From contig JAGVKQ010000019.1 in NCBI GenBank assembly GCA_020050435.1, positions 33,644 through 97,643 of the forward strand: a stretch of 64,000 nucleotides of DNA, given 5' to 3'. Both the position numbers and the translations under genes were made by a program. Every line of letters begins with the position of its first letter. Position 1 is the first letter of the stretch. The notes beneath the pieces were generated by a model. It was not told the origin of the DNA, made no database searches, and was given only the letters and a program-made list of their open reading frames with translations. The DNA is from Candidatus Caenarcanales bacterium. GTDB lineage: Bacteria; Cyanobacteriota; Vampirovibrionia; 2-02-FULL-35-15. Positions 1 through 64,000 of this stretch are shown in pieces.

Positions 1-450
1 AGTGTTGATGCTACTTTACAGCGCTTTTATTCTGAAGTTAAAAATGGAAGAGATGTTATTAAGGATGCTAAGGGTGTACTCGTTTTCCCAAATGTTTATA
101 AGGCTGGATTTCTCATTGGTGGTCAATATGGTCAGGGTGCATTAAGAATTAATGGTAAGACTGTTGATTACTATAGCACCACGGCTGGTTCATTTGGTTT
201 TCAATTTGGTGCACAAAAAAAATCTATTATTGTATTGTTCATGGGAGATGAAGCATTAAATAGTTTTCGTAAAGCTCCTAATTGGGTTGCTGGTGTAGAT
301 GCTTCTATTGCAGTTATCAATATTGGTGCTGCTGAATCAATCGATACTGCTAAGTTTAATCAACCCATACTTGCATTTATAATTGACCAAAAAGGTCTTA
401 TGTATAACTTGACATTGGAAGGTTCAAAGTTTACGAAATTAAATAAGTAA
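1..450 (+). CDS. YSC84/SYLF lipid-binding domain protein (5'-truncated by window edge)
   Basis: Frame open from base 1: ...AKGVLVFPNVYKAGFLIGGQYGQGAL...GSFGFQFGAQ...QKGLMYNLTLEGSKFTKL, typical SYLF motifs. Confidence 0.85.
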   Translation, partial: SVDATLQRFYSEVKNGRDVIKDAKGVLVFPNVYKAGFLIGGQYGQGALRINGKTVDYYSTTAGSFGFQFGAQKKSIIVLFMGDEALNSFRKAPNWVAGVDASIAVINIGAAESIDTAKFNQPILAFIIDQKGLMYNLTLEGSKFTKLNK

Positions 451-470
451 TTTTTAACTTGTTATAAAAT

Positions 471-1325
471 TTATTCATTACAAGTAGGGAGCTCTATTTT
501 ATCTAGGTTTCTATTACTTACAAATGGAGCAAAATGATTTTTTCTTGCTAGCTCTATAAATTTACACTGCTTGCTTTTTTTAGTAGGATAATCTATTGCA
601 AGAACAAATTTCCCCTCATCAGTAATCTTTTTTAAGAATCTGAGATCTCTGTTTACTGTTCTTTTCTTGACTTTTCTATTATCAAAAAAGAAAGTATCTT
701 CTTTGCCAAGCCCATCAATAACATTTAAATATTCACTATCATTTACGAGTTCAGGCGAATTTTGTGGGATTATAAGAAATCCTGGCTTTCTTTCTCTTCC
801 CCTTCTAGCAATTTCTATTACAAAATCTTCCATTTCTTTTCTTGCTGACGTTCTCCCTTTCTCTTCATAGTAGAAATAAGCATCAATAATATCTAAATAA
901 ACCCCATCATATCCAGCAGTTATAATTTCATCTAGTCTATTAAAAACAATTTGTTGCCATTCTGGATCCCAAAACTCAACTTTGTAATTATCAGGGAAAT
1001 CAGGGTTTCTTTCATCAATAAAACTTGGTGGATTATTGTCAAAATTACCCTCAATCCAGTAGTCCCTATAATTTTCAGCTTCACCAATGCTTAAATATGA
1101 AACAATAGATTTGTTTTGATTTTTTAACTCTAATACTTCGCTAGGTGAAAAATTTGCATCATCAATATCAATTACTCCTATATCAAAACTTGTGTTTGAA
1201 AGTGTCTTATGTTTTACATCCTGGAGCTGGTAGATAAATGAATTAATATCTTCCCCGTAGGATTTTAATGGGAAAACCATGGTTAAGATTAAGAGAGCTA
1301 ATAATAATTTTTTGTAACTTAGCAT
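471..1325 (-). CDS. Secreted MJ1477/TM1410-family glycoside hydrolase (GH114-like endo-alpha-1,4-polygalactosaminidase)
   Basis: Signal peptide; YLSIGEAENYRDYW, GYDGVYLDIIDAY, IIPQNS, GLGKED motifs. Confidence 0.85.
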   Translation of the reverse strand: MLSYKKLLLALLILTMVFPLKSYGEDINSFIYQLQDVKHKTLSNTSFDIGVIDIDDANFSPSEVLELKNQNKSIVSYLSIGEAENYRDYWIEGNFDNNPPSFIDERNPDFPDNYKVEFWDPEWQQIVFNRLDEIITAGYDGVYLDIIDAYFYYEEKGRTSARKEMEDFVIEIARRGRERKPGFLIIPQNSPELVNDSEYLNVIDGLGKEDTFFFDNRKVKKRTVNRDLRFLKKITDEGKFVLAIDYPTKKSKQCKFIELARKNHFAPFVSNRNLDKIELPTCNE

Positions 1326-1385
1326 AATTTAATAAATTTATCCTACTTATAAATTATAATCATAAAAGAGAAAAGAGAGGTACTC

Positions 1386-1778
1386 ATGAAAGAAAAAATA
1401 AAACCATTATGGATCTTAATTGCTGGTCCATATCGTTCAGGTACAAATGATGACCCTGAATTAATGGCTGAAAATGTACGTATAATGAATAGAATTGCTC
1501 TAAAGCTTTTCCGTGCTGGACATATGCCAGTTGTCGGTGAATGGTTTGCTTTACCTTTAGTTGAAACTGCAGGATCAAAAAAAGTAGGTGATGAGGCTTT
1601 TAATGAGATTTTCCATCCTAGTGCAGTATTGCTAGGAGAAAGATGTGATGCTTGTTTAAGAATTGGTGGTCCTTCTTCTGGAGCTGATGAAATGGTGAAA
1701 TTAGCCAAAGAACGTGGACAAAAAGTATTTTTTAAACTGGAAGATATTCCAGGGTGTGAGTTGGAAGCAGTAAAGTAG
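1386..1778 (+). CDS. DUF4406-like protein (nucleoside deoxyribosyltransferase-like fold)
   Basis: ILIAGPYRSGT...GHMPVVGEWFALP...RCDACLRIGGPSSGADEM; GAGG RBS upstream. Confidence 0.7.
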   Translation: MKEKIKPLWILIAGPYRSGTNDDPELMAENVRIMNRIALKLFRAGHMPVVGEWFALPLVETAGSKKVGDEAFNEIFHPSAVLLGERCDACLRIGGPSSGADEMVKLAKERGQKVFFKLEDIPGCELEAVK

Positions 1779-1926
1779 AAAATAAATGAGTTAGACACAA
1801 TGAGTGTTTGTAAGATTCTTGTATACATTAAATTTATTTAATCTTAAGTAGAATGAAAAACTTTTTATAAAATTTATTTTATGGAAGAATCTTTACAATC
1901 TTCTACTGTATAATTCTTATACTTAA

Positions 1927-3438
1927 ATGACTTTTCATATCCCACAAATTACTCGAAAAACCAATTTAGCTGAGGCTGCTATACATTGGAGAAGACATTT
2001 TGATTACAGGCGAGATCGGAGTCTTTTAAAACATGAAAAAATTAACCCCCCTAATGTTGTTGGAGATTTAGTAAATAGAATCCATGGAAATGGAAATGAA
2101 GTAAATATTGCTATTCAAGGACTTGGATCTGTAGTAGAAAGATTAATTGTCGGTGCTTATTCAAAGCTTAAGGGAAAATATCCAGGCGGAAATCTTCCTA
2201 TTAAATTTGTCCCTGTTGATGTTCATAAAGCTGGAATACAATCACCTAGATTTGGAGAAGATGGGGGAATTGTTGCAGCCAGAAGAGTGGCACAGCTTGC
2301 AGAAATGGGATTGCCTTTTCATGAATATGGTTATGTGGATTTTGATAGTTTAGCTGATCAGATGCAGACACAAGGAAATAAACTTACGGGATATGGAAGA
2401 CCTGCTCTTAATATTCATGGTGCATATGTAGCTTCTGTTCCGACTCAACATGTAGATAATTCTATTGTTTTCGCTGATGCTAAGATTTGGACTTTTCCTG
2501 ATAAACCCATCTTTCCACCTGGAACAAAAGCCACTGCTAGCCATGTAAGTGAAATAAGAAAGCGAAAAAAAATCTTAGCAACTGATTTCTTTTTACATAG
2601 TGCATCTAGAAACTATGCTAATCAAGAATGGCAAGGAAGAGTAGAAGAATTAACCAGAGGATTTGGAGATATAGAGGAAGTTCATATCCATTGTGGAGAA
2701 CCCTGGGGATTAGATCGACCTTTACTAGATCCAGAAATTGCTGGGTCTGGAATTTTTTCTGATACAGGCGGTTCACATGGAACAGCATTTTATAGAGATT
2801 TAATGTCTTGGAAAGGACTTGATTTAGGAGATACTGCTATCTTTAAAGACATCCATAGATTTAGATTACATTCTGATAATTTAGGGGCTAATGCAGGTGA
2901 CCCTAATTATGAAACTGATGCAGTTGCATTGTGGGAATTAAATAATAGCCAAAATACTGATTTGGTTATAGGGGGAGGAAAAGGTATTGGTTTTAGATAT
3001 GGTGGAACAAGGAATGAAGATCTTCCTTATTTAGGGGCTACTTTTATTTATAACAATGGCTATGTAAAAATAAATTTTGGTTACGATAATCATAATCCAT
3101 ACGTAGAAGTAATTCCACAAGATTTAGATAAGCCTATTACCACCATTGAATTTGAAAACAGCAAGCTTAACTATGAAGAGATTTTAGCTCTTTGGATATT
3201 AATCTGCCAGGGAGACAGTGATGGAGTTGCATTAAAAAGATTGAGTGAAGTTCATAATTCTTGTTTAGAGGGAATATTAATGTGTCACGAAGCATTAGAA
3301 GTTGCCCGTACAGATGACCTGACAACTTACAGACATGGAGAGCTTCCGCCTTCTTGTGTTGGCTGGGATCAGGGTGTAGTAAGTCATCAAATAGAAAGAG
3401 AATTGACAAAGTCTACCTTGGAAGGTTTAGTAAAGTAA
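1927..3438 (+). CDS. Highly divergent Gfo/Idh/MocA-family oxidoreductase-like protein
   Basis: IAIQGLGSV Rossmann start; YVASVPTQH...TFPDKPI resembles IATPxxxH...EKP; GSGIFSDTGGSH resembles GGGxxxDxGxH. Confidence 0.55.
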   Translation: MTFHIPQITRKTNLAEAAIHWRRHFDYRRDRSLLKHEKINPPNVVGDLVNRIHGNGNEVNIAIQGLGSVVERLIVGAYSKLKGKYPGGNLPIKFVPVDVHKAGIQSPRFGEDGGIVAARRVAQLAEMGLPFHEYGYVDFDSLADQMQTQGNKLTGYGRPALNIHGAYVASVPTQHVDNSIVFADAKIWTFPDKPIFPPGTKATASHVSEIRKRKKILATDFFLHSASRNYANQEWQGRVEELTRGFGDIEEVHIHCGEPWGLDRPLLDPEIAGSGIFSDTGGSHGTAFYRDLMSWKGLDLGDTAIFKDIHRFRLHSDNLGANAGDPNYETDAVALWELNNSQNTDLVIGGGKGIGFRYGGTRNEDLPYLGATFIYNNGYVKINFGYDNHNPYVEVIPQDLDKPITTIEFENSKLNYEEILALWILICQGDSDGVALKRLSEVHNSCLEGILMCHEALEVARTDDLTTYRHGELPPSCVGWDQGVVSHQIERELTKSTLEGLVK

Positions 3439-3548
3439 TAGGCACTATCATTGATGTGGATGTAAATAGCACTGATGTTTATCAAATACTTACTAGTTTA
3501 GGGTTTGAGATGGCAGATTTGTCTAACCCTGTACAAACCTAGCAATTA

Positions 3549-3604
3549 ATCATCCTTTTGATTATCTTTAGATGGATGTAAGTTGTGAATAAAACAACTA
3601 TGCT
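3549..3604 (+). promoter_or_regulatory. 17-bp box ATCATCCTTTTGATTAT (with overlapping second box) and -10 TATGCT 50 bp downstream
   Basis: Member of the repeated box family; -10 at 3599-3604. Confidence 0.7.
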
Positions 3605-3643
3605 TATAAGCTATATAAGTCTAAAAAAGGATGAATTAAAAAT

Positions 3644-3973
3644 ATGCCTGATACAAATGTTGAATCTAAAATAGCTTCAGTTAATTATGATAATGGAACT
3701 AGTAATTTTAAAAAAGTAGAAACTCGAAATTCTAACATAGGCAATTTAGGGTTTTTATTTGTAACAATGATAATAATTCTATGTGTAGTAGTTTTTACAC
3801 AAAAAGCTTTTATATTTAATACAATTACACCAGCAGCAGTCACAAATACACCAGAAGTAGTTACTGAAACAGAAACCACTTATGTGGAAACTGAAAAGCC
3901 ATCAGGTAATTCTGACACAAGTTTTATACAAACTGAAACTACAAAAACTGTTACTGAAACTGAAGTTGATTAA
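3644..3973 (+). CDS. Hypothetical single-pass membrane protein with Thr/Glu-rich tail
   Basis: One hydrophobic segment, AAGGA upstream, preceded by box promoter. Confidence 0.6.
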   Translation: MPDTNVESKIASVNYDNGTSNFKKVETRNSNIGNLGFLFVTMIIILCVVVFTQKAFIFNTITPAAVTNTPEVVTETETTYVETEKPSGNSDTSFIQTETTKTVTETEVD

Positions 3974-4362
3974 TCACTTCTTTTAGGACTTAATAGCTCT
4001 ATCTTATAGCCATCTGGGTCTTCCATGAAAGCTAATATGGAACCTCCATGTTTCATGGGACCTGCTTCTCTAGTGATCTTTGCACCTTTAAATCTAAACT
4101 CTTCACAGGATTTGTAAACATCTTCTACTTCTATAGCTATATGTCCAAAAGCATTACCAAGATCATATTTATCCGTATCCCAGTTATAAGTCAGCTCTAT
4201 GGCAGTGTGTTTTGATTCATCTCCATAACCTAAAAATGCCAACGTAAATCTGCCTTCAGGATATTCTTTCTGGCGAAGGATAGTCATACCCAGAACCTCT
4301 GAATAAAATTTAAGAGATCGTTCCAGGTTCGTAACTCTAAGCATGGTGTGAAGAATTCGCAT
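3970..4362 (-). CDS. gloA: Lactoylglutathione lyase (glyoxalase I)
   Basis: MRILHTMLRV...IELTYNWD..YDLGNAFGHIAI...EDPDGYKIEL. Confidence 0.95.
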   Translation of the reverse strand: MRILHTMLRVTNLERSLKFYSEVLGMTILRQKEYPEGRFTLAFLGYGDESKHTAIELTYNWDTDKYDLGNAFGHIAIEVEDVYKSCEEFRFKGAKITREAGPMKHGGSILAFMEDPDGYKIELLSPKRSD

Positions 4363-4469
4363 ACTAAGATTTTAGCGGATTTTAAATAAAATCTGACGTT
4401 TTTGTATTATGAAATCAAGCTTCTTAACATCCAAGCTATTTTTTTCATGAGTTTTTGAGTGAATGAAAA

Positions 4470-4790
4470 CTAAAAAACAGGAAGAGTTTCAATGTCTTCA
4501 GGTTTGATATTTTTAGCTTTACCATCTAGCTCATCTATACTTAAGCACATTCTATCGGCAGCATCTCTTAAAGCATGTCCCACTTTTCTAACTTTATTTA
4601 CTCCAACATCTTCAAGTTCTTCAAGCTTTTCTTTTGTTAGCTCTTTAAATTTTAAAGTTTTATCAACTAAATCTTTTCTTGTCTCATCTCCTGACTTTGT
4701 AGTCATGAGCACTCCTACCAATACACCCAAAAATAAACCGGATGTAAAAACATTTGCTGCTTTAATGGTACTTGCTAGTTGCTTAAACAT
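4470..4790 (-). CDS. YtxH-domain general stress protein
   Basis: GLFLGVLVGVLMTTKSGDETRKDL motif; start moved to ATG 4790 behind GAAGGTG RBS. Confidence 0.75.
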   Translation of the reverse strand: MFKQLASTIKAANVFTSGLFLGVLVGVLMTTKSGDETRKDLVDKTLKFKELTKEKLEELEDVGVNKVRKVGHALRDAADRMCLSIDELDGKAKNIKPEDIETLPVF

Positions 4791-4857
4791 ATTTTCACCT
4801 TCTTTATTGTAGTAGCTTGTTAATTTACAATTAAATAAATTTTTCTCTACATTAATA

Positions 4858-4914
4858 AGGTTACTCTTCAACTAAAAAAAATAAATCCTTCTTATGGTTA
4901 ATCAAAAGAATGAT
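4858..4914 (-). promoter_or_regulatory. 17-bp box ATCATTCTTTTGATTAA with -10 TAACCT (51 bp) for the YtxH gene
   Basis: Box 4898-4914 on minus strand. Confidence 0.55.
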
Positions 4915-5661
4915 TTAAGCTAATTGCTTTTCTTTAAGTAAACACTTTTCTAAGTCCTCTGAACCACCTATATATTTCCCACCAATAAATATTTGAGGAA
5001 CGGTGGTCTTTCCAGTTATAGCAAGAAGTGTTTTGACCGTAATATTTTTCCCTATAGAGATTTCTTCATACTTCATGCCTTGTTCTGTAAGCATTGCTTT
5101 TGCTTTAGTACAGAATGGGCATCCTTCTTTTGTAAATAATGTTACTGGTTCAGGTGATTTTTCTTTAGGATTTATGTACTTTAACATAGTTTCAGCATCT
5201 GATACTTCAAATGGATCACCTTCTTTTTCAGGCTCAATAAACATTTTTTCAATCACACTATTTTTAACAAGCATTGAATAACGCCATGATCTTTTTCCAA
5301 AACCAATAGCTTCTTTGCCAACAAGCATGCCCATTTTGTCTGTAAATTCACCATTTCCATCTGGAATAAATCTTATCTTCTCAGCATCTTCATCTTTTTT
5401 CCAAGCATTCATTACAAAAGCATCATTTACAGAAACACAAACAATTTCATCTATGCCATTTTTTTTAAATGTTTCTATCAGATTATTATAGCCAGGTACG
5501 TGTGCTGAAGAGCAGGTAGGAGTAAATGCTCCAGGAAGTGAAAACACAACTACAGTTTTATTTTTAAAAATATAATTACTTGTAACCTCAGCCCATTTAT
5601 TATCTTCACGAATTTTAAATGTTACATCAGGTACTTTTTGACCTTCCATATTTTTTAACAT
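4915..5661 (-). CDS. Hybrid peroxiredoxin-5/glutaredoxin (glutathione-dependent peroxidase)
   Basis: PGAFTPTCS Prx5 active site, CVSVNDAFVM, C-terminal Grx CPFC and TVPQIFIGG. Confidence 0.93.
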   Translation of the reverse strand: MLKNMEGQKVPDVTFKIREDNKWAEVTSNYIFKNKTVVVFSLPGAFTPTCSSAHVPGYNNLIETFKKNGIDEIVCVSVNDAFVMNAWKKDEDAEKIRFIPDGNGEFTDKMGMLVGKEAIGFGKRSWRYSMLVKNSVIEKMFIEPEKEGDPFEVSDAETMLKYINPKEKSPEPVTLFTKEGCPFCTKAKAMLTEQGMKYEEISIGKNITVKTLLAITGKTTVPQIFIGGKYIGGSEDLEKCLLKEKQLA

Positions 5662-5753
5662 AATGATCTCCTTGCGTTTATATTAATTTTACAACGATTG
5701 TCTTTTTATTGCTAATAAATTTAAATGACATTTTTAGGAGAATTGATAGTAAG

Positions 5754-5770
5754 CTCATCTAAAGGATGAT
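5754..5770. promoter_or_regulatory. Near-palindromic copy of the 17-bp box (CTCATCTAAAGGATGAT)
   Basis: TCATC-N5-GATGA in divergent intergenic region; no -10 at the usual 40/50 spacing. Confidence 0.5.
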
Positions 5771-5850
5771 TCTTAGTGGTAATACAGAGCAGGCATTTTT
5801 TTTAGGAGTATGCTGAGAGTGTAAACTTTGAAAAAATATTTGGAGACAAT

Positions 5851-6390
5851 ATGAAAAAAACGCTTAATCTCTTACTAATAGTGGCATTACTTCTTCCTTC
5901 TACCTTTTTGGTGCCTTTAGCTTCTTTGGCAGAACATGAGAAGTTAAAAGTCCCAAGTGATTTATCTATTCCTATAAGCTTTGCTGAACCTGTTACTAGT
6001 AATAAAATTGCCTCTGGTGATTCTATTCCTGTAATTATAAATAAAGATATTTATGTAGAAGAAACCTTGGTTTTTAAAAGAGGAACTGATGGAGTTGTTT
6101 TTGTAGACTCGAGTAAAAAAAGTGGACGTTGGGGAAGTGCAGGAAAAATTAAAATTACCAGTGGAAAATTGACAGATGTATTTGGAACTCAGCATGATGT
6201 GAAAATATCTGAAAAAGAAAAAGGTGACGGTAAACCTTCAGCAAAAATATTGCCAGTTGTAGGTTTAGTTGTTTTTTGGCCTTTAATTTTATTTGGACTT
6301 AAAAAAGGTGATCAGGCAGTTATTCCTGCTGGAAAAATAGCTTATGCCTTTACAAAAGATTCAGTAAGAGTTGATACTTCAAAAAATTAG
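5851..6390 (+). CDS. Secreted hypothetical protein, VirB10/TrbI-like beta domain
   Basis: Signal peptide; VPxxxxIxIxFxxxVTSxxxxxGD pattern shared with 11610-12575 protein. Confidence 0.55.
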   Translation: MKKTLNLLLIVALLLPSTFLVPLASLAEHEKLKVPSDLSIPISFAEPVTSNKIASGDSIPVIINKDIYVEETLVFKRGTDGVVFVDSSKKSGRWGSAGKIKITSGKLTDVFGTQHDVKISEKEKGDGKPSAKILPVVGLVVFWPLILFGLKKGDQAVIPAGKIAYAFTKDSVRVDTSKN

Positions 6391-6435
6391 ACAAATCAGT
6401 GCTTTTTACTTAGAAATAGGTTTATAATTTAACTT

Positions 6436-7788
6436 ATGACAAATAAATACGATTATATTGTTATTGGTGGTGGAAGTGGTGGAATTGCATCAGCAAGGAA
6501 AGCCGCTTCCTTTGGTGTAAAGGTTTTATTGGTTGAGGGAAAGCATATAGGTGGAACCTGTGTAAATGTAGGCTGTGTCCCTAAGAAAATCATGTGGAAT
6601 ACAGCAGAGTTGGCAGAATCCATTCATGATGCCAGTGACTATGGCTTTAATGTTGAATATAAAAACTTTGACTTAAAAAAATTAAAAGGTGACAGAGATG
6701 CATTTATAGAAAAACTCCATGGTATATATGAGAAAAATTTAAAAGGGTCTGGGGTTGAAAGAATAAATGGATTTGCAGAGTTTGTAAACGAAAAAGAAAT
6801 TGAAGTCAATGGGGAAAAATATACAGCAGATCACATTTTAATTTCAACAGGTGGCTATCCTGTTATTCCTGATTTACCTGGATCTGAGTTTGGGATTACC
6901 TCTGATGGAGTTTTCAATCTTGAAAAAATCCCTGCTAAGGTTGCAATAGTTGGTGCAGGCTATATTGCAGTTGAATTTGCAGGTATACTACAAAACCTGG
7001 GTTCGAAAGTAACTTGCATTATAAGAAAAGACAGAATGTTAAAGGAATTTGATAAAGACATTCAGAATTTTCTTTTTGAAGAATTGGTAAATTCAGGAAT
7101 TGAAATAATGCCAAATACTGAAGTTCTAGCGGTGGAAAAAAATGACAAAGGGCTTTTAACTATAAAAACTAAAGATGGAAAATCTTTCTCTGAATATGAT
7201 GCATTGATATGGGCTGTGGGCAGAAATCCGAATGTTAAAAATTTAAAACTTGAAAAAGCTAATGTAAAACTAGATGAAAAAGAACATATTATTGTTAATG
7301 AATATCAAAATACAACCACTAAAGGAATATATGCAGTTGGAGATGTTACTGGTAAAAAAGGATTAACACCCGTTGCTATTGCTGCTGGAAGAAGGCTTTC
7401 CCGAAGGCTTTTTAATAAAGAGACTGAATTAAAGCTTGATTATACTAACATCCCCAGTGTTGTATTTTCACACCCACCCATTGGAACTGTAGGATTTACA
7501 GAAGAAAGAGCAATAGAAAAATATAAAGCTGAAAATCTAAAAACATATAAAACAGTTTTTACAAATATGTACCATGCTGTAACTAAAAGAAAAACAAAAA
7601 CAATGATGAAACTTGTAACTCTAAAACCGGAGGAAAAGATAATTGGAATTCAAATAATAGGTATTGGGGCGGATGAAATGCTTCAAGGCTTTAGCGTTGC
7701 TGTCAAAATGGGAGCTACAAAAAAAGACTTTGATGAAACGGTCGCTATTCATCCTACTGCTGCTGAAGAATTGGTAACATTGAGTTGA
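6436..7788 (+). CDS. gorA: Glutathione-disulfide reductase
   Basis: [46 protein letters not shown]. Confidence 0.95.
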
Positions 7789-7998
7789 TTTAAGATTAGC
7801 TTAACTTACTCAGTATTTGATTTTTTAGTAGAAAATTTAGAAGTATTGATATTCTCTAAGTTTACAATGTTTAAGTTCTCTTTACAATTGGGTTTCGCAT
7901 AAGGATTCTTTAACCTAAATATATTTATAATTTTAGGAAGGTTGCAAAAAGGTTAATTTACCCTAAAGGGATCCTATAGAAACTTGGTGGATCATTTT

Positions 7999-10236
7999 AT
8001 GGAACATTATATAGATTATTTAAAAAAAACTTTTCAAAAATTAAAAAATGAATTGAATAATGCATTCATTGCATTAAAATACATTAAGCAAAAAGATACT
8101 AAATCATTAACATTTAAATATATGGTTCCTTTTTTGTTTCTTGTGGTATTACTTACAGCTGATTATTTACTTTTAAATAACTATATAAGCACCAATCAAA
8201 AACAAGCCATGGCTTTTATATTAACAGCAGATCAAAGAATGTTAACACAAAGAATTGCTCTGATTTCTAGAGAAATAACAAAAACAAAAGAAGAAGAAAG
8301 AATTAATAGACTTTCCAAACAATTAATAGACTCAATAAAGTTGCTGGAATCTACTCATAATACCTTGACAAATAAAAATAAAATGAATGCTGCACCTTCA
8401 ATACACTCAGAAAAAATACACTCAATATATTTTGAACCACCACATTCACTAGATTTGCAAATATCAACATTTTTGGAAAAAGCAAAAGCTGTTGCATTTA
8501 TTCCTTCTAAAAAAATATCTGCAAAAGATAAGAACTTGATATATATTTTAACAACTGCTACGGATGAAAAATTACTATTTGGATTAGAAGAACTAATTCA
8601 TCAACATGAAAAAGAATCAGAAGAATTTATATTAAATTCAAAAAAGTTAAATTCTTTATTATTCCTATTAAACATATTAGTAATTATATTCATTGTTAGT
8701 TATGTTTTTCGACCTCTTACTAAAAGAATAGAAAATGAGGTGTTGGCACTTCAAGAAAGTAATAAATTTATTGAAAATTTACGTAAACAAAATGAATTAA
8801 TCTTAAATGCAGCTGGTGAAGGTATATTTGGTATAAATAAAGAAGGACTCATAACATTTGTTAATTCGGCGGGAGCCACCATGGTTGGTTGGAGTATTCC
8901 AGAGTTAATTGGAAAGTACCCGCATGAAATCATTCATCATACAAAAGTTGACGGTTCTCCATGTTTAAAAAGTGAGTGCCCTATTTATGAATCTTTAAAA
9001 GATGGTAATTCATATCATACAGATAATGAATTGTTTTGGAAAAAAGATGGTATTGCTTTTCCAGTAGAATATTTGAGTACTCCTATTAAAGAAAATGAGG
9101 AGCTTATTGGAGCAGTAATAATTTATAGAGATATAACTGAGCAGAGAAAAGAACAACAATCAAAAAATAGATTAGCTTCTATCGTGGAATCATCAGAAGA
9201 TGCTATATTAGGTTTATCTCTTAAGGGAAATATTGAAAATTGGAATGATGGAGCTGTAAGAAGTTATGGCTATTCAAAAGAGGAAGCTTTTAATAAGAAT
9301 GTTTCAATTATTTTTCCTAACGATAATTTGGGCGAAATTGATGTACTTCTAGGAAGAATTAAAAATGGAGAACATATTAATCACTTTGAAACTATTCGTA
9401 AAAAAAAGGATGGAAGCTTAATTTATGTATCTCAAGCAATATCTCCCATTAAAGATTATGAAAATAAAGTTATAGGGGTTTCTTCTATAGAACGAGATAT
9501 TAGTGAAAAGAAAATATCAGAAGAAAAATTGAATAATGTTTTACTAGAGCTTGAACGCTCTAACAAAGAGCTTGAACAATTTGCATATATTACCTCACAT
9601 GATTTGCAGGAACCACTAAGAACAATAATAAGTTATTCTCAACTTACGCAAGAAATATATGCTGACAAGCTAGATGAAAAAGGTAAACAATTTTTAAACT
9701 ATGCATCTGAAGGTGCACAAAGAATGCAAAATCTAATAAATGATTTACTTGAATACTCAAGAATAGAAAAGGCTGGTACTACTTTTGAGCCAACAGTATG
9801 TAATGAAATTGTTAAAACAGCGATTACGAATTTAAATTTATCTATAAGTGAGAGCAAGGCAGAAGTAATATGTGATGATCTGCCAATAGTAATGGGAGAT
9901 AAGATACAGTTAATCCAACTTTTTCAAAACTTAATTGGAAATGCTATTAAATATAGAGGTAAATTGTCACCAAAGATTTTCATTAATGCTACAAAAAAAG
10001 AAAATATATGGTTCTTTTCAGTTAAAGACAATGGAATAGGCTTTAATAGTGAATATGCAGAACAAATATTCTTAATATTTCAGCGTTTACATTCTAGAAA
10101 AACCTATAAAGGAAGCGGTATTGGGCTTGCTTTATGTAAAAGAATTGTTGAAAGGCATGGCGGGACGATATGGGCAGAGTCTGAGCCTGAGAAAGGTAGT
10201 ATATTTAACTTTACGATACCATCAATTAAGGGTTAA
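7999..10236 (+). CDS. Membrane sensor histidine kinase (NarX/PilJ-like periplasmic domain, 2 PAS, HisKA, HATPase)
   Basis: QRMLTQRIA P-box-like motif between two TM segments; two PAS; SHDLQEPLR; DNGIGF, GSGIGL. Confidence 0.9.
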   Translation: MEHYIDYLKKTFQKLKNELNNAFIALKYIKQKDTKSLTFKYMVPFLFLVVLLTADYLLLNNYISTNQKQAMAFILTADQRMLTQRIALISREITKTKEEERINRLSKQLIDSIKLLESTHNTLTNKNKMNAAPSIHSEKIHSIYFEPPHSLDLQISTFLEKAKAVAFIPSKKISAKDKNLIYILTTATDEKLLFGLEELIHQHEKESEEFILNSKKLNSLLFLLNILVIIFIVSYVFRPLTKRIENEVLALQESNKFIENLRKQNELILNAAGEGIFGINKEGLITFVNSAGATMVGWSIPELIGKYPHEIIHHTKVDGSPCLKSECPIYESLKDGNSYHTDNELFWKKDGIAFPVEYLSTPIKENEELIGAVIIYRDITEQRKEQQSKNRLASIVESSEDAILGLSLKGNIENWNDGAVRSYGYSKEEAFNKNVSIIFPNDNLGEIDVLLGRIKNGEHINHFETIRKKKDGSLIYVSQAISPIKDYENKVIGVSSIERDISEKKISEEKLNNVLLELERSNKELEQFAYITSHDLQEPLRTIISYSQLTQEIYADKLDEKGKQFLNYASEGAQRMQNLINDLLEYSRIEKAGTTFEPTVCNEIVKTAITNLNLSISESKAEVICDDLPIVMGDKIQLIQLFQNLIGNAIKYRGKLSPKIFINATKKENIWFFSVKDNGIGFNSEYAEQIFLIFQRLHSRKTYKGSGIGLALCKRIVERHGGTIWAESEPEKGSIFNFTIPSIKG

Positions 10237-10244
10237 TTAAATAG

Positions 10245-10679
10245 ATGAAAAAAAATAATATAATTAATGTTTTGTTAGTTGAAGATAGTCCAAGTGATAT
10301 AGATCTGACTTTAGAAGCATTTAAAAGGATAACTACACCAAATCAAATTTCTGTTGTAGAAGATGGGGAGGAAGCGCTTTTATTTCTTAAGAAAGAGGGG
10401 CAATATAAAAATGTAAGCACGCCTGATATTATTCTTCTTGATTTAAACTTGCCAAAAATAGACGGTAGAAATGTCCTAATTGAAATTAAATCTAATGATA
10501 CTTTAAAACATATTCCAGTAATTGTTTTAACCACATCAAAATCAGAGGAGGATATATTAAAATCTTATAAGTTACATGCAAATTGTTATATTACTAAACC
10601 CGTAGACATAAAACAATTTTGGGAAATGATTAATTGTATTGAATTATTTTGGTTTAAGATTGCACGCTTACCTAGTTAA
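10245..10679 (+). CDS. Single-domain response regulator (Rcp1-like)
   Basis: LLVEDS, LLDLNLPKIDG, LTTS, ANCYITKPV, FW motif. Confidence 0.92.
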   Translation: MKKNNIINVLLVEDSPSDIDLTLEAFKRITTPNQISVVEDGEEALLFLKKEGQYKNVSTPDIILLDLNLPKIDGRNVLIEIKSNDTLKHIPVIVLTTSKSEEDILKSYKLHANCYITKPVDIKQFWEMINCIELFWFKIARLPS

Positions 10680-10720
10680 TTTATAACTCGATTTGAACAT
10701 AATAAATAAAGGAGATCAAA

Positions 10721-11128
10721 ATGACAAAAGATAGCAATGTTGACACTATAAAAATTTTAATCATAGAAGATAATGAAAGTGATGCCGTATTGGTTCAGCA
10801 TTTATTAGAGAGTCCAGAAAACAGTAAATTTAAATGCTCATCAGCAGAGTCAATTTTAGAAAGTATAGAACTACTAAAAAAAGAATCTTTTGATCTTGTA
10901 ATATTAGATTTAAATTTACCTGATGGTAAGGGCTTTAATACGTTTTCACAAATAAAAGAATTAGTTCCTGATCTTCCAATTCTGATTCTTAGTGGATCTA
11001 CCATGAAAAGGGAAGAGTTTAGACATTGTTTAGATAGTGCTGAGAATTATTTAGTCAAAGGATATCTTGATAGTGCAACATTAACTGAAACTATTATGAA
11101 AGCTTTAAATGAAAAGAAAAGTATTTAA
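10721..11128 (+). CDS. Single-domain response regulator
   Basis: ILIIEDNESD, LDLNLPDG, YLVKG. Confidence 0.88.
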   Translation: MTKDSNVDTIKILIIEDNESDAVLVQHLLESPENSKFKCSSAESILESIELLKKESFDLVILDLNLPDGKGFNTFSQIKELVPDLPILILSGSTMKREEFRHCLDSAENYLVKGYLDSATLTETIMKALNEKKSI

Positions 11129-11144
11129 AAATAATTTTATAAGT

Positions 11145-11591
11145 TTAATGAATACTTGCTGGGTTTGAAGCTTGTATACCTAATCTTTTTATAGTTCTAT
11201 AATGATGATTTATTATAATTGCATTACGAGCATCCATGAATGCTTCTTTTAAATCTTCTTTTTGAATACTGATGCCTGTTTCTAAATACTGAGCAACTTT
11301 TTCTAATTCTTCACTTGATTTGTTTAAAAGTTCTTCTCCTTCAATTGTTGTATTTAAAGAATCTTTTTTTACAAGTGCTAATGCTTTTCTTGTTTCTTTA
11401 GATGCAAGCTTCATGTCATTATTCAGGAAGTTTTCACTTGCTTCATTTGAGTACTCCTCAAAAGCATTCAACAAAGTTACTTCCTCTAACTTATTTACTT
11501 TAATAGGGGGAATTTGCATTTGAGCAAATGCATTACCTGTTGTAAAAACTGAAAGGGCTAATGATATTGCTATAAACCTTATACTATTCAT
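11145..11591 (-). CDS. Secreted YfdX-like helical protein
   Basis: Signal peptide; ASENFL..D.K.AS.E.RKA...L.KS.EELE..A pattern; paralog at 25365-25703. Confidence 0.55.
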   Translation of the reverse strand: MNSIRFIAISLALSVFTTGNAFAQMQIPPIKVNKLEEVTLLNAFEEYSNEASENFLNNDMKLASKETRKALALVKKDSLNTTIEGEELLNKSSEELEKVAQYLETGISIQKEDLKEAFMDARNAIIINHHYRTIKRLGIQASNPASIH

Positions 11592-11609
11592 TTTTATTCT
11601 TTTATTCCT

Positions 11610-12575
11610 TTATTCATTTATAAGAATTAATTTAGTGCCACTGTTTAATATTGCTTCATCTCCTTTAGAAAGAAGAGCAGCAGCAGCACCTATTCCGCCA
11701 CCAATTGCAGCACCTGACCATGCACCACGTCCCGGCATTCCACCAGCTATAGCACCTACTGCTGTTCCTAATGCAGCGCCAGTTCCAGCACCAATTGCAG
11801 TTTGTCCAAGACCCTTTGCTACTCTTTCAGCACCACTAGCTCCTTTGATGTTATAAGTGGCACCTATAGGATAATTACCATTAGGAGTTTTTATATTTGT
11901 GAATCTAATACCTAGTGATCCAGGATTTCCTATTTTAAATCTTCTAGCAGGCACACTAGTAATCACACTACCAGTTAATACACCGCCTGTTGGAATGATA
12001 ATACCTGAGGCTACAACAACAGGAGAACTAAGAGAGGCTCTTACAGAATCTCCTACCATACTCACGGCAGAGCTTAAAGTAGTTTCTAAATTAGTATCTA
12101 ACCTTGCACCAGCTGGTACATAAACAGTTCTTGCAATAACAGCATTCTGAGTCACGGTACCTGTTTCAGTTACAGATGTTGTTGTAATTTGTGAATATCC
12201 TTCAGGAATAGCTTGTGCAGGAATTGCTTTTGGTTGTACATAACTTGTACTTGGAGCAACTGGTTTTTTATATGTTGTCATTGTCGAAGCTGGTTTAGTA
12301 GGTGTATTTTGTTTACTAGGTACTTGTACATTATTTGCTACTGTTGGATTTTGATTTTCTAAAAGAGGTAAATCAGATACAATCTCTTGTTTAAAAGTTT
12401 TATTCATATAGATATTTTGTCCAATAATAACTAAAAGTAAAATTGCTACTACTCCAATTGATATAACCATTAGCTTATTTGACTTAGGCTTGCTTGCCCT
12501 TGTTCTTTCATGTGTAGAGGTAGATGAAGAACCGTTTTCAGTGTTTTTTTGATCGTTGTGTGTGTATATTGGCAT
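11610..12575 (-). CDS. Membrane-anchored protein with VirB10/TrbI-like beta domain and glycine zipper
   Basis: TM segment, P/T-rich linker, VPAGARLDTNLETTLSS..VGD, IGAGTGAALGTAVGAIAGG; GAGGAG RBS before ATG 12575. Confidence 0.65.
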   Translation of the reverse strand: MPIYTHNDQKNTENGSSSTSTHERTRASKPKSNKLMVISIGVVAILLLVIIGQNIYMNKTFKQEIVSDLPLLENQNPTVANNVQVPSKQNTPTKPASTMTTYKKPVAPSTSYVQPKAIPAQAIPEGYSQITTTSVTETGTVTQNAVIARTVYVPAGARLDTNLETTLSSAVSMVGDSVRASLSSPVVVASGIIIPTGGVLTGSVITSVPARRFKIGNPGSLGIRFTNIKTPNGNYPIGATYNIKGASGAERVAKGLGQTAIGAGTGAALGTAVGAIAGGMPGRGAWSGAAIGGGIGAAAALLSKGDEAILNSGTKLILINE

Positions 12576-12608
12576 AGTATAACTCCTCATTTATTTATTG
12601 ATAAACCA

Positions 12609-12702
12609 AGCATAATCTATTTGCAAGTAATTAAAATCCACCTAAAGATATCCAAAAGAATGATCTATTCTCCTATATTTATTACGAGTGTAAAGCTATC
12701 TT
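12609..12702. promoter_or_regulatory. Divergent promoter pair sharing box 12648-12664
   Basis: Minus strand ATCATTCTTTTGGATAT with TATGCT 50 bp on; plus strand TATCTT at 12697. Confidence 0.65.
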
Positions 12703-12750
12703 TAATGGTAAATTTAATTGTAGGTAGTAATAGAGAAACGGAGCAAAAAT

Positions 12751-12903
12751 ATGCTTGAAACTATTGCAATTATATTGTTAGTTATGTGGTTACTAGGCTT
12801 AGTTTCCTCATATACTATTGGCGGACTTATTCATGTCCTTTTTGTTATTGCACTTGTGTTATTTTTACTTAGGATTATTCAGGGACAAAATCCCCTTAAG
12901 TAA
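12751..12903 (+). CDS. lmo0937-family small membrane protein, copy 1 (50 aa, absent from ORF track)
   Basis: MLETIAIILLVMWLLGLVSSYTIGGLIHVLFVIALVLFLLRIIQGQNPLK; GGAG RBS. Confidence 0.92.
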   Translation: MLETIAIILLVMWLLGLVSSYTIGGLIHVLFVIALVLFLLRIIQGQNPLK

Positions 12904-12924
12904 AAAGCCTTTCTTGTGTAAAAT

Positions 12925-13224
12925 TTACTTTAAACGAGCAAGCGCTGAATCAAATCCATGTTTAAGTTCAGTACATGCTTTATCAACACTATTTTTTAAT
13001 TCTTCATAGGCTTCTGCTCCAGAAGTTTTTAGTTCTTCCACTTTTTTCATAACTACAATTTTCTTTGATTCTAATTCTTCTAATTCTTTTTGGTAGTTTA
13101 TTTTTGCATCTGCTGTAGCATTTTGAGTTTTTGCTTTTAATAAATTAATTTCAGCATCCCATTGATTGAGCTGAGCTTCAATTTTCCCATGATATTTTTC
13201 TTGATAGTCATTTTTTAAACTCAT
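12925..13224 (-). CDS. sll1863-like coiled-coil stress protein
   Basis: KIEAQLNQWDAEINLLKAK...ADAKINY...SGAEAYEELK.SVDKA..ELK.GFDSA; AAGGAG RBS. Confidence 0.8.
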   Translation of the reverse strand: MSLKNDYQEKYHGKIEAQLNQWDAEINLLKAKTQNATADAKINYQKELEELESKKIVVMKKVEELKTSGAEAYEELKNSVDKACTELKHGFDSALARLK

Positions 13225-13253
13225 AAATATTCTCCTTTATTAACTGATAAGTA

Positions 13254-13337
13254 AGCATAGTCTATTTATAAGCAATTGAAATCCTTCCAAAGATAACCAA
13301 AAGGAGGATGTATTCATTATGTATATAAAGCTATTCT
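13254..13337. promoter_or_regulatory. Divergent promoter pair sharing box 13293-13309
   Basis: Minus strand ATCCTCCTTTTGGTTAT with TATGCT 50 bp on; plus strand TATTCT at 13332. Confidence 0.65.
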
Positions 13338-13372
13338 TAAAGTTAGGCAGTTGATATTAAAGGGAGAAAAAT

Positions 13373-13525
13373 ATGCTTGAAACTATTGCAATTGTTTTGT
13401 TGGTTATGTGGATTCTAGGATTGGTTTCCTCATACACTATTGGTGGACTTATTCATATCCTTTTTGTTATTGCAGTTGTGTTATTCTTACTTAGAATTAT
13501 TCAAGGACGAAGCCCCATTAAATAA
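13373..13525 (+). CDS. lmo0937-family small membrane protein, copy 2 (50 aa, absent from ORF track)
   Basis: MLETIAIVLLVMWILGLVSSYTIGGLIHILFVIAVVLFLLRIIQGRSPIK; GGGAG RBS. Confidence 0.92.
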   Translation: MLETIAIVLLVMWILGLVSSYTIGGLIHILFVIAVVLFLLRIIQGRSPIK

Positions 13526-13558
13526 ACTGCTTACTTCTTAAAGTTATTGAAATCTAAA

Positions 13559-13594
13559 ATGTAGTTATATCTTAAGTATAGCTACATTTTTTTT
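13559..13594 (+). terminator. Intrinsic terminator
   Basis: ATGTAGTTATA...TATAGCTACAT hairpin followed by T run. Confidence 0.65.
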
Positions 13595-13662
13595 ATGCTT
13601 AAACATTGAAAAGCACCGATCTAAGTTAAAGACCAGTGCTTACAATTTTTTATGCTGAGAAA

Positions 13663-13686
13663 AGACGCGATTAATCGCATCTCTAG
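13663..13686 (-). repeat. GTAG-type REP-like palindrome starting at the stop codon of the ice-binding gene
   Basis: Minus strand cTAGAGATGCGATTAATCGCGTCT. Confidence 0.55.
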
Positions 13687-15245
13687 GGCTTCGTAATGAT
13701 ATTAGAGTCTAATGAAACTGCTCCAATTCTTGTCAATGCTCTGCCGTCTAATGTTGCACCGGTCTGAAATGTAATTGATTGATCAGCTAATATATTTCCC
13801 TTGAAAGCAGAAGTTGTCCCAATGGTTGCTGAAGTACCAACTTGCCAATAAATATTAGAAGCCATAGCACCACCACTCAGGATGACCTGGCGGGCTGGTG
13901 TTGTAGTAAGTGTAGATGCTATTTGGAAAACGAAGACAGCATTTCCATCACCCATTGCATCAAGAGTTAAATCTCCTCCTGAAATTGCAAGTGTAGATGT
14001 GGATTTATAAAGACCAGGAGCAAGTGTTTGCCCACCTAGATTTCCAGATACAGTAATGGGAGCCGTTGATCGTCCAGCAGCCTCATTGTATGCAGTAGTT
14101 AAATCAAGTTTAGCTTGGGTACTAGTAGCATCGTTTATATGTTGAGTACCATTTACACTTCCCGGTGGAAATCCAGTTACAGCACTTCCTGGACTTAATC
14201 CAAGATCACCATTAATGATGGTAGGACCAGTGTTTGTAACAGTAGAGCCAGCTAAAATTGCAAAAGTAGAGCCCGCAGCTCCAAGATCTATCGTTGCTTG
14301 TTGTGAGCCGCTTGAAGTACCTCCTGAAGAGGAAGAGGAAGAACTAGAACTAGAAGATGTACCACCTGAAGATGAGGATGAACTGGTGGAAGATGTACTC
14401 CCTGAAGAAGAAGTAGAACTACTTGATGAAGAGGTTGATCCACTTGAAGTACTGCTTGAAGATGTAGAAGAAGAAGTTGTTATTATTGTTGTGTTACCAG
14501 TTGTAAAATTCCATACAAAGTCACTTGCTAATGGATTCCCTGCAAGATCTTTAACTTGATTTGTAATTGTTGCAGTGAAATTAGAATTAGCTGGAAGATT
14601 GCTTGTAGGATGAAAAGTTGCAATGGTGCCATAGTAAGTTACAGTACCTGGAATAGATGTTGTTCCTTGTTTTAATGTAAATGTTGTTGCATTAATAGTT
14701 AAAGGATCTATAGCTTCACTAAATGATACGCCAAAATTTCTGTTAGTAGCTATATTTGCAGAACCACTACTAGGACTTACAAGTTGTACTGTGGGGGAGA
14801 TGGAGTCAATGTTTAATTTTGGACCTGTTCTGAAAGTCCACACATAATCGTTTTCCATTGCATTGCCATGTGTATCTTTTACGTTTGGTCCAGTAGTAGT
14901 GTCACCTTTAATTGTGACTGTGTATTGGACATCCTTTATAAGAGGTTGTTTTGGTCTGAAGATTAATTTTTTGTTCTTTGTAGAGTAGCGTATTTTTCCT
15001 AAAACTTGTGTTGTAGTACCTTCTTGGAGTACGATAAATGTTCTTTTATTAAACTTTAAAGGGTTCATTTGTTCACTAAAAGTCACTTTAATTTTTTGAT
15101 TAATTTCTATATTAGTTTCTCCACTAGCTGGAATTGTTAAAACTACTGTAGGTGCAGTTTGGTCTTTGCCTAATGCAATTAATGGACTACTTGTTGTAGA
15201 AATTAGAACAACTAATAACATTAATGCAATTATCTTTTTGTACAT
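13683..15245 (-). CDS. Ice-binding-like protein: signal peptide, two Ig-like (Big_5) domains, Ser-rich linker, DUF3494
   Basis: FAILAGSTVTNTGPTIINGDLGLSPGSAVTGFPPG, LAPGLY, LTLDA.GD.NAVFVFQI, NIYWQVGTSATIG; APTV...FSE.M...F..RT Ig-like repeats. Confidence 0.92.
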   Translation of the reverse strand: MYKKIIALMLLVVLISTTSSPLIALGKDQTAPTVVLTIPASGETNIEINQKIKVTFSEQMNPLKFNKRTFIVLQEGTTTQVLGKIRYSTKNKKLIFRPKQPLIKDVQYTVTIKGDTTTGPNVKDTHGNAMENDYVWTFRTGPKLNIDSISPTVQLVSPSSGSANIATNRNFGVSFSEAIDPLTINATTFTLKQGTTSIPGTVTYYGTIATFHPTSNLPANSNFTATITNQVKDLAGNPLASDFVWNFTTGNTTIITTSSSTSSSSTSSGSTSSSSSSTSSSGSTSSTSSSSSSGGTSSSSSSSSSSSGGTSSGSQQATIDLGAAGSTFAILAGSTVTNTGPTIINGDLGLSPGSAVTGFPPGSVNGTQHINDATSTQAKLDLTTAYNEAAGRSTAPITVSGNLGGQTLAPGLYKSTSTLAISGGDLTLDAMGDGNAVFVFQIASTLTTTPARQVILSGGAMASNIYWQVGTSATIGTTSAFKGNILADQSITFQTGATLDGRALTRIGAVSLDSNIITKP

Positions 15246-15306
15246 TTTTATTTATTTCCTTATTGATTGTTATTGTGACTCTTTGTATGTGTCATCAATA
15301 ATAGTA

Positions 15307-15429
15307 ATTGTCTGTTCTTTATTAAATAAAGATATCCATCCAAAGATAATCAAAAGGATGATCTTTAGAATTTAAAGAGATTAACCATCCTTTAGTTCAA
15401 TATCTATTTCAAATAAATAGAACTAAGCT
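15307..15429. promoter_or_regulatory. Two back-to-back boxes (15346-15362 minus; 15384-15400 plus) with -10 GACAAT (50 bp) and TAAGCT (40 bp)
   Basis: Direct sequence match to the box family. Confidence 0.7.
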
Positions 15430-15462
15430 TACTCGACTAAACAAATTAAAGGAGTCAGAATA

Positions 15463-16530
15463 ATGGACAAGACAAAAAAAATAATTGCAATTGCAATGTT
15501 GATGAGTGTTTTAAATTTCTCATCTGCATTTGCAAACAATGGAAATCATGGAAAAAATAACGGTAATCCTAACAGTCCGCAATGTTCTAGTGGTGAAGCA
15601 CAGTGCCCCGCAGGTAGGGTTCCACAATGTATGGGAAATGATGCTATGAGTATAGTTACATGCTCTAGTAATGAAGAAAGAGCTAAATGCTGTGACACTA
15701 ATGGTAAATGTACTTCAGAAAGAATTTCATGTTTAAAGATCCCTGATGGGTATTGCCCATGTTCTCTTCCTTCAGGAGTTTCTTCAACTAATTTAGCTTT
15801 TTATGTAGATGCAATGAATATTGATGGTTCAGGATTCAACTCTGCAGACTCTAATGATAGAACAACTATTTGGGATGACTTAAGTGGAAATGCTACTGAT
15901 GGACTATTAACAAATTTCACCTTCCAAGATTTAAATACGGGTTGGGAAGGTGCAAACAGAGTTTGTAATCCTTCTGATCTAGAATTTGATGGGGTAAATG
16001 ATTTTGTTAATATTGGAAATCCAGATTCATTAAATATTCCAGGCAATGAAACAATAGCCTTATGGGTTAAATTTAAAGATCCATCTAACCTTTCATCCTT
16101 ATTTAGTGATTTTGACGCAAATAAAAATATAACTCAAGGAAATCTTAGAGTTGGAAATAATGGATCAACAATTGGATACACTCAAACACATACTGATGGA
16201 ACTACATTAAGTTTTGATGGTTCTGATTCATTATCTGCTAACACTTGGTATAACATTGCATTAATAAGAAATGATAACTCAAAAACAATTCAACTATATT
16301 TAAATGGGCAGCCATATGGTAACTCACAAAACTATGTTGGAAAAACTATTGTTTCGAGTAATTTAGGAAATAAGGCTATAGGGCGTGCTGGAAGTTTTGA
16401 TGGAAACTATTTTAATGGAAAAATTGCAAATGTAAGAGTTTATAATGCTGCTTTAACAGGAAATCAGGTTAATATAAACTACAATGCAGAAGTCAATAAT
16501 TTCCAAAATCCTACTCCATCGTGTCCGTAA
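15463..16530 (+). CDS. Secreted protein, Cys-rich N-terminal domain plus LamG/concanavalin-like domain
   Basis: WDDLSGNATDGLL, FDGVNDFVNIG, LSANTWYNIAL, LYLNG, FNGKIANVRVYNAALT. Confidence 0.85.
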   Translation: MDKTKKIIAIAMLMSVLNFSSAFANNGNHGKNNGNPNSPQCSSGEAQCPAGRVPQCMGNDAMSIVTCSSNEERAKCCDTNGKCTSERISCLKIPDGYCPCSLPSGVSSTNLAFYVDAMNIDGSGFNSADSNDRTTIWDDLSGNATDGLLTNFTFQDLNTGWEGANRVCNPSDLEFDGVNDFVNIGNPDSLNIPGNETIALWVKFKDPSNLSSLFSDFDANKNITQGNLRVGNNGSTIGYTQTHTDGTTLSFDGSDSLSANTWYNIALIRNDNSKTIQLYLNGQPYGNSQNYVGKTIVSSNLGNKAIGRAGSFDGNYFNGKIANVRVYNAALTGNQVNINYNAEVNNFQNPTPSCP

Positions 16531-16572
16531 CTCATGAATTAAATTGATTGAAATCATTTGATTAATTAACTT

Positions 16573-16613
16573 AAAGCAACACTTAAAGATTTTCTTGAGT
16601 GTTGCTTTTTTTT
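16573..16613 (+). terminator. Intrinsic terminator
   Basis: AAAGCAACACTTAA...TTGAGTGTTGCTTT followed by T run. Confidence 0.75.
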
Positions 16614-16619
16614 ATGAAA

Positions 16620-16693
16620 ACAACCAAAAGGATGATCTAGAAAATAAACCATCCTTTAGTTCAATATCTATTTCAAGCTAATACAGTTAAGCT
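16620..16693 (+). promoter_or_regulatory. Boxes 16620-16636 (minus) and 16648-16664 (plus) with -10 TAAGCT at 16688
   Basis: AACCATCCTTTAGTTCAATATCTATTT identical to 15383 and 17252 copies. Confidence 0.7.
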
Positions 16694-16723
16694 TAATTAA
16701 TTAAAATAAATTGAGGAATTAAC

Positions 16724-17227
16724 ATGATGAAAAAAAATTGTACTTATTTGTTATTAGCATTTGTTCTTTCGTTGGGAGTAAGCTTTGTAAGTATAGGAAG
16801 TAATAAAGCTCTAGGACAAACAGTAGTTTTGAGTGACAAATTCTCAGGTGTCTGGACAGCAAAAGTAAATAGGACTGTTAGTGTAAACGGAGTAATAGTG
16901 AGAGAAGGTACTCGCACTATTCATCTAAGACTATGTTCAAAGAATGGAGAAATAAAGGGTATTGTAGCTCACCCAGGATTTTTTACAAAAGCTCTTATAA
17001 TTAACCAGAATGTAATATCTGATAAAGAAGTAGATGTAGATGTTAGAGATAGAAGAGGCAGAACAGCGACATTAAGACTTTCTTTGGTAGATGATCTTAA
17101 GTTGAATGGCTCTTTCTCAAATGGTGTCAACTTTGAATCTACTAAAAAATCTAACTTTAATCTTTGTGAAGCATTTAGAACATGCAACTTAAATGATTTG
17201 TTTAATACTAAAGAATTTAATGACTAA
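16724..17227 (+). CDS. Secreted hypothetical beta-rich protein
   Basis: Signal peptide, GAGG RBS, box promoter. Confidence 0.65.
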   Translation: MMKKNCTYLLLAFVLSLGVSFVSIGSNKALGQTVVLSDKFSGVWTAKVNRTVSVNGVIVREGTRTIHLRLCSKNGEIKGIVAHPGFFTKALIINQNVISDKEVDVDVRDRRGRTATLRLSLVDDLKLNGSFSNGVNFESTKKSNFNLCEAFRTCNLNDLFNTKEFND

Positions 17228-17252
17228 AGATAGTTGCTTTGCTAAAGGATAA

Positions 17253-17298
17253 ACCATCCTTTAGTTCAATATCTATTTAAAGTTAATAGAGTTAAGCT
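17253..17298 (+). promoter_or_regulatory. Box 17253-17269 with -10 TAAGCT at 17293
   Basis: Same 27-bp block as at 15383 and 16647. Confidence 0.7.
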
Positions 17299-17331
17299 TA
17301 ATGGATAAAATAAATTAAGGGAGTTAATATC

Positions 17332-17823
17332 ATGGATAAGACAAAAAAAATAGTTACAATGGCAATGTTGATAAGTGTTTTAAGTTGTTCTCAGTCACAA
17401 GCATATACAGGTAATATGGATTGGGATAATTTTAAAGCAAAGGCTGCTGCTGGTGAAACTACAAGAAAAAATTTCATAGGTGGAAATAACCTAAAGTATG
17501 AATGCAAATATAACCATAATAAAGATGGAGTATGTAAAAAATTCTATAAAAATGGGCATGTAGCAAAGGAATCAACATCTTCAAATAATGGACAAAATGT
17601 TACATATAGAACCTTTTTTGAAAATGGTGGAATAGCTAGTGAAAGTCGCTACATTGATAGTCTAAGAAATGGAAAGTTTAAACAATTCTACTGGAGTTCA
17701 GCTTCAGCATTATCTTATAGACAACCATCTTCAGAATCATCTTATAAGGATGGCTATAGACATGGTGTATCAAAAACATTCTCACCAAATGGTGCTCTTA
17801 CCTGGTCACAAAATTATAATTAA
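17332..17823 (+). CDS. Secreted MORN-variant repeat protein (YwqK-like repeats)
   Basis: KDGVCKKFYKNG, YRTFFENG, RNGKFKQFY, RHGVSKTFSPNG repeats; signal peptide. Confidence 0.7.
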   Translation: MDKTKKIVTMAMLISVLSCSQSQAYTGNMDWDNFKAKAAAGETTRKNFIGGNNLKYECKYNHNKDGVCKKFYKNGHVAKESTSSNNGQNVTYRTFFENGGIASESRYIDSLRNGKFKQFYWSSASALSYRQPSSESSYKDGYRHGVSKTFSPNGALTWSQNYN

Positions 17824-17826
17824 TGA

Positions 17827-17849
17827 GTAGGGGCAGATACAATCTGCCC
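17827..17849 (+). repeat. GTAG-tagged REP-like hairpin
   Basis: GTAG-GGGCAGAT-ACA-ATCTGCCC, 3 bp after a stop codon. Confidence 0.65.
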
Positions 17850-17920
17850 TCTCTTGTTATAAAAAACACTGGAGGATTATTTACTTAGTTCTCCAATATT
17901 TTATTGTTTAATTTGCGATA

Positions 17921-18096
17921 TGTCATTCTGAGCCCTTCATTACATTCAGGGTAAACTCTAGCGAAGAATCCACTAACGTAAGTAGATTCTTCGTTCGCTT
18001 CGCTCACTCAGAATGACAACCTGCGCTGGTTGGATTGCTTCGGGCTAAAGCCCTCGCAATGACAATAGGATTCCCTGATCAAGCCAGTGAATGACA
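17921..18096. repeat. Cluster of YGTC-tagged (CGTC-family-like) palindromic repeats
   Basis: TGTCATTCTGAG (17921) ... CTCAGAATGACA (18018) with inner GAAGAATC/GATTCTTC; two further units GGATT...AATGACA at 18032-18064 and 18068-18096. Confidence 0.75.
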
Positions 18097-18110
18097 TCAC
18101 CTCAGAGTCT

Positions 18111-18551
18111 TTACTTACACCTTACATCACTACTTAATTCTTTAAGCATATTCATCATGCATTGATCATCAAATTTAACCATAGAGTAAAGATTGCTAAT
18201 TGAAACAATTCCAACAAGCTCTCCATCTTTTTCTACAGGTAATCTTCTGTAGCCATTAGCACCCATTATGTCTAATGCTTCTTTGCAAGTAGTCTCTGGG
18301 GAGATTGTCATTGGCCACTTTATCATTATATCTTTAACAGTTGTTGTAGAAGGATCTCTTTCATATGCAATAGCTCTGATTACAATTTGCCTGTCCGTTA
18401 CAAAACCTAAAAGTTTTTTATGCCCATCTGATACCAGTACAGAGCCAACATTTTCTTCATTCATAAACTTTGCTATTTTATAAAGAGTTGTTTCTAGTCC
18501 TACTGTTACAGGATTTATTTCCATTACTTGACTTACGTTTGTTGTTAACAT
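18111..18551 (-). CDS. CBS-pair domain protein
   Basis: VGSVLV...GFVTDRQIVIR; YRRLPVEKDGELVGIVS. Confidence 0.9.
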   Translation of the reverse strand: MLTTNVSQVMEINPVTVGLETTLYKIAKFMNEENVGSVLVSDGHKKLLGFVTDRQIVIRAIAYERDPSTTTVKDIMIKWPMTISPETTCKEALDIMGANGYRRLPVEKDGELVGIVSISNLYSMVKFDDQCMMNMLKELSSDVRCK

Positions 18552-18771
18552 TATGTTTTTATTTCCTTTTGAAAAAAAATATTAAATTCTTTCTCTTTAT
18601 AAAGGTAAGTATGCTCTTTATTTGTTACCTTTATACGTTTATCTACCTAAACAATCTATTGAAAGTATCATTTACATTTGTGAAGCGTAAAGCCTCATGA
18701 TGTTTTTGCATTGTTAGTTGCCCATAGTTCCGTAAAGCAATAGCTTTAAACAAAATAAAAATCTTTAATGA

Positions 18772-18788
18772 ATCATCTTTAGGATGAT
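18772..18788. promoter_or_regulatory. Most symmetric copy of the box, upstream of the HK/NarL-type RR pair
   Basis: AATCATC-TTTAG-GATGATT perfect 7-5-7 inverted repeat (18771-18789). Confidence 0.7.
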
Positions 18789-18853
18789 TATTAATAAGAG
18801 CCCCGCAAATCATTTGTATTTAATCATGTAAGTCAGGTACTTTAAATGAATAA

Positions 18854-19993
18854 ATGACTGACTTGTCTAACATGAAAGAATCGGCTGAAGAAAAAAAGCT
18901 TAACATTGTTCCTTCAATTAATGGTTTGAAATCTTTATCTGAGGAAACTTGGCAATTTGCTAAAGCAAAAAAACTGGCAGATTTAGAAAGCTTATTTGAT
19001 AACTTAGGTGAAGGTATTGTTGCCTTTAGTTTGGATTTAAACGTCACAGATTCAAATAAAGTAGGAAAGCATATAATAGAAAACTTTATAAATTTTTATT
19101 ATGATGGAAAAAACTATAAATTAAAGGATCTTTTAATAATCCAAGAAGTTTTTATAAAAAATACTAACTCATTAGCTTTAATGGAAACAGCTTCTTATAA
19201 TCTTTTTGGAGAAAAACATATATTTAATATTAGTGCTTCACCAATATTTTCTGAAGCGCATGTTCTTACTGGAGCCTGCTTAATTCTTAATGATATAACA
19301 GAGTCTAAAAAACATACAAAAGAGTTGGAAGATCTAATTAGTGGATTAACGCATGATTTAAAAACTCCATTGATAGCTGCTGAAATAAACTTTATTCATT
19401 TGATAAATGAAGACTTTGGGAAAATATCAAAAGAGCAATTAGAAATTTTGACTTTATTAAATCAGAATAATACTGATGCACTAAGATTTGTGAAAAATTT
19501 ACTTGCTGTTTTTAAATATGAAGCAAAGGTGCAAAAAATAATACTTGAACCAGTTGAACTATCAGAGCTTTTTAAGCAAGTAAATAGTTCTATTAAATCA
19601 ATGCTTGAAGAGAAAAAGATTGATTTAATAGTTTCAACTTCAAACTTTCAATTTATTTGTGATCCATTTGAAATTGGCAGGGTTTTAGTGAATGTACTTA
19701 CAAATGCAATTAGTGCTACTCTTAAAGGTGGACGGATTGAACTTACAGCAGTAAAAAATGAAGAAGGAGCTGTAATTTTTACAATTGAAGATTTTGGAAA
19801 TGGTATATCTGAGGAAGATTTGCCAAACCTTTTTAAAAGATTTTGGCAATCATCAAGGTCACCAAATAGTAGTGGATTAGGTTTACATCTATGCAAACAT
19901 ATTTTAGCAGCCCATGGGGGTAAGATAAGGGCTGAAAGTAAACTGGGGAAATGGACAAGGATAACATTTGAAATCCCTGATCTTATTGCTTAA
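18854..19993 (+). CDS. Cytoplasmic PAS-like histidine kinase
   Basis: THDLKTPL, NVLTNA, DFGNGI, SGLGL. Confidence 0.88.
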   Translation: MTDLSNMKESAEEKKLNIVPSINGLKSLSEETWQFAKAKKLADLESLFDNLGEGIVAFSLDLNVTDSNKVGKHIIENFINFYYDGKNYKLKDLLIIQEVFIKNTNSLALMETASYNLFGEKHIFNISASPIFSEAHVLTGACLILNDITESKKHTKELEDLISGLTHDLKTPLIAAEINFIHLINEDFGKISKEQLEILTLLNQNNTDALRFVKNLLAVFKYEAKVQKIILEPVELSELFKQVNSSIKSMLEEKKIDLIVSTSNFQFICDPFEIGRVLVNVLTNAISATLKGGRIELTAVKNEEGAVIFTIEDFGNGISEEDLPNLFKRFWQSSRSPNSSGLGLHLCKHILAAHGGKIRAESKLGKWTRITFEIPDLIA

Positions 19994-20012
19994 AAATTAA
20001 CTGTAAATTACC

Positions 20013-20747
20013 ATGACAGAAAACCAACAAAAGAAAATTAGACTTATGCTCGTGGAAGACCATATCTTAATTAGAATTGGTATGAAATTGTCTCTTGAAA
20101 AACTTGAAAACATTGAAGTTATTGCTGAGACCTCAAATGGTAGAGAAGCCATTGACCTTGCTAGAGAAAAAAATCCAGATGTAATAATTATGGATATTGG
20201 TTTAATTGAATTAGATGGCATTGAAGCTACAAAAAAAATTAAGGAAACTAATCCAAATATAAAAATAGTAATGTTAACAGTTCATGAATCAGAGAAAGAA
20301 ATTTTAGCTAGCTTAACTAGCGGTGCCGATGGCTACTGTTTGAAAGACATCTCTCCAGAGCAATTATATATAGCAATAAAATCAGTTAATGCTGGAGAGA
20401 TTTGGCTTGCAAAAGAAGTGGCAGAAAAAGTTTTAAGAAATCTTTATGGTAAAGACTTAAGCGATATTAAAAAAGTTGATTTTGCTAATAAAGTCACTGA
20501 AACTAAAAATGAAATGGCTATAAAAAAGCCATATGAAAGAACATCAGTAACCCAATTGTCTGACAGAGAACTGGACGTTTTAAAGCTAATTGTTGACGGT
20601 AAAAGCAATCAAGAAATTGCAGGAAAACTTTTCATTACTTTAGCTACTGTAAAAACCCATGTTAGGAGTATCTTAACTAAGTTAAGTGTTGATGATAGAA
20701 CTCAGGCTGCAGTAAAGGGAATGAGAGAAGGATTAGTTTCATTTTAG
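20013..20747 (+). CDS. NarL/FixJ (LuxR-HTH) response regulator
   Basis: VEDH, MDIGL, GYCLKD; LSDRELDVLKLIVDGKSNQEIA...TVKTHV...DDRTQAA. Confidence 0.93.
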   Translation: MTENQQKKIRLMLVEDHILIRIGMKLSLEKLENIEVIAETSNGREAIDLAREKNPDVIIMDIGLIELDGIEATKKIKETNPNIKIVMLTVHESEKEILASLTSGADGYCLKDISPEQLYIAIKSVNAGEIWLAKEVAEKVLRNLYGKDLSDIKKVDFANKVTETKNEMAIKKPYERTSVTQLSDRELDVLKLIVDGKSNQEIAGKLFITLATVKTHVRSILTKLSVDDRTQAAVKGMREGLVSF

Positions 20748-20765
20748 CCAGTCTTGCAGATATAA

Positions 20766-20821
20766 ATCATCCTTTTGGTTACCAAGAGTAGGGGGTTTTT
20801 TCAAGAAGAATTTGCTAGTCT
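20766..20821 (+). promoter_or_regulatory. Box 20766-20782 with extended -10 (TGcTAGTCT) at +50; leaderless start at 20827
   Basis: ATCATCCTTTTGGTTAC; -10 at 20816-20821; ATG 5 nt later, no SD. Confidence 0.65.
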
Positions 20822-20826
20822 AGATC

Positions 20827-22332
20827 ATGAGAATTTTTACACTGGTTTTAATAAATCTAAGTTTGTTAATTTTGACTTGTAATATAGCAAATAGTGAAGA
20901 TTTAGCCATTCTTTTTAAGCAACAGATAGAAGAACGTATTGATGTAAGAGATCCAGAGTTAAAACAAATTTCTGATTTTACTTTTGATGAGCTTAAAGAA
21001 TTAAGTCAAACAGCTACACCTAAAGCAGATCTTCAAGCTAAATTAGATAATCATTTATCAATGGTCTATCTCGTAGAGCGCAATAACAGCCATAAATTGG
21101 ATAAACCATATCTTCGAATAGCACACTGGAATGTTGAAAGAGGACTTAATGTTGAAGATATTAAGGAAATTCTTATTAATCAACATGATTATGAAAATAA
21201 ACATATTTCAAATGTAAAACCTAGACTCAGGAAGAATTTTAAAGAAGAATTAAATACTTTTGCAAACACTGACATCCTTTGTTTAAATGAAATAGATATT
21301 GGAATGCCTCGTACAAAATATAAAAATATTGTCTCGGAATTGGGCGATACTCTTAATTGGGACTATGCTTATGCCACTGAATTTGTAGAAGTTGGACCTT
21401 TATTTCAAAATAAATTAGTTGATAAAGCCCTTTATAAAGGTTTGCATGGAAATGCAATAATCTCAAAATATCCAATAATTTCTACTAAGGTGATTAGAAT
21501 ACCTAATGAATATGACTGGTATAGAGCTGAAGCCGTTAAGCGTCAATCCCCTCTTGAACATGTGAGGCATTTTGGTGCAATGGCAATTTTCAGTGAAAAA
21601 ATTGAATATAAAGAAGTGAGGCATGGAAGTAGGAATGCATTAATTGCTGATATTCAACTTCCAGATGGTCAAATAATTACAGTAGTTTCTACACACTTAG
21701 AAGACAGAGCTTATGCTGATAAAAGGCTTAAACAATTTAAATATCTTTTAGAAAATCTAAAAGATAAAAAAACTCCTGTAATTCTAGCTGGGGATTTAAA
21801 TACCTCTACTACTGAGACCATACCTACATCTTTAAAGAAAGAAGTTGTAAAAAGAATTAGAGATCCACATTTTGTTTTAAGAGCGGCTGCTACTCCATTT
21901 ATCCCTGGATTGCCGATAGCATGTGCATTGGCTTCTGTTCCAATTAGTAAGCTCCTTGCATATAAAGATCCTTTTTTCCCTAGCATCCCCATAGTATTTC
22001 CAAACCATGAAAGACGATTTTATGCTTCCTTAAAGAAATTTAAATTTAATGATGGAAATACTTTTGATTTAAGTGGAGATAAAGAAAAAAGCTCAAATAG
22101 AAGAGGGGGGCTTCTTGCAAACTCTAATCAAAGACACTGGAAAGGATTTAAAAGCACTTTTAAATTGAAAGAACCTAGATTAATTGCATACTTTAAACTA
22201 GATTGGTTTTTTGTAAAACCAGTAGGAGAACACTTTATGCCTTTTAATGGAAAAACATTAAAAACTTTAAACTATTCTTCAATAGGTCATATTTCTGATC
22301 ATAATCCTATAACTGTAGATTTAACTCTTTAG
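20827..22332 (+). CDS. Secreted endonuclease/exonuclease/phosphatase-family protein
   Basis: HWNVERG, LNEID, HGNAIISKYP, STHLE, AGDLN, KLDWFF, SDHNPI. Confidence 0.88.
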   Translation: MRIFTLVLINLSLLILTCNIANSEDLAILFKQQIEERIDVRDPELKQISDFTFDELKELSQTATPKADLQAKLDNHLSMVYLVERNNSHKLDKPYLRIAHWNVERGLNVEDIKEILINQHDYENKHISNVKPRLRKNFKEELNTFANTDILCLNEIDIGMPRTKYKNIVSELGDTLNWDYAYATEFVEVGPLFQNKLVDKALYKGLHGNAIISKYPIISTKVIRIPNEYDWYRAEAVKRQSPLEHVRHFGAMAIFSEKIEYKEVRHGSRNALIADIQLPDGQIITVVSTHLEDRAYADKRLKQFKYLLENLKDKKTPVILAGDLNTSTTETIPTSLKKEVVKRIRDPHFVLRAAATPFIPGLPIACALASVPISKLLAYKDPFFPSIPIVFPNHERRFYASLKKFKFNDGNTFDLSGDKEKSSNRRGGLLANSNQRHWKGFKSTFKLKEPRLIAYFKLDWFFVKPVGEHFMPFNGKTLKTLNYSSIGHISDHNPITVDLTL

Positions 22333-22357
22333 ACTAGAAAATATTGAAATAACTATA

Positions 22358-23920
22358 ATGAATAAAAATACAGAAGATATTAAAAATACAGAACGAACAA
22401 ACATTGAAGTTGTTCAACGGGAAGCATTAACACTTGCAGAAAGTATTATAAGCACAGTTAGGGAGCCGCTTATAGTTTTAGATGCTAATTTAAAAATTCA
22501 AAATGTAAATAAATCTTTTTACGATACCTTTAAGGTACATGAAAAAGAAACAATAGGAACCTTGATTTATGATTTAGGAAACAAGCAATGGGATATACCT
22601 AAACTTAGAGAATTATTAGATGAAGTTCTAACAAAAAAACAAGATTTTATGAATTATGAAATGGAGCATGATTTCCAGCAAATTGGACAAAAATCAATGC
22701 TATTAAATGCAAAAAGAATATTTAGAAAAGATATAGGAACTGAGACTATTCTTCTTGCTATTGAAGATATTACTGAGCGTAAAAATGTTGAAGTTATCCA
22801 ACAAGAAGCATTAACGTTTGCAGAAAGTATTATAAGCACTGTTAGAGAACCACTCATAGTTTTAGATGCTAATTTAAAAATTCAAAATGTAAATAAATCT
22901 TTTTACGATACCTTTAATGTAAATGAAAAAGAAACAATAGGAACCTTAATTTACGATTTAGGAAATAAACAATGGGACATACCTAAACTAAGAGAATTAT
23001 TAGATGAAGTTTTAACAAAAAAACAAGATTTTATGAATTATGAGATGGAGCATAATTTCCAGCAAATTGGACAAAAATCAATGCTATTAAATGCAAAAAG
23101 AATATTTAGAAAAGATATAGGAACTGAGACTATTCTTCTTGCCATTGAAGACATTACTGAGCGTAAAAAGGCAGAAGAAGAAATTAAGCAGTATTCTTTT
23201 GAACTAGAGCGCTCAAATACTGAGCTAGAATACTTTGCATATGTAGCATCTCATGACTTACAAGAGCCTCTAAGAATGGTAGCGGGTTACACTCAGCTTC
23301 TGGAAAAAAAATATAAAGATCAATTAGATGATAATGCAAAAAAATATATTAATTTTGCTGTTGATGGAGCAGTTAGAATGCAAGCTTTAATTAATGATTT
23401 ACTTGACTATTCACGAGTTGGTGCAAAGAAAAAAGAAATTACAAAGATAAATTGTATAAGTGTAATAAATAGAATCTTAACAAATATGAAAGATGTAATA
23501 ACTACATCAAATGCACAAGTTAAGTTTAATAAATTCCCTGAAATATATGGAGATGAAGTGCAAATTGAAAGATTGTTTCAGAACTTAATAAGCAATTCAA
23601 TTAAGTTCCACTCTGATAAATCACCCATAATAGAAATTGAAGCAAAGGGAAAGGACAATAACTCATGCTTGTTTTCATTTAAAGATAATGGAATTGGATT
23701 TGAGAAAGAATTTAGTGAGAAAATCTTTCAAATATTTCAACGATTACATACAAAACAAAAGTATACTGGAACTGGAATAGGGCTTGCTGTTTGTAAAAAA
23801 ATAGTTGAAATACATGGCGGGCAAATTTGGGTAGACTCAGCAATTGGTGAAGGAAGCACTTTTTATTTTACCCTACCCATGACTCATAGAATCCATATTG
23901 GATACAAAACAACTAAATAA
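22358..23920 (+). CDS. Cytoplasmic histidine kinase with two nearly identical PAS domains
   Basis: Tandem 128-aa PAS repeat; SHDLQEPLR; DNGIGF; GTGIGL. Confidence 0.92.
   Translation: MNKNTEDIKNTERTNIEVVQREALTLAESIISTVREPLIVLDANLKIQNVNKSFYDTFKVHEKETIGTLIYDLGNKQWDIPKLRELLDEVLTKKQDFMNYEMEHDFQQIGQKSMLLNAKRIFRKDIGTETILLAIEDITERKNVEVIQQEALTFAESIISTVREPLIVLDANLKIQNVNKSFYDTFNVNEKETIGTLIYDLGNKQWDIPKLRELLDEVLTKKQDFMNYEMEHNFQQIGQKSMLLNAKRIFRKDIGTETILLAIEDITERKKAEEEIKQYSFELERSNTELEYFAYVASHDLQEPLRMVAGYTQLLEKKYKDQLDDNAKKYINFAVDGAVRMQALINDLLDYSRVGAKKKEITKINCISVINRILTNMKDVITTSNAQVKFNKFPEIYGDEVQIERLFQNLISNSIKFHSDKSPIIEIEAKGKDNNSCLFSFKDNGIGFEKEFSEKIFQIFQRLHTKQKYTGTGIGLAVCKKIVEIHGGQIWVDSAIGEGSTFYFTLPMTHRIHIGYKTTK
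22404..23169 (+). repeat. Tandem 384-bp intragenic duplication
   Basis: 22404-22787 matches 22788-23169 with few substitutions. Confidence 0.9.
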
Positions 23921-23949
23921 GTTTAAAAAAGTAAAAGAGTGAGAAAATT

Positions 23950-24408
23950 ATGACAAATAACAATATAAACAGTGAACCAATAGAAATACTTCTTGTTGAA
24001 GACAATCCTGGTGATGCTGAATTAACAGTAGAGGCTTTTAAAGAAGCCAAAGTGAACAATAATATTTACATTGTCGAAGACGGCAAAGAAGCCATTGCAT
24101 TTTTAAATAAAGAAGGGAAGTACAATTTATCAGTTACGCCAGATATCATTCTCCTTGATTTAAATTTGCCAAAAATGGGTGGACTGGAAGTTCTTTCTAT
24201 AATTAAAGAGGACGATAATTTAAAACATATTCCTGTTGTCGTGCTGACCACCTCAAGCTCAGACCAAGATATTTTAAAGAGCTATAAACTTCATGCAAAT
24301 TGTTATATAACTAAACCTGTTAAATTAGATAACTTTATTGAAGCTATTCAGAAACTAGACAGTTTTTGGTTAAGCTTTGTTAAGTTGCCTGTGGGGATAA
24401 AAATTTAA
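23950..24408 (+). CDS. Single-domain response regulator (Rcp1-like)
   Basis: EILLVEDNPGD, LLDLNLPKMGG, ANCYITKPV, FWL. Confidence 0.92.
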   Translation: MTNNNINSEPIEILLVEDNPGDAELTVEAFKEAKVNNNIYIVEDGKEAIAFLNKEGKYNLSVTPDIILLDLNLPKMGGLEVLSIIKEDDNLKHIPVVVLTTSSSDQDILKSYKLHANCYITKPVKLDNFIEAIQKLDSFWLSFVKLPVGIKI

Positions 24409-24411
24409 TAT

Positions 24412-24999
24412 ATGAATGAAGTAATTAAAATTTTATTAGTCGAAGATAACCTGGGTGATGCAGGGTTAATCCAAGAAAGCTTGGCAGAAAAAGCTGCATT
24501 ATTTGAAATTACGCATGTTGATAGACTTTCTGAAGCTATCAAGCTTCTTGAGGGAAATAATTTTGATCTAGTTTTATTAGATCTTTCACTTCCAGATAGT
24601 AGTGGAATTGATACATTTAGAAAAGTACAGTTAAAAATTCCAAATCTCCCAATTATCTTATTAACAGGACTTGATGATGAAGTATTGGCTCTTAAATTGA
24701 TTAAAGAGGGTGCTCAAGATTATTTAGTAAAAGGACAAATAAATAGTAAAGTTCTCATTAAATCTATTTGTTATGCATTTGAAAGACACAATAAAAATAG
24801 TGAAAAAGCTCAAAGAAAAGATGAGATCGTAAAAAGTGAGGAAACCGAGCATGCAGTTAGTGAAATTGAAAAATCAATTTTAACACTTATAGCAGAAGGC
24901 ATGTCTAATGAGAAAATTGCAGAGAAGTTACACTTAAGTCTTTCTACAATTAGAAGCCATATGGGTGTAGTAATTACAAAGCTGTATGTTTCTAACTGA
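24412..24999 (+). CDS. Response regulator with C-terminally clipped LuxR HTH
   Basis: REC domain; SEIEKSILTLIAEGMSNEKIA...TIRSH...KLYVSN then stop. Confidence 0.8.
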   Translation: MNEVIKILLVEDNLGDAGLIQESLAEKAALFEITHVDRLSEAIKLLEGNNFDLVLLDLSLPDSSGIDTFRKVQLKIPNLPIILLTGLDDEVLALKLIKEGAQDYLVKGQINSKVLIKSICYAFERHNKNSEKAQRKDEIVKSEETEHAVSEIEKSILTLIAEGMSNEKIAEKLHLSLSTIRSHMGVVITKLYVSN

Positions 25000-25012
25000 T
25001 CTTAAATAGTTT

Positions 25013-25237
25013 TTATACTTTCTTTGTACTACTCATGATAAGTAAAATTACTCCACTAGCTAATGCAATTGTTCCAAAAGCTGGTAGTAGTGGTACTTCT
25101 TTTGTTTTCTCACTTGTTATTTCCAGTGGTCCTAAATCTAGGACTTTTTCTTTTGATGTATAAGTAATTCCTTGATAAGCAAATGCTAGGATTCCCATAG
25201 AAATTAGCACGATTATAAGTATGGTATTTTGTTTCAT
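25013..25237 (-). CDS. DUF3185-like small membrane protein
   Basis: GILAFAYQGITYT.KEKVLDLGPLEIT.EKTK.VPL.P..G...L..G. Confidence 0.8.
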   Translation of the reverse strand: MKQNTILIIVLISMGILAFAYQGITYTSKEKVLDLGPLEITSEKTKEVPLLPAFGTIALASGVILLIMSSTKKV

Positions 25238-25243
25238 CTGCTA

Positions 25244-25340
25244 AGTTTAGCTTTATTGGTTTGGAAAAGATATTGAACTAAAGGATGATCCTTTTGGTTA
25301 TCTTTGGGAGGAATCGCATCGTATGCAAAAGATGTATTCT
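25244..25340. promoter_or_regulatory. Overlapping divergent boxes 25273-25289 (minus, -10 TAAACT at 40) and 25285-25301 (plus, -10 TATTCT at 50)
   Basis: Both box sub-types fused on a shared ATGAT. Confidence 0.72.
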
Positions 25341-25364
25341 TAAATCCAGGAATTAGCCAAAAAA

Positions 25365-25703
25365 ATGAAATGGGGAAATATGACACAACTAGAATACATG
25401 GAAGAGTTATTAACAGAAAGTGCTAATGTGGGAAAATGTGAAGAATTGCTCTCAAATGCATGTAATTGTTTGGATAACTACGATTCAGAAACTGCATTTA
25501 ATGAAATCAATAGAGCAATTGCTATTTTAAAATTAGATGTTAGAACTACTTGTTCTAAAGAAAGAAGAAATCTTCTTAAAGACTCTACTGAAACATTACA
25601 AATGCTTACACATGAGATGAAGCTAGGAAATAGAAATCAAGAAATAAGTCTCAGTGCATCATTAACAAGAGTTCACAAAACCATTATGCAATGTAATTGG
25701 TGA
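25365..25703 (+). CDS. YfdX-like helical protein without signal peptide (paralog of 11145-11591)
   Basis: EELLSNACNCLDNYD...EINRAIAILKLD...LLKDSTETL aligns by eye with EEYSNEASENFLNND...ETRKALALVKKD...LLNKSSEEL. Confidence 0.55.
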   Translation: MKWGNMTQLEYMEELLTESANVGKCEELLSNACNCLDNYDSETAFNEINRAIAILKLDVRTTCSKERRNLLKDSTETLQMLTHEMKLGNRNQEISLSASLTRVHKTIMQCNW

Positions 25704-25735
25704 AAACTTCCTGTAGATTTATTAGGAGCTAATAA

Positions 25736-26179
25736 GTGAATAGAGAAATCAAGTTTAGATCTTGGGTATTAAGATCTTCTGATAAAGATGAAAAAGGTAA
25801 TCCAAAAGGCCGTATGAATTATGATTTTTATCTAAATTCTGATGGGAAAACTCAATCTGTTACTTTTGATGAAGATGAAAGTGATTTTTTGAATGAAATA
25901 GCTCTTATGCAGTATACAGGCTTCAAAGATAAAAACGGAAAAGAAATCTATGAAGGAGATATTCTAGAATCCAAACATGGACTTGAGAAAGTCATATTTC
26001 GAGATGGTGGATTTTATCCTTTTATAAAGGTTGTATGGCAGTTCGCCTCTGATTCAACTGCAATCACAGTTTTAGGAAATATTTGTGAATCGCCAACATT
26101 AATAAATAACCAAACCATAGTTAAAACGCAGGACGCTTCTCAAATAGCTGATTTAGAAGCTGAGGCATTTAGCGTATAA
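25736..26179 (+). CDS. YopX-family protein
   Basis: REIKFRSW...LMQYTGFKDKNGKEIYEGDIL...VLGNICE. Confidence 0.88.
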   Translation: MNREIKFRSWVLRSSDKDEKGNPKGRMNYDFYLNSDGKTQSVTFDEDESDFLNEIALMQYTGFKDKNGKEIYEGDILESKHGLEKVIFRDGGFYPFIKVVWQFASDSTAITVLGNICESPTLINNQTIVKTQDASQIADLEAEAFSV

Positions 26180-26227
26180 TATTTATTTACAAGAGCTATT
26201 GTTACTTGATTGTTGGGAGAAATTATT

Positions 26228-26389
26228 ATGCTATTTAAAGAATGGTTTAAGAAAAATTTTTCTAACAATCGTGCAAACAATGAAAGAATAGAGCAACTGA
26301 TAAAAGAGTCCAAAGTTAAAGCTGCTGAGCTGGCTGTTTGTGAAGAAGCTGAAGCTATAAGTCTTAAAGAAACAGCAACAGAACATTAA
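26228..26389 (+). CDS. Small hypothetical protein (53 aa, absent from ORF track)
   Basis: GGGAG RBS; MLFKEWFKKNFSNNRANNERIEQLIKESKVKAAELAVCEEAEAISLKETATEH. Confidence 0.5.
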   Translation: MLFKEWFKKNFSNNRANNERIEQLIKESKVKAAELAVCEEAEAISLKETATEH

Positions 26390-26422
26390 ATTAAAGAAAG
26401 TTTAAATAGAATCAAAGAGTAT

Positions 26423-26704
26423 CTAACTCCAGTATTGAATAGAAAAATGAGGTTCTCTACGTGTATTAGCTAAGACTACTCCAATAGTTTTTCCTTGTAA
26501 CTTAGTCCCATTTAAAGCTTTTATTGCATGGCAAGCGTCCTTATGATTAAACATATTTATAAATGCAAAACCATTAGGCATATGTGTAAATTTTTCTTTT
26601 ATAAGTTTTGCAAATACAGTCTTGCTGAAGTGTCCAAATAAAATATCTAAGTCTTGCTTCAGTGTTATAACAGCTAAATTACTAATATATAATCGTGTTG
26701 TCAT
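26423..26704 (-). CDS. RRM (RNP-1) RNA-binding protein, divergent
   Basis: RLYISNL (RNP2), NGFAFINM (RNP1), AIKALNGTKLQGK. Confidence 0.8.
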   Translation of the reverse strand: MTTRLYISNLAVITLKQDLDILFGHFSKTVFAKLIKEKFTHMPNGFAFINMFNHKDACHAIKALNGTKLQGKTIGVVLANTRREPHFSIQYWS

Positions 26705-27012
26705 TTTTATTTCCTCTTTAAATAGTGCTAGCAGCTATATAAAAAATATGATTTACTTGCTAGTCTTCTTAAGTTAAATAATGCTTGTTTATGAATCTAG
26801 TGTACTCTTCTATAAATAAGCTTCTATTAATGACATGCCCTTATTTATAATCTTTCCACAATAAGTTTTGTAATTATAATTACTCCTTGAAAAGCTCATG
26901 AATACTAGCACTTATGAAAATATTTATCTAAAGTAGTAATCATAAATGATTAGTAGCTTACTCTTTACTAAATAAGATTTGATTTGATAAACTAATAAAA
27001 AAAGGAAAAACC

Positions 27013-27408
27013 ATGATTAGACTTGATCATATTGTATTAAATGTTGAGAATGTAGATAAAATACTAGACTTTTATATAAATGTTTTAGGTCTTGAGCCTG
27101 AACGTCTTGAAGAATTCAGACAAGGAAAAGTAAAATTCCCATCAGTAAGAATTAATGCTGATACGATAATTGATTTATTCCCAAAAGGTCCAAAACCTCC
27201 TGGTAATGTGCCTTCCCATGTTGATCTTAATCATTTTTGTTTAGTAATAGAAAAGAACGATATGGCAGGATTTATTGAACACATAAAAAAGCATAATGTT
27301 GTAATTGAAGATGGACCTGGTGAGCAGTGGGGCTCTCATGGCATTGGCATGTCTATTTACTTTCGTGATCCTGAGAATCGTCAGATAGAAGTCCGTTATT
27401 ATGATTAA
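27013..27408 (+). CDS. VOC/glyoxalase-family protein
   Basis: LDHIVLNV, FPSVRINADTIIDLF, SIYFRDPE..QIE. Confidence 0.88.
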   Translation: MIRLDHIVLNVENVDKILDFYINVLGLEPERLEEFRQGKVKFPSVRINADTIIDLFPKGPKPPGNVPSHVDLNHFCLVIEKNDMAGFIEHIKKHNVVIEDGPGEQWGSHGIGMSIYFRDPENRQIEVRYYD

Positions 27409-27412
27409 ACTC

Positions 27413-27965
27413 ATGAAAAAAAGTAGATGTCCATGGTCAGGTGAAAAAGATTTTTATATTGAATACCATGATACTGAGTGGGGAGTACCATCATAATGAT
27501 AGATTGCACTTTGAAATGCTTTGCCTGGAAGGTGCTCAGGCAGGTTTGAGCTGGGAAACCGTTTTAAAAAAGAGAAGTAATTATAAAAAACTATTTGCTG
27601 ATTTTGATCCTGTAAAAGTATCTAAGTTTACTGATGAAAAACTAGAAAAAATACTATTAGATCCGGGAATTATTCGAAATAGATTAAAAGTGTTTTCTGT
27701 TCGTCAAAATGCAATAGCATTTTTAAAAATCCAGAAAGAGTATAAAAGCTTTGATAAATATATTTGGGGATTTGTGAATCATAAGTCTATAAAAAATAAG
27801 CGAAAAAATTTAAAAGAAGTGCCAACTAATACAAAAGAGAGTGATTTGATCTCAAGTGATCTTAAGAAAAGAGGGATGAAGTTTATCGGAAGTACTATAA
27901 TTTATGCTTATATGCAGGCTGTCGGGCTAGTAAATGATCATATAACGTCTTGTTTTAAATACTAA
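27413..27965 (+). pseudogene. tag: DNA-3-methyladenine glycosylase I with a frameshift near 27491
   Basis: Frame from ATG 27413 gives MKKSRCPW...YHDTEWGVPS* (stop 27494-96); the rest (HNDRLHFEMLCLEGAQAGLSW...NDH..SC) is in another frame. Confidence 0.85.
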
Positions 27966-28893
27966 GATTATATTTTTTTAAAAGAGGGAGAGTTAAAAGA
28001 GTTGTAATCATCTTATCTTTAAAATTTAAATTTTCTTTCCACTCTTCATCAATTTTCAGCTTTATTACACCATTGTGAAATCTGTCAGGATTTCCCCAGG
28101 CTGAATGATTTACACCTAGTTTTACCTCAGTATCAGAGATAAAAGGAGTGTTAGTGACAGGCTCATTAATTAGATTCATGATGTTATTGAAAGTTTCTTT
28201 TGGATTTAAAATAAAATCTTTGTAACTAACTACAAGATGCTTATTATTTAATTTTTTGCATAATTGTTCAGAGGCTATATTTCTAGTGTTCCATAAAAGT
28301 GAATTTGATACAGCGTCATATTGACTCATAAAAATAACTTTATTTTTATCAGGTTGAACAACTTTTTTTTGTCTTGAGTAGGCAATTCCTCTTGGATCCC
28401 TAATTAAATGAACAAAATAAAGATCTATATTTTGCAATTGAGTTAATAAATACCCATAAAATGGAGATTTTGAGGAGTCAACTATAACTTTAGCGTTAGT
28501 TACATCTTTGATGGCTTTAAATAATTTTTCGTGATTCGATATATAGTAATTTAATTTAGATTGAATAAATTCCTTATCATTGGATGAAAAAATATGTGGA
28601 TAATATCTTACTCTGTCGTACTTCTTGGATAATGAAATCATTTTTTTGATATCAATATTCTCAATTCCATCAAATGCTTTATTTAAAATATCTTTCCATA
28701 AGCTGCATTCATTTATGGGAGTTCCACATCCACAAAGCCTGTTTTCAACTAAAACCCTGCCCCAAATATTCCTAATTTCACCACCATAAAATGAGCCTTC
28801 TGCTTCACCTAATATTTTTCCTAAAAGGGTACTACCGTTTCTTCCCCATCCGGTTATATTTATTACTTTTACTTTATTGTTGTTATCATTCAT
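27955..28893 (-). CDS. Sulfotransferase-family protein
   Basis: GWGRNGSTLLG PAPS loop, CGCG...C..W, IVDSSK, HLIRDPRG. Confidence 0.85.
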   Translation of the reverse strand: MNDNNNKVKVINITGWGRNGSTLLGKILGEAEGSFYGGEIRNIWGRVLVENRLCGCGTPINECSLWKDILNKAFDGIENIDIKKMISLSKKYDRVRYYPHIFSSNDKEFIQSKLNYYISNHEKLFKAIKDVTNAKVIVDSSKSPFYGYLLTQLQNIDLYFVHLIRDPRGIAYSRQKKVVQPDKNKVIFMSQYDAVSNSLLWNTRNIASEQLCKKLNNKHLVVSYKDFILNPKETFNNIMNLINEPVTNTPFISDTEVKLGVNHSAWGNPDRFHNGVIKLKIDEEWKENLNFKDKMITTLLTLPLLKKYNLSI

Positions 28894-29019
28894 AAAATTG
28901 ATTAAAAGTTAGTTTTTAATTTACTTGAATAGTAATTTTAACAAACAATGATTTGTAAATCTGTCCGTATTGGTAATACAGTTTCATGTTAGTCTTGTAA
29001 TGGGTAGAAGTTTTTAAGA

Positions 29020-30003
29020 ATGAATAATACAATTACTCAAAATTTTATACGTGAAATAGATTTAAAAAAATTCCTCGTGTTTTCTCTCTCTATTTCAAGT
29101 CTTATTTTAGCTTTTCCGCTTCTTTATTTCCCTATAATCAGAATAACTAAGTTGGCAAAATTTGAACAGGCAAATATTATAGAGATAATTGTAAGGCTGT
29201 TTGATTCTACTCCTGTTGTTGCATTAATTACTCTTTTTTCTATTGTTATTGCGCCATTACTTATGGCTTTATGTTGTATATTTTTTACTCTTTTTGATGA
29301 GGCTGTTAATGAACACAGTTTCTATTACAAAGCATATTTCTTTTCAAAGCAATGGATGATGCTAGATATTTTTACGATTGCTGTCTTTGCCAGCATGATT
29401 AAGTTAGGCGAGCTTGTAGATGTAGCTATTGGACTTGGTACATTTTTTTGTTTTTCTTTTTGGTTATTAGTCTTTTTCACAGATAAATCTCTTTGGTTTC
29501 AAGAAAGAAAGAAGACTAAAAAGAAATCAAATTTAAATGCATTTTGCTATGCTTTGGCAGCATTATTTCTTTTAATTCCTGCAAATATATTACCTATTAT
29601 GACTACAGCAAAACCTGGAATGGTAGAAAAAACTAATTTATGGGAGTCCATAATGCATTTATTTGAAGGACCTGCATGGCCAATTGGTATAATCGTTTTT
29701 TTAGCTAGTTTTTGTGGTCCTTGGTTTAAGATAGCCTCTTTGTTTTATTTAAGCTTGACGGCTAAAAGTAAAAAAAATATGAATTTTAAAAGAAATCTTT
29801 ATCATTTTTTTGAAAATGTAGGCAGGTGGTCAATGATTGATATATTTATAGCTGTAATATTGGTAAGCATAGTTAAACTTAATGCTCTAGCTAACATAAG
29901 TTTAGAAAGTGGTAGTTTAATATTTACAGCTATGGTAATTTTAACTTTGCTATCATCTGCAAGTATTGATTTAAAGGAGCCTATTGCAAATGAATCCGTT
30001 TAG
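29020..30003 (+). CDS. pqiA: Paraquat-inducible protein A (two PqiA domains)
   Basis: WMMLDIF, LLIPANILPIM, IVFLAS, GRWSMIDIF. Confidence 0.85.
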   Translation: MNNTITQNFIREIDLKKFLVFSLSISSLILAFPLLYFPIIRITKLAKFEQANIIEIIVRLFDSTPVVALITLFSIVIAPLLMALCCIFFTLFDEAVNEHSFYYKAYFFSKQWMMLDIFTIAVFASMIKLGELVDVAIGLGTFFCFSFWLLVFFTDKSLWFQERKKTKKKSNLNAFCYALAALFLLIPANILPIMTTAKPGMVEKTNLWESIMHLFEGPAWPIGIIVFLASFCGPWFKIASLFYLSLTAKSKKNMNFKRNLYHFFENVGRWSMIDIFIAVILVSIVKLNALANISLESGSLIFTAMVILTLLSSASIDLKEPIANESV

Positions 30004-30895
30004 AAAAATAAAAAAAGCTGCAATTCTAACTCTGCTTATTCCGTTTGCATCTCTTCTTGTTTCCGGATATGCTATTTATAAATACTATGATGATTTAGGA
30101 CCTATTATACATGTGGAATTTACTTCAGCCGAAGGAGTTGAAGAAGGAAAAACACTTTTAAAATATCATGGAATTCCTGTAGGAAAAGTTATTAAACTGG
30201 ATGTAAGTAAAGATCTTCGTAAAGTTGACCTTGTAATTAGACTTGTGAAAAATGCTTCTCACGTTGCCAACCATGGAGCAAAATTCTGGATTGTCAGACC
30301 AAAAGCTGGGATTAGTGGATTAGAAAATATTGAAACTTTCGTTACTGGGGATTATATTGCTGTTGATTTACCCACAAGAATTGCTAGAGATTCCACTGGT
30401 TTTAATCAATGTCATTTCATAGGACATGAAAAAAATACTAAAAATGTTGTTGACACTGCTGAAAGTGATTTCATCGTAAAGGTAAAATCGCCACATGTTT
30501 TTTCATCCATAATGATAGGATCACCTGTTCTTTATAAAGGGTATGTTGTTGGTGTTGTTGATGACATGGATCTTCCTGAGAGCGGGAAAAATGTATTATT
30601 GACGGTTAATATAAAAGAAGAACATGCTCACTTATTAAGAGAAAATTCAATTTTTTGGAATTTGAAAACTGTAGATTTTGATTGGAAACTATTTAAAGGA
30701 TTTATGATGAAAACTACTTCTAACCCATTAAAAACTTTATTGGTTGGTGGTATAGCATTCTCTACTCCCCCTTATTCAGGACCTATGGTTAAACCGGGTC
30801 ATACTTTTGCACTTCAGTCAGGTTTTGATGAATCATGGTTATATTGGGAGCCAAATATTCCACTCCTGAATACAAAAATAGGGCAAAATTTTTAG
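29990..30895 (+). CDS. pqiB: PqiB/MlaD-family MCE protein (two MCE domains)
   Basis: GP.I...F..AEGVEEGKT..KY.GI.VGKV, FWIVRP, GSPVLYKG..VG, L.GGIAF.TP. Confidence 0.8.
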   Translation: MNPFRKIKKAAILTLLIPFASLLVSGYAIYKYYDDLGPIIHVEFTSAEGVEEGKTLLKYHGIPVGKVIKLDVSKDLRKVDLVIRLVKNASHVANHGAKFWIVRPKAGISGLENIETFVTGDYIAVDLPTRIARDSTGFNQCHFIGHEKNTKNVVDTAESDFIVKVKSPHVFSSIMIGSPVLYKGYVVGVVDDMDLPESGKNVLLTVNIKEEHAHLLRENSIFWNLKTVDFDWKLFKGFMMKTTSNPLKTLLVGGIAFSTPPYSGPMVKPGHTFALQSGFDESWLYWEPNIPLLNTKIGQNF

Positions 30896-30898
30896 TCT

Positions 30899-31414
30899 GT
30901 GAATACACGGTTGAAAATAAATATTGCAAGTAAATTAGATTTAAAAACAGTTATTGATCTTGCAAATAAGATTTGGCCTATATCCTATAAAGGGATCCTA
31001 AGTGAAATCCAAATCCAAAATATGATGGATAAAATTTATTCTTTAGAAAATCTTACCTATGAAATTGAAAAGCTTGGGCATGTATTTTGGATAGCTAATG
31101 ATGAGATTGAACCAGTTGGATATATTTCTGCTTATGTAGATGGTGATAATCTGTGGATAAAAAAACTTTATATTTTACCTGAAAAACAAGGTAAAGGTTA
31201 TGGAAGCCATCTCACTAATACTGCTGTAAATTATTTTAAAGATGCAAAAGCAATTTGCCTTTTCGTTAATATAAATAATAAAGGGGCTCAAACTTTTTAT
31301 AAAGCAAAAGGTTTTGAAGTGATTGATACTGTTCCTGTAAAAATGGGTGACCATGATTTCACTGATTTTATTATGAGAAAACTACTTTATGGAAATAAAA
31401 CTAATAATAGTTGA
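30899..31414 (+). CDS. GNAT-family N-acetyltransferase
   Basis: KLYILPEKQGKGYG, VN..N..A..FY...GF. Confidence 0.88.
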   Translation: MNTRLKINIASKLDLKTVIDLANKIWPISYKGILSEIQIQNMMDKIYSLENLTYEIEKLGHVFWIANDEIEPVGYISAYVDGDNLWIKKLYILPEKQGKGYGSHLTNTAVNYFKDAKAICLFVNINNKGAQTFYKAKGFEVIDTVPVKMGDHDFTDFIMRKLLYGNKTNNS

Positions 31415-31499
31415 AACTTGAAGATTAATTTATTTTAACTTTAACTAAATCTTAAGATTAATTTTATATAAATAAATTAATTTGTATGTGGAGGATTCT

Positions 31500-32174
31500 A
31501 TGGCATTAAATAGAGTTATTGCTCAAGCACCTAAAAATGGTAATGAACAGATAAAACTAAATATTCTTACATTGGTTGATAGCAATGGTAGCTTAAAAAT
31601 TAGAGTTCTTGATGAAGATGTTGTTAAAAATAAATTACAAGATTTGTCCGTGGTTGAAAAGGGACAAAAAAGAAAACTAACAGAAGATGAAATTACAAAA
31701 CTTGTGCCTAATATAAAAGCTCAGACTGAAGAGTTTAATAAACTTGTTCAAGGGAAAAAATATGAAATTATTGTCCCTAAAAACAAAACAAATATTGCCC
31801 CAACAGAATTAACTAGTTCACCAGATGATGTTAAAGAAGACTTAGTGGTGAAAATTGGTGCACCGGTAATGAACATAGCAGACGGAAAGCCTATTGTTAA
31901 TTATGATTTTAAAAATATATCTTTGATTAAGTATATAGATCCCAAAGGTAAAAAAGAAAAAACAGGTGTCTTTATTCCTTACACTAAAAACACCACCGAG
32001 GGTCCTAAGCAAGCTGGCGCTGTATTCCCTTCTGATGTTGATGCAGTCTTTATTGATTCAAATAAAAAAATCTTTTATTTGAATCCAGCAATTAATAAGG
32101 CTTTACTGGAAAATAAAGAAAATAAGCCACAGCCTAAAAATAATCCTGCACAAAGTGGTGGAATAGTTGCTTAG
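31500..32174 (+). CDS. Hypothetical protein
   Basis: Long ORF; GGAGG RBS before ATG 31500. Confidence 0.65.
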   Translation: MALNRVIAQAPKNGNEQIKLNILTLVDSNGSLKIRVLDEDVVKNKLQDLSVVEKGQKRKLTEDEITKLVPNIKAQTEEFNKLVQGKKYEIIVPKNKTNIAPTELTSSPDDVKEDLVVKIGAPVMNIADGKPIVNYDFKNISLIKYIDPKGKKEKTGVFIPYTKNTTEGPKQAGAVFPSDVDAVFIDSNKKIFYLNPAINKALLENKENKPQPKNNPAQSGGIVA

Positions 32175-32293
32175 GTTTTAAGAAGAAAAGTTACTCTTTT
32201 CTAGATGAAGTTAAACTACTAGGAAGTCTCCTTATTAACATACATCCTACAAATGCTAAAATTCCTTTATTAGAAAATTGAGAGGAAAAATAT

Positions 32294-32476
32294 ATGTTAA
32301 AGTGGGCTGTGTTTTTTATGTTTCTATCTTTAATAGCAGGTTTCTTTGGTTTTAGTGGAATTGCTTCAGTTTCTGGAGATGTATCCAGGTTTTTACTTTT
32401 TCTATTTTTAGTAACTCTTGTTTTTGGTCTTATTATAGGTGTTGAAGCCATAAAGCTAATAACGAAGAAAAACTAA
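32294..32476 (+). CDS. DUF1328-family small membrane protein
   Basis: MLKWAVFF..LSLIAGFFGFSGIA......LLF.FLV. Confidence 0.85.
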   Translation: MLKWAVFFMFLSLIAGFFGFSGIASVSGDVSRFLLFLFLVTLVFGLIIGVEAIKLITKKN

Positions 32477-32485
32477 AAAATATTT

Positions 32486-32971
32486 TTAAGAAATCATGCT
32501 TCTTAGCATCCAAGCAGTTTTTTCATGAGTTTGCATTCTTTGTGTAAGTAAATCACAGGTCGATTCATCGCTAGCTCTTTCAGCTATAGGGAAAATGGAT
32601 CTGGCTGTTTTAACGACAGCTTCATTTCCTTCGACGAGAAGTTTAATCATTTCTTCTGCAGCAGGAATAGATGGTTCTTCTTTTATGCTGGATAATTTAG
32701 TGAATTCACTATATGAACCTGGTGAGAAAAATCCTAAAGCTCTAATTCTCTCTGCAATAAGATCTACTGCTAATGCTAACTCATTATATTGTGCCTCAAA
32801 CATTAGATGTAGAGTATTAAACATTGGTCCAGTAACATTCCAGTGGAAGTTATGTGTTTTTAAATAAAGAGTATAAGTATCAGCAAGCAATCTCGATAAG
32901 CCATCTGATATTTCTTTTCTATCTTTTTCATTAATTCCTATATCTATTTGAGGTAATATTTTTGTTTGCAT
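32486..32971 (-). CDS. dps: Dps DNA-protection protein
   Basis: [42 protein letters not shown]. Confidence 0.95.
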
Positions 32972-33079
32972 GGCATCTCCTATTTATTAATCTATTTGAT
33001 CTAATTATATAATCAAAAGTATAGTTAAGCTATTGAATTAATCTATAAAACAGAGATTATTCAGTATATAATCTCATCC

Positions 33080-33634
33080 ATGATCCTAATTTTTCACAAA
33101 CCCTATGGAGTTATTTCTCAATTTACTAAAGAGAAAGCAGAACATAGAACTTTAGCAGAGTTTGATTTTCCAAAAAATGTTTATCCGATCGGCCGTCTAG
33201 ATTGGGATAGTGAAGGATTACTTTTATTAAGCGATGAAAAAGAATGGAATGATAAACTTTTAAATCCACGTCATGAACATGAAAGAACTTATCATGCTCA
33301 GGTGGAAGGAATTGCTACTGAAGATGCTATAAACAAACTTCAAAAAGGTGTAGTTATTCAGGAATATAAAACAAAGCCTTGCAAAGCAAAACTGCTAAGT
33401 GATCCAGGTTATTCTGAGCGTAATCCACCTATTCGTTTTAGAAAGGCTATTCCTACTAGCTGGCTTGAGCTTAAATTGACAGAAGGTAAAAATAGGCAGG
33501 TTAGACGTATGACTGCTGCTGTAGGATTTCCAACTCTTCGTTTGATACGTGTGGCAATGGGGACCATTCAACTGGCTGATTTGAAGGCCGGAGAGTGGAA
33601 AGAGCTCAGTCCAGAACAAATAAAAACACTATAA
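33080..33634 (+). CDS. rluE: rRNA pseudouridine synthase (RluE-like)
   Basis: GRLDWDSEGLLLL, RNPPIRFRKAIPTSW, EGKNRQVRRMTAAVGFPTLRLIR. Confidence 0.85.
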   Translation: MILIFHKPYGVISQFTKEKAEHRTLAEFDFPKNVYPIGRLDWDSEGLLLLSDEKEWNDKLLNPRHEHERTYHAQVEGIATEDAINKLQKGVVIQEYKTKPCKAKLLSDPGYSERNPPIRFRKAIPTSWLELKLTEGKNRQVRRMTAAVGFPTLRLIRVAMGTIQLADLKAGEWKELSPEQIKTL

Positions 33635-33947
33635 CTATTTATCTTCCCTGAATCTTATGAAGTTTAGGATAGGTCAATTACACAATAAAAAAAGTATATC
33701 TATTTATATTTCGCTAAAACCTAGGTAATTATTACTAAAATACTTAAAAGCTCACATGTCTATAAACGTTGTACAGGAGATTATGCAATGTTATAATGGG
33801 GAAGTACAAGAGAAATTAAGCATTAATATTTTTTCTAGGGTAGAAATAAATAACAATCAAATACTCATTACTATTAATTAGTTGAAATCATAAAGAGTAA
33901 TAATTGGATTAATGTAAAGCTCTAAAAAGTGAAGAGATAACATAATT

Positions 33948-35078
33948 ATGGGAACAGCTACATTGAACATAGAAACAACTCCAGAATTAAAAGTAATAGA
34001 AGAATTAAAACTTATCTCAAAGAGTGAATATCGCTCTGTATTGAGAGAACACATTGCTGTTGAAGATTTTCAGCCAGATAAAAACGAACTTTTACGTTAC
34101 TCTTTATTTATGTCTATATATATAGTCGGAGTTTACAGCATAGTAAATCTTCCCTTAGTTCTTCCATTTAAGATGCTCATATCAATTGTTATGGGAATAT
34201 CGCTTGCTTCATTAACTTTTTTTCTCCATGATTTAATGCATGGAGCAGTTCTAAAATCAAGAAGAGCTACTTATCTTATTGGACTATCAATAGGAGTTTT
34301 AAATCTTTTTGCACCACTTTTTTGGCAAAGAGTTCATAATTTTCACCATGCAAAAACTGGTGGAATAGATGATCCTGATCGTTTATATATATGGACTGAA
34401 AAACCAAAAAATGCTTTTGAAAGATTTATATATAAGTTAAGAGTTTCCAATAGTGCATCTAATAAAATTGCAAGTGTTGCTGGAATGTCTTTTGGTTTTT
34501 TCTGGTACTTCTCTACCATGCTTTATGCAATGATGCAAAAACCAGAAAGCTATAAGGCTGATAGTCAATATCAAGGTATAAATCAGCTTTTTAAACCCAA
34601 AGAAAAACTTTTTATTTTTGGAGAATTGCTTTTTATCCTCTCATTCCAAGTTTTCATGTTTTCAGTAGTTGCCCAAGGAAACCTTATAACCTATGTTTTA
34701 ACGTCATTCTTGCCTATTCTAATAGCACACTTCACATCAATGCTATATATCCACACTAATCACTTTCTCTCACCACTTACTATGGAAATAGATGATCCTT
34801 TAATTAATTCTCTTTCATTGAAAAACAGTAAGGTCGTAGATGCAGTATTCTCAAATTTTTCGCATCACGTTGAACATCATTTATTCCCAGCAATGAGTTC
34901 ATCACACTATCCAAAAATCAGAAAATTGCTTTTAGAGATTTATCCAGGTCGTTTTCAGTTAATGCCAATGTATGATGCTGTAAAACAACTTTGCTCTACT
35001 CCAAGAATATATGCTGATCCTACAACCCTCGTTACTTATGATAAAGATGAAAAATTTAGTTGTTTAATGCCACATTAA
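33948..35078 (+). CDS. Membrane fatty-acid desaturase-family protein (paralog 1)
   Basis: His boxes HDLMH, HNFHH, HHVEHH. Confidence 0.88.
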   Translation: MGTATLNIETTPELKVIEELKLISKSEYRSVLREHIAVEDFQPDKNELLRYSLFMSIYIVGVYSIVNLPLVLPFKMLISIVMGISLASLTFFLHDLMHGAVLKSRRATYLIGLSIGVLNLFAPLFWQRVHNFHHAKTGGIDDPDRLYIWTEKPKNAFERFIYKLRVSNSASNKIASVAGMSFGFFWYFSTMLYAMMQKPESYKADSQYQGINQLFKPKEKLFIFGELLFILSFQVFMFSVVAQGNLITYVLTSFLPILIAHFTSMLYIHTNHFLSPLTMEIDDPLINSLSLKNSKVVDAVFSNFSHHVEHHLFPAMSSSHYPKIRKLLLEIYPGRFQLMPMYDAVKQLCSTPRIYADPTTLVTYDKDEKFSCLMPH

Positions 35079-35105
35079 TTGTTTTTTAAAATAAAGGAGA
35101 AGACC

Positions 35106-35402
35106 ATGCTTAAAAAGATCTCTATTGTTATATTACTAAGTGTTTTATTAATTAATTTTCATCCTGCAAATGCTCATGCAAGTGTTAGTTCTCAGCTTTG
35201 TAATGCTGCTACAAATGTATGTGTATCTAATGTTACTAATCCTGACACCGTTAAAGACGAAGCACTACTTAAAGCTTGTAAAGATTGCTGTAGCCATGCA
35301 GGAGATAATGCTCCACCATCAGTCAAGAAAATATATAAGGGTTGCATACCTAGATGTAAAACAAGCTGTGCAAAAGCATATAAAAAAGCTCTTTCAAAAT
35401 AA
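35106..35402 (+). CDS. Small secreted Cys-rich protein
   Basis: AAGGAG RBS, signal peptide ending AHA, 8 Cys (C-C, CxxCC, CxxxCxxxC). Confidence 0.7.
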   Translation: MLKKISIVILLSVLLINFHPANAHASVSSQLCNAATNVCVSNVTNPDTVKDEALLKACKDCCSHAGDNAPPSVKKIYKGCIPRCKTSCAKAYKKALSK

Positions 35403-35527
35403 ACTAGTTAATTGTAAACAATTTATTGTTATACCTGCAACTCTAATTCATTCTTAATGTCTTTATATTAACAATGGTAATGTAATCATTGAATTATTTA
35501 AAGGTTAAAAATTTGAGGTTGAGGGTT

Positions 35528-37381
35528 ATGAAAATAAAAAGTTTGTTGAGCATTCTTCTTTGTTTGTTTATTTTTTCAGGTCTATTAATAGATAAAGCAA
35601 GTGCAGAGTGTACTGGCTCAACCCCAATTTCCTGCTCAGATGGTAGTTGTGCTCAAACAGCAGCATTATGTCCATGTCCTAGTGGACAAAGTAAATGTAC
35701 AGATGGAACGTGTGCCGTTACATGCCCAGGTACTTGCAGTGGCTCCACGCCTATTACTTGTTCAGATGGAACCTGTGCAGTGGCAGCAGCAAATTGTCCA
35801 GTTGCTTGCCCTAATGAAAAACCTATCAAATGTTCTGATGGCACATGTACGGCAGTTATAGCAGACTGCTGTCCTAGCGATAAACCTATAAAATGTACAG
35901 ATGGATCATGTGCAACAGCCGCTGCAAATTGTCCAGTTACCTGTCCTAGTACTAAACCAATTTTATGCTCTGATAATACCTGTGCTTTAACTAAAGCAGA
36001 TTGCCCATGTGCTAGTGGATTAACTAAATGTTCAGATGGAACGTGTGCGACATCATGCCCATCAGATTGCCCTTCTACTAAACCTATAAAATGTTCAGAT
36101 GGATCATGTGTAGTCGCAGCAGCAGATTGTCCGGTTGCTTGCCCTAGTGAAAAACCTATTAAATGTTCAAATGGTACTTGTACTGCAGTTATAGCAGATT
36201 GTTCTACTTGTTCTTCTGAAACCCCAATTAGTTGTTTTGATGGAACTTGTTCAAAAACACAGGCTGATTGTCCATGTTCAACGGGAGAGGGTAAATGCAC
36301 AGATGGAACATGTTCAACTAAATGCTTCACATGTAGTGGAACCACACCAATAACTTGTTTTGATGGAACTTGCGCAAAAACTCAGGCTGACTGCTTATGT
36401 CCTGTTGAAAAACCATTTAAGTGTTCAGATGATATCTGTGCTCCAACAGAAGCAGAATGTCCGTCTGGTTGCCCTAGTACTAAGCCAGTTGTATGTTCAG
36501 ATGGAAGTTGTGCACAAATTAAAGCTGATTGCCCATGTTCTACTGAAAAACCATTTAAGTGCTCAGATGGAACATGTGCGGCAGTTAAAACAGATTGCCC
36601 AGTATCCTGCCCTAGTACTAAACCAGTTAAGTGTCCTGATGGAACTTGTGCTGCTAAAACAATATTATGTCCCATAGCTAATACTTGTGCTGATGATAAG
36701 CCTGTTCAATGTGCTGATGGGAGTTGTGTAGTAGAGAAAGAGCAATGCTTATTAAAAAATGGTTGCTCGCTTGAAAAACCAATTAAATGTTCTGATGGTA
36801 CCTGTGTTGAAAAAATAGCACTATGTTTTTTAGTTAATACCTGCCCAGAATCTAACCCTGTTTTATGTTCTAATGGGACCTGTGTCGCTGATAAAATCTT
36901 ATGCGATACCCCTTCTTCCCTGTGTCCAGAATCTAAACCAGTTAAATGCTCTAATGGTATATGTGTGTTAAAACCTGAAGAGTGTGTATCAAGTGGAACA
37001 GGTTCCTCTAATCCAAGACAGCAAACTACTAAGGCTCTTAGAAGCTTGGATTTGGCTGCAAAAAAACTTGCAAAATCTACAAAAGCTAGTCGTATAGTTT
37101 CAAGAAAAATTCTCATTGCTATCAATAAAACAAGATTAGCTGTAGGTATAAAAGGAGATAGTTGTGAAGAGAATATAACTAATGCTATAAATAACCTTGT
37201 TGAAATTCTTGATGAAGTAAATAGCAAGATTTGTACAGGCTCAACATCTCAAAGTTGTATTCCAGAACAGATTGTAAATGACTTTTTTGATGCAGCTAGT
37301 GATTCTATTGATATTATTCTTTCAGCTCTTGACATAGATACTAATGACGATTCTGTTCCTGATCTTTGTGGAAAGAAGTAA
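35528..37381 (+). CDS. Secreted protein with 20 Cys-rich repeats and helical C-terminal domain
   Basis: Signal peptide; 20 copies of Cx(D/N)GxC-type core within CPxxKPIKCSDGTCxxxxxxC; terminal DTNDDSVPDLC. Confidence 0.8.
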   Translation: MKIKSLLSILLCLFIFSGLLIDKASAECTGSTPISCSDGSCAQTAALCPCPSGQSKCTDGTCAVTCPGTCSGSTPITCSDGTCAVAAANCPVACPNEKPIKCSDGTCTAVIADCCPSDKPIKCTDGSCATAAANCPVTCPSTKPILCSDNTCALTKADCPCASGLTKCSDGTCATSCPSDCPSTKPIKCSDGSCVVAAADCPVACPSEKPIKCSNGTCTAVIADCSTCSSETPISCFDGTCSKTQADCPCSTGEGKCTDGTCSTKCFTCSGTTPITCFDGTCAKTQADCLCPVEKPFKCSDDICAPTEAECPSGCPSTKPVVCSDGSCAQIKADCPCSTEKPFKCSDGTCAAVKTDCPVSCPSTKPVKCPDGTCAAKTILCPIANTCADDKPVQCADGSCVVEKEQCLLKNGCSLEKPIKCSDGTCVEKIALCFLVNTCPESNPVLCSNGTCVADKILCDTPSSLCPESKPVKCSNGICVLKPEECVSSGTGSSNPRQQTTKALRSLDLAAKKLAKSTKASRIVSRKILIAINKTRLAVGIKGDSCEENITNAINNLVEILDEVNSKICTGSTSQSCIPEQIVNDFFDAASDSIDIILSALDIDTNDDSVPDLCGKK

Positions 37382-37385
37382 TATC

Positions 37386-38570
37386 TTAAGAGTTATTTAG
37401 TTTTAATGCTTTTGCAAGAGCAGGAATGGTAGTTCCTTGTACCACCATAGATATAAGAACAACGAAAAAGACTACATTAAAAATCATTTCTGATTTTGGT
37501 ACATGGGCTAATAATGGAAAAGTTGCCAGTATTATTGGGACTGCACCACGTAGTCCTAGCCAGGAAATAAGGATTTTTTCTTTAAAACTTAGTTTTGTGA
37601 AAATTAAGCTTGCAAAAACACTAATAGGACGAGCAATCAAAGCAAGAAATATAGATGCAAGTATGCCTTTATCCATTACGTGAACTAAGTGTGATGGATA
37701 AACTAAGAGTCCAAGTGTAAAAAACATTATTATTTGCATTAACCATATAAGTCCATCATGAAAGTTCATTATTTCAATTTTGTTTTGAATTATGGATTTA
37801 CTAAGCATTATGCCAAGAATATAAACCGCTAAAAACCCACTACCATGAAAAAAAGTTGTTATACCATAGGTAAACAGAACAAATGAAATAGAAAGAACTG
37901 GATACAGTCCTTCATACTCAAGGTTTATAGAATTTAGAATTGATACTGCTAGCATCCCCATGCATAAGCCCATTGCTGTTCCGATAACAAACTGGCTAAA
38001 GAAAAAGCCTATAAACTCAGCATAGCCAGATAGTCTATTTGTAACTAAGCTTGTCAAAGCTATAGTCATAAAAACAGCCATAGGGTCATTTATTCCTGAC
38101 TCCAGCTCAACCAATGATAAAAGTTTATGATTAATGGCAAGTTTTTTTTCTTTTATAAGTGAAAAAACTGCAGCTGGATCTGTGGGTGAAATAATTGCAC
38201 CTAGTAGAAGCCCTTCAAATAAAGTAAAGCCAAGTAAATTTTTTGAAAGTATACAAATTAATACTGCAGAAAAAACTACACCTACAGTGGAAAGTGAAAT
38301 ACCTTCCCATATAATAGCTTTTGTTCGTTTCCATTTTGAACTTAATCCACTTGAAAATAAAATAAATATCAATGCAATAATTCCAAGAAATTGTGCTAAT
38401 CCAGCATCATTAAAATAAATACCTCCAGGTCCGTCTGATCCCGCCAGCATTCCAATAATTAAAAAAAGTAAAAGAGCTGGAATGTTAAGTTTTGAAGAAG
38501 CTTTGCTGGAAAATACACTTAGCATTAAAAAAACTGATGAAATTAAAATTATTTGTTCGGTTTCAAGCAT
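37386..38570 (-). CDS. K+/H+ antiporter, NhaP2/CvrA-like (membrane domain only)
   Basis: GMLAGSDGPGGIYF, TDPAAVFS, LESGINDPMA, GLRGAVPIILA; no TrkA-C tail. Confidence 0.88.
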   Translation of the reverse strand: MLETEQIILISSVFLMLSVFSSKASSKLNIPALLLFLIIGMLAGSDGPGGIYFNDAGLAQFLGIIALIFILFSSGLSSKWKRTKAIIWEGISLSTVGVVFSAVLICILSKNLLGFTLFEGLLLGAIISPTDPAAVFSLIKEKKLAINHKLLSLVELESGINDPMAVFMTIALTSLVTNRLSGYAEFIGFFFSQFVIGTAMGLCMGMLAVSILNSINLEYEGLYPVLSISFVLFTYGITTFFHGSGFLAVYILGIMLSKSIIQNKIEIMNFHDGLIWLMQIIMFFTLGLLVYPSHLVHVMDKGILASIFLALIARPISVFASLIFTKLSFKEKILISWLGLRGAVPIILATFPLLAHVPKSEMIFNVVFFVVLISMVVQGTTIPALAKALKLNNS

Positions 38571-38573
38571 AGC
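38523..38573. repeat. 51-bp direct repeat, copy 1 (5' end of antiporter gene)
   Basis: CATTAAAAAAACTGATGAAATTAAAATTATTTGTTCGGTTTCAAGCATAGC identical to 46144-46194. Confidence 0.95.
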
Positions 38574-39082
38574 TTTAATTTTACAGTACTCTTTTTAATT
38601 TTTTTTGAATTCAGGAGTTCTTTACAAAGTAATAATCCATTTAATATTTCACTAGGAGTAGGGGGATTGCCTGGGATATAAATATCAACCGGTAAAAAAT
38701 CATCTACTTTTCCTAAGCAAGCATAACTTTTCTCATATATAGAACCATTGCAAGCCCCATCTCCAATAGCTATAACTATTTTGGGAGAAGGCATTGCATT
38801 GTAAGTTTTTTCCATTGCAATTTTTAAATGTCTTGTTACGGGGCCACTTACAGTTAAAACATCTGCATGTCTTGGAGAGGCGGTAAAATCAATTCCAAAT
38901 TGTGTGAGATCATAAATCGGGTTAGACAAAGCTAATAACTCAGCTTCTTCTGCATTACAAGACCCAGTATCTAAATGACGTATAAGCAATGATTTACTTA
39001 GAGCATGTTTAGTATTTTTATCAAGCTTTTTAATCCTAGATAATTCAGTTCTGATGATTTCAGTATTTAACATTTTTAACAT
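38549..39082 (-). CDS. HyfI/NuoB-like small subunit with atypical Fe-S ligands
   Basis: IRHLDTGSCNAEE, ASPRHADVL.VSGPVT, IAIGDGAC, VDIYIPGNPP. Confidence 0.85.
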   Translation of the reverse strand: MLKMLNTEIIRTELSRIKKLDKNTKHALSKSLLIRHLDTGSCNAEEAELLALSNPIYDLTQFGIDFTASPRHADVLTVSGPVTRHLKIAMEKTYNAMPSPKIVIAIGDGACNGSIYEKSYACLGKVDDFLPVDIYIPGNPPTPSEILNGLLLCKELLNSKKIKKSTVKLKLCLKPNK

Positions 39083-39094
39083 TCCCCCCCCCTC

Positions 39095-40672
39095 TTATCT
39101 GTCAACGCATGCATAACAAAGATTAAAACTTTTATTAACTAGTGGACTATCAGGAACTATGTTTCTTCCTTTTGTTGCTTGGATTACCCCTCTCCAATTC
39201 ATATATGATGCACTTCTTACATGCCACCTTGAAATTTTATTTTTCTTATCTAAAATCAAACAGTGAATTAAAGAGCCTTTTGCTGATTCTACTGCTCCGA
39301 TTCCAGGTTCTAGCATAGATGAAAATAGTTCTGGGATTTCTTCTTTTATTTTTCCTGTAGGTAGTTTATCTATAATTTTTCGAATAAAATCAAAAATTGA
39401 ATAAATATCTTTAACTCTAACCTTAGTTCTAGCTAATGCATCTCCTTCCGTTTCAATATTGATTTCTGGAGTGAAATCATGGTAACCTGCATATTTGAAA
39501 TCTCTTCTTAAATCAATATCTATTCCTGAAGCTCGTGCTGCTGGTCCCACTATTCCAAATTTCTTTGCTTGAATAAAGCTTAACTCTCCTGTAGTTTCAA
39601 GACGATCAAGAAGTGTATCAGAATCGATAATGATTTTTTCTAATGATTTGAATTCTTTTTTTAAGTTTTGTAATTCGTCTTTTAAAGATTTAAACTCATC
39701 ATCATTAATATCTCTTTTTAAACCACCAACAGTATTTAATCCTCTGAAAAATCTATGATTTGTAAGATTGAAAGTGATTTGCATAGCTTTTTCTCTAAAG
39801 CTAGCTGCTTGCATGGAAGCTATAGCAAAACCACTAGCAGAACATATAGCAGACAAGTCAGCCAGATGGCTATTTAATCTTTCTAGTTCTAAGCAAATAG
39901 TTCTTATATATGTTGCTCTTTTAGGAATATTTATTTTACTTAGACTTTCTACAGCCTGACAGTATGCCGTAGAATGCGAATAAGAACACATTCCACACAC
40001 ATGTTCTGCCAGTATAAGCCCTTCTTCTATGGTTTTTCCTTCTGCACTTTTTTCAATACCTTTATGTGTATAGAAAAGCTGAGCATTAAAATCAAGTATT
40101 TGTTCACCAATAGTGCAAAACCTTAAATGTCCTGGCTCTATTATTCCTGCATGGATTGGTCCTACTGCTACTTGATGCATTCCTTCAGCATGAGGCTGTG
40201 TGAACTGATGAGGGACTTCTGAGATTTCAATTTCTGTATTTAACTTAAAATCTTTTCGCATAGGGAAGTGTTTTCCATGAGGAAAGTCTCCATGCAGAAC
40301 TAGTGGTAGCAAATCTACTCCTTCAGCAACTATTCCAAACATATCATGAATCTCACGCTCAAACCATTCTGCCGCTGGAATTAACTTACTGATGGTGGGA
40401 TATGAGGGTTTTGTCTCATCTAAACAAACTTTAAATGTAAGTAAAGAAGCTGTATTTAAAATTAGAAAAATTAAATGCAGTTTATATTTCTTATTTAATG
40501 ATCTTTCATCTATGGCAAACATTGTTAGAAATGATACTTTTTCTTTCAATAAAACTTCAATGGAATCTTGTAAATCTTCTTTTTGAATGTTACACAATAA
40601 ATGATTGGTGTTGATGGTGCTTTCATCAAGGTTACATTTTTTTAATACAGATATTATGTTTGATTTATTCAT
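39095..40672 (-). CDS. HyfG/HycE-like large subunit (NuoC+NuoD-like fusion) of group 4 hydrogenase / Ehr-type complex
   Basis: FEREIHDMFG, VGPIHAGIIEPGH, EHVCGMCSYSH, ELERL, NKSFNLCYACVDR at C-terminus. Confidence 0.9.
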   Translation of the reverse strand: MNKSNIISVLKKCNLDESTINTNHLLCNIQKEDLQDSIEVLLKEKVSFLTMFAIDERSLNKKYKLHLIFLILNTASLLTFKVCLDETKPSYPTISKLIPAAEWFEREIHDMFGIVAEGVDLLPLVLHGDFPHGKHFPMRKDFKLNTEIEISEVPHQFTQPHAEGMHQVAVGPIHAGIIEPGHLRFCTIGEQILDFNAQLFYTHKGIEKSAEGKTIEEGLILAEHVCGMCSYSHSTAYCQAVESLSKINIPKRATYIRTICLELERLNSHLADLSAICSASGFAIASMQAASFREKAMQITFNLTNHRFFRGLNTVGGLKRDINDDEFKSLKDELQNLKKEFKSLEKIIIDSDTLLDRLETTGELSFIQAKKFGIVGPAARASGIDIDLRRDFKYAGYHDFTPEINIETEGDALARTKVRVKDIYSIFDFIRKIIDKLPTGKIKEEIPELFSSMLEPGIGAVESAKGSLIHCLILDKKNKISRWHVRSASYMNWRGVIQATKGRNIVPDSPLVNKSFNLCYACVDR

Positions 40673-42150
40673 AATATTCCTTTTCCATGAATAATTTCTA
40701 CGGATCTATTTAATAATTTAAACAAGGGTGCTGGTATCCAGACACTTAATAATGTAATGATAAACAGTGGTATTACTAATGCTAAAACTCCTAATTTGCT
40801 TACTTCTTCTCTAAGATTATTCTTTTCTTCAGTGCTGTTTCCTATAGTCATATTCATAGTTTGGTACATTATTGCACCAAAAATAATAAGTGAAAATAAT
40901 ATAAATAATGAGCTAATAACCCAATGCTTTTCAAGTATTCCAGCTCTGATTATATAAAACTCACTTAAGAAAACTGAAAAAGGTGGTGATCCCATTAAAG
41001 CAAGTGCTCCGATTAAAAATATTGTTCCACTAAATGGCATTATATTTATGGCAGATTTGATTTTACTTATATCTTTTGTTTGAAATTTTAATGAGAGGTT
41101 TCCTGCTGTAAAGAACATTAAAGTTTTTGTGATTGCATGATTAAACATGTGGAATACTGCTCCGAATATAGACAGTGGACTTCCTATTCCTAATCCAGTC
41201 ACAATTATTCCTATGTGTTCAAGGCTGCTATATGCTAATAAACGTTTGATCTGATTTTGTGTCATTATAAATGGAACTGATAGTGCAATAGAAAACATTC
41301 CAAAAAACAGTAACATGTTATTGGTAAATGCTGCACCGATAGATTCATTAGCAATAATAGTAAATCTAATAATGCTGTAAAGACTGCACTTTAAAAGAAC
41401 TCCGGAAAGTAATGCACTGACTGGTGTAGGTGCTTCACTGTAAGCATCTGGTAACCATGAATGCATAGGAGCAAGACCTACTTTTGTTCCATAGCCGATT
41501 AGTATAAATGCAAAAGCTAACTTTATTATATTGGGATTAAATTTCTTTGATATAGAAAGTAAATAATCCCAGTTTAAACTTAAAGACTCAACTCCTCCAG
41601 AGTGAATTGCAGCATAGAAGCATAGAATGATTCCTATCATTGCAAATGCAATTCCAACACTACAAAGTATTATATATTTCCAGGCAGCTTCAATGGAAGT
41701 GCTCTTATTGTAGTACCCTACTAGGAAAGCAGAAATCAGTGTAATTACCTCTATTCCAACCCAGACAAGTCCTATGTTATTAGAAATTACAACTGTTAGC
41801 ATTGTGAGCACAAAAATATTCAGTAAAAAATAGAATTTTTTCAATTTCCATAAAGGGAAAGAATATTCCTCATTACTTTTAATCATATAATCGGCTGAAT
41901 ACAAAGAAACAAGCAAGCTAACAGTGCCAATTATTAAAATTAGTAATCCACTGAAAGCATCTATATAAACCAGATTGTTGAAAGATTTAATTACGCCTAG
42001 TTTAATTACGTTATTTAATAATTTAATTACAACTAAAAGTAAACACAAAGATCCCGATATCTGAATAGGAGCAAACTGTTTTTCATTTTTAGGCAATAAG
42101 CAAAGAATCGCAGTAATGAAAGGAATTAGTATAAGTAAAATTATTTCCAT
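40669..42150 (-). CDS. hyfF: HyfF-like antiporter-like membrane subunit
   Basis: EAAWKY, GYGTKVGLAPMHSWLPDAYSEAP, KRLLAYSSLEH. Confidence 0.85.
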   Translation of the reverse strand: MEIILLILIPFITAILCLLPKNEKQFAPIQISGSLCLLLVVIKLLNNVIKLGVIKSFNNLVYIDAFSGLLILIIGTVSLLVSLYSADYMIKSNEEYSFPLWKLKKFYFLLNIFVLTMLTVVISNNIGLVWVGIEVITLISAFLVGYYNKSTSIEAAWKYIILCSVGIAFAMIGIILCFYAAIHSGGVESLSLNWDYLLSISKKFNPNIIKLAFAFILIGYGTKVGLAPMHSWLPDAYSEAPTPVSALLSGVLLKCSLYSIIRFTIIANESIGAAFTNNMLLFFGMFSIALSVPFIMTQNQIKRLLAYSSLEHIGIIVTGLGIGSPLSIFGAVFHMFNHAITKTLMFFTAGNLSLKFQTKDISKIKSAINIMPFSGTIFLIGALALMGSPPFSVFLSEFYIIRAGILEKHWVISSLFILFSLIIFGAIMYQTMNMTIGNSTEEKNNLREEVSKLGVLALVIPLFIITLLSVWIPAPLFKLLNRSVEIIHGKGIL

Positions 42151-42152
42151 TT

Positions 42153-42824
42153 TTATCCTTTTAATTTACTTAATTTGCTTACATCTATGGAGTCGAATGA
42201 TTGTTTTATTCTAAGTGTCCAGACTCCCATAATTAGTACTCCTATAAATAAATCTAGAGAAATTCCCATTTCAACTACAAAAGGCATTCCAAATACTGTG
42301 TCTAATGTAAGGGCGAAAATCCCATTTTCCATTACATACAAGCCAATAATTTGTGTGAGAGCTTTTTTTCTACTTATCATTATTAATAAGCCAATTAATA
42401 TAATGGATATTGCAGCATTAAATAGTCCTGGGTAATATGCTATCCTTCCAAAATTTTGTGTCATTGATAAGCCGTAAACAAATGCAATTAATGCAGAGGC
42501 AATTAATACTGTAGTTGAAGGACTTATTATCGGTACAACCTCTTTGTTTGCCTGACTTTTATCAATTACAAAATTCAAAGCAAGTGGTATTACAATGCAT
42601 TTTCCTAAAAGAGTTATTATTGCTATTCGCAGAGTTTCTGGATTATTAATTGAAAATCCTATTATCAGGGTTATTATTACCAGGCATGAAGATTGAAGTA
42701 AATAAAATTTAACTATAGATTTTAGTCTATTACTTCCTGTAATTAAAATGCTCATTAAAAGTAAAACTACAGTAAAGTAACTGATTATTGGAGTTGTAAA
42801 TTCTTGTGTTAGAAAGTTATTCAT
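42153..42824 (-). CDS. hyfE: HyfE-like membrane subunit
   Basis: SRKKALTQIIGLYVMENGI, PFVVEMG..LD. Confidence 0.85.
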   Translation of the reverse strand: MNNFLTQEFTTPIISYFTVVLLLMSILITGSNRLKSIVKFYLLQSSCLVIITLIIGFSINNPETLRIAIITLLGKCIVIPLALNFVIDKSQANKEVVPIISPSTTVLIASALIAFVYGLSMTQNFGRIAYYPGLFNAAISIILIGLLIMISRKKALTQIIGLYVMENGIFALTLDTVFGMPFVVEMGISLDLFIGVLIMGVWTLRIKQSFDSIDVSKLSKLKG

Positions 42825-43792
42825 GGCATTGAAACCCTTCCTAATTCTTGAATAACCAGAATTAATGCTAGTACTGAAATTGCAAAAGAAGTTACAAGTA
42901 TGTCTTTCACTCTAAACAATCTGACCTTTGCAATAACAGTTTCACCTAGAGTAATAATAATTGAAATAATAAGAATTTTTAAAATATAAAATGCTAATCC
43001 AGTACTTATGCTAATTAAAGTAAATTTGTTTATAATTCCCCAAGGAAAAATTAAATTACAAATTAAAGAAATTATTATTAATTGCTTTAACCAATTAGCC
43101 CAAACCATTAACCCAAGTAATTTTCCGGAGTACTCTAATAACATTCCTTCATGAATCATAGTAAGTTCATAGTGAGTTTCCTGATTGTCAAATGGAATCC
43201 TTCCTATTTCAGCAATAGAAATTATAAACAATGCAAATATGGCAAGAACATAGCTAATGGAAGGAAAAGTTAAATCATGTTTTACAAGTGAGGTTATTAT
43301 AGTAGGAATTTGCGTTGAGTTAGATAGTAAACATAAAACAATGAGAGAAAGAAGCATAACTGGCTCAATTAAAACAGAAAGCATCATTTCTCTACTGCTA
43401 GCCATTCCACAAAACCCACTTCCTGGTTCCATTGCTGCAAGAGACATAAAAAATCTTCCTAAACTAAGCAAGTAAACAAAAAGAATTACTCCGCCAAACA
43501 TACCAATACTCTCAATTTCAAAAAACATTGGTACAAATAGTCCTGCAGTAAGAGTTGAAGAAAAAACAATTAAAGGAGTTGTAGAGAAAATCCATGATGT
43601 TTGATCTGATATAACTGTTTCCTTGTGAAAGTATTTAGTTAAATCATAGTATCCTTGAAACAGTGGAATCCCTTTTCTTCCCTGTAATAAACCCTTCATT
43701 TTTTTAATTACAGAATTTACCATTGGAGAAAGTAAAAGCAGTCCAATTATTTGACTTAATATTAGTATTATATTTTTTGTTTCAATATTCAT
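42821..43792 (-). CDS. hyfC: HyfC/HycD (NuoH-like) membrane subunit
   Basis: QGRKG.P..Q.YYDL.K, SSREM....L.EP, EIGRIPFDN.ETH.ELTMIHE.M.LEYSG; ATGA overlap with hyfB stop. Confidence 0.88.
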   Translation of the reverse strand: MNIETKNIILILSQIIGLLLLSPMVNSVIKKMKGLLQGRKGIPLFQGYYDLTKYFHKETVISDQTSWIFSTTPLIVFSSTLTAGLFVPMFFEIESIGMFGGVILFVYLLSLGRFFMSLAAMEPGSGFCGMASSREMMLSVLIEPVMLLSLIVLCLLSNSTQIPTIITSLVKHDLTFPSISYVLAIFALFIISIAEIGRIPFDNQETHYELTMIHEGMLLEYSGKLLGLMVWANWLKQLIIISLICNLIFPWGIINKFTLISISTGLAFYILKILIISIIITLGETVIAKVRLFRVKDILVTSFAISVLALILVIQELGRVSMP

Positions 43793-45753
43793 AAGCTTAC
43801 CCAAATAATAGAAATTACTAAAGCAATAAAAATATAAGTCAAGTAAACCTGCACAACTCCTGACTGAACGGTTTTGACTTTGTAGGAGAATTTATTTAAG
43901 ACATCATAAATGGGAAGATAAATCCACTTGTAGTAAAAATCTTTTGGGATATGTAGTCCTGAAAAAATGACCTCTATGGGTTGAATGAAGCCAGTAGGAG
44001 TGTATTCAAACTCAGCCTTAGGACTTATTCCACAACTCCATGTTTCATCTTTTCTTGTAGTGGTTTTATTATTAACTAACTTAGGGATAATAAATCCAAG
44101 AAAAGAGAAACTTAAAAGTAGCAAAAGAATTAGAGTTGGTGAATAATGTCCTGAAACAGTATTATTTATGTGTAATATTTGATTATTAGAAAATGCCGCT
44201 GAGTTAACTTGACTTAAATTAATTAAAGTAGAAGCAGCTGGACAAATCAATGAAATTGTAAATAATGGAAACAGTCCTATTAATAAACATAGACTTGAAG
44301 ATATAAATAAACTGAATATCATAGACTTGGAAGATTCTTGAGCATACTCTACTAAATGCGTTCTAGGCATTGCCATAAATATTCCTGAAAATAATTTTAT
44401 AAATGTTGCAATGCATATAGCACCAGTTAAACCTAATAATGAAGCGGAGATTATTCCTATAGTTTTTATAACATTTGAAGAAGTGTTAAACAGAGCCAGT
44501 AAATTCTGAAATATAAGCCATTCACTTGCAAAGCCATTTAGTGGAGGAAATGCACAGATAGCCAGGACTCCGATCAAGAAAAACAAAGATGTTTTTGGCA
44601 TCTTTTTTATTAATCCGCCTAATTTGGAAAAACTTCTTGTATGAGTTGTTGAGATTACTGAACCTGAAGCCATAAAAAGTAATGATTTAAAAATAGAGTG
44701 ATTTAGGGTGTGAAATAAGCTTATAACTAAAGAAATAGCTGCAAGGTCATAGAGTCTTAAGCTGTAAAAAATAATTCCAGTGCTGATGGGAATGAAAATT
44801 ATGCCAATATTTTCTATGCTGCTATATGCAAGAAGTCTTTTTATATCATTTTCCTGAGAAGCGTAGATAATTCCAACCAATGCTGTAGATACCGCTACTA
44901 AAAGTAAACAAACTCCCCACCAATATGAATTAGGGTTTAAAAACTCAAAAGTTACACGTAATAATCCATATATTGCTGTTTTAATCATAACTCCAGACAT
45001 TAGGGCAGATATATGGCTAGGTGCTGCTGGATGTGCTTCTGGAAGCCAGATGTGTAATGGAATTAATCCTGCTTTAGTTCCAAAACCAATCAATGCAAAA
45101 ATAAACAATAAAAGATTTAAATTATCAGGCATTTTTTTATAAACGCCATGGAATGATTCAAATGAAAAGCTTCCAGAATAGTTTGCCATTATTAAAAATA
45201 AAAATAATAAAAAAGCTGATCCAATATGCGTCATTAAGAGATAGATAAAACCTGCAGATCTTGATTCATCACTAGAAGTGTTAGAAATAATTAGCCCATA
45301 GGATATTAAGGTCATTGATTCCCAGAAGATTAAAAACAGCAGTGCATCATTAGCACTTACCAAAAGAATCATTGATAATAAAAACAAATTGTATAAAAAT
45401 ACTAAAAGAGGTATTGATGTTTTTGTAGATTCTGATTTTAAATAGCCAATTGAAAAAATTGAAACAGAAATTGAAATTAATGAGATTAAGAAAATAAAAA
45501 ATGCTGAAAATGGGTCTACTGAAAGAATGGGAGTTAATAATGGAATATTTATAGGTAATTCTATTTTAAAACTGTTCTTGTGGAGTAAAACATTGACTGA
45601 ACTAAGAAGGCTGAAAAGTGCAGCAATTATTGCGAAAATACTAGATGTATATATGCCAAGCTTATTTGAATACAGTCCTAATACGAGTGAAAATAATGCC
45701 CCGATAATAAAAAACAATATAGAGAATTCAAGCAGTAAAATATTATTTTCCAT
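43789..45753 (-). CDS. hyfB: HyfB-like antiporter-like membrane subunit
   Basis: FWESM, GFGTKAGLIPLHIWLPEAHPAAPSHISALMSG, KRLLAYSSIEN, PPLNGFASEW, TWSCG. Confidence 0.88.
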   Translation of the reverse strand: MENNILLLEFSILFFIIGALFSLVLGLYSNKLGIYTSSIFAIIAALFSLLSSVNVLLHKNSFKIELPINIPLLTPILSVDPFSAFFIFLISLISISVSIFSIGYLKSESTKTSIPLLVFLYNLFLLSMILLVSANDALLFLIFWESMTLISYGLIISNTSSDESRSAGFIYLLMTHIGSAFLLFLFLIMANYSGSFSFESFHGVYKKMPDNLNLLLFIFALIGFGTKAGLIPLHIWLPEAHPAAPSHISALMSGVMIKTAIYGLLRVTFEFLNPNSYWWGVCLLLVAVSTALVGIIYASQENDIKRLLAYSSIENIGIIFIPISTGIIFYSLRLYDLAAISLVISLFHTLNHSIFKSLLFMASGSVISTTHTRSFSKLGGLIKKMPKTSLFFLIGVLAICAFPPLNGFASEWLIFQNLLALFNTSSNVIKTIGIISASLLGLTGAICIATFIKLFSGIFMAMPRTHLVEYAQESSKSMIFSLFISSSLCLLIGLFPLFTISLICPAASTLINLSQVNSAAFSNNQILHINNTVSGHYSPTLILLLLLSFSFLGFIIPKLVNNKTTTRKDETWSCGISPKAEFEYTPTGFIQPIEVIFSGLHIPKDFYYKWIYLPIYDVLNKFSYKVKTVQSGVVQVYLTYIFIALVISIIWVSL

Positions 45754-45759
45754 TTATTT

Positions 45760-46083
45760 TTATCTCTTCGATAGTCCCTTTAATAAATTTTGTATATCTA
45801 TCAATTGTTCATTAAATATTTTTTTAGTTTCATCAAGTAGTTTAAAAATAATAGAATGTCTAATAGAGTAGTAAATATTATTTCCAGATTTTCTAGTGAT
45901 TACTATATTATTATTTCTAAGGATTGCTAGCTGTTGAGAAACGTTTGGAGCTTCAATACCCAGTCTTTTTTTTAATTCATTTACCGTAAGCTCTCCATTG
46001 CGGAGTTCATCTATTATTTGAATCCTAATTGGGTTGGCAAGTGCTTTAAAAAATGTTGCTTTAAATTCTCTTAGTCTCTTCAT
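45760..46083 (-). CDS. ArsR/SmtB-family transcriptional regulator (no cysteines)
   Basis: FFKALANPIRIQII..L..GE.TV.EL...LG.E..NVSQQLAILR; ATG 46083 preferred over GTG 46128. Confidence 0.88.
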   Translation of the reverse strand: MKRLREFKATFFKALANPIRIQIIDELRNGELTVNELKKRLGIEAPNVSQQLAILRNNNIVITRKSGNNIYYSIRHSIIFKLLDETKKIFNEQLIDIQNLLKGLSKR

Positions 46084-46110
46084 TTTTTTTGTTCTGTTTG
46101 TTCGTTTAGT

Positions 46111-46130
46111 ATATGCGAATATTCGCACAT
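46111..46130. promoter_or_regulatory. Palindromic operator, probable ArsR autoregulatory site
   Basis: ATATGCGAATATTCGCACAT (perfect 14-bp core TGCGAATATTCGCA) abutting minus-strand -10 TATACT. Confidence 0.7.
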
Positions 46131-46143
46131 AGCTATTTTAACA

Positions 46144-46194
46144 CATTAAAAAAACTGATGAAATTAAAATTATTTGTTCGGTTTCAAGCATAGC
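46144..46194. repeat. 51-bp direct repeat, copy 2 (orphan 5' end of antiporter; reads MLETEQIILISSVFLMC* on minus strand, 46138-46191)
   Basis: Identical to 38523-38573; extends to 59/61 including the -10 TAAAAT. Confidence 0.95.
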
Positions 46195-46217
46195 CATAAT
46201 TTTATATTATGATATGG

Positions 46218-46949
46218 CTAGTTCTGCTTCCTTTCTAATCTAATATTTGCTTCTTGTTCTTTACCATTAGCATTTGCAGAATTAGAGTTTCTTTGATTAA
46301 TAGGGAGTTTAGAAATAACTAAATTGTAAAAGGGCAGACTTCTTACCCACTCATTAATTGCAAACTGTTCAACTGTACGGCAACCTACACCTACAATTGG
46401 ATTTTCTGTATCAATAAATAAAAGTCTGCATAGTGTTCTACTTAAAAATTCATCTGATAGGGTTTTATAATCAAATTGGCTAGCCTTTAAAACTCCTATT
46501 CCAATAAGACCTATTCTTGAGCCTAATCTAGCGAACATATTTAAAAACCCTGTTCCCATTCTTTTAAACTTATCTATTTGTCTGTTTGGATCGACTATGG
46601 CTGTACCCATAGTAATCTCTAATGATTTTCTAATTCCAGTAAGAAACATATTTAAATTAATTTCTTTTATTTGCTTCTGGAAAAGGTGTAAAAGCGAACG
46701 AGAAGAAAGATATCTGACATTTTCAGTTATAAAACGAAAGCCTATTCTATTTGCGTAGTTTTCCATATTTGTCTCATAGTATCTACCAGCACCCCTAATA
46801 AAAGAATCAAGAATACTAGGAAGTCCCATGATGGGAGTGTTATTAGCATTTTCCATAGAAATCTTTTGCAGATCATTTTTACCAGAAGATGGCAATGTCC
46901 TAATAATAGGTTGAGGAATAAAATATGAATATATAGGATTTATAGGCAT
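46218..46949 (-). CDS. Hypothetical protein downstream of a poly-Cys leader
   Basis: 243-aa ORF, no motif recognised. Confidence 0.65.
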   Translation of the reverse strand: MPINPIYSYFIPQPIIRTLPSSGKNDLQKISMENANNTPIMGLPSILDSFIRGAGRYYETNMENYANRIGFRFITENVRYLSSRSLLHLFQKQIKEINLNMFLTGIRKSLEITMGTAIVDPNRQIDKFKRMGTGFLNMFARLGSRIGLIGIGVLKASQFDYKTLSDEFLSRTLCRLLFIDTENPIVGVGCRTVEQFAINEWVRSLPFYNLVISKLPINQRNSNSANANGKEQEANIRLERKQN

Positions 46950-47010
46950 TTAAAATAAAAAAAAGCAAAAAAAATCATAATAAAAAAATTCTTTCTAGAC
47001 CCAAAACAAC

Positions 47011-47038
47011 AAAAAAGTTAGTCTAAGGTCAGACTAAC
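47011..47038 (-). terminator. Attenuator-like terminator hairpin overlapping the leader stop codon
   Basis: Minus strand GTTAGTCT-GACCTT-AGACTAAC-TTTTTT. Confidence 0.75.
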
Positions 47039-47096
47039 AACAACAGCTTTTACAGCAGCATTGAATTGTTATTTGGTTTGTGAAAGAAATAATCAT
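47034..47096 (-). CDS. Putative cysteine-sensing leader peptide MIISFTNQITIQCCCKSCCC (absent from ORF track)
   Basis: 6 Cys codons in the last 8 codons; stop inside terminator 5' arm. Confidence 0.7.
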   Translation of the reverse strand: MIISFTNQITIQCCCKSCCC

Positions 47097-47221
47097 TATG
47101 AAAGTTCTTGCTTAACCTTGTTTTCTTAACTTATAGGCTTTTTATTATATACTAATCTTCAATTTACAATAATAAAAAAATTATAAAAATAGATTTTATA
47201 ATAAAAAGCTAGAGTAATAGT

Positions 47222-48064
47222 ATGGAGTTTGAGCATAAAATAGTTAAAACTGAAATTGGTGATGTGGAGTATACAGACATTGGATCAGGTCCAGTTATTG
47301 TTCTTTCACATGGTACTCCTGGAGGCTCAGATGTCGGTCCATTGATTTTCAGCGAAATAATCTCTCATGATTTCAGACTGATTACCCCATCAAGACCTGG
47401 ATATTTAAAAACTAGCCTTGATCTGGGAAAGACACCAGAAGAACAAGCAAAAGTTTTTTACCATTTTATTGAAGCATTAAATATTGAAAAAGCTTCATTC
47501 CTTGCATGGTCTGGTGGTGGACCTCTTGCTTTGAATTTTGCTATAAACTATCCAGAAAAAATTTCATCTTTAGTCATGCTATCCACGGTAACAAAAAAAC
47601 TTGTTGAAAAAAGTATGCTCTTCAAACTTTTTGTTAAAAATGAATTTTTGCCAAGAACTTTGTTAAGTGCAAAAAAATCATTACCTTTTTTAAATAATTT
47701 AATTTGTAAGGAGTTGGGTGCTAATCCAAAGATTGCATTGAGTGATGAGAAGAAATTAAAAATTTTAGATGCACTTATAGCATCAACAATGCCTTCAAAC
47801 TTGAGATTCCATGGGTATGCAAATGATGCAGAACAATTTGCAAAGCTAGAAGATATGGAATTTCATAAAGTCCTTTGTCCTACAATGATTTTATTTGATG
47901 AAAAAGATACCCAAGTCCATGTGCATCATGGTGATCATTTATCTGAAAAAATACCACACAGTGTTTACCTGAAATTTACAAAAGGCGGACATACTCCTAT
48001 GCTTGATGAGGAGTCAATTGTAGTAATAGAACATATGGTTAAATTTTTTAAAGAACATGTTTAA
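47222..48064 (+). CDS. Alpha/beta hydrolase
   Basis: HGTPGG, SRPGY, AWSGGG nucleophile elbow, D..V, GGH. Confidence 0.88.
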   Translation: MEFEHKIVKTEIGDVEYTDIGSGPVIVLSHGTPGGSDVGPLIFSEIISHDFRLITPSRPGYLKTSLDLGKTPEEQAKVFYHFIEALNIEKASFLAWSGGGPLALNFAINYPEKISSLVMLSTVTKKLVEKSMLFKLFVKNEFLPRTLLSAKKSLPFLNNLICKELGANPKIALSDEKKLKILDALIASTMPSNLRFHGYANDAEQFAKLEDMEFHKVLCPTMILFDEKDTQVHVHHGDHLSEKIPHSVYLKFTKGGHTPMLDEESIVVIEHMVKFFKEHV

Positions 48065-48072
48065 TTTAAGAT

Positions 48073-49092
48073 TCAACAATGAGTTGCTTTATATTTTATA
48101 ATCGAGGAAAGCCCACCTGGTAGAAAAGATTTAAGCAAATCATATGCCAGTTTTAATTTTACTTTTTTTGGATAAAAGCAAAAAGAGTTCTCTTCCCAAT
48201 AATTTGGCTCAAACTTATCCTTAAAGTATTCTAGTGATTGAAAGTGATATATAAAAGATAATTTTTCATAAGAATATCTAAGAACTTTATTTACAATAGG
48301 ATGATTGATATCTGAGCTGGGTAATTTAGATAAAGGTGCCAAACCATAGCTAGCCATACTATAACCTTCCTCTGCAAGCAAGTTTAATGCAGAGGTAATT
48401 AAAAGTTCGCTACAACCATGAGGGGCATTTTCTTCTCTTACTAAATCGTGCAAATTCCAGCCATTTCTTTCATATATGGGTGAGCAGCTTAGAAAAGCTT
48501 TTAATCTGTTTTCATCATCTATTAACAAGAAATATTTTTTATACTCTTTTAGTTCGAGAGGATTTAATTCAAACAAAAATTGCATGGCTGGCATTTCTCT
48601 TGTTCTTTCCCATCTTCTGGAATATGTGCTTATATCTTTTTCATAGATTGAATTAAAGGGGACTACTTTAAGTCCTTTTTTTATTGCTCTGCTTATACTA
48701 TTTCTGACTTTTCCATCTTGTTTTTTTAAATTCTTTAAATCAAATATAGGTTCTTTTCCTATACTTATACTGTCAAAGCCTATTGCTTTTAAAATTGGCT
48801 GTGTTCTTTCACTGACAGGAATAAAACCTACATACTCCGTTTCTTTAAGAGAAAGTTCTAAAAATATCTTAGCTAATAAATAGATATTTTCCGGGTCGCA
48901 AACAGGTTCACAAGCGCCTAAGGTTAAATCATTATTTCTTATGTAGGGAATAAAACCTTCTATTCCAGGAACAGAAAAGAACCTTATGCCAGGGTATAAG
49001 CTTACAAATGATAAAGAGCCATAGCCGTATTTTTTTAAACTTGATTCAATACAGTCTTTTTCATTTAATTTAGCTTTTATTGCAACTGTCAT
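48073..49092 (-). CDS. Stand-alone MprF/DUF2156-type aminoacyltransferase domain
   Basis: EPVCDP, IGKEP.FDL, DLVRE..APHG.SE.LI, GLAPLS, Y.FQSL.YFK.KF.P.W; no TM flippase domain. Confidence 0.78.
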   Translation of the reverse strand: MTVAIKAKLNEKDCIESSLKKYGYGSLSFVSLYPGIRFFSVPGIEGFIPYIRNNDLTLGACEPVCDPENIYLLAKIFLELSLKETEYVGFIPVSERTQPILKAIGFDSISIGKEPIFDLKNLKKQDGKVRNSISRAIKKGLKVVPFNSIYEKDISTYSRRWERTREMPAMQFLFELNPLELKEYKKYFLLIDDENRLKAFLSCSPIYERNGWNLHDLVREENAPHGCSELLITSALNLLAEEGYSMASYGLAPLSKLPSSDINHPIVNKVLRYSYEKLSFIYHFQSLEYFKDKFEPNYWEENSFCFYPKKVKLKLAYDLLKSFLPGGLSSIIKYKATHC

Positions 49093-49382
49093 GTGGCAAT
49101 TATGACAAGTATGGGCAGAAGTTATCTCTTAGCGCTCCTAACAAAAGCCATGAAAGCTCTAAAATAGAGATAAACAATTCAAGCAATAAGTGAGAAAATG
49201 CCTCTTTCAAAAACTGTACCTAAGATAAGTTTGTTTATAACAGTTAATTAGGCTCAATTATTATAAGATTATTAAATCGTCTAGTTTATTTGATTTTAAT
49301 ATGTATTCTTCACCATTGATAGAAATATGGAATAATTTAAATCTGGCATTGTCTATTCTAATGAAAGCTTGAGAGCAAATAA

Positions 49383-50087
49383 ATGAAGTCTATCAAATTA
49401 CTAATTCTTACAACAATATTTTTAATAAACTCTTTTCCTGCATTTGCTCTGGAAAATGACTTAGGACTTTGGACCCCTGTTTACATAAAGCTTCCAGTCA
49501 CTAAAAAACTTCAGACACAATTAGAAATAAATCCTCGTATTCAGGAAAATGTTTCTGATTTCAATCAGTTATTAATTAGGCCATCTGTTGGATATCAAGT
49601 AACTAAACATCTTTCTCTCTGGCAAGGTTATGCATGGATAACGAATTACATTCCTAAATTTGTAAGTGAACAAAGATTATGGGAGCAAATTCTTTATGAA
49701 AGAGAGTTTGGTAGGTGGGGTCTTTCAAGTAGAACCAGACTAGAAGAAAGATTCATACAAAATGTTCATGGAGTTCCTGTACGGTTTCGTGAAATGCTTA
49801 GAGCACAATATACTCTTGATAAAAAGAAAAACTGGGCTTTTGTAGTTTATGATGAATCATTTATAAATCTTAGTACTCATTTTCGTGGACCACAGGCAGG
49901 AGTAGATCAGAATAGATTTTTTGTGGGGCTAAATAGAAAAGTGACTAAATATGCAAATGTAGAGGGGGGATATTTAATGCAGTACTTTAATATTCAGTCC
50001 CCTACTCAGGACATAATTAATCACAATGTTTTAGTAAACTTGTACATTAACCTACCTCAACTAGCTCATTTGAAAAGCCTTGATTGA
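49383..50087 (+). CDS. DUF2490 outer-membrane beta-barrel protein
   Basis: Signal peptide; LIRPSVGY, EQRLWEQ, RTRLEERF, DE.F, DQNRFFVG. Confidence 0.85.
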   Translation: MKSIKLLILTTIFLINSFPAFALENDLGLWTPVYIKLPVTKKLQTQLEINPRIQENVSDFNQLLIRPSVGYQVTKHLSLWQGYAWITNYIPKFVSEQRLWEQILYEREFGRWGLSSRTRLEERFIQNVHGVPVRFREMLRAQYTLDKKKNWAFVVYDESFINLSTHFRGPQAGVDQNRFFVGLNRKVTKYANVEGGYLMQYFNIQSPTQDIINHNVLVNLYINLPQLAHLKSLD

Positions 50088-50203
50088 TATTTATTACCGC
50101 AACTCTGATTAAATAGCTAAATCGTAAATGCATATAATAGATTTTTGTTATTAAAATTTTGAGTATACTTTCTTAAAATGCTACTATTTTTTAGAGAAAA
50201 ATT

Positions 50204-51352
50204 ATGGAATTAAGCAGTCACCCGAACGTTAAGTTGTTATCAAAAAAAGATTACAGAGATCAACTAGCAAGTAGTTTGAGTGAAGATGATCATAAAAGTG
50301 ATAAATCTGAACTCTTCAGATATTTTGTATTAATGTCAGTCTATCTTTTTGGAATATATACTTTATCTGCGTCTGAAAATTTACTTTTAAAAATTATACT
50401 TTCTTTGGGTTTAGGTATTATTCTTGCAGCTATAAGTTTCTTTCTTCATGATTTAATGCATGGTTCCATAGTTAAATCAAAAACCTTAATGTATTTCATT
50501 GGTATAACTGCAGGAGTCTTTAATTTTTTCCCACCATTGTTTTGGCAAAGATTGCATAATTTTCATCATGCAAGAACAGGGAAATTAGATGATCCAGATA
50601 GAAATTGGACATTAGATGAAATGCCAGTGAAACCTCATGAAATTATTATTTATAAATTAAGGATGTCTAATGAATGCTATAACAAAATTTCCAGTTTTAT
50701 TTTTATTGCAGTTGGTTTTTTAGCATATTTTATAAGCAATATTTTTTATGGTGTTTATGCTACGAATCTTAGTGAGCAAAGTTCAATTAAATATAGAGGA
50801 CTAAGAAATCTCTTTAATACAAAGGATAGGATGTTTGTTACTCTTGAGCTTTTGACCATATTTTCTGTTCAGTTATATCTTTTTGCAGTGATTTCCAACT
50901 TCTCACTAATCACTTTTCTTTTGGTTTCTACTATTCCTTTACTTATCTGTCATTTTATTCTAATGTTATATATTCACACTAATCATATATTTTCTCCTCT
51001 TACTGGTGAAGTTGATGATCCTCTTATAAACTCTGTATCTATAAAAAACAGTAAGTTCGTAGATTTTATTTTCTCTAATTTTTCTCACCACGTCGAGCAT
51101 CATTTATATCCTTCCATGTGTTCAGCTAAATATCCTAAAGTCAGAAAACTAATTCAGGAAAAATTCTCTGATCGTTTTCAACTTATGACTATGAAAGATG
51201 CTATCTCTTACCTTTTTAATTCTCCTAGAATCTATGCAAATGCATATAGCTTGGTAGGAATTCATACTGATGAAAAGCATCACTGTGTAATGCCTGAAGA
51301 ATTAAAAAATTTATTTAAGGTTCAAACTAAGCAACCTGTAAGCCATATATAA
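50204..51352 (+). CDS. Membrane fatty-acid desaturase-family protein (paralog 2)
   Basis: HDLMH, HNFHH, HHVEHH; YIHTNH..SPLT.E.DDPLINS shared with paralog 1. Confidence 0.88.
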   Translation: MELSSHPNVKLLSKKDYRDQLASSLSEDDHKSDKSELFRYFVLMSVYLFGIYTLSASENLLLKIILSLGLGIILAAISFFLHDLMHGSIVKSKTLMYFIGITAGVFNFFPPLFWQRLHNFHHARTGKLDDPDRNWTLDEMPVKPHEIIIYKLRMSNECYNKISSFIFIAVGFLAYFISNIFYGVYATNLSEQSSIKYRGLRNLFNTKDRMFVTLELLTIFSVQLYLFAVISNFSLITFLLVSTIPLLICHFILMLYIHTNHIFSPLTGEVDDPLINSVSIKNSKFVDFIFSNFSHHVEHHLYPSMCSAKYPKVRKLIQEKFSDRFQLMTMKDAISYLFNSPRIYANAYSLVGIHTDEKHHCVMPEELKNLFKVQTKQPVSHI

Positions 51353-52148
51353 TATTTCCAAATCTCATTCCTCTATCTGTTCTAAAAGTACATTTTTCAT
51401 CTATTTGAAACCCAGTTAATTTAATTAAAGCTTCTAGCTCTTTTTCATCATAAGCTGTTGATCTAGATTTTTCATTTGAATTCCTTATAGGAAAAAGACA
51501 ATCTACACAGGTAATTCCCAGACTGTTGTGCTCTCCTTCTACTAGGTATGTTGCTTCTTCATTATGCTGAGCAGGAATATCTTTATTAAAAGTAGCAAAG
51601 TTTATAAAAAATCTGGATGTTGAATCTTTCCTCATTAGCAAATTTACGTTATCGAGTAAGTATTTTAAATCTTGAAAATTTCTTTTGTTAATAACTCCTG
51701 TGCAAACTATGAAATTGTTATCGTCTGGAATTTCTAAAAAGGAACCATTTTTAAAAATGTCTCTTTCATAAAAAGAACATTCTTGACATGTTGAAGCCTT
51801 AAAAATTTCTCTAGCATCAGCCCCTGCTCTATTAAGAGCAGCTTTGTCAAAATCTACTCCTACGTATCGAGGAATATTATTAAAACCATTAGCTATTAAA
51901 AATTCTGGATAATGAGCTGTATAACAGCCTATATCCAACATTTTCCAAGGTGCATTAACTAATGGACTGTTTTTAATTAAGTCAGTTACTTTAATTGGCA
52001 TTAAGTATAATGCTTCATTTTGACTATTATGCCAAGGAATGCCTGGTCTATCAAAGGTGGCCCCTTCAGTTATTTTAATTGCAGAAGAGTTTACCAATAT
52101 AAAATCTATAACTGGTTTTGGAGGGATTTTGCCAATTTCTAGTGTCAT
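51327..52148 (-). CDS. Class I SAM-dependent methyltransferase-like protein
   Basis: MLDIGCYTA motif I, YVGVDF, FIVCTGVIN. Confidence 0.7.
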   Translation of the reverse strand: MTLEIGKIPPKPVIDFILVNSSAIKITEGATFDRPGIPWHNSQNEALYLMPIKVTDLIKNSPLVNAPWKMLDIGCYTAHYPEFLIANGFNNIPRYVGVDFDKAALNRAGADAREIFKASTCQECSFYERDIFKNGSFLEIPDDNNFIVCTGVINKRNFQDLKYLLDNVNLLMRKDSTSRFFINFATFNKDIPAQHNEEATYLVEGEHNSLGITCVDCLFPIRNSNEKSRSTAYDEKELEALIKLTGFQIDEKCTFRTDRGMRFGNIIYGLQVA

Positions 52149-52224
52149 GAAACTAATTCTAAAATTAGAAAGTTATTTAGCTCTTAATTTTATATTTCCA
52201 TAATGTTTTGAAGATTAAATTTAT

Positions 52225-52635
52225 TTAAGGTTCTGGACCCTCAAACATAGACTTCCACTTTTTACGCATGGAATCAAATTTAACTTCCATTTTGTCGAGT
52301 TTTATTTGTTGGTCTTTGTTTAAAATTGCTTTTATTTCTTCATGGGTAGATTTTCTAAGTGCTTCGAATCTAGGACGAAGGTCACCTCTTAATTTATCCA
52401 TTTCCTTTTTCTTTTCTGCAAAAATAGCTTTAACTTTAACTCTTTGTTCGAGAGTAAGATCTAATTCTTTACTGAAATGATTAAGCATTTTCTCTTTAAA
52501 CATCTTCTTGTCTTTCATGCAATGTGGTTTAGAGCTAGAGCATGGACAATTACAATCTCTGTTTTTTTCAAAAAAGACACCAATGGAAATCCCAAGAATA
52601 AGAGAAAGTAAAATTTGTATCCATGCTATTTTCAT
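52225..52635 (-). CDS. Spy/CpxP-like (LTXXQ) periplasmic helical protein
   Basis: ELDLTLEQR.KV..IF...IKAILNKDQQ. Confidence 0.7.
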   Translation of the reverse strand: MKIAWIQILLSLILGISIGVFFEKNRDCNCPCSSSKPHCMKDKKMFKEKMLNHFSKELDLTLEQRVKVKAIFAEKKKEMDKLRGDLRPRFEALRKSTHEEIKAILNKDQQIKLDKMEVKFDSMRKKWKSMFEGPEP

Positions 52636-52650
52636 TTTTTTACCCTTTTT

Positions 52651-52679
52651 AAAAATAGGCTCTAATGTTAATAGAGCCT
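52651..52679 (-). terminator. Hairpin between the two LTXXQ genes
   Basis: AGGCTCTA/TAGAGCCT stem with T run on minus strand. Confidence 0.5.
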
Positions 52680-52695
52680 GCTAATGAACATTGAT

Positions 52696-53067
52696 TTACT
52701 CAGGTGAGTGCCATTCCTTATGTCTTTCTGCCCTTTTTTCAACCATCTTGTCGAACTTTGCTTGTTGTTCTGGATTTAAGACTGCTCTTATTTGCTGGTC
52801 CGTAGACTTTCTAATAGCTTCCATTTTTGGATGGACCTCATCAAAAATAGAATCAACTTTTGTTTTTTGTTCAGCAGTTAAATCTAATTTACTATTTAAG
52901 CGATTTGAAATCTTTTGTTTAAATTTCCCCTTCTCTCCTTTTTTACAGCCACAACCTTGATGTTTATCTGATTTAGCTGCTCCTTGTTTATTGCATGCAA
53001 ATGCATAGCCACTAGTTATACATGTGCTGATAGCAACTACAGTAAGTATTTGTTTCCAATTAATCAT
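52696..53067 (-). CDS. Spy/CpxP-like (LTXXQ) periplasmic helical protein
   Basis: Signal peptide; KLDLTAEQK.KV..IF...IRAVLNPEQQAKF. Confidence 0.75.
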   Translation of the reverse strand: MINWKQILTVVAISTCITSGYAFACNKQGAAKSDKHQGCGCKKGEKGKFKQKISNRLNSKLDLTAEQKTKVDSIFDEVHPKMEAIRKSTDQQIRAVLNPEQQAKFDKMVEKRAERHKEWHSPE

Positions 53068-53432
53068 ATTTCCTCCCTTGACTCACCTATTAGAACTTCT
53101 AAATCTGAATCTTCACTATTTGAAAATGCCCAGTAGTATGAATCTGGCACTTCAGCTAGTAAAATATTTTCTGTACTTATAGACTCATTTATACTGAATA
53201 TACTAAAAATAAAAGAAGCGGCTATTGCTGTAATCGTAACAAATGATATTGATTTTTTAAATGGAATGACAGTTGCTTTTTTCTCATCTTCTTTCTTAAG
53301 TTCATAAATTTGTTGCATTACATTATCTGTGAAATCGGAGGAGAAATCAGCTTTCCTGGTTTTCCCAACCAGACTAAATAATTTTTCTTCTATTTCTTCG
53401 TAATTCATTGATTCCTCTACTTTTTTAGACAT
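53064..53432 (-). CDS. Putative membrane anti-sigma factor
   Basis: Directly downstream of ECF sigma; DFTDNVMQQI followed by one TM. Confidence 0.65.
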   Translation of the reverse strand: MSKKVEESMNYEEIEEKLFSLVGKTRKADFSSDFTDNVMQQIYELKKEDEKKATVIPFKKSISFVTITAIAASFIFSIFSINESISTENILLAEVPDSYYWAFSNSEDSDLEVLIGESREEI

Positions 53433-54006
53433 TTATCGGCTCCGTTAAGTGTCGAACTTGCTTAGCCACCTCTTTTCTTGCCCTTTTTAATCTTCCTTTA
53501 ACTGAATCAATTGAACAATGGAGAATATCTGCTATTTCTTCATAACTTAATTCATTGACTTCACGTAGTATTAAAATTGTTCTGTATCTTTCTGGAAATG
53601 CTGAAATTAGCTGCCTAAGCAATTCTTCTTCTTCAATTACCAGAGTGTGATCTTCAGAAGTAAATAATAAAGCCTCTATTTTATCCCCTTCTTTTTCTAT
53701 CAACCCTTCTAGGGAGATAAGATTCTGCTTATTTCTTTTTCTAAGTACATCACTACAGTGATTAAAGGTTATTCTAAATAGCCATGTGGAAAAGGATGAT
53801 TGTCCTTTAAAGCTTTTTAGTCCTTGGTAAGCTTTTAGAAAAATTTCTTGGGCAGTATCATCAGCTAAGTCCTTATCTGATAAAAAGTTAAAACAATAAG
53901 TCCGCACTTTTTGCTGATACTTATTAATAATTTCCCTATAGAGGTTTTTATCCCCAGAAAGAATTTTTTGTATTATTTTTAAATCTTCTATGTTTTTGTC
54001 CCACAA
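53425..54006 (-). CDS. ECF RNA polymerase sigma factor
   Basis: DDTAQEIFLKAY..L.SFKG.SSFSTWLFRI..N; LSYEEIA.IL.CSI.SVK.RL.RAR. Confidence 0.92.
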   Translation of the reverse strand: MWDKNIEDLKIIQKILSGDKNLYREIINKYQQKVRTYCFNFLSDKDLADDTAQEIFLKAYQGLKSFKGQSSFSTWLFRITFNHCSDVLRKRNKQNLISLEGLIEKEGDKIEALLFTSEDHTLVIEEEELLRQLISAFPERYRTILILREVNELSYEEIADILHCSIDSVKGRLKRARKEVAKQVRHLTEPINV

Positions 54007-54054
54007 TAATTCTTACACTTATTTAGACTTTCCATCTATTTTTGAAGTGTCATA

Positions 54055-54849
54055 TTAGGACTTTTGCTTATTATTACTGTCTTTTTCTTTCCTAAATGCA
54101 GGATCTGCTAAATTTATTTTTTCACTGACTTGTCCAGATGGTGTAGAAATAGTGAAAATGACCCTGCTTAAGTTTTTGCTTGGGATAGAAAATTTAGCAA
54201 TCATACGGGAATTACCTTTTTTATTTGTTCTGATTTTTACTCTTTTAATCTTTGATGCTGGAATAGTTGAGAAAGAAGAGTTCTTTTTATTTGATAAATT
54301 CTTCCCTTTAATAATTAATTTAAGATCTCTGCCATGTCTTCTTAGTTTAAATCGTTGTAATGAAGGGGAGTTCGCACTATCGGGATTTAAAATGTCAGAT
54401 TGAATAACATTTGTAGTCACATTTGCTACAGTAATTCCAGCCGACTTGAGACTTATAACTGCACTTCCAGTAGCTACGCTAGATGGAACAACCTCTGTAT
54501 TAAATATAAAATTTACACTAGGATTTGATGGAAAATTTATTTCAGTACTTACTACTTCAGTATCTATAGTAAAAGTCATACCTTGTGAATCAGTTATTGT
54601 AATTGAGTCATCAAAATTTCTTGATGATACTGGAAGTTCATTAGTAGAAACTGAAAAAGCAGTTTTTATTCCTGAGACTATAGAATTTGGAGTTGTTGAA
54701 GTAATGCCAGAAGGTAAAGGTATAAATACTGCATTGAGAGTAGGTATACTCTGAGAAAAAGAAGACAAAGAGCAGAATAAAAAACTAAAGATAATAATTA
54801 TAGAAATCTTTAATATATTTAAATTAGGCCTAAACTTTGCTAAAAACAT
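54055..54849 (-). CDS. Secreted protein consisting of the module also found at the C-terminus of 55140-59453
   Basis: Signal peptide; GGAG RBS before ATG 54849; see findings for alignment. Confidence 0.7.
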   Translation of the reverse strand: MFLAKFRPNLNILKISIIIIFSFLFCSLSSFSQSIPTLNAVFIPLPSGITSTTPNSIVSGIKTAFSVSTNELPVSSRNFDDSITITDSQGMTFTIDTEVVSTEINFPSNPSVNFIFNTEVVPSSVATGSAVISLKSAGITVANVTTNVIQSDILNPDSANSPSLQRFKLRRHGRDLKLIIKGKNLSNKKNSSFSTIPASKIKRVKIRTNKKGNSRMIAKFSIPSKNLSRVIFTISTPSGQVSEKINLADPAFRKEKDSNNKQKS

Positions 54850-55139
54850 ATGAATTTCTCCAGCTTGTATATCTGTCTGATATATTAACTTTATTGAAAA
54901 ATAAATAAAATAAAGATACATATGTATCTCGCTTTCTTTGTTTTATTCTTCTTTAAGTCTAGGTGAATGGCTAATTATAAAAGGCTCTTTGTGACTGGGT
55001 TTAATTATTTTAATTGTTTTAATCTCTCATACTTTTTCATACTCATTTATTATCATAAGAAAACTATTTAGATAATAGTTCTTTGTAGGACGAATTCCTC
55101 TATGAAAATAGGATAGATTTTATTTATACTATTAATAGA

Positions 55140-58100
55140 ATGACTTATAAATTAAAATTTATAGTGGCACTTTTTTTCATATTATTTTTATTTGGAATTG
55201 TATCCTCTTTTGCTCAAACACTTTTACAAAGTAATTTAGCTCCAAATAATACAGTTCATACAATACTAAATGCAAATGGAGTCACTTATATAGGAGGGGA
55301 TTTTACTAAAATTGCTCCTAATATTGGTACAGGACTTCCTATTAATAAAACAAGCGGCCTGGCAGAAAACTTATTTCCTAAGGTGAATGGTGAAATATTT
55401 GCTGTAGCTGCTGATGGTAGTGGTGGCTGGTACATAGGTGGTAATTTCACTGCCGTAGGTAGCTCTTCTAGATTAAGGTTGGCACATATTTTATCTACTG
55501 GTGTTTTAGATAGTAGCTGGGTTCCTACAGCTAATGGAATTGTGAATTGTATTCTTGTTTCCGGTTCAAATATTTATATTAGTGGTGCTTTTACTACTGT
55601 TAGTGGTTCAGTTAGAAACAGACTAGCTGCTATAGATACTAATGGAAATCTTCTTGGTTGGAATCCAAATGCAAGTAATACAGTTAATTATTTAAGTATT
55701 GATGGAAGCACTATTTATGCAGCTGGTAGCTTTACTACTATTAGTGGTTTAGCAAGACCGTTTGTAGCGGCAATTAATTCAATCACTGGATTGCCTACGT
55801 CATGGAGACCCGTTCCTAATGCTGCAGTATTAACAGTAGAGGCATTAAGTGGAATTGTTTATTTAGGTGGTTCTTTTACTTCATTTGGTCCCTTTACAGG
55901 AGCAGGAGTTCCTCTGGATTTAGCTACTGGTGTTAAGCTGGCAACATTTCCAAAAATCACTGGCACAGTTAGTACTGTAATTCCTGATGGTGGTGGTGGT
56001 TGGTATGTAGGTGGTACTTTTTCTGACATTGATGGAATTACAAGAAATAATATTGCTCATATTAGTCCTGATGGAACTCTTGATCAAACCTGGAATCCAA
56101 ATGCTAATGCTGCAGTTACATGCTTAGCTTTAAATGGAATGACTCTTTATGCTGGTGGTTCATTTACTACTATAGGAGTTCAGACTAGAAATAGATTAGC
56201 TGCTATAGATACAACTACAGGAATAGCAAATAGCTGGAGTTCTGGTACTGATGCTACTGTTTCATCAATATTAGTTGATGCAGGTAATGTATACGTAGCA
56301 GGTAGTTTTACTACTCTTGGTGGAGTTGCTAGAAATAGAATAGGCTCAGTTGATGAAACAACAGGAGTAACAACTGCATGGAATCCAAATTCTGATGCTG
56401 CTGTTTCAGTGATTATTTTAGATGGAGCAAATATCTATGCTGGTGGTTCTTTTTTAAATATCGGCGGTTCTGCTAGAAATAGAATTGCAGCTATAGATAA
56501 AACTACAGGTGTGGCTACTGGCTGGAATCCAAACTCTAATAACGTAGTCTCAACAATTTTTATTAATGGAAACAATGTTTATACGGGAGGCAGTTTCTCT
56601 ACTATAGGTGGACAATCCAGAGCCTTCCTGGCTGATGTTGATAAAGTTACAGGCTTAGCTACTGCATGGAATCCTGGTCCTAATGCTGCAGTTAATTCCA
56701 TTGTCGTATCAGGTGGTAATGCTTATATTGGAGGGGCTTTTGCTACTGTAGGAGGATCTACTAGAAGTTTTCTGGCTGCTTTAAGTGAAGCTACTGGACT
56801 AGCCACTGCATGGAATCCAAACTCTAATGCTGCTATTAATGTTCTGTCTTTAAGTGGTGGGAATCTTTTTGTAGGAGGAACCCCTACTAGTGTAAATGTA
56901 CAAATAAGAAATAGAATAGCTGCTTCTAATGCTACTACGGGAGAAGTAACTTCATGGGATCCTAATTCTAATAATACTGTAAATGATATTGTGCCTACTG
57001 CTACTAATATTTATGCTGGTGGTTTATTCACTAGTATCGGTGGCTCTAATAGAAATAGGTTAGCTGCAATAGGCACTAATACTGGGGTTGCTAGTAGCTT
57101 CGATCCTAATGTGAATAATACAGTTAATGTTATTAAACTTGATAGCAATACTTTATATCTTGGTGGATTGTTTACAAATATAGGTGGACAAGAAAGAAAT
57201 AGAATTGGTGCTATAGATATAACTAGTGGAAATACGACTAGCTGGGCACCAGATTTAGGAAACTATGTTAATCCAAACTCACTTGATGTAAGTTCATCAT
57301 CAGTTTATGGTGGTGGATTGGTTACGACTATTGGTGGTACAGCTAGAAATAGATTAGCAGCTATAAATAGTGATGGAACTTTAAATAGCTGGAATCCAGA
57401 TGTAAATGGATCTGTAAGAGAAATAATTAGCAGCAGCGGCAATATTTATATTGGTGGTCTATTTACTACTGTAGGTTTATTGGCAAGAAATTTTATTGCT
57501 GCAATCGATTCAAGTACTGGAATTGCAACTACTTGGAATCCTAATGCAAATACAAATGTTTTAACTTTACTTGCTGATTCAGGAAATATTTATGCAGGTG
57601 GTACATTTACTACTATAGGTGGACAAGCAAGAAATATGATAGCAGCATTAGATATTACTACAGGACTGGCTACAGCATGGAATCCTAATGCAAATACGAC
57701 TACAGTAAATGATATTCAAATTAAAGGTATGACTTTATACGCAGGTGGGGATTTTACCACTATAGGTGGACAGGCAAGAAATAGAATAGCGGCATTAGAT
57801 ACTACTACTGGACTCGCTACAGCATGGAATCCTAATTCTAATAACACGATAAATTCTATTACTATTAATGATACGACTATTTATGCAGGAGGAACATTTA
57901 CTACTATAGGTGTACTAACTAGAAATAGACTGGCTGGAATTGATGAGACGACTGGACTTGCAACTGCTTTTGACCCTAATGCAAATGGTACAGTACAGTA
58001 TATTACTAATTATGATATGACCTTGGTTGCTGGCGGAGACTTTACTGCACTGGGAGCTACTGCTATAAACAGACTTGCAGCATTTAATCTTACTACTAAT

Positions 58101-59453
58101 AATATTACAGCTTTAAATCCTGATATAAATATGATAGTTAGATCTATTGAGACCACTAGTAGTGGTTCTTCTATATATGTAGGTGGTGATTTTACGAGCA
58201 TAACTGAAAAAGCTCAATCATTTTTTGGACTTCTTACAGTCAATCAAAATCCAAATGCTCCATCCATATCTTCTTCTACTATAGATGCAACTAATTCAGG
58301 TACAGGTGGCTCTTATAGTCTTGCACCTAATCAAATGCTTACTATAAATTTTTCTGCAACAGATCCAAATGGTTTAGATACGGCTACCTTATCTACTCCA
58401 GATGCTCCTTCAGTAGGCACATTCACTTCTGCTACTGCCTCTAATCCTGCAACAGCTACTTATACATTTACTCCTACGAATTCTGATGCTGGAATGTCAT
58501 TTGGCTTTACTATTAGAGCTACTGACAGCGGTGGACTTCAATCGGGAAATTTTCAAATAACTATTACTGTTCCTGCTTTTGTTGGAGCTGGTGGTGGTGG
58601 TGGTGGTTCTGGTGGTATTTCGATTTTGCCGCCACCATCTACACCTACGCCCACGGCTACTCCCACACCATCTGTAACACCCACACCATCTGCAACACCT
58701 AAGCCTAGTGCTACACCAAGTCCTACATCTACTCCTAGACCTACTGCTTCTCCTAGACCTACTGCTTCTCCAGGCTCTACATCTACACCTTTTCCATTTC
58801 CTACTCCTGATTCAAATCTTATTGAAGTTAACTTAGATGAAAGTTTAGTCTTTCCTGTCAATTCGTCTGGCGAAGAAATAGATTTAAATCCCGGCTCTCA
58901 AATAGTGTTTTCTATACCTGTTGATGTTTTGGATTTAAAAGAAGATTTAAAAAAAGAAGATGTTAAGTTGGCAATTGTAGATGAGAATGGAAATTCTTTT
59001 ACTCTAAACTCAGATTTTTCTTTAATAAAAGGAAAGAATTTAATAATATTTTCTACAGATACTATTCCAGGCAATATTGCTCTTGGGGAGGCTACTTTAC
59101 TTATAAGTATTGGCGAAGATATATACTCGGCAACGATATTGCTTAAACAAAATTCTAATCCTTTATTAGACCTTAAAGTCAACTCTATAAAAACGGTTCT
59201 AAATAGAAAAACACTTACACTGACCGTATCAGGGGATAATCTATTTCTACTTCCAGACATATTTCCAAAAGTAACCATTCTTGACAATGAGTTAATAACC
59301 TTAAAGCAAGTATCAGTATTAAGAAATAAAAAAGCATTAGTTCTGAAATTAAGTATCCTTGATAAAAAGCCCGTAAAGTCCTTTTTGATTTTTATATCAA
59401 ATCAAAACGGACAGGTGGCATTTAAAGTAAATCTTGCAAAGGGGATCAAGTAG
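55140..59453 (+). CDS. Large surface protein: ~21 beta-propeller blade repeats (delta-60/DUF5122-like), Ig-like domain, Gly and Pro/Thr linker, C-terminal module
   Basis: Repeat IYAGGxFTTIGGxxRNRIAAxDxxTGxATAWNPNxNxxV; signal peptide. Confidence 0.85.
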   Translation: MTYKLKFIVALFFILFLFGIVSSFAQTLLQSNLAPNNTVHTILNANGVTYIGGDFTKIAPNIGTGLPINKTSGLAENLFPKVNGEIFAVAADGSGGWYIGGNFTAVGSSSRLRLAHILSTGVLDSSWVPTANGIVNCILVSGSNIYISGAFTTVSGSVRNRLAAIDTNGNLLGWNPNASNTVNYLSIDGSTIYAAGSFTTISGLARPFVAAINSITGLPTSWRPVPNAAVLTVEALSGIVYLGGSFTSFGPFTGAGVPLDLATGVKLATFPKITGTVSTVIPDGGGGWYVGGTFSDIDGITRNNIAHISPDGTLDQTWNPNANAAVTCLALNGMTLYAGGSFTTIGVQTRNRLAAIDTTTGIANSWSSGTDATVSSILVDAGNVYVAGSFTTLGGVARNRIGSVDETTGVTTAWNPNSDAAVSVIILDGANIYAGGSFLNIGGSARNRIAAIDKTTGVATGWNPNSNNVVSTIFINGNNVYTGGSFSTIGGQSRAFLADVDKVTGLATAWNPGPNAAVNSIVVSGGNAYIGGAFATVGGSTRSFLAALSEATGLATAWNPNSNAAINVLSLSGGNLFVGGTPTSVNVQIRNRIAASNATTGEVTSWDPNSNNTVNDIVPTATNIYAGGLFTSIGGSNRNRLAAIGTNTGVASSFDPNVNNTVNVIKLDSNTLYLGGLFTNIGGQERNRIGAIDITSGNTTSWAPDLGNYVNPNSLDVSSSSVYGGGLVTTIGGTARNRLAAINSDGTLNSWNPDVNGSVREIISSSGNIYIGGLFTTVGLLARNFIAAIDSSTGIATTWNPNANTNVLTLLADSGNIYAGGTFTTIGGQARNMIAALDITTGLATAWNPNANTTTVNDIQIKGMTLYAGGDFTTIGGQARNRIAALDTTTGLATAWNPNSNNTINSITINDTTIYAGGTFTTIGVLTRNRLAGIDETTGLATAFDPNANGTVQYITNYDMTLVAGGDFTALGATAINRLAAFNLTTNNITALNPDINMIVRSIETTSSGSSIYVGGDFTSITEKAQSFFGLLTVNQNPNAPSISSSTIDATNSGTGGSYSLAPNQMLTINFSATDPNGLDTATLSTPDAPSVGTFTSATASNPATATYTFTPTNSDAGMSFGFTIRATDSGGLQSGNFQITITVPAFVGAGGGGGGSGGISILPPPSTPTPTATPTPSVTPTPSATPKPSATPSPTSTPRPTASPRPTASPGSTSTPFPFPTPDSNLIEVNLDESLVFPVNSSGEEIDLNPGSQIVFSIPVDVLDLKEDLKKEDVKLAIVDENGNSFTLNSDFSLIKGKNLIIFSTDTIPGNIALGEATLLISIGEDIYSATILLKQNSNPLLDLKVNSIKTVLNRKTLTLTVSGDNLFLLPDIFPKVTILDNELITLKQVSVLRNKKALVLKLSILDKKPVKSFLIFISNQNGQVAFKVNLAKGIK

Positions 59454-59465
59454 TACAATTAACTT

Positions 59466-59858
59466 ATGCAGATTACTACTTTTTATGCTGGAATCTTTGG
59501 AATCTTTTTAATACTTTTAAGTACTAATGTAATTAGACACAGAATTAAGAAAAGAGTTTTACTCTTAGATGATAATGACTATGAATTAAGCCTTGCTATA
59601 AGAGCTCATGGAAATTTTACTGAATATACCCCCATTTTTTTAATCCTACTTTTTCTATTAGAGCTAAATCACACTTCTACAGTTTTTCTTTCTTCCATTG
59701 CTATTGCTTTTTTTGTTGGAAGGTCATTTCATGCATATAGTTTTATATTTAGAGAAAATAAAAATAAATTAGACTATAAGTGCAGGCAGACAGGAATGGT
59801 TCTTACTTTTTTAGTGATTATTATTTCTAGTGTTTTTTTAATAATTAAATCTTTTTAA
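59466..59858 (+). CDS. MAPEG-family membrane protein
   Basis: IRAHGNFTEYTP, GR..HA. Confidence 0.88.
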   Translation: MQITTFYAGIFGIFLILLSTNVIRHRIKKRVLLLDDNDYELSLAIRAHGNFTEYTPIFLILLFLLELNHTSTVFLSSIAIAFFVGRSFHAYSFIFRENKNKLDYKCRQTGMVLTFLVIIISSVFLIIKSF

Positions 59859-60451
59859 GCTAACATAAGCTTTGATGGTGCTTCTTGATTAATCTCTACT
59901 ATTGGATGGATTATTGTTTTAATCAATTCAGGGTTTGATGTTTTATTTTTGATACCTAAAGCTGTTAAAACACCTTGTCTGAGTCCACCAACCATAAGTG
60001 AATCTAAGATTTTTCTTCTTTGTGCTTTATCTCTTTTTCTTTCTGTTTTATCAGCTAATAATGTAACCATTGCTATTTCTGACATATTGGGTCCACCTTT
60101 TCTATGTGTTCTAATGGCAGATAAAATTTCTTCATCTTCTATTCCTAATTCATCTCTAGCTATAATAGCTCCGACTCTATCATGTAATTTCTTTGGATGT
60201 CTAACATCTGCAGCCTCTAGAGGAATTCCATTTTTAATGGCTATTCTATATAAATCAGCTGGATGTATTTCTTTTGCCAGGTCATGAAGAAGTCCAGCTA
60301 ATCTTGCTTTCTCTTCATCTACAACAAACTCTTTTGCTATTTTCACTGCTTGCTTACTTACCCTTTTACAATGGTTATACCGCTTATGGCTAAGGTGGTC
60401 TTTAAGCCATGGACGATAAGAATCGACAGCTTGGACTGAGTGGATTTTCAT
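59855..60451 (-). CDS. YqeK-like HD-domain hydrolase (Ap4A hydrolase family), divergent
   Basis: KRYNHCKRV, AGLLHDLAKE, EEILSAIRTH, LADKTE. Confidence 0.78.
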   Translation of the reverse strand: MKIHSVQAVDSYRPWLKDHLSHKRYNHCKRVSKQAVKIAKEFVVDEEKARLAGLLHDLAKEIHPADLYRIAIKNGIPLEAADVRHPKKLHDRVGAIIARDELGIEDEEILSAIRTHRKGGPNMSEIAMVTLLADKTERKRDKAQRRKILDSLMVGGLRQGVLTALGIKNKTSNPELIKTIIHPIVEINQEAPSKLMLA

Positions 60452-60573
60452 AATATGAGTATTGAGCTTATTCTATCATTTTTAAAACATAGGGTAAATG
60501 CTCTTATTAAGATAGATTGCTAGGTAATTAAAAACCCTTTATATTTGGGTAGATATCTTTAAGTGAGGAAAAA

Positions 60574-61155
60574 ATGAATATTGGGCGCTGGCTTTTTAAT
60601 CTTTTAATAAATAGATGGAGACATTCTAGCTCGAATGTGCCCCCATCTAATGCTCCTCTACCATCTGATGACAATTTGCTACCCCTGCCACCTAGGGCTG
60701 CTTCGTTACCTCGTGGTTTACCATCATCTGAATTAGATCAGATAAATAGAGAACCGGTAGATCAAAAACTAGTTGATGGTTTAGCTGATGCTGTAATAAA
60801 GTCAGTGGAAGACATCTTAAAAAGAGATGGAAAACTAAAAGAAGATCTTTACCTTCCTGATTCTATAAAATTAGATGTAGATGCTGGTGGAAGTGAACTA
60901 GGGTCAGAATTAGCCTGGTTAATTATGAAAAACAGTAGTGGGAAAAATTATGTTTTAACTATTCTTATTCAAAGATGTGGAGAAAGTGCTAAAGATACTG
61001 GGGCATTTGAAGGAATTACATTATCAAAAGGTTTAAAAATTGAAGATCTTCCAGCTTTAAGAAATGAAATTGAACCAAGTATATATAATCTTATAATAGG
61101 TGCTGATATCTTAAGAGTAAGTGCTTTTCATCGAGCTACTAATCGCCCTACTTAA
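60574..61155 (+). CDS. Hypothetical protein with Pro-rich N-terminus
   Basis: ORF with GAGG RBS. Confidence 0.6.
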   Translation: MNIGRWLFNLLINRWRHSSSNVPPSNAPLPSDDNLLPLPPRAASLPRGLPSSELDQINREPVDQKLVDGLADAVIKSVEDILKRDGKLKEDLYLPDSIKLDVDAGGSELGSELAWLIMKNSSGKNYVLTILIQRCGESAKDTGAFEGITLSKGLKIEDLPALRNEIEPSIYNLIIGADILRVSAFHRATNRPT

Positions 61156-61673
61156 GGGACCACTTCCTGATTTGTATCATTAGCATTATTATCAGGTAAA
61201 ATCCATACGTAACTATTAGTATTTTGATCAAAATAGCTGTTCCCAGCGCTTTGATTATTTTGATCATCAATATTGAAATTGCTTACAAAAGCATCTTGAT
61301 TTATTTGAGGATAACTATTTCCAGGTATATAACTAGCATTGTATGAGTTTTGATTACCCCCTACAAAATTTCCATTAACATTAGTGTTTATTAGACTTGA
61401 AGCAGTTGTTACTCCATAACCTCCAGGAATATATCTGTTTACCGGATTACATGGGCTTAATAAACTTCTTGGATTTCTTGCAGTGTTTACTATATTTCTT
61501 GCTTGAAAATATGGATTTGCAATTCTTTGTACTGAAGCAGGTGCAAAATAATTATAGAGAAGATTGAATCCACTTGGTCTACAGTTTCCACACTGTGCAA
61601 AAACACTATTTATGCTTAATAAAAAAATTGTTGTTAATAATAAAGCAATCTTTTTCATAAGATTATTATTCAC
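61152..61673 (-). CDS. Secreted Asn-rich hypothetical protein
   Basis: Signal peptide MKKIALL...VFA; co-oriented with upstream genes. Confidence 0.6.
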   Translation of the reverse strand: MNNNLMKKIALLLTTIFLLSINSVFAQCGNCRPSGFNLLYNYFAPASVQRIANPYFQARNIVNTARNPRSLLSPCNPVNRYIPGGYGVTTASSLINTNVNGNFVGGNQNSYNASYIPGNSYPQINQDAFVSNFNIDDQNNQSAGNSYFDQNTNSYVWILPDNNANDTNQEVVP

Positions 61674-61681
61674 TTTTCAAG

Positions 61682-62062
61682 TTAATTATTGGTTAAGGGA
61701 GTTCTCGCAATAATTTCTTTCATTAAGTGCACTATTTCTTTGTTTTCTCCAATTGGAGGTAAAAGTTCTATGGAAATATTGTTAAATTTCTCTTTTATTT
61801 CTGCAATTTGTTTAGGTATATCTTTGTCTACATGACCACCACCAGCCATAAAAAGAGGAAACACTTTAAAATTTTCTATTCCATTTTTTATGGACAGATT
61901 TATTACATCAGAAAGGCTGGGAGAAATAAAATCTAAATAAGCCAGAGCAACCTTTTCTTCTCCAAGAGTATTTTTTAAATCAATATATAACTCTTCAAAT
62001 GGTTCTCTCCATCGCGGATCTTTGCTTCCATGTGCTATTAAAATGATTTGAGAGTTATTCAT
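61682..62062 (-). CDS. Short CbiX/SirB-type chelatase
   Basis: LIAHGSKDPRW, LAYLDF.SPSL, PLFMAGGGHV.KDIP. Confidence 0.85.
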   Translation of the reverse strand: MNNSQIILIAHGSKDPRWREPFEELYIDLKNTLGEEKVALAYLDFISPSLSDVINLSIKNGIENFKVFPLFMAGGGHVDKDIPKQIAEIKEKFNNISIELLPPIGENKEIVHLMKEIIARTPLTNN

Positions 62063-62966
62063 AAATATTTTTTAAAGCAGCACCCACTTTTTTATATTTA
62101 AAATCATACCCGCTCTTGGTAAGCTTTTCAGGAATTGCATGCTGCCCACCTAAAAGCATGTCAGCCATTTCACCCAGTAAAACCTTAAGTGCTATTCCTG
62201 GTACTGGTGCCCAAGAAGGGCGTTTTATAACCTTACCTAGTTCATTACAAAAATCTTTCATAGTCACACACTCAGGAGCTACTGTATTAATTATGCCTGA
62301 AACACTTTCATTTTCTAAAGCATAAAGAATTATTCCTATAACATCATCTCTATGTATCCATGGAAACCATTGCTTTCCAGATCCCAATGGTCCACCAGCA
62401 AACATCATAAATGGAGGAGTTATTTTTTCAAGTGCACCACCACCTTTTTCAAGTACAATTCCTGTTCTAAGAAAAACTACCCTGACATTTTCTTTTTGAG
62501 CTGGCTTTGCTGCATTTTCCCACTCTTCACAAATGTCTGCTAAAAAACCACTTCCTTTTTTGTAGCCTTCATTTACTAAATCATTTTCTACATTTCCATA
62601 GTACCCCACTGCTGAAGCATTAATAAGTACTTTTGGTTTTTTCTTTGCTTTGTTGATGGCTTGTATTAAAGCATTTGTAGAATCTAATCTACTGGATAAA
62701 AGTACTTTTTTTTGTCTATTTGTCCATCTCTTTCCAGCTATAGGCTCACCGGTAAGATTTACTATGCCATCTACATTCTCTATTTCAGAAACCCAGTCAC
62801 CTAGAGATTTTCCATCCCATTGTTTTAATATGAGTTTTTCATTTTCAAGATCTTTATATTTTTCTGGATCTCTTGCAAGAAGAACAATGCTATGCCCTTT
62901 TTCTTTTAGCTCTTTAATAAGCTCTTTTCCTATAAAACCCGTGCAGCCAGCTAGTAATAATTTCAT
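62055..62966 (-). CDS. TIGR01777-family NAD-dependent epimerase-like protein
   Basis: GCTGFIG, VNLTGEPIA..RWT, SAVGYYG, GGPLGSGKQWFPWIH. Confidence 0.92.
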   Translation of the reverse strand: MKLLLAGCTGFIGKELIKELKEKGHSIVLLARDPEKYKDLENEKLILKQWDGKSLGDWVSEIENVDGIVNLTGEPIAGKRWTNRQKKVLLSSRLDSTNALIQAINKAKKKPKVLINASAVGYYGNVENDLVNEGYKKGSGFLADICEEWENAAKPAQKENVRVVFLRTGIVLEKGGGALEKITPPFMMFAGGPLGSGKQWFPWIHRDDVIGIILYALENESVSGIINTVAPECVTMKDFCNELGKVIKRPSWAPVPGIALKVLLGEMADMLLGGQHAIPEKLTKSGYDFKYKKVGAALKNIYE

Positions 62967-62969
62967 TGT

Positions 62970-63842
62970 TTACCTACAAAGTAAAACAGGACATTGTGCT
63001 TCCATTAAAATTTGATTAGTTGTACTATCAAAAATTAATTCTAAAAGTTTATTTGAGCCGAATGCACCAATTGCTATTATCCCAGGGTTATATACTTTCG
63101 CTTCATCTAAAATTACTTTCCATGGCGTCGTTGCACCGATTCCTGTTTTATAAGTAGCTTTTAAATTGTAAGGTGTTAAAAACTCTTTTGCCTCATCAAG
63201 TGGTTTTTGAGCCATTTCTAAATCGTTGGCTACGCTCATAATTAATATTTCAGCATTGAGAATACTTGCAATTTGTGCAGTAGTACTTAATGTTCTTTGA
63301 GAGGCCTCGCTACCGTCATAAGCTAATAAAATCCTTTTACTAGATTTCGCTTGGCTTTCAGCAGGCACTACAAAAATGGGTCTTGTTACTTGGCGAAGTA
63401 ATTCTTCAGCAACTTCACCCGGTTCTTTAGAGTCTTTCTTATAACCTTCTCCTCTTTTTCCAATTACTACTAAATCTACAGTTTTTGAAGCGTGAATTAA
63501 AGACTCTTCTATTACCCCTCTTATTGATTTAAAAGTACCAGTTACGTTGTTTTTTTTACAAGTGGTCTCAAAAAGTTCTTTAAGATTAGTTCTTTCTTTT
63601 TCAAATTCATTCTCTGTTTGTAATTGCTCTTCTGTGTCTCTTACATGTGGCGCAGCAGTAGTAACACCTAATGCTGATCCTATTAATTCAGCAGGTTCCC
63701 ACTCTAATAAACGAGCAATATTTTCTATATATAAACCTTTGATCTCTGCTTTTGAAGCCTTTGCCAACTCACAAGCTAAATCTAATGCAGCTAAACTGGC
63801 TTTGGATTCATCTATAGCTATTAATATACTTTTCACTTTCAT
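62970..63842 (-). CDS. Tandem universal stress protein
   Basis: ILIAIDES, DLVVIGKRG, ILLAYDGS, IGAFG...ST. Confidence 0.9.
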   Translation of the reverse strand: MKVKSILIAIDESKASLAALDLACELAKASKAEIKGLYIENIARLLEWEPAELIGSALGVTTAAPHVRDTEEQLQTENEFEKERTNLKELFETTCKKNNVTGTFKSIRGVIEESLIHASKTVDLVVIGKRGEGYKKDSKEPGEVAEELLRQVTRPIFVVPAESQAKSSKRILLAYDGSEASQRTLSTTAQIASILNAEILIMSVANDLEMAQKPLDEAKEFLTPYNLKATYKTGIGATTPWKVILDEAKVYNPGIIAIGAFGSNKLLELIFDSTTNQILMEAQCPVLLCR

Positions 63843-64000
63843 CTCCTTTAACTATTTATACTAGTTTACCATTTTTTTTATAGGGGATCTCCTATATATT
63901 TCCTAATTAATTTTGCATAAGCTAAGCTTGTTTTTTATATAGTCCTTAAAGTATTATACTTAGTAGAATAAAGCGATTTTTTAATTATGGACCCAATTCA

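Follow-up and report, generated by a model that had tools for sequence, protein, structure and literature searches.

A stress-gene promoter box that is most likely the docking site of a regulator pair from its own gene cluster

The island and its predicted promoters

The DNA analysed here (the window) is a 64,000-nucleotide stretch of contig JAGVKQ010000019.1 (assembly GCA_020050435.1), and the host genome is an uncultured Melainabacteria MAG. A 22-kb island within the window carries copies of a short inverted repeat (the box, consensus ATCATCCTTTWG), of which the left arm plus spacer is the strongly conserved part and the right arm is weakly conserved across target promoters. Promoters are termed type B or type A according to whether a -10-like hexamer begins 40 or about 50 bp after the start of the box (the offset). 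The predicted features are as follows.

3549..3604, + strand: type-A promoter of a 109-aa membrane protein gene (3644-3973); box at 3549, degenerate copy to 3577, TATGCT at 3599-3604
4858..4914, - strand: type-A-like promoter of a YtxH gene (4470-4871); box start 4914, TAACCT at offset 51
5754..5770, - strand: near-palindromic box between gene 4915-5661 and the divergent genes 5851-6390 and 6436-7788
12609..12664, - strand: type-A promoter of a Gly-zipper membrane protein gene (11610-12590) and gene 11145-11591; TATGCT at offset 50
13254..13309, - strand: type-A promoter of an sll1863-family stress protein gene (12925-13224); TATGCT at offset 50
15334..15362, - strand: type-A box 5' of an ice-binding/Big_5 protein gene (13683-15245); -10 element uncertain
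15384..15429, + strand: type-B promoter of a Laminin_G_3 protein gene (15463-16530); TAAGCT at offset 40
16620..16636, - strand: inverted extra box with no downstream gene, pointing at the terminator of the gene before it
16648..16693, + strand: type-B promoter (box and hexamer) of gene 16724-17227
17253..17298, + strand: type-B promoter (box and hexamer) of a MORN-repeat protein gene (17332-17823)
18111..18551, - strand: stand-alone CBS-pair protein gene, divergent from the kinase gene
18772..18788, no strand assigned: 17-bp palindrome with perfect 6-bp arms and a 5-bp spacer, between the CBS-pair and kinase genes
18854..19993, + strand: soluble sensor histidine kinase gene; HATPase_c domain and an H-box with invariant H167-D-L-x-T-P-L
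20013..20747, + strand: NarL/FixJ-family response regulator gene (receiver and GerE helix-turn-helix), the proposed box-binding activator
20766..20821, + strand: box and TAGTCT at offset 50, before an EEP-family gene (20827-22332) whose ATG lies 6 nt past the hexamer
Behind the EEP-family gene: second kinase gene (22358-23920) and regulator genes 23950-24408 and 24412-24999
25244..25340, both directions: two overlapping divergent boxes; type B from 25289 leftwards with TAAACT, type A from 25285 rightwards with TATTCT at 25335
Leftward (type B, 25289) target: gene 25013-25237 for a 74-aa membrane protein, apparently leaderless
Rightward (type A, 25285) target: gene 25365-25703

A preliminary description of this DNA had placed the box at 14 positions, and a check of the window sequence found it at all 14. 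The minus-strand copies begin at 4914, 5770, 12664, 13309, 15362, 16636 and 25289; these positions correspond to the right-hand end of each 17-mer in that description. Its labels for the YtxH, ice-binding, lmo0937-family and sll1863-family proteins also stand; those of a YfdX-like and a DUF3185 protein could not be upheld, with zero Pfam or NCBIfam matches.

Several units extend beyond the gene nearest to the box. The YtxH promoter probably also drives the same-strand glyoxalase gene at 3970-4362, and the orthologous YtxH promoter of one relative (G002, L034 15353) is box-bearing as well. The box at 5754..5770 lies among genes for a peroxiredoxin-glutaredoxin (4915-5661, - strand), the divergent 5851-6390 product and a glutathione reductase (6436-7788), and an lmo0937-family gene (13373-13525) is divergent from the sll1863-family promoter at a distance of 64 bp. 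In the same relative, G002, the ortholog of the MORN-repeat gene also has a type-B promoter, and the counterpart of 25244..25340 has an identical divergent box pair.

Rarity and phasing of the box

The 10-mer ATCATCCTTT, with at most one mismatch, occurs 19 times in the window, compared with a mean of 10.5 and a maximum of 17 in 100 shuffles, and 14 of the 19 matches fall within 3549-25294. Exact copies of the 12-mer ATCATCCTTTWG number nine in the entire genome (2,493,301 bp, both strands) versus ∼1.2 expected from a composition estimate; six are in the island, one is on contig C12 and two are on contig C19, and the reversed-pattern control gave no matches. Thirteen of the window copies were used to build a weight matrix, which is therefore circular for those 13 but still yielded leave-one-out scores of 15.3-21.3 bits for them. 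At ≥19 bits the matrix found 13 sites in the genome, 10 of them inside the island and 12 of them intergenic, with intergenic DNA comprising only ∼9% of the genome (coding 91%, by an ORF mask). The window holds no intergenic matrix hit of ≥10 bits past 25.3 kb, in agreement with the earlier observation that there were none beyond 25.4 kb. The regulon is nevertheless not self-contained, contrary to what had been proposed, because four further copies lie outside the window, three of type B (C12:278724(-), C19:98278(+) and C19:100386(+)) and one additional box (C12:278748(+)).

The spacing between box and hexamer is close to constant. All seven type-B promoters of this genome have TAnnCT 40 bp after the box start, and they align without gaps over ∼48 nt in common, spacer positions included. 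Six of the seven type-A promoters have TAnnCT at offset 50 (five copies) or 51 (the 4914 copy), and position 5 of the hexamer is C in all 13 TAnnCT promoters. The hexamer coordinates given previously are correct, except that the GACAAT assigned to the 15362 box does not fit TANNNT, which leaves the -10 element there uncertain. Among the relatives, 12 of 29 sites have TANNNT at offset 50 or 51.

The ∼48 nt shared by type-B promoters, together with the N-termini shared by the downstream genes at 15463 and 17332 (N-terminal paralogs), might suggest that the copies are relics of duplicated promoter cassettes or of a small repeat element, without a common regulator, and duplication may account for some of the long type-B similarity. 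However, most of the genes behind the copies are unrelated to one another, the box persists from genus to genus amid diverging flanks, and the copies are intergenic and pointed toward genes, so that duplication as the whole explanation is extremely improbable.

With the putative transcription start (+1) set at 6-7 nt past the hexamer, the type-B site would be centred at about -43 (-43.5), and type-A promoters would have a strong distal site at about -53 (-53.5) and a degenerate second copy at about -42. In two units (20827 and 25237) an ATG lies 6 and 7 nt past the hexamer, at the predicted +1, which fits leaderless mRNAs and in the case of the EEP-family gene implies a leaderless transcript. 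Both arrangements overlap the expected position of the -35 element, and no common -35 hexamer was seen by eye in the ungapped promoter alignments. At class-II activator-dependent promoters, the activator site overlaps the -35 element (centre near -41.5) and the -35 hexamer is weak or absent. The position of the sites and the lack of a visible shared -35 hexamer therefore lead us to propose class-II-type recruitment, and the fixed distance 5' of a -10-like hexamer supports, on comparative-genomic grounds, the view that the box behaves like an activator site.

An alternative sigma factor, of the ECF or another type, might instead read the box directly as a -35-side element without any activator. 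As such a reading would have it, the orientation and phasing of the motif relative to the hexamer are strict, and the genome encodes three ECF sigmas, one of them within the window. The two spacings of 40 and 50 bp are, however, exactly 10 bp apart, which is incompatible with a single sigma touching both elements, and both far exceed a 16-19-bp spacer. As the element is also palindromic at kinase promoters and occurs in divergent pairs with varying spacing, we consider this very unlikely.

The kinase-regulator pair and its conservation in relatives

The regulator encoded at 20013-20747 looks functional as judged from its sequence. It matches Response_reg with 93.7 bits and GerE with 70.8 bits over profile positions 2-55 of 57, with the final helix present and conserved, and E15-D16, D61, T88 and K110, read by eye, stand in their usual contexts with D61 as the acceptor. 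Its recognition helix is invariant within the family and nearly identical in a second box-bearing family. The kinase (18854-19993) has no predicted membrane segment, judged by eye, and no GAF or haem domain in Pfam; PnpS, WalK and PhoR score best among the NCBIfam models, all under cut-off. Conservation extends to the CBS-pair gene, both in its place next to the kinase-regulator pair and, in relatives, as a target of the box.

The relatives examined are not independent samples, yet in all 11 belonging to the family an ortholog of the NarL-type regulator (66-81% identity) is present, and the box co-occurs with the kinase and NarL-type regulator pair in at least nine genera. Among the 120 homologs listed, every named one is from Melainabacteria. 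The pattern ATCATCCTTTNG has 45 matches in the 11 relatives' genomes versus 16 for the reversed control, and 19 of the 45, in 8 of the 11 genomes, lie within 10 kb of the regulator ortholog, where ∼1% would be expected from position alone. Ahead of the kinase gene, G003 has a perfect 8-2-8 palindrome and G009 and G006 have near-perfect ones, as would be expected, in size and symmetry, if GerE-type helix-turn-helix domains bound as a dimer. Boxes of ≥13.5 bits are absent at three regulator-ortholog loci (G007 L043, G009 L045 and G003 L046), and G028 has eight exact hits versus one control hit and no regulator ortholog at E ≤ 1e-20. In the second family, whose regulator is ∼50% identical, the box is directly 3' of the regulator gene in three of three genomes of one genus. 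The box at 20766 in the present genome has a parallel placement.

Ten of 12 kinase-regulator loci in the relatives carry a box (≥13.5 bits) ahead of the kinase gene or of the operon that includes it, and this makes autoregulation by the 20013-20747 protein, suggested in the preliminary description, the best reading. The palindrome at 18772-18788 occurs once in the genome and stands ∼45 bp ahead of the best -10-like hexamer of the regulator's own promoter, a half turn off the phasing at the targets, so autoregulation could be negative.

Binding of the box by this regulator is a prediction, and the genome has nine GerE-domain matches in total. Another transcription factor might therefore bind the box, either one encoded elsewhere or the second LuxR-type regulator (24412-24999), whose operon likewise has a box in front of it; in that case the box would lie close to the 18854-20747 pair only through coincidental synteny. 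The 24412-24999 protein, however, ends before the final GerE helix, its recognition helix differs from that of the 20013-20747 regulator, and homologs are found at only 2 of 14 relatives' loci (47% and 26% identity). No further regulator gene recurs by the boxes, as the kinase-regulator pair does. We consider a different box-binding factor improbable. The regulator pair of the cluster itself most likely docks at the box, which is probably the operator of the 20013-20747 regulator, within a positively autoregulated two-component activator regulon.

Sigma factors, known systems and the proposed switch

The preliminary description had favoured a two-component activator rather than an alternative sigma factor, a contrast that may not hold. 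The C at hexamer position 5 is invariant here, and in other genera GGG lies directly 5' of the hexamer in 5 of 11 type-A promoters (for example GGGTATTCT), so the activator may work with an alternative sigma. In the strict form of this idea, the activator would work only jointly with the one SigF/SigJ-like sigma of group 3 that the genome has, encoded on contig C16 (227.8 bits versus a cut-off of 261). SigJ is a cyanobacterial group-3 sigma, and the part of the published account that was available describes SigJ-dependent promoters with a J-Box, GGGaAtacT, which the GGG-hexamer resembles (PMC6495340). The same text calls the GGG absolutely conserved, whereas it is found in 0 of 13 promoters of this genome. 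J-Box-like strings are also not enriched (31 of 292, or 10.6%, are intergenic versus the ∼9% intergenic share), no anti-sigma gene accompanies the C16 sigma gene, and four group-1/2-like sigmas are available as well. Joint action with the C16 sigma is thus unlikely but deserves consideration, and as an AND gate of two-component signal and sigma switch it would refine, not exclude, the activator regulon proposed above.

The activator regulon has parallels in known systems. NarL and NarP of Proteobacteria bind inverted heptamer pairs ('7-2-7'). The 20013-20747 regulator has the same receiver and GerE helix-turn-helix, NarL is its best NCBIfam model, and it shares with them a candidate operator in the form of a short inverted repeat, with a 2-bp centre in the most symmetric form (8-2-8, G003), and sites upstream of or overlapping the -35 position. 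It is not a NarL ortholog, since it scores 163.5 bits against a NarL cut-off of 250. The H-box of the partner kinase is of the HisKA type, unlike that of NarX, the linker is longer (244 aa) and the targets are unrelated to nitrate. The solved structures nearest to the regulator are those of VraR/LiaR (5hev, E 9.8e-43; 4gvp, E 4.6e-40), which act in cell-envelope stress in Firmicutes, and the targets here are likewise often secreted or membrane proteins, plus a class-A PBP. In contrast to those systems, a LiaF-like protein or membrane kinase is absent here, the kinase having been checked for membrane segments by eye.

The targets of DosR/DevR (the mycobacterial dormancy regulon) and OsdR (Streptomyces) include alpha-crystallin and a stand-alone CBS-pair protein, and the CBS protein here matches Rv2626c (E 2.4e-18). 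As far as the available portions of the reports go, these systems also have an autoregulated NarL-family regulator that binds a palindrome (PMC5069765, PMC7198533). The present regulator is nevertheless closer to VraR than to DevR (E 9.8e-25), its kinase lacks the GAF or haem domain, and the box sequence differs. The likeness is an analogy of logic and not membership. Hik34/Hik2-Rre1 (OrrA in Anabaena), from the same phylum-level lineage, likewise pairs a NarL-type regulator and activator with a soluble HisKA-type kinase to control stress proteins. In the accessible text of a review, the Rre1 regulon comprises chaperones plus a sigma factor, and the proposed motif, GTNCGGK, is unrelated to the box consensus (PMC13421787, citing Kobayashi 2017); a preprint, in the part available, links OrrA to salt and dehydration responses (10.1101/2021.08.03.454875). 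Boxes precede Hsp20 genes in two relatives (G001, L037 4119; G002, L034 12340), whereas the only HSP20 gene of this genome has no site of ≥11 bits nearby.

We propose that the soluble kinase would phosphorylate the 20013-20747 regulator on a stress signal, probably a cytoplasmic one, and the adjacent conserved CBS-pair protein may help in sensing. The regulator dimer would then bind the predicted 17-18-bp inverted repeat and, in the manner of a class-II-type activator, recruit RNA polymerase. It would feed back on its own operon, switch on the second kinase-regulator operon and control about twelve transcription units, whose products are small stress proteins, thiol-redox enzymes, and proteins that are secreted or belong to the envelope. 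The motif, its scarcity, its phasing and its co-conservation with the regulator are observed, and binding, activation, start sites and signal belong to the proposal. Such a system is a well-supported but conventional type of gene switch. A bolder version, which we regard as unlikely, is that the CBS-pair protein, soluble kinase and NarL-type regulator form a conserved unit throughout Melainabacteria, the sister lineage to cyanobacteria that lacks photosynthesis, and run a general stress or dormancy-like programme through composite box/J-Box-like promoters that require the SigF/SigJ-like sigma. If true, this would be a coincidence gate of two-component signal and sigma switch whose target set is re-drawn in each genus.

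Occurrence of the box in the genome

The genome under study is a 2.49-Mb draft with 33% G+C in 30 contigs, of which the window takes up C14:33644-97643. On inspection of the sequence, the 17-bp imperfect palindrome (the box) was present at each of the 14 positions listed in the preliminary description, which lie within an island at 3549-25340. The 10-mer ATCATCCTTT, with up to one mismatch, occurs 19 times in the window compared with a shuffle mean of 10.5 (none of 100 shuffles reached 19), and 14 of these 19 matches fall at 3549-25294. More telling is the exact 12-mer ATCATCCTTTWG: the two strands of the genome together contain nine copies of it, six of them in the island, while its reversed control is absent from the genome and the expectation from base composition is ∼1.

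A weight matrix was built from 13 of the window copies and is circular for these training sites, which nevertheless still scored 15.3-21.3 bits when each was left out in turn. At ≥19 bits the matrix gave 13 matches in the genome, ten of them in the island and all but one intergenic (12 of 13), with a coding share of 91% by ORF mask. Strong matches are therefore not equally frequent inside coding sequences; at ≥15 bits, 19 matches are intergenic versus 24 coding. No intergenic match of at least 10 bits was found in the window beyond 25.3 kb, in agreement with the earlier statement that the box is lacking past 25.4 kb. The proposal that the regulon is self-contained does not stand, as further boxes occur outside the window on two other contigs (C12 and C19). 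Three of them are type B, the promoter type in which a -10-like hexamer lies 40 bp after the start of the box (50 or 51 bp in type A).

Boxes on other contigs of the genome
C12:278724, minus strand, type-B box before a DUF326 protein gene
C12:278748, plus strand, additional box
C19:98278, plus strand, type-B box before a class-A penicillin-binding protein gene
C19:100386, plus strand, type-B box before a small ORF

A 17-mer with two mismatches to the box is found at C1:38873, between two ORFs without Pfam matches. A partial box on the minus strand at C14:33475, 169 bp left of the window, follows the end of a convergent gene, has nothing downstream of it and was taken as chance. The 17-bp palindrome at 18772 has a form that is unique in this genome.

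Promoter architecture, start sites and the sigma factor

Ungapped alignments bore out the two promoter architectures. Type B is a stretch of ∼48 nt shared by seven copies here and a further two in the nearest relative, with the hexamer TAAGCT or TAAACT at offset 40 (39 in one copy of the nearest relative). Type-A promoters carry a degenerate second copy after the box; TANNNT is at offset 50 in five of them and at 51 in one. The phasing described previously thus stands for type B and for six type-A copies, but not for the type-A copy at 15362, which has only GACAAT where TANNNT is expected. All 13 hexamers in the genome read TAnnCT, and no shared -35 hexamer was seen by eye in the alignments of either type. 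Relative to the inferred +1, the sites are centred at about −43.5 in type B and at about −53.5 and −42 in type A.

The hexamer is followed by the start codon after 6 nt in one unit (20827) and after 7 nt in another (25237). Both ATG regions (20816-20829 and 25235-25249) are without a Shine-Dalgarno sequence, and they belong to an EEP-family gene (20827-22332) and the gene of a 74-residue membrane protein (25013-25237), which points to leaderless mRNAs in this lineage. Among sequencing runs sought for 12000-21900, no RNA run was listed and one DNA run contained a small share. The spacing is exactly that of leaderless transcripts from the predicted +1 and so lends independent support to the -10 assignment.

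This geometry fits an activator rather than a repressor or a sigma element. The box is unlikely to be a sigma element because distances of 40 and of 50 bp cannot both be bridged by one sigma factor. A sigma-54 reading of the proximal half of type A was rejected, as by eye the GG-to-GC spacing is inconsistent among copies.

The genome encodes four group-1/2-like sigma factors, one SigF-like, one FliA-like and three ECF, a set that fits the Melainabacteria lineage. A C at position 5 is unusual in housekeeping -10 hexamers, and it is invariant in the box promoters of this genome. In other genera, GGG directly precedes the hexamer in 5 of 11 type-A promoters, which recalls the J-Box (GGGaAtacT) quoted for SigJ-dependent cyanobacterial promoters in passages of PMC6495340, whereas the promoters of the genome under study lack the GGG. 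J-Box-like strings show no clear excess in this genome (31 of 292 are intergenic), and the neighbourhood of the SigF-like gene contains no anti-sigma or STAS genes and no partner-switching neighbours. The sigma factor that reads these promoters may thus be an alternative one or not, and the earlier contrast between a two-component activator and an alternative sigma factor is unproven.

The regulator and its association with the box

Three genes lie at the centre of the island.

18111-18551, stand-alone CBS-pair protein, divergent from the kinase gene
18854-19993, soluble histidine kinase
20013-20747, NarL-type response regulator

In the regulator a receiver domain is combined with a complete GerE domain. 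Among solved structures it is closest to VraR/LiaR and NarL, and its score falls under the NarL cut-off. Orthologs are present in all 11 family relatives (66-81% identity), and among the matches listed all homologs carrying a name are from Melainabacteria. In these 11 genomes ATCATCCTTTNG occurs 45 times versus 16 for the reversed control, and 19 of the 45 matches, in eight genomes, lie within 10 kb of the regulator ortholog. Fourteen loci around regulator orthologs were compared, 12 with kinase and regulator and two with the regulator but without the kinase. A box of at least 13.5 bits precedes the kinase gene or its operon in 10 of the 12 (all but L045 and L046), although such counts overstate independent support because the relatives share ancestry. 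One relative (G003) has a perfect 8-2-8 palindrome ahead of its kinase gene, and two others (G009 and G006) have a nearly perfect one there. In a second family, where the regulator is ∼50% identical and its recognition helix almost the same, three genomes from a single genus have a box directly 3′ of that regulator's gene, comparable to the box at 20766 here. No other regulator gene recurs beside boxes in the loci compared. The box is a real and conserved cis-element.

Three relatives have a near-palindromic variant of the box in the short gap between kinase and regulator genes (L033 11940, L038 10305 and L036 10141), which may be an internal promoter or an operator for the regulator alone; in the genome under study this gap is only 19 nt and contains no box. 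In a class-level relative (G028), contigs C2 and C4 carry eight exact box matches versus one for the control, although a search at E ≤ 1e-20 gave no ortholog of the regulator. Possible reasons are matches that arose by chance because the DNA is AT-rich, a regulator that has diverged, or a gap in the assembly.

The second LuxR-type response regulator of the island (24412-24999) has a stop codon ahead of the last helix of its GerE domain, with no continuation in the same frame, and is not conserved beside boxes. It may be decaying or work as a monomer. The island also contains two alike operons (7984-11128 and 22358-24999), each encoding a PAS-HisKA kinase and, after it, two receiver proteins. 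Only the latter is behind a box, and there is none of at least 10 bits before 7984.

Content of the predicted regulon and relation to known systems

The CBS-pair protein resembles other CBS-only proteins, including mycobacterial Rv2626c. It has orthologs in 8 of the 14 loci (52-76% identity), with a box within ∼115 bp of the start in seven of the eight. The following box-driven or box-adjacent genes were confirmed in the genome under study.

Box-driven or box-adjacent genes
YtxH protein, sll1863-family stress protein and divergent lmo0937-family membrane protein
Peroxiredoxin-glutaredoxin fusion adjoining glutathione reductase
Ice-binding protein, and Laminin_G_3 and MORN secreted proteins
EEP-family protein, then the second kinase and two regulators
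Several small membrane proteins with no family match

The earlier family labels YtxH, lmo0937, sll1863 and ice-binding were upheld, but YfdX-like (11145-11591) and DUF3185 (25013-25237) found no Pfam or NCBIfam support. In relatives, the genes found behind boxes include Hsp20, potassium-channel-like, NorB-like and YtxH ones. The regulon thus varies at its periphery but retains its CBS-kinase-regulator core. A stress role is plausible.

The single Hsp20 of this genome has no box nearby. The product of its gene (locus L058, G000:C14:117279-120566) is extended at the N-terminus by a long stretch that includes a hydrophobic segment; the box-preceded forms of relatives are cytosolic proteins of 156-165 residues. 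Directly after the last box-driven gene is one for a YopX-domain (phage-associated) protein (25736-26179), and just outside the island, without a box, is one for a 93-residue single-RRM RNA-binding protein of a kind common in cyanobacteria (26423-26704). Two long ORFs before the first box have no Pfam match (1343-1828, minus strand, and 1927-3438, plus strand); the former begins with an odd stretch of low complexity and is perhaps not a gene.

The logic of the box regulon parallels that of the DosR regulon. By analogy, the nearest functional counterpart would be the cyanobacterial Hik34/Hik2-Rre1 (OrrA) stress module, which likewise pairs a NarL-type activator with a soluble HisKA-type kinase. 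Unlike the box system, Rre1 has the proposed motif GTNCGGK (as quoted in the review PMC13421787), which is unrelated to the box, and the literature passages found gave no operator motif for OrrA. No experimentally described Melainabacteria regulon turned up in the literature searched.

A two-component activator with a palindromic operator would be a conventional, textbook mechanism, and judged from sequence comparison the regulon prediction in this uncultured lineage appears well-founded. The locus offers a precise, testable regulon: it has a candidate operator sequence, a regulator that can be named, start sites that can be predicted and about a dozen targets. Besides an ice-binding protein, these targets include members of the sll1863, lmo0937 and YtxH families, which are widely annotated as stress proteins but have no known role. 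Because the regulator and the box are conserved over several genera, one in vitro binding result would annotate many genomes, and it would place the stress circuitry of this lineage relative to the Hik34-Rre1 system of photosynthetic cyanobacteria.

What the first reader, a model, noticed from the sequence alone, without database searches (positions are those of the whole stretch)
38523..46204. Hydrogenase-like operon is a 7.6-kb cassette bracketed by a perfect 51-bp direct repeat, with no integrase
Seen: 38523-38573 equals 46144-46194 (59/61 when extended), 7621 bp apart. The repeat is the -10, start and first 16 codons of the antiporter gene. One copy heads the intact gene; the other is an orphan reading MLETEQIILISSVFLMC*. 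Between them lie exactly ArsR, its operator and the six complex subunits, and the small-subunit ORF takes its stop codon from inside the repeat. Inference: an energy-conserving module integrated at the 5' end of the antiporter gene, restoring that gene (attL/attR-like). It could excise or amplify by recombination, and it may place the K+/H+ antiporter in the same transcript.
Basis: partly seen in the sequence, partly recalled or inferred. Interest (0 to 1): 0.75.

Follow-up and report, generated by a model that had tools for sequence, protein, structure and literature searches.

The report
Hydrogenase-like operon flanked by duplicated gene-start
A regulator gene plus six hydrogenase-like genes sit inside the start of a potassium/proton antiporter gene, flanked by two identical 51-base copies of that start; this looks like the scar of a single recombination event, not a self-mobile element.

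Summary
38523-38573 equals 46144-46194 exactly (51 nt, 7621 nt apart; 59/61 and 62/66 when extended). It is the longest dispersed exact repeat in the window; simulated sequences reach at most 18 nt. The repeat is GCT plus the first 16 codons of an NhaP2-type K+/H+ antiporter, whose N-terminus is conserved across that family. One copy heads the intact gene. The other is an orphan ending MLETEQIILISSVFLMC*. Between them lie only a palindrome, arsR and hyfB-C-E-F-G-I. HyfI reads 22 nt into the antiporter gene. Its 19-residue tail is absent from 31 aligned relatives, and the 16 closest end after 1-7 residues. The hyfI/antiporter junction therefore looks derived. I found no integrase or transposase domain in 68 ORFs across the 64 kb, no terminal inverted repeats, and no GC, GC3 or codon deviation. 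My best reading is a recent recombination that inserted the arsR-hyf unit and duplicated the crossover segment, as in single-crossover integration of a circular fragment. It does not look like an att/integrase element. Excision through the 51-nt repeats is possible but untested. No close relative genome could be fetched, so the empty-site test and read support remain open. Interest is modest.

The parts
38523..38573 (-). Repeat copy A: GCT plus the first 16 codons of the intact antiporter gene. It also encodes the last residues and the stop of HyfI in another frame.
46144..46194 (-). Repeat copy B, 51/51 identical to copy A: the orphan 5' fragment of the antiporter gene.
38574..38588 (-). Imperfect extension of copy A (11/15 identical to 46195-46209). 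It lies inside the HyfI tail codons.
46195..46209 (-). Imperfect extension of copy B. It lies in the 26-nt spacer after the stop codon (46220-46218) of the 243-aa gene.
46138..46191 (-). Orphan ORF MLETEQIILISSVFLMC* (17 codons plus TAA). Homology to the antiporter ends sharply after codon 16, inside what is transmembrane helix 1 in the intact protein.
   Evidence: coordinate check
46111..46130 (.). Imperfect 20-nt palindrome (perfect 14-nt core 46114-46127), 13 nt after repeat copy B and upstream of arsR. It is a candidate ArsR operator.
   Evidence: function inferred
45760..46083 (-). arsR: ArsR/SmtB-family regulator. The ATG at 46083 is the likely start; the listed GTG at 46128 lies inside the palindrome.
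   Evidence: NF033788, 86 bits against cut-off 55
43789..45753 (-). HyfB-like antiporter-type membrane subunit (654 aa).
   Evidence: NF005086, 609 bits, below its cut-off of 667
42821..43804 (-). HyfC/NuoH-like membrane subunit (327 aa).
   Evidence: PF00146
42153..42824 (-). HyfE-like membrane subunit (223 aa).
   Evidence: NF008556, 93 bits, below its cut-off of 136
40669..42150 (-). HyfF-like antiporter-type membrane subunit (493 aa).
39095..40672 (-). HyfG/HycE-like large subunit (fused 30-kDa and 49-kDa domains, 525 aa). Both CxxC nickel-iron motifs are present.
38549..39082 (-). HyfI/NuoB-like small subunit (177 aa) with an abnormal 19-residue tail. Its last 12 residues and its stop are encoded by the repeat region.
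38599..38606 (-). Run of eight A in the hyfI 3' end. One more A would give ...LLNSKKN*, and one fewer would give ...SKKLKRVL*. Both alternatives end before the antiporter ATG.
   Evidence: read
37386..38570 (-). Intact K+/H+ antiporter (NhaP2/CvrA type, short form without a TrkA_C domain, 394 aa).
   Evidence: (NF003716, 494.9 bits against cut-off 355)
46218..46949 (-). 243-aa gene of unknown function directly upstream of the orphan copy. It belongs to a real family (47 cluster representatives, best 54% identity).

Best explanation
The repeat is a recombination scar. A complete, self-regulated transcription unit (palindrome, arsR, hyfB-C-E-F-G-I) was placed into the very start of a resident K+/H+ antiporter gene. 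The event duplicated the crossover segment, which is the antiporter's last upstream bases plus its first 16 codons.

The simplest route is a single (Campbell-type) crossover between the chromosome and a circularised DNA fragment. That fragment would have carried the unit plus about 51-66 nt of antiporter 5' sequence. Integration leaves one truncated orphan copy upstream and rebuilds the intact gene downstream. No integrase is needed, and the 51 nt are a by-product rather than a dedicated att site.

Shown: the anatomy, the antiporter origin of the repeat, the abnormal hyfI end, and the absence of mobility genes and of compositional deviation.

Inferred:
- The event is recent, because the presumably neutral orphan differs at 0 of 51 positions.
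- The donor was the same lineage or a close one, because composition is identical.
- The antiporter is now co-transcribed with, and translationally overlapped by, hyfI.
- Homologous recombination between the repeats could delete the 7621 nt and leave an intact gene.
For: - Exact 51-nt repeat, against a maximum of 18 nt in 30 simulations.
- The repeat is the family-conserved N-terminus (M..E.I.L..S..L.LS) of this antiporter family. It is seen in all 17 relatives printed, and homology stops inside the first transmembrane helix. The repeated DNA therefore comes from the antiporter gene and the orphan is a gene fragment.
- The junction after the orphan is sharp, with no similarity beyond 46144.
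- HyfI has 19 residues after the conserved CKxLLx block. The 16 closest of 31 aligned relatives (77-90% identity) have 1-7, and no relative's tail resembles TVKLKLCLKPNK. The repeat homology starts at HyfI codon 166, right after the domain ends at about residue 163.
- By eye, none of the long contigs carrying the 119 listed HyfI relatives has the same length as a contig carrying any of the 119 listed antiporter relatives. This argues against a conserved hyfI-antiporter pair.
- 0 of 68 ORFs scanned have an integrase, transposase or recombinase domain.
- Cassette GC, GC3 and codon use lie within the background. The only z-scores near -2 are for membrane proteins, including the antiporter outside the cassette.
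- Experimental precedent: in E. coli, 56 of 60 integrants of a non-replicating molecule carried a 109-950 bp duplication of the homologous segment, made by single crossover of a re-circularised molecule (PMC3240628, passages read).
Against: - No relative genome close enough to show an empty site or a donor arrangement was found. The antiporter's best relatives are 59% identical among proteins and 56% in genome contigs.
- 0 of 80 antiporter loci have a hyp243-like gene next to the antiporter, so the proposed ancestral hyp243-antiporter pair is not seen anywhere, although all 80 are distant.
- All 4 mismatches of the 66-nt match fall in the distal 15 nt. By hand calculation, (15/66)^4 is about 0.003 for random placement. 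A single clean duplication followed by neutral drift does not predict this. It requires a slightly diverged donor, gene conversion of the 51 nt, or selection on the hyfI tail and antiporter start region.
- The long HyfI tail could come from a 1-nt length change in the A8 run rather than from a junction.
- Tail lengths among the 15 more distant relatives reach 20 residues, so tail length alone is not decisive.
- Junctions are not checked against reads.
Confidence: 0.5

Rival explanations
1. This is a site-specific integrative element. The 51 nt are the identity core of attL/attR, the element carries its own copy of the antiporter start so that the gene is restored, and the integrase acts in trans or has been lost (a cis-mobilisable remnant).
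For: A perfect core with an imperfect extension (11/15) on one side only resembles att sites in which the element mimics the end of its target gene. The cargo is a tidy complete unit.
Against: 0 of 68 scanned ORFs in the 64 kb have an integrase, recombinase, excisionase or transposase domain. There is no tRNA or tmRNA target, no compositional deviation, and no second copy of the sequence in the window. Integration at a gene's 5' end with restoration of the start is unusual (my own knowledge).
Confidence: 0.18
2. The hyf-antiporter adjacency is ancestral and the orphan is secondary. A stretch of about 66 nt (antiporter start region) was copied 7.6 kb upstream, between the 243-aa gene and the arsR control region, for example by replication template switching. 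Nothing of 7.6 kb ever moved.
For: It needs only a 66-nt insertion. Uniform composition fits a long-resident operon. A +1 change in the A8 run (38599-38606) would give HyfI a normal short tail with a 27-nt spacer before the antiporter ATG (read), so the odd tail need not mark a junction.
Against: The 16 closest HyfI relatives end 1-7 residues after the domain. By eye, no long contig is shared between the listed HyfI and antiporter relatives. This model needs two new junctions that happen to fall exactly at a stop codon and a control region. The 11/15 similarity between the hyfI tail and the spacer after the 243-aa gene would still need explaining.
Confidence: 0.15
3. Assembly artefact: the contig mis-joins strain variants or collapses and expands a repeat, and one junction does not exist in any cell.
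For: The names of the closest relatives are all metagenome-assembled genomes, so the source may be a metagenome assembly. A perfect repeat of a length near common k-mer sizes (my own knowledge) invites suspicion. No reads were available.
Against: The repeat is internal to the window and flanked by unique sequence on all four sides. The match continues imperfectly for 15 nt (62/66), which a k-mer overlap would not produce. A mis-join between variants gives one copy of the shared k-mer, not two. Every ORF across the region is intact.
Confidence: 0.07
4. The orphan is kept for a function. It would be a 17-codon leader ORF, or promoter-bearing leader, that controls arsR-hyf expression, which would explain why it is still perfect.
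For: The orphan is a complete ORF with its own stop, 13 nt before the palindrome. The region 46230-46060 folds far better than shuffles (z = -6.1). TGTTAAAAT, an extended -10-like motif, straddles the junction at 46143-46135 (read by eye).
Against: The fold signal comes largely from the palindrome itself. Pairing between the orphan and the arsR start region is not unusual: -12.9 kcal/mol, with 39 of 500 shuffles and 24 of 278 other cassette windows at least as good. Promoter-like sites are no more frequent than in shuffles. Conservation could not be tested.
Confidence: 0.08

Closest known systems
Single-crossover (Campbell-type) integration of a circular, non-replicating DNA carrying a short piece of target homology, for example the lacZ duplications in E. 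coli conjugation experiments (PMC3240628)
   Same: The insert is flanked by a direct duplication of the homologous target segment. One copy is truncated and one rebuilds the gene. No dedicated recombinase gene lies in the insert.
   Different: The duplication here is only 51-66 nt, against 109-950 bp in that study. The cargo is a natural 7.5-kb operon. Donor and circle are hypothetical. The 4 mismatches cluster at one end.
Homology-facilitated illegitimate recombination and the 'orphan' gene fragments it is proposed to leave, such as T6SS effector/immunity arrays and Rhs loci (PMC5361080; PMC3240628 introduction)
   Same: A new module enters using one homologous anchor and one illegitimate junction, and a remnant of the resident gene is left beside it.
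   Different: The classical process usually deletes recipient DNA rather than duplicating it (PMC3240628, passage read). Here the resident gene stays intact and the remnant is a 5' fragment.
Integrase-borne genomic islands and cis-mobilisable elements flanked by attL/attR
   Same: Direct repeats derived from the end of a target gene bracket a cargo, and the target gene is restored.
   Different: There is no integrase in 64 kb, the target is a 5' end of a protein gene rather than a tRNA 3' end, and there is no compositional signature.
Group 4 membrane-bound [NiFe]-hydrogenases of the Hyf/Hyc kind (E. coli formate hydrogenlyase, PDB 7z0s) and the uncharacterised six-subunit group 4f 'Ehf' complexes
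   Same: It has a fused 30K/49K large subunit with both CxxC motifs, a NuoB-like small subunit, a NuoH-like subunit and two NuoL/M/N-like membrane subunits plus HyfE, giving six structural genes. The best solved match is HycE at E = 1.7e-82.
   Different: In the small subunit, three of the four canonical iron-sulfur cysteine positions are not Cys. There is no HycF/NuoI-like or HycB-like ferredoxin subunit and no formate dehydrogenase in the cassette. The subgroup (4f or other) was not determined here.

Membership tests
Integrase-mediated integrative element (attL/attR island) | Direct repeats flanking the element | tested here: met
   51/51 identical, 62/66 extended
Integrase-mediated integrative element (attL/attR island) | Integrase or recombinase gene in or beside the element | tested here: not met
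   Pfam on 68 ORFs across the 64 kb found none. Small and overlapping ORFs were not scanned.
Integrase-mediated integrative element (attL/attR island) | Empty site in relatives, or detectable circular or excised form | not testable with these tools
   The best genome relative of the antiporter is 56% identical.
Integrase-mediated integrative element (attL/attR island) | Composition or codon use different from the host | tested here: not met
   GC, GC3 and codon log-likelihood lie within the background of 40 window genes.
Transposon or insertion sequence with target-site duplication | Transposase gene and terminal inverted repeats, with a short (2-15 bp) duplication | tested here: not met
   No transposase. 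None of the 25 longest inverted-repeat pairs lies at the cassette ends. The duplication is 51-66 nt.
Single-crossover (Campbell-type) integration product | Insert flanked by a direct duplication of a target-gene segment, with one copy truncated, one copy rebuilding the gene, and a sharp end of homology | tested here: met
Single-crossover (Campbell-type) integration product | Circular donor molecule carrying the homology | not testable with these tools
   Needs reads or relatives.
[quoted passage not shown] | Large subunit with the N-terminal and C-terminal CxxC nickel-iron ligands | tested here: met
   VCGMCSYSH and NLCYACVDR align to VCGICGFAH and DPCYSCTDR of HycE, 7z0s_E.
[quoted passage not shown] | Small subunit with four Cys binding the proximal [4Fe-4S] cluster | tested here: not met
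   Against MbhJ and HycG: SCNaEe versus CNgC (second Cys is Glu), the third position is Gly with a Cys two residues later, and PGNPP versus PGCPP. The same holds in 30 of 31 aligned relatives; the exception is P0113 at 52% identity.
[quoted passage not shown] | Membrane arm: NuoH-like plus NuoL/M/N-like subunits | tested here: met
   PF00146 and PF00361 twice, with HyfB/F/E models as best NCBIfam hits, all below their equivalog cut-offs.
Ehr (energy-converting hydrogenase-related complex) | Large subunit lacks the Ni-Fe-binding residues (definition as given in PMC6349859, passages read) | tested here: not met
   All four Cys are present.
NhaP2/CvrA-type K+/H+ antiporter (CPA1) | Score above the NCBIfam equivalog cut-off | tested here: met
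   NF003716 scores 494.9 bits against cut-off 355, covering model positions 3-392 of 499. The C-terminal TrkA_C part is absent.

The most novel reading that the evidence does not exclude
The 51-nt repeats make the arsR-hyf unit a recombinase-free, reversible 'operon switch'. Homologous recombination would loop the 7621 nt out as a circle and put it back. Cells in a population would then differ in whether they carry the hydrogenase-like complex, and in whether the K+/H+ antiporter is expressed from its own upstream region or as the last gene of an ArsR-controlled operon.
Probability: 0.08. Interest if true: 0.7.

Novelty: new member of a known kind. Interest (0 to 1): 0.3.

Why it matters
If the junctions are real, this is a clean natural example of a whole regulated operon moving into a gene start without any mobile-element gene. 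The duplicated homology keeps the target gene intact and leaves the event reversible. It also physically couples an ion-translocating, hydrogenase-like complex to a K+/H+ antiporter in one transcript. That hints at a functional link between the two in pH or ion homeostasis, in a poorly sampled relative of the Melainabacteria. It remains a single instance without population or comparative support, so its present value is as a testable case rather than a new principle.

Tried and rejected
1. Empty-site or synteny test with relatives. The search for related loci with the antiporter returned 80 loci, best 56% identity. A tblastn of the nine region proteins found no hyfG, hyfI, hyfC, hyfE or hyp243 match in any of the 80. 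It found only NuoL/M/N-like matches in L028, L056, L065 and L076, and an arsR-like match in L035.
2. The listing of cluster members for ten region proteins was unavailable. The protein-atlas search for the 243-aa protein was unavailable. Neither was retried.
3. Plasmid search with HyfG found 249 records, all below 60% identity and about 31-36% in the 25 rows listed, mostly enterobacterial Hyc/Hyf and rhizobial loci. It gave no context.
4. Compositional foreignness was rejected.
5. tRNA, tmRNA and Rfam targets or elements: none in the window.
6. Promoter and terminator scans are no better than shuffles: 55 promoter-like sites against 53.4, and 4 terminator-like sites against 4.6.
7. A regulatory RNA pairing between the orphan and the arsR start is not significant. 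The strong fold z-score is dominated by the palindrome.
8. Tandem duplication followed by deletion was considered and set aside, because it does not explain the 11/15 similarity upstream of the 51 nt.
9. Matching contig lengths between the HyfI, antiporter and MprF-like hit tables was done by eye only. Two small coincidences were judged to be chance: 3791 nt comes from different sources, and 1974 nt is too short to hold both proteins.
Full report
**1. The observation**

The repeat finder on 37500-47500 and on the whole window shows 38523-38573 identical to 46144-46194 (51/51), 7621 nt apart. It is the longest exact dispersed repeat in the window. Thirty first-order Markov simulations of the window gave at most 18 nt, mean 16.8. 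There are only two copies.

All relevant genes are on the minus strand, in this order:
- a 243-aa gene, 46949..46218
- a 26-nt spacer
- the orphan ORF, 46191..46138 (MLETEQIILISSVFLMC*)
- 13 nt from the end of repeat copy B (46144) to the palindrome
- the palindrome ATGTGCGAATATTCGCATAT, 46130-46111
- arsR (likely ATG at 46083, ending 45760)
- six Hyf-like genes
- the antiporter, 38570..37386

The 51 nt are GCT plus the first 16 codons. The hyfI stop (38551-38549) lies inside the repeat, 22 nt into the antiporter ORF.

**2. What the genes are**

Pfam and NCBIfam give the following:
- The antiporter is an NhaP2/CvrA-type K+/H+ antiporter (NF003716, 494.9 bits against cut-off 355). It is a short form without the C-terminal TrkA_C part.
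- arsR is an ArsR/SmtB regulator.
- The six structural genes are HyfB-, HyfC/NuoH-, HyfE-, HyfF-, HyfG- (fused 30K+49K) and HyfI/NuoB-like proteins.

The large subunit aligns to E. coli HycE (7z0s_E, E = 1.7e-82) with both CxxC nickel-iron motifs kept. By the definition quoted in PMC6349859 (passages read) it is therefore not an Ehr complex.

The small subunit is unusual. Against MbhJ (6cfw_J) and HycG (7z0s_G), three of the four canonical iron-sulfur cysteine positions are not Cys. This holds for 30 of 31 aligned relatives.

No ferredoxin-like (HycF/NuoI, HycB) subunit and no formate dehydrogenase lies in the cassette. The six-gene make-up resembles what papers call group 4f/Ehf. A preprint reports ehfA-F to be acid-induced in a methanotroph (10.1101/2025.08.29.672306, passages read). 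The subgroup was not determined here.

**3. Where the repeated DNA comes from**

The first 16 residues match the conserved N-terminus of this antiporter family. The pattern M..E.I.L..S..L.LS is visible in all 17 relatives printed, and homology between the two copies stops in the middle of the first transmembrane helix. The repeat is therefore antiporter DNA, and the upstream copy is a gene fragment.

**4. The hyfI end is abnormal**

A search with HyfI found 879 relatives, of which 119 were listed apart from the window's own protein. I aligned 31 of those 119: the top 21 plus ten with names or long contigs.
- After the conserved CKxLLx block the window protein has 19 residues.
- The 16 closest relatives (77-90% identity) have 1-7 residues.
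- The other 15 have 3-20 residues.
- No relative's tail resembles TVKLKLCLKPNK.

The NuoB model match ends at residue 163, and the 66-nt homology starts at codon 166. The right-hand edge of the cassette therefore coincides with the natural end of hyfI, and the present stop is borrowed from antiporter DNA.

One caveat applies. An A8 run lies at 38599-38606, and one more A would give ...LLNSKKN*, a normal-looking end. A length change or sequencing error there could also explain the tail.

**5. Is the hyf-antiporter pair conserved?**

Three lines of evidence bear on this:
- The antiporter's nearest relatives are only 59-56% identical (for proteins, for genomes).
- None of the 80 fetched antiporter loci has hyfG, hyfI, hyfC, hyfE or the 243-aa gene nearby.
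- By eye, none of the long contigs carrying the listed HyfI relatives has the same length as a contig carrying a listed antiporter relative.

This argues weakly that the adjacency is particular to this lineage.

A flanking gene (MprF C-terminal-like, 48073-49092) has its best relatives at 65% and then 53-43% identity. One of them is named Candidatus Obscuribacterales, and a more distant hit at 33% identity is named Cyanobacteria bacterium. One HyfI relative is named Candidatus Melainabacteria. The organism is thus probably a poorly sampled relative of the Melainabacteria. The 59% for the antiporter is ordinary divergence and not a sign that it is foreign. The 243-aa gene belongs to a real family (47 cluster representatives, best 54%).

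**6. Signs of mobility**

- Pfam on 68 ORFs across the window found no integrase, recombinase or transposase. The only phage-associated domain is a YopX protein 12 kb away.
- There are no tRNA genes and no Rfam matches.
- No inverted repeats lie at the cassette ends.
- GC is flat at about 0.31.
- Cassette genes have GC 0.28-0.33 and GC3 0.19-0.23, against 0.326 +/- 0.029 and 0.200 +/- 0.031 for 40 other genes.
- Codon-use z-scores near -2 occur only for membrane proteins, and the antiporter outside the cassette shows the same value.

**7. Reading**

The orphan is presumably free to drift, yet it differs at 0 of 51 positions. Either the event is recent or the copies are being homogenised. The cassette is compositionally native, so the DNA came from the same lineage or a very similar one.

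All 4 mismatches sit in the distal 15 nt. By hand calculation, (15/66)^4 is about 0.003 if they were placed at random. The two 15-nt stretches were therefore probably never identical, which would fit a donor and a recipient that differed upstream of the start codon. Alternatively they changed under selection, since one now encodes the HyfI tail and the antiporter's initiation region.

A single crossover between the chromosome and a circularised fragment carrying promoter/operator-arsR-hyf plus the first codons of an antiporter gene gives exactly this structure: one sharp illegitimate junction (46144|46143) and a duplicated crossover segment. Such duplications were the main outcome (56 of 60 clones, 109-950 bp) when a non-replicating molecule integrated in E. 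coli (PMC3240628, passages read). Orphan fragments left by related processes are discussed for T6SS and Rhs loci (PMC5361080, passages read).

I rate this reading at about 0.5. The rivals are:
- an att site served by an absent integrase (0.18)
- an ancestral hyf-antiporter operon with a small secondary copy upstream (0.15)
- a functional leader (0.08)
- misassembly (0.07)

**8. Consequences read from the sequence**

- hyfI and the antiporter overlap, and no terminator-like site separates them on the minus strand. The scan itself is no better than shuffles. The antiporter is very likely the last gene of the unit.
- The 243-aa gene ends 26 nt before the orphan, so read-through from it is also possible.
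- Recombination between the repeats would remove exactly 7621 nt and leave 243-aa gene, spacer and intact antiporter. This is an inference and nothing here shows that it happens.
- A functional link between an ion-translocating complex and a K+/H+ exchanger is plausible but not tested.

**9. What stayed open**

- There is no read support.
- No close relative genome could be fetched.
- The supplementary operon maps of PMC6349859 were not seen.

**Verdict**

The insertion-like geometry and co-transcription hold. The att-like mobile cassette is not supported. This is a tidy example of a known kind of recombination product, of modest interest unless population data show it switching.

Noticed in passing
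window 38549-39082 (HyfI) and alignment A1: The small subunit and 30 of 31 aligned relatives lack the canonical ligands of the proximal [4Fe-4S] cluster: CNA-E instead of CxxC, Gly at the third position with a Cys two residues later, and PG[DN]PP instead of PGCPP. The large subunit keeps all four Ni-Fe cysteines. Four other Cys positions (42, 111, 122, 153) are nearly invariant in the clade and might form a different site.
   Followed up: partly
window 38599-38606: A run of eight A sits just before the repeat. A change of one base either way would end HyfI before the antiporter start, so this could be a sequencing-error or slippage site.
   Followed up: partly
window 46135-46143: TGTTAAAAT, an extended -10-like motif, begins exactly at the first base after repeat copy B, 4 nt before the palindrome. 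The cassette may therefore start precisely at its own promoter. Read by eye only.
   Followed up: no
window 35489-37381: A 630-aa secreted-looking protein made of about 20 cysteine-rich repeats (CSDGTC...KP.KC) with no Pfam match, convergent with the antiporter and ending 4 nt from it.
   Followed up: no
window 33948-35078 and 50204-51352: Two fatty-acid desaturase paralogues in the same orientation (73% identical over 177 nt) bracket a 16-kb stretch that includes the whole region studied.
   Followed up: no
window 15373-15470, 16637-16734, 17242-17339: A conserved element of about 98 nt (71-80% identity, core AAACCATCCTTTAGTTCAATATCTATTT) precedes three consecutive plus-strand genes. It may be a shared promoter or leader.
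   Followed up: no
window 55140-59453: A 1437-aa protein built of about 15 tandem 144-nt (48-aa) units, matching the DUF5122 beta-propeller repeat.
   Followed up: no
window 22387-22686 and 22771-23070: A 300-nt internal duplication (91% identity) inside a PAS histidine-kinase gene.
   Followed up: no
window 25736-26179: A YopX-domain gene is the only phage-associated domain found in the 64 kb. No other phage genes were seen around it.
   Followed up: no
window 46195-46225: The two bases that differ next to copy B (TG instead of AA) make ATGGCT complementary to AGCCAT at the end of the 243-aa gene, giving a small hairpin in the fold. They also create an in-frame ATG two codons upstream of the orphan start.
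   Followed up: no

Follow-up and report, generated by a model that had tools for sequence, protein, structure and literature searches.

The window, by which we mean the entire 64,000-nt stretch analysed, comes from Candidatus Caenarcanales bacterium (assembly GCA_020050435.1, contig JAGVKQ010000019.1, positions 33,644-97,643, forward strand). On the minus strand of this Melainabacteria-type genome lies a six-gene complex of group-4f/Ehr type led by a regulator gene, in the order arsR-hyfB-hyfC-hyfE-hyfF-large-small. The first gene of the operon, arsR (45760..46083), codes for an ArsR/SmtB-family repressor (Pfam HTH_5, 1.5e-11; NCBIfam HTH_metalloreg, 86 bits against a cut-off of 55). It is followed by hyfB (43789..45753), which codes for an antiporter-type subunit resembling NuoL/MrpA (PF00361, 2e-58; NF005086 'hydrogenase 4 subunit B', 609 bits, below the cut-off of 667), hyfC (42821..43804), whose product is NuoH/HycD-like (PF00146, 3e-38), and hyfE (42153..42824), coding for a small membrane subunit that had no match in Pfam and matched NF008556 'hydrogenase 4 membrane subunit' below its cut-off (2.2e-26). 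The second antiporter-type subunit, NuoN/M- and MrpD-like, is encoded by hyfF (40669..42150; PF00361, 7e-51; NF005044, 469 bits, below the cut-off of 610). Next come the genes for the large subunit (39095..40672), a NuoC+NuoD fusion like HycE (PF00346, PF00329 and PF00374; 7z0s_E, 1.7e-82), and for the NuoB/HycG-like small subunit (38549..39082; PF01058, 2.8e-25; aligned to 6cfw_J and 7z0s_G). Related genomes keep this operon layout, and the six-subunit membrane complex that it encodes is conserved within Melainabacteria (Vampirovibrionia). A gene for a CPA1 K+/H+ antiporter (37386..38570, minus strand; NF003716, 494.9 bits against a cut-off of 355, model positions 3-392 of 499) starts 22 nt within the end of the small-subunit gene. 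No related locus has one at the end of the cassette and, judged by this comparison, it is an add-on particular to the window's genome, outside the conserved system.

The operon is preceded by a 14-nt palindrome, TGCGAATATTCGCA (46114..46127), which an inverted-repeat search located just upstream of the true arsR start and which is predicted to be the ArsR operator. Of 9 related arsR-bearing loci, 8 have the same core with at most one mismatch, some 15-30 nt ahead of the gene, and a TTCGAATATTCGAA version occurs in one locus (L053) of the Melainabacteria f4 variant. Of the 12 loci covered on the upstream side, 9 carry the regulator gene itself; the core of ArsR contains no Cys. The true arsR start is the ATG at 46083, orthologues beginning with MK(K/N)L.EFKA, and the GTG at 46128 given in the list of open reading frames lies inside the palindrome. 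On the same strand and 89 nt upstream of arsR, an ORF of 243 aa (46218..46949, minus strand) may share the transcription unit of the arsR operon. It has no assigned function and no match in Pfam or NCBIfam, a paralogue on contig C3 that is 34% identical, and a terminator-like hairpin upstream of it (47017-47038, minus strand). Rfam searches gave no match at the gathering score in the window, chance-level matches only upstream of the operon, and three tRNAs only in ten related loci.

When aligned to E. coli NuoL, NuoM, NuoN and HycC, the HyfB-like and HyfF-like subunits were found to keep the TM5 Glu, the TM7 Lys, the TM8 Lys, the TM11 His/His/Lys and the TM12 Glu. With every key charged residue present in both, the ion-translocating part looks intact, consistent with the proposal of a first-pass annotation that an ion-translocating complex is encoded here. 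That annotation had also reported a cassette without hyp genes and without a ferredoxin-like subunit. The former is confirmed. As for the latter, we found no HycF/NuoI-like gene in the cassette, whose genes overlap or stand no more than 12 nt apart and so have no room for one, but this is common to the whole six-gene family: the same six gene types recur, and the ferredoxin-like subunit is absent, throughout a survey that is a sample and not a census, namely the best 80 of at least 600 stretches from many phyla, one Melainabacteria locus among them. In Pfam and NCBIfam comparisons testing for complex I/NDH-1, the cassette had no NuoI, NuoA, NuoJ or NuoK and no NuoB with the N2 cluster Cys; the true NDH-1 genes of the genome sit elsewhere (contig C1) and have canonical Cys.

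The large subunit contains the two CxxC motifs (L1 and L2) that mark group 4 [NiFe] large subunits, C226/C229 and C519/C522. The first reads C226-G-M-C229 (39986-39997, minus strand, codons checked), and the second lies at the end of the protein, F-N-L-C519-Y-A-C522-V-D-R, followed by TAA. Just ahead of the first CxxC, His224 (CAT, 40001-40003) replaces an Arg, and in E-S-A-K465-G the Lys (AAA, 39278-39280) replaces the hydrogenase Arg. HMMER comparison with E. coli HycE (7z0s) and Pyrococcus MbhL (6cfw) placed these motifs opposite RvCGiC, PRG and DPCysCtDR, and a MAFFT alignment with E. coli HycE, HycG, NuoCD and NuoB agreed with this placement. Codons and alignments hence bear out CGMC and CYAC in their NKSFNL context as first described, and codons likewise the His for Arg and the Lys of VESAKG. 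The protein does lack a cleavable tail, ending at CVDR, as had been noted; this is a trait of the whole six-gene family, since large subunits end at a D-R/K/L motif in 120/120 best homologues, and not a speciality of the locus.

We refer to the clade of the window, in which the large-subunit Cys are kept and the small-subunit Cys lost, as type A (66 large-subunit rows). All four Ni-site Cys are present in 66/66 type-A large subunits (44-87% identity to the query), in an alignment with 72 invariant columns out of 525, while the other eight Cys of the query are retained in 1 to 61 of the 66 rows. Lys465 is found in 65/66 rows and position 224 is His or Asn in 65/66, whereas both Arg are kept in canonical relatives and in Cys-less Ehr relatives. 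The Arg of E..RG sits over the hydrogenase active site. A Lys takes its place in E. coli NuoCD as well (EATKG). The retention of the four Cys in such an alignment is the mark of purifying selection. A purely structural role for the four invariant Cys would be unexpected because the Cys-less relatives (48+5+3 of 81 rows) evidently fold without them.

In the small subunit, C42-N-A-E45 (38948-38959, minus strand), G-D-G-A-C111 (38750-38764, minus strand) and P-G-N139-P-P (Asn codon at 38666-38668), all with codons checked, align by HMMER opposite CNGC, GAC and PGCPP of E. coli HycG (7z0s) and Pyrococcus MbhJ (6cfw). Ligand 1 (C42) is the only ligand of the proximal [4Fe-4S] cluster present, the positions of ligands 2, 3 and 4 being occupied by E45, G109 and N139. 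The changes to E45 and N139 were thus correctly recognised in the first pass, but what had been taken for a 'Cys shifted by two' in GDGAC is better read, on alignment, as a change of the ligand Cys to Gly109 with the neighbouring non-ligand C111 retained. This Cys is not a relocated ligand, since many canonical relatives have a Cys at the same position next to the genuine ligand (GDCAC, GACAC, GTCAC). Ligands 2, 3 and 4 are absent in 119/120 best small-subunit homologues, only 1/120 having a Cys at any of them. The 'inverse' pattern is accordingly conserved in homologues and not unique to this genome (66/66 large subunits, 119/120 small subunits).

Other residues of the small subunit are well retained among the 120 homologues: C111 in 119, C122 in 108, C153 in 110 and E45 in 111, with D or N at position 139 in 118. 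C122, C153 and C111, together with E45 and D/N139, could form some other metal site. These counts, and the position of C111 two residues from the lost ligand, favour the idea of an Fe-S cluster still held by the small subunit, with C42, C111, C122, C153, E45 and D/N139 as ligands, in a complex that remains a redox enzyme. We consider this very unlikely: ligand 1 itself is gone in 44/120 homologues, the cassette has no electron-input subunit, and we know of no cluster held by one or two Cys plus carboxylates in a NuoB-like fold. The non-canonical cluster ligation proposed initially gained no positive evidence, given the loss of ligand 1 in those homologues and the ordinary, non-ligand nature of the 'shifted' Cys.

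Loss of cofactor ligands and absence of maturation genes (see below) might also be expected of a decaying, functionless remnant. All six reading frames are intact in the window, however, as are nearly all of those in 14 related loci; the same substitutions run throughout the clade; the palindrome that is likely an operator is conserved ahead of the operon; and the small subunit, at 58-81% identity between families of the class, is the best-conserved protein of the cassette, the large subunit reaching 51-74% in related loci. We rejected decay on this conservation across relatives, and regard its probability as close to negligible.

Assignment of Cys classes from an alignment-based table placed 48 of 81 rows in the L-S+ class (large-subunit Cys lost, small-subunit Cys kept) and 22 in the canonical L+S+ class. 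Large-subunit Cys kept with small-subunit Cys lost was found in 1/80 family loci (best 80 of at least 600), a Melainabacterium. The contrast originally drawn, that Ehr complexes lose the large-subunit Cys, is incomplete, as both Cys sets are lost (L-S-) in 5/80 of these best-listed loci and in three Melainabacteria genomes (family f4). In the large-subunit tree, the clade of the window is a monophyletic, separate lineage (31 rows, SH-aLRT 100) within a 123-row group (SH-aLRT 99) that includes Desulfitobacteriaceae-type proteins called 4f in papers. For the small subunit, all cluster-free sequences grouped in a FastTree tree (support 89), and type A grouped with the f4 variant in an IQ-TREE tree calculated without the ligand columns (SH-aLRT 95). 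AU tests rejected neither a single clade of all L-S- sequences without type A (p = 0.73) nor type A with L+S+ (p = 0.72), and both constrained trees scored above the quick free tree.

HypD, HypC and HypA had no match in the genome of the window (96.57% complete), HypF and HypE had matches far below cut-off only, and no [FeFe] hydrogenase was found in it. HypD was found in 0/16 carrier genomes, which are MAGs, so that absence is not proof, and relatives that do not count as independent samples; HypF was found in 0/3 further carriers. HypD occurs in 85/301 genomes of the class, and whole families of the class are without it, with or without the cassette. Without Hyp genes, the standard [NiFe] centre (Ni-Fe(CN)2CO) cannot be made. 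A genuine H2-evolving or -consuming [NiFe] hydrogenase that uses another maturation route and electron path would agree with the two intact CxxC motifs, with the HycE-like fold (7z0s_E, 1.7e-82), with the placement within the group-4f/Ehr radiation and with the report of a 'putative group 4f hydrogenase', perhaps of this type, in one Melainabacterium (PMC6349859). It is nevertheless extremely improbable: HypA, C, D, E and F are lacking in the genome and HypD in all 16 carriers, the small subunit has no proximal-cluster ligands, the Arg of ExxRG is Lys in 65/66 rows, and there is no ferredoxin-like or other input subunit. For these reasons H2 is very unlikely as the substrate, in agreement with the first-pass suggestion of a substrate other than H2.

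The neighbours of type-A loci, surveyed at 15 of them, vary, and none is common to all. A GPR1/FUN34/YaaH-family anion channel is encoded at nine loci (Pfam-confirmed at four, assigned at the other five from 78-88% identity with a confirmed protein), SulP transporters at two and beta-carbonic anhydrase at two, and only the window has the K+/H+ antiporter. Most of the neighbours handle ions or anions, which suits a function concerned with ions or pH and not H2 metabolism. A preprint describes induction of a canonical Methylocystis group-4f operon at pH 5, the log2 fold change being 4.2-4.5 (10.1101/2025.08.29.672306).

The same neighbours bear on the possibility of a new catalytic centre made by the four Cys independently of Hyp, a metal-thiolate site or a redox-active CxxC dithiol pair, at which a diffusible substrate would drive ion pumping without an Fe-S wire, for example through energy-coupled CO2/HCO3- interconversion as in DabAB or cyanobacterial NDH-1 Cup. 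Support for it comes from the beta-carbonic anhydrase, SulP and YaaH-type genes, from the invariance of the four Cys (66/66) while other Cys vary, from the clade-specific His/Asn224 and Lys465 beside the site, and from Cys-complete relatives in genomes without detected HypD (7/22), including an Ectobacillus isolate also lacking HypF. Against it, neither its substrate nor its electron partner can be specified, no neighbour recurs at every locus, and separate carbonic anhydrases adjacent to the complex suggest that it need not be one itself. To our knowledge, moreover, the four-Cys motifs bear no likeness to beta-CA ligand motifs, which counts against the CO2 version. We consider such a centre unlikely. 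Doubtful to a greater degree is a further-reaching version, in which the four Cys, His/Asn224 and Lys465 would make up a Hyp-independent metal-thiolate or dithiol centre as the sole cofactor of a minimal complex-I-like machine, its chemistry directly driving or gating ion translocation; the boldest form, hinted at by the adjoining beta-carbonic anhydrase, SulP and YaaH-type genes, would be an energy-coupled engine that converts CO2/bicarbonate or handles anions, like DabAB or NDH-1/Cup.

On balance we lean towards a descendant of a group-4f-type energy-converting [NiFe] hydrogenase that now translocates ions without involvement of H2 and has a four-Cys site independent of Hyp. With the Fe-S cluster lost and maturation genes absent, the complex most likely moves ions and does not make H2. 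Standard hydrogenase work is closed to it, the proximal-cluster ligands, the ferredoxin-like input and Hyp maturation being absent and the two Arg replaced (by His/Asn and by Lys). What is left may act as a redox-independent, secondary, Mrp-like translocator of H+ or cations serving pH or ion homeostasis, the ion and its movement being proposals based on sequence. The NuoB/C/D-like stub might serve as a plug or gate, and the four invariant Cys might bind a metal such as Zn or Fe without the help of Hyp, or might work as a thiol switch.

Surveys classify by large-subunit Cys motifs, and this clade passes without a proximal cluster or maturation genes, so that it probably gives rise to false 'hydrogenase' calls in the non-photosynthetic relatives of cyanobacteria. 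If the four-Cys centre exists, part of the surveyed 'group 4f hydrogenases' are not hydrogenases, including the Cys-complete Ectobacillus and Anaerovibrio forms without detected HypD. The clade offers a natural experiment in the story of hydrogenases, Ehr and complex I, with the Fe-S wire lost while selection kept the Ni-site thiols, opposite to the usual course of events, and it raises the question of what Ni-site thiols do without Ni-Fe(CN)2CO. Together with the Cys-complete carriers without detected HypD, it makes group 4f/Ehr function more testable in a single six-gene operon.

Mrp, DabAB and NDH-1/Cup use NuoL/M/N-type subunits without a redox chain, either for ion movement or for ion flow coupled to a simple non-redox reaction. 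A NuoB/C/D/H-like stub bearing a four-Cys site, as in the complex of the window, is missing from them; they are functional analogies only, and no sequence evidence places the window's complex among them. Among solved structures, Hyd-3 of E. coli (formate hydrogenlyase, 7z0s) comes closest to the large subunit through HycE (1.7e-82), likewise a NuoC-NuoD fusion with the CxxC motifs; for the small subunit its HycG (1.4e-27) ranks second to MbhJ (6cfw, 1.7e-30). Absent from the cassette of the window are the HycB/HycF ferredoxin subunits, the complete proximal cluster, the cleavable tail and its HycI protease, and the neighbouring hyp genes of Hyd-3. In Mycobacterium tuberculosis, one study describes an ArsR-type regulator that leads and controls six 'formate hydrogenlyase-like' genes (rv0081-rv0087, PMC6901956). 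A regulator gene heads a six-gene hydrogenase-like operon in both cases. The mycobacterial order starts with a small-subunit-like gene, if rv0082 is, as we presume, the small subunit, and it matches that of the Melainabacteria f4 variant and not that of the window.

Ehr complexes are defined, in two papers (PMC6349859, PMC7304191), by a large subunit without the Ni-Fe-binding Cys, all four of which are present and invariant here. Like the window's complex, they are six-gene complex-I/hydrogenase-like membrane modules of unknown function that combine group-4-hydrogenase-like subunits with Mrp/Nuo antiporter-like ones; they share the N of NKSFNL, several have an ArsR gene in front, and some have cluster-free small subunits (5 of the best 80 loci, and family f4). 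Most, in reverse of the window, keep the small-subunit cluster (the 48 L-S+ rows of 81), and Ehr complexes keep the Arg of E..RG. Closest in gene set and order is group 4f 'Ehf' (Desulfitobacterium hafniense DCB-2 ACL22288-93 and Methylocystis ehfA-F, biochemically uncharacterised), which has the same hyfB-hyfC-hyfE-hyfF-large-small arrangement, no HycF-like subunit, no C-terminal tail, both CxxC motifs and the end motif NKSF(E/N)LCY(S/A)C, which, by homology and synteny, speaks for membership of this six-gene family; the large subunit is about 40-44% identical to proteins of Desulfitobacteriaceae and other Bacillota. Canonical group 4f differs in keeping the four small-subunit Fe-S Cys (22/22 L+S+ rows) and both Arg (ER.CG.C, ES.RG), and in that HypD was found in 15/22 carrier genomes. 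Judged by sequence, a hydrogenase-like complex with the large-subunit Cys kept and the small-subunit Fe-S ligands lost is a variant of the already known group-4f/Ehr family.

The two subunit genes, overlapping-to-adjacent, form the downstream end of a tightly packed operon on the minus strand, which reads from its upstream end arsR (true start 46083), hyfB-like (43789-45753), hyfC/NuoH-like (42821-43804), hyfE-like (42153-42824), hyfF-like (40669-42150), a large subunit that is a NuoC+NuoD fusion of 525 aa (39095-40672) and a NuoB-like small subunit of 177 aa (38549-39082), the last two assigned by alignments and family matches. According to the window gene list and family scans, the operon contains no HycF/NuoI-type gene and has no room for one. 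A gene coding for a CPA1 K+/H+ antiporter (37386-38570, minus strand) begins inside the small-subunit gene, whose last 22 nt the two share. The antiporter aligns with positions 3-392 of the 499 of its NCBIfam model, i.e. with the membrane part only, and thus is without the soluble domain that such proteins usually have at the C-terminus. The next ORF upstream of arsR, in the same orientation, codes for 243 aa (46218-46949) and has no family match and a 34%-identical paralogue on another contig (C3) of the same genome. Other window genes code for a ferritin-like (Dps-type) protein, two fatty-acid desaturases and a protein of 1437 aa that contains DUF5122 beta-propeller repeats (jointly 32486-32971, 33948-35078, 50204-51352 and 55140-59453).

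The motifs of both subunits were aligned to the solved E. coli HycE/HycG (7z0s) and Pyrococcus MbhL/MbhJ (6cfw), a second alignment was made using MAFFT with E. coli HycE, HycG, NuoCD and NuoB, and the codons were read off the DNA. The large subunit reads E-H224-V-C226-G-M-C229, E-S-A-K465-G and, at its end, F-N-L-C519-Y-A-C522-V-D-R-stop; both CxxC motifs of group 4 hydrogenases (C226/C229 and C519/C522) are present. The small subunit reads C42-N-A-E45, G-D-G109-A-C111 and P-G-N139-P-P, retaining only ligand 1 of the four proximal-cluster cysteines, with E45, G109 and N139 in place of ligands 2, 3 and 4. Both alignments and the codons bear out every motif that the first-pass annotation had listed for the two subunits. 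Its reading of C111 as a cysteine shifted by two has to be revised: C111 is a second cysteine, which adjoins the true ligand in many canonical relatives (GDCAC, GACAC), and since it is common there, the change is one of the ligand cysteine to glycine. Likewise, the lack of a cleavable tail and that of a ferredoxin-like subunit, both noted for this locus, are traits of the whole six-gene family. E. coli NuoCD, too, has lysine at the arginine position of E..RG in the MAFFT alignment.

A search with the small subunit returned 879 homologues (E <= 0.001). Among the best 120 of these 879, cysteine occurs at ligand position 2, 3 or 4 in a single protein and at ligand position 1 in 76, and the replacements themselves are kept (E45 in 111/120; D in 91 and N in 27 at position 139), so that the ligand loss noticed in one sequence proves to be conserved in its homologues. 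These columns bear on the proposal of a small subunit with non-canonical Fe-S ligation, which we consider improbable. The window's type makes up 66 of the best 120 large-subunit homologues, which are 44-87% identical to the window protein. All four Ni-site cysteines are kept in 66/66, only 72 of 525 columns are invariant across these rows, and for the query's eight other cysteines the number of rows that keep them ranges from 1 to 61. The residue before the first motif, arginine in hydrogenases, is His in 53, Asn in 12 and Gln in 1 of the 66, and the arginine of E..RG is replaced by lysine in 65. The remaining 54 of the best 120, mostly from Bacillota, mostly have both arginines, few rows differing. 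The source records of the close relatives read 'Candidatus Melainabacteria' in both subunit searches and in a scan of related loci. Across related genomes, the best-conserved protein of the cassette is the small subunit, with 58-81% identity compared to 51-74% for the large subunit. The window's type, hereafter type A, is a conserved clade and not a decaying copy, and the complex is under purifying selection; that it is a functionless relic is therefore extremely unlikely.

For a broader comparison, one genome per species was scanned for the gene pattern with the large-subunit alignment as query. The 80 best of at least 600 matching stretches, which come from many phyla, share the six gene types of the window's cassette and lack a ferredoxin-like subunit, some being incomplete at contig ends. 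Scoring of four large- and four small-subunit ligand columns across 81 large-subunit rows gave 48 rows with the large-subunit cysteines lost and the small-subunit ones kept (classic Ehr), 22 with both kept (canonical 4f type), 5 with both lost, 3 with the large-subunit ones lost and no small-subunit gene in the locus, 2 ambiguous rows, and one, a Melainabacterium, with the large-subunit cysteines kept and the small-subunit ones lost. The earlier statement that Ehr complexes lose the large-subunit cysteines holds for classic Ehr and is incomplete, small-subunit cysteines sometimes being gone too. In a set of 151 small subunits (the 150 best 50%-identity representatives plus the query), all four ligands occur in 107 rows and two or fewer in 28, of which four are of type A (the query plus three clusters) and a few others may be truncated. 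The tree with 4f/Ehr-type relatives that the first-pass annotation had proposed, a quick IQ-TREE run on 125 large subunits, shows the window's type as a monophyletic, separate lineage (31 rows, SH-aLRT 100). It forms a trichotomy with two other groups, the canonical clade (support 80) and one that contains nearly all cysteine-less forms (95); the NdhH of the window's genome and E. coli HycE lie outside that grouping (99).

A second Melainabacteria version is found in another family of the class, f4 (loci L052-L057; genomes G104, G108 and G144), in the order arsR-small-hyfB-C-E-F-large; its large subunit has one of the four Ni-site cysteines left (CGDS ... AYAGADM), and the small subunit that goes with it is of the cluster-free kind. 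Locus L079, from a Nitrospirota MAG, carries two complete six-gene cysteine-less Ehr cassettes in tandem on one contig, with large subunits in different subclades of the tree. The hyfC-like gene of locus L041 (G056:C37) is split into ORFs of 159 and 192 aa, perhaps by a frameshift or through faulty assembly.

For Melainabacteria, the available text of PMC6349859 and of its preprint reports Ehr complexes as well as a single 'putative group 4f hydrogenase'; the word 'cysteine' is absent from the main text of PMC6349859. Sections available from other sources report cysteine-less Ehr in CPR bacteria (PMC7304191), a six-gene Desulfitobacterium operon assigned to group 4f (PMC9888536) and, in a 2026 preprint that calls group 4f 'previously uncharacterised', acid induction (10.1101/2025.08.29.672306). 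No description of a cysteine-keeping large subunit with a cluster-free small subunit was found in the full texts searched, mostly non-subscription and without supplements; those of PMC6349859 (Supplementary Fig. 3, Notes) may bear on this point.

The search for hyp genes in the window's own genome (2.49 Mb, 30 contigs, 96.57% complete), also proposed at the outset, covered HypA, C, D, E and F and gave no acceptable match: HypD, HypC and HypA had none, and HypF (34 bits, cut-off 466) and HypE (69 bits, cut-off 252) remained far below cut-off. No [FeFe] hydrogenase was found in this genome, and all NuoB/NuoD genes that it has outside the cassette are part of an ordinary NDH-1, whose cysteines are canonical. 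Examined as a respiratory complex I, the cassette has no NuoA, I, J or K genes and no NuoB with the N2-cluster cysteines. Among 301 genomes sampled from the class, clear small-subunit orthologues (E <= 1e-60) occur in 16, namely the window's own, 10 of the remaining 11 in its family and 5 that belong to three further families. HypD is present in 85 of the 301 genomes and in 0/16 carriers, which are not independent as whole families lack HypD; HypF is absent in three further carriers tested. As a control, HypD was found in 15 of 22 genomes carrying canonical, cysteine-complete relatives. The complex is unable to carry the cofactors known from its ancestors, and a true hydrogenase matured by a route other than the known one, despite its four Ni-site cysteines, is very unlikely. 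No HypD was found in seven of the 22 control genomes (loci L060, L068, L112, L122, L065, L069 and L071), all of which carry canonical, fully cysteine-complete six-gene cassettes of the group-4f type. L060 is from an isolate, Ectobacillus funiculus JCM 11201 (G301), in which no HypF was found either; L068, L112 and L122 are from Anaerovibrio MAGs. If this is no assembly gap, cysteine-complete '4f hydrogenases' without maturation genes reach beyond the Melainabacteria clade.

Alignment of the HyfB- and HyfF-like proteins with E. coli NuoL, NuoM, NuoN and HycC shows that ion-channel residues are kept in the complex, both proteins retaining the TM5 Glu, TM7 Lys, TM8 Lys, TM11 His/His/Lys and TM12 Glu. 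The residues were located by their E. coli numbering, and a check showed that the E. coli sequences carry them at these positions. Judged from its sequence, the membrane part looks functional. We somewhat favor a translocator for ion/pH homeostasis, which would move H+ or cations without redox chemistry and whose four cysteines would either bind a metal without the help of Hyp proteins or serve as a thiol switch.

The neighbors of 15 type-A loci are varied and mostly handle ions or anions (73 flanking ORFs: 57 + 8 scanned for domains, 3 beyond locus ends dropped, 5 YaaH-like left out). A GPR1/FUN34/YaaH-family channel lies by nine (L037, L038, L042-L047 and L051), four confirmed by Pfam and five assigned by 78-88% identity; in L037 a YaaH-like gene is located between arsR and hyfB. 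DUF2490 proteins with a signal peptide are encoded in four loci (L038, L043, L050 and L051), and the window has one copy at a distance of 2.4 kb (49383-50087); SulP is encoded in two (L044 and L049) and beta-carbonic anhydrase in two (L047 and L051). The K+/H+ antiporter is a neighbor in the window only. A new catalytic four-cysteine centre, possibly linked to CO2/bicarbonate or anion chemistry, is a reading that we hold to be doubtful. About 6 kb from the cassette, the window (52696-54006) has genes for an ECF sigma factor and an LTXXQ (Spy/CpxP-like) protein, together with a small ORF; directly after the cassette of the closest relative, L037 (11392-12644), are a sigma-region-4-like ORF (by eye), a zf-HC2 anti-sigma and an LTXXQ protein.

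A 14-nt palindrome, TGCGAATATTCGCA (46114-46127), directly precedes the true arsR start. Nine related loci contain arsR, and in eight of them the palindrome is again found upstream of this gene, with no more than one mismatch. A related palindrome, TTCGAATATTCGAA, precedes arsR in the f4 locus L053. The ArsR core is devoid of cysteines. Several ArsR orthologues (L038, L040, L042, L043 and L045) continue at the C-terminus into a conserved tail that contains two or three cysteines and a motif like FVPYIC.W.D.C.PY; this tail, absent from the window's ArsR, may serve as a sensor or may have arisen only because each ORF was read through to the next stop. According to the available text of PMC6901956, an ArsR-type gene leads and controls a six-gene hydrogenase-like operon in M. 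tuberculosis, which the present operon resembles in having an ArsR-type gene at the head of six hydrogenase-like genes.
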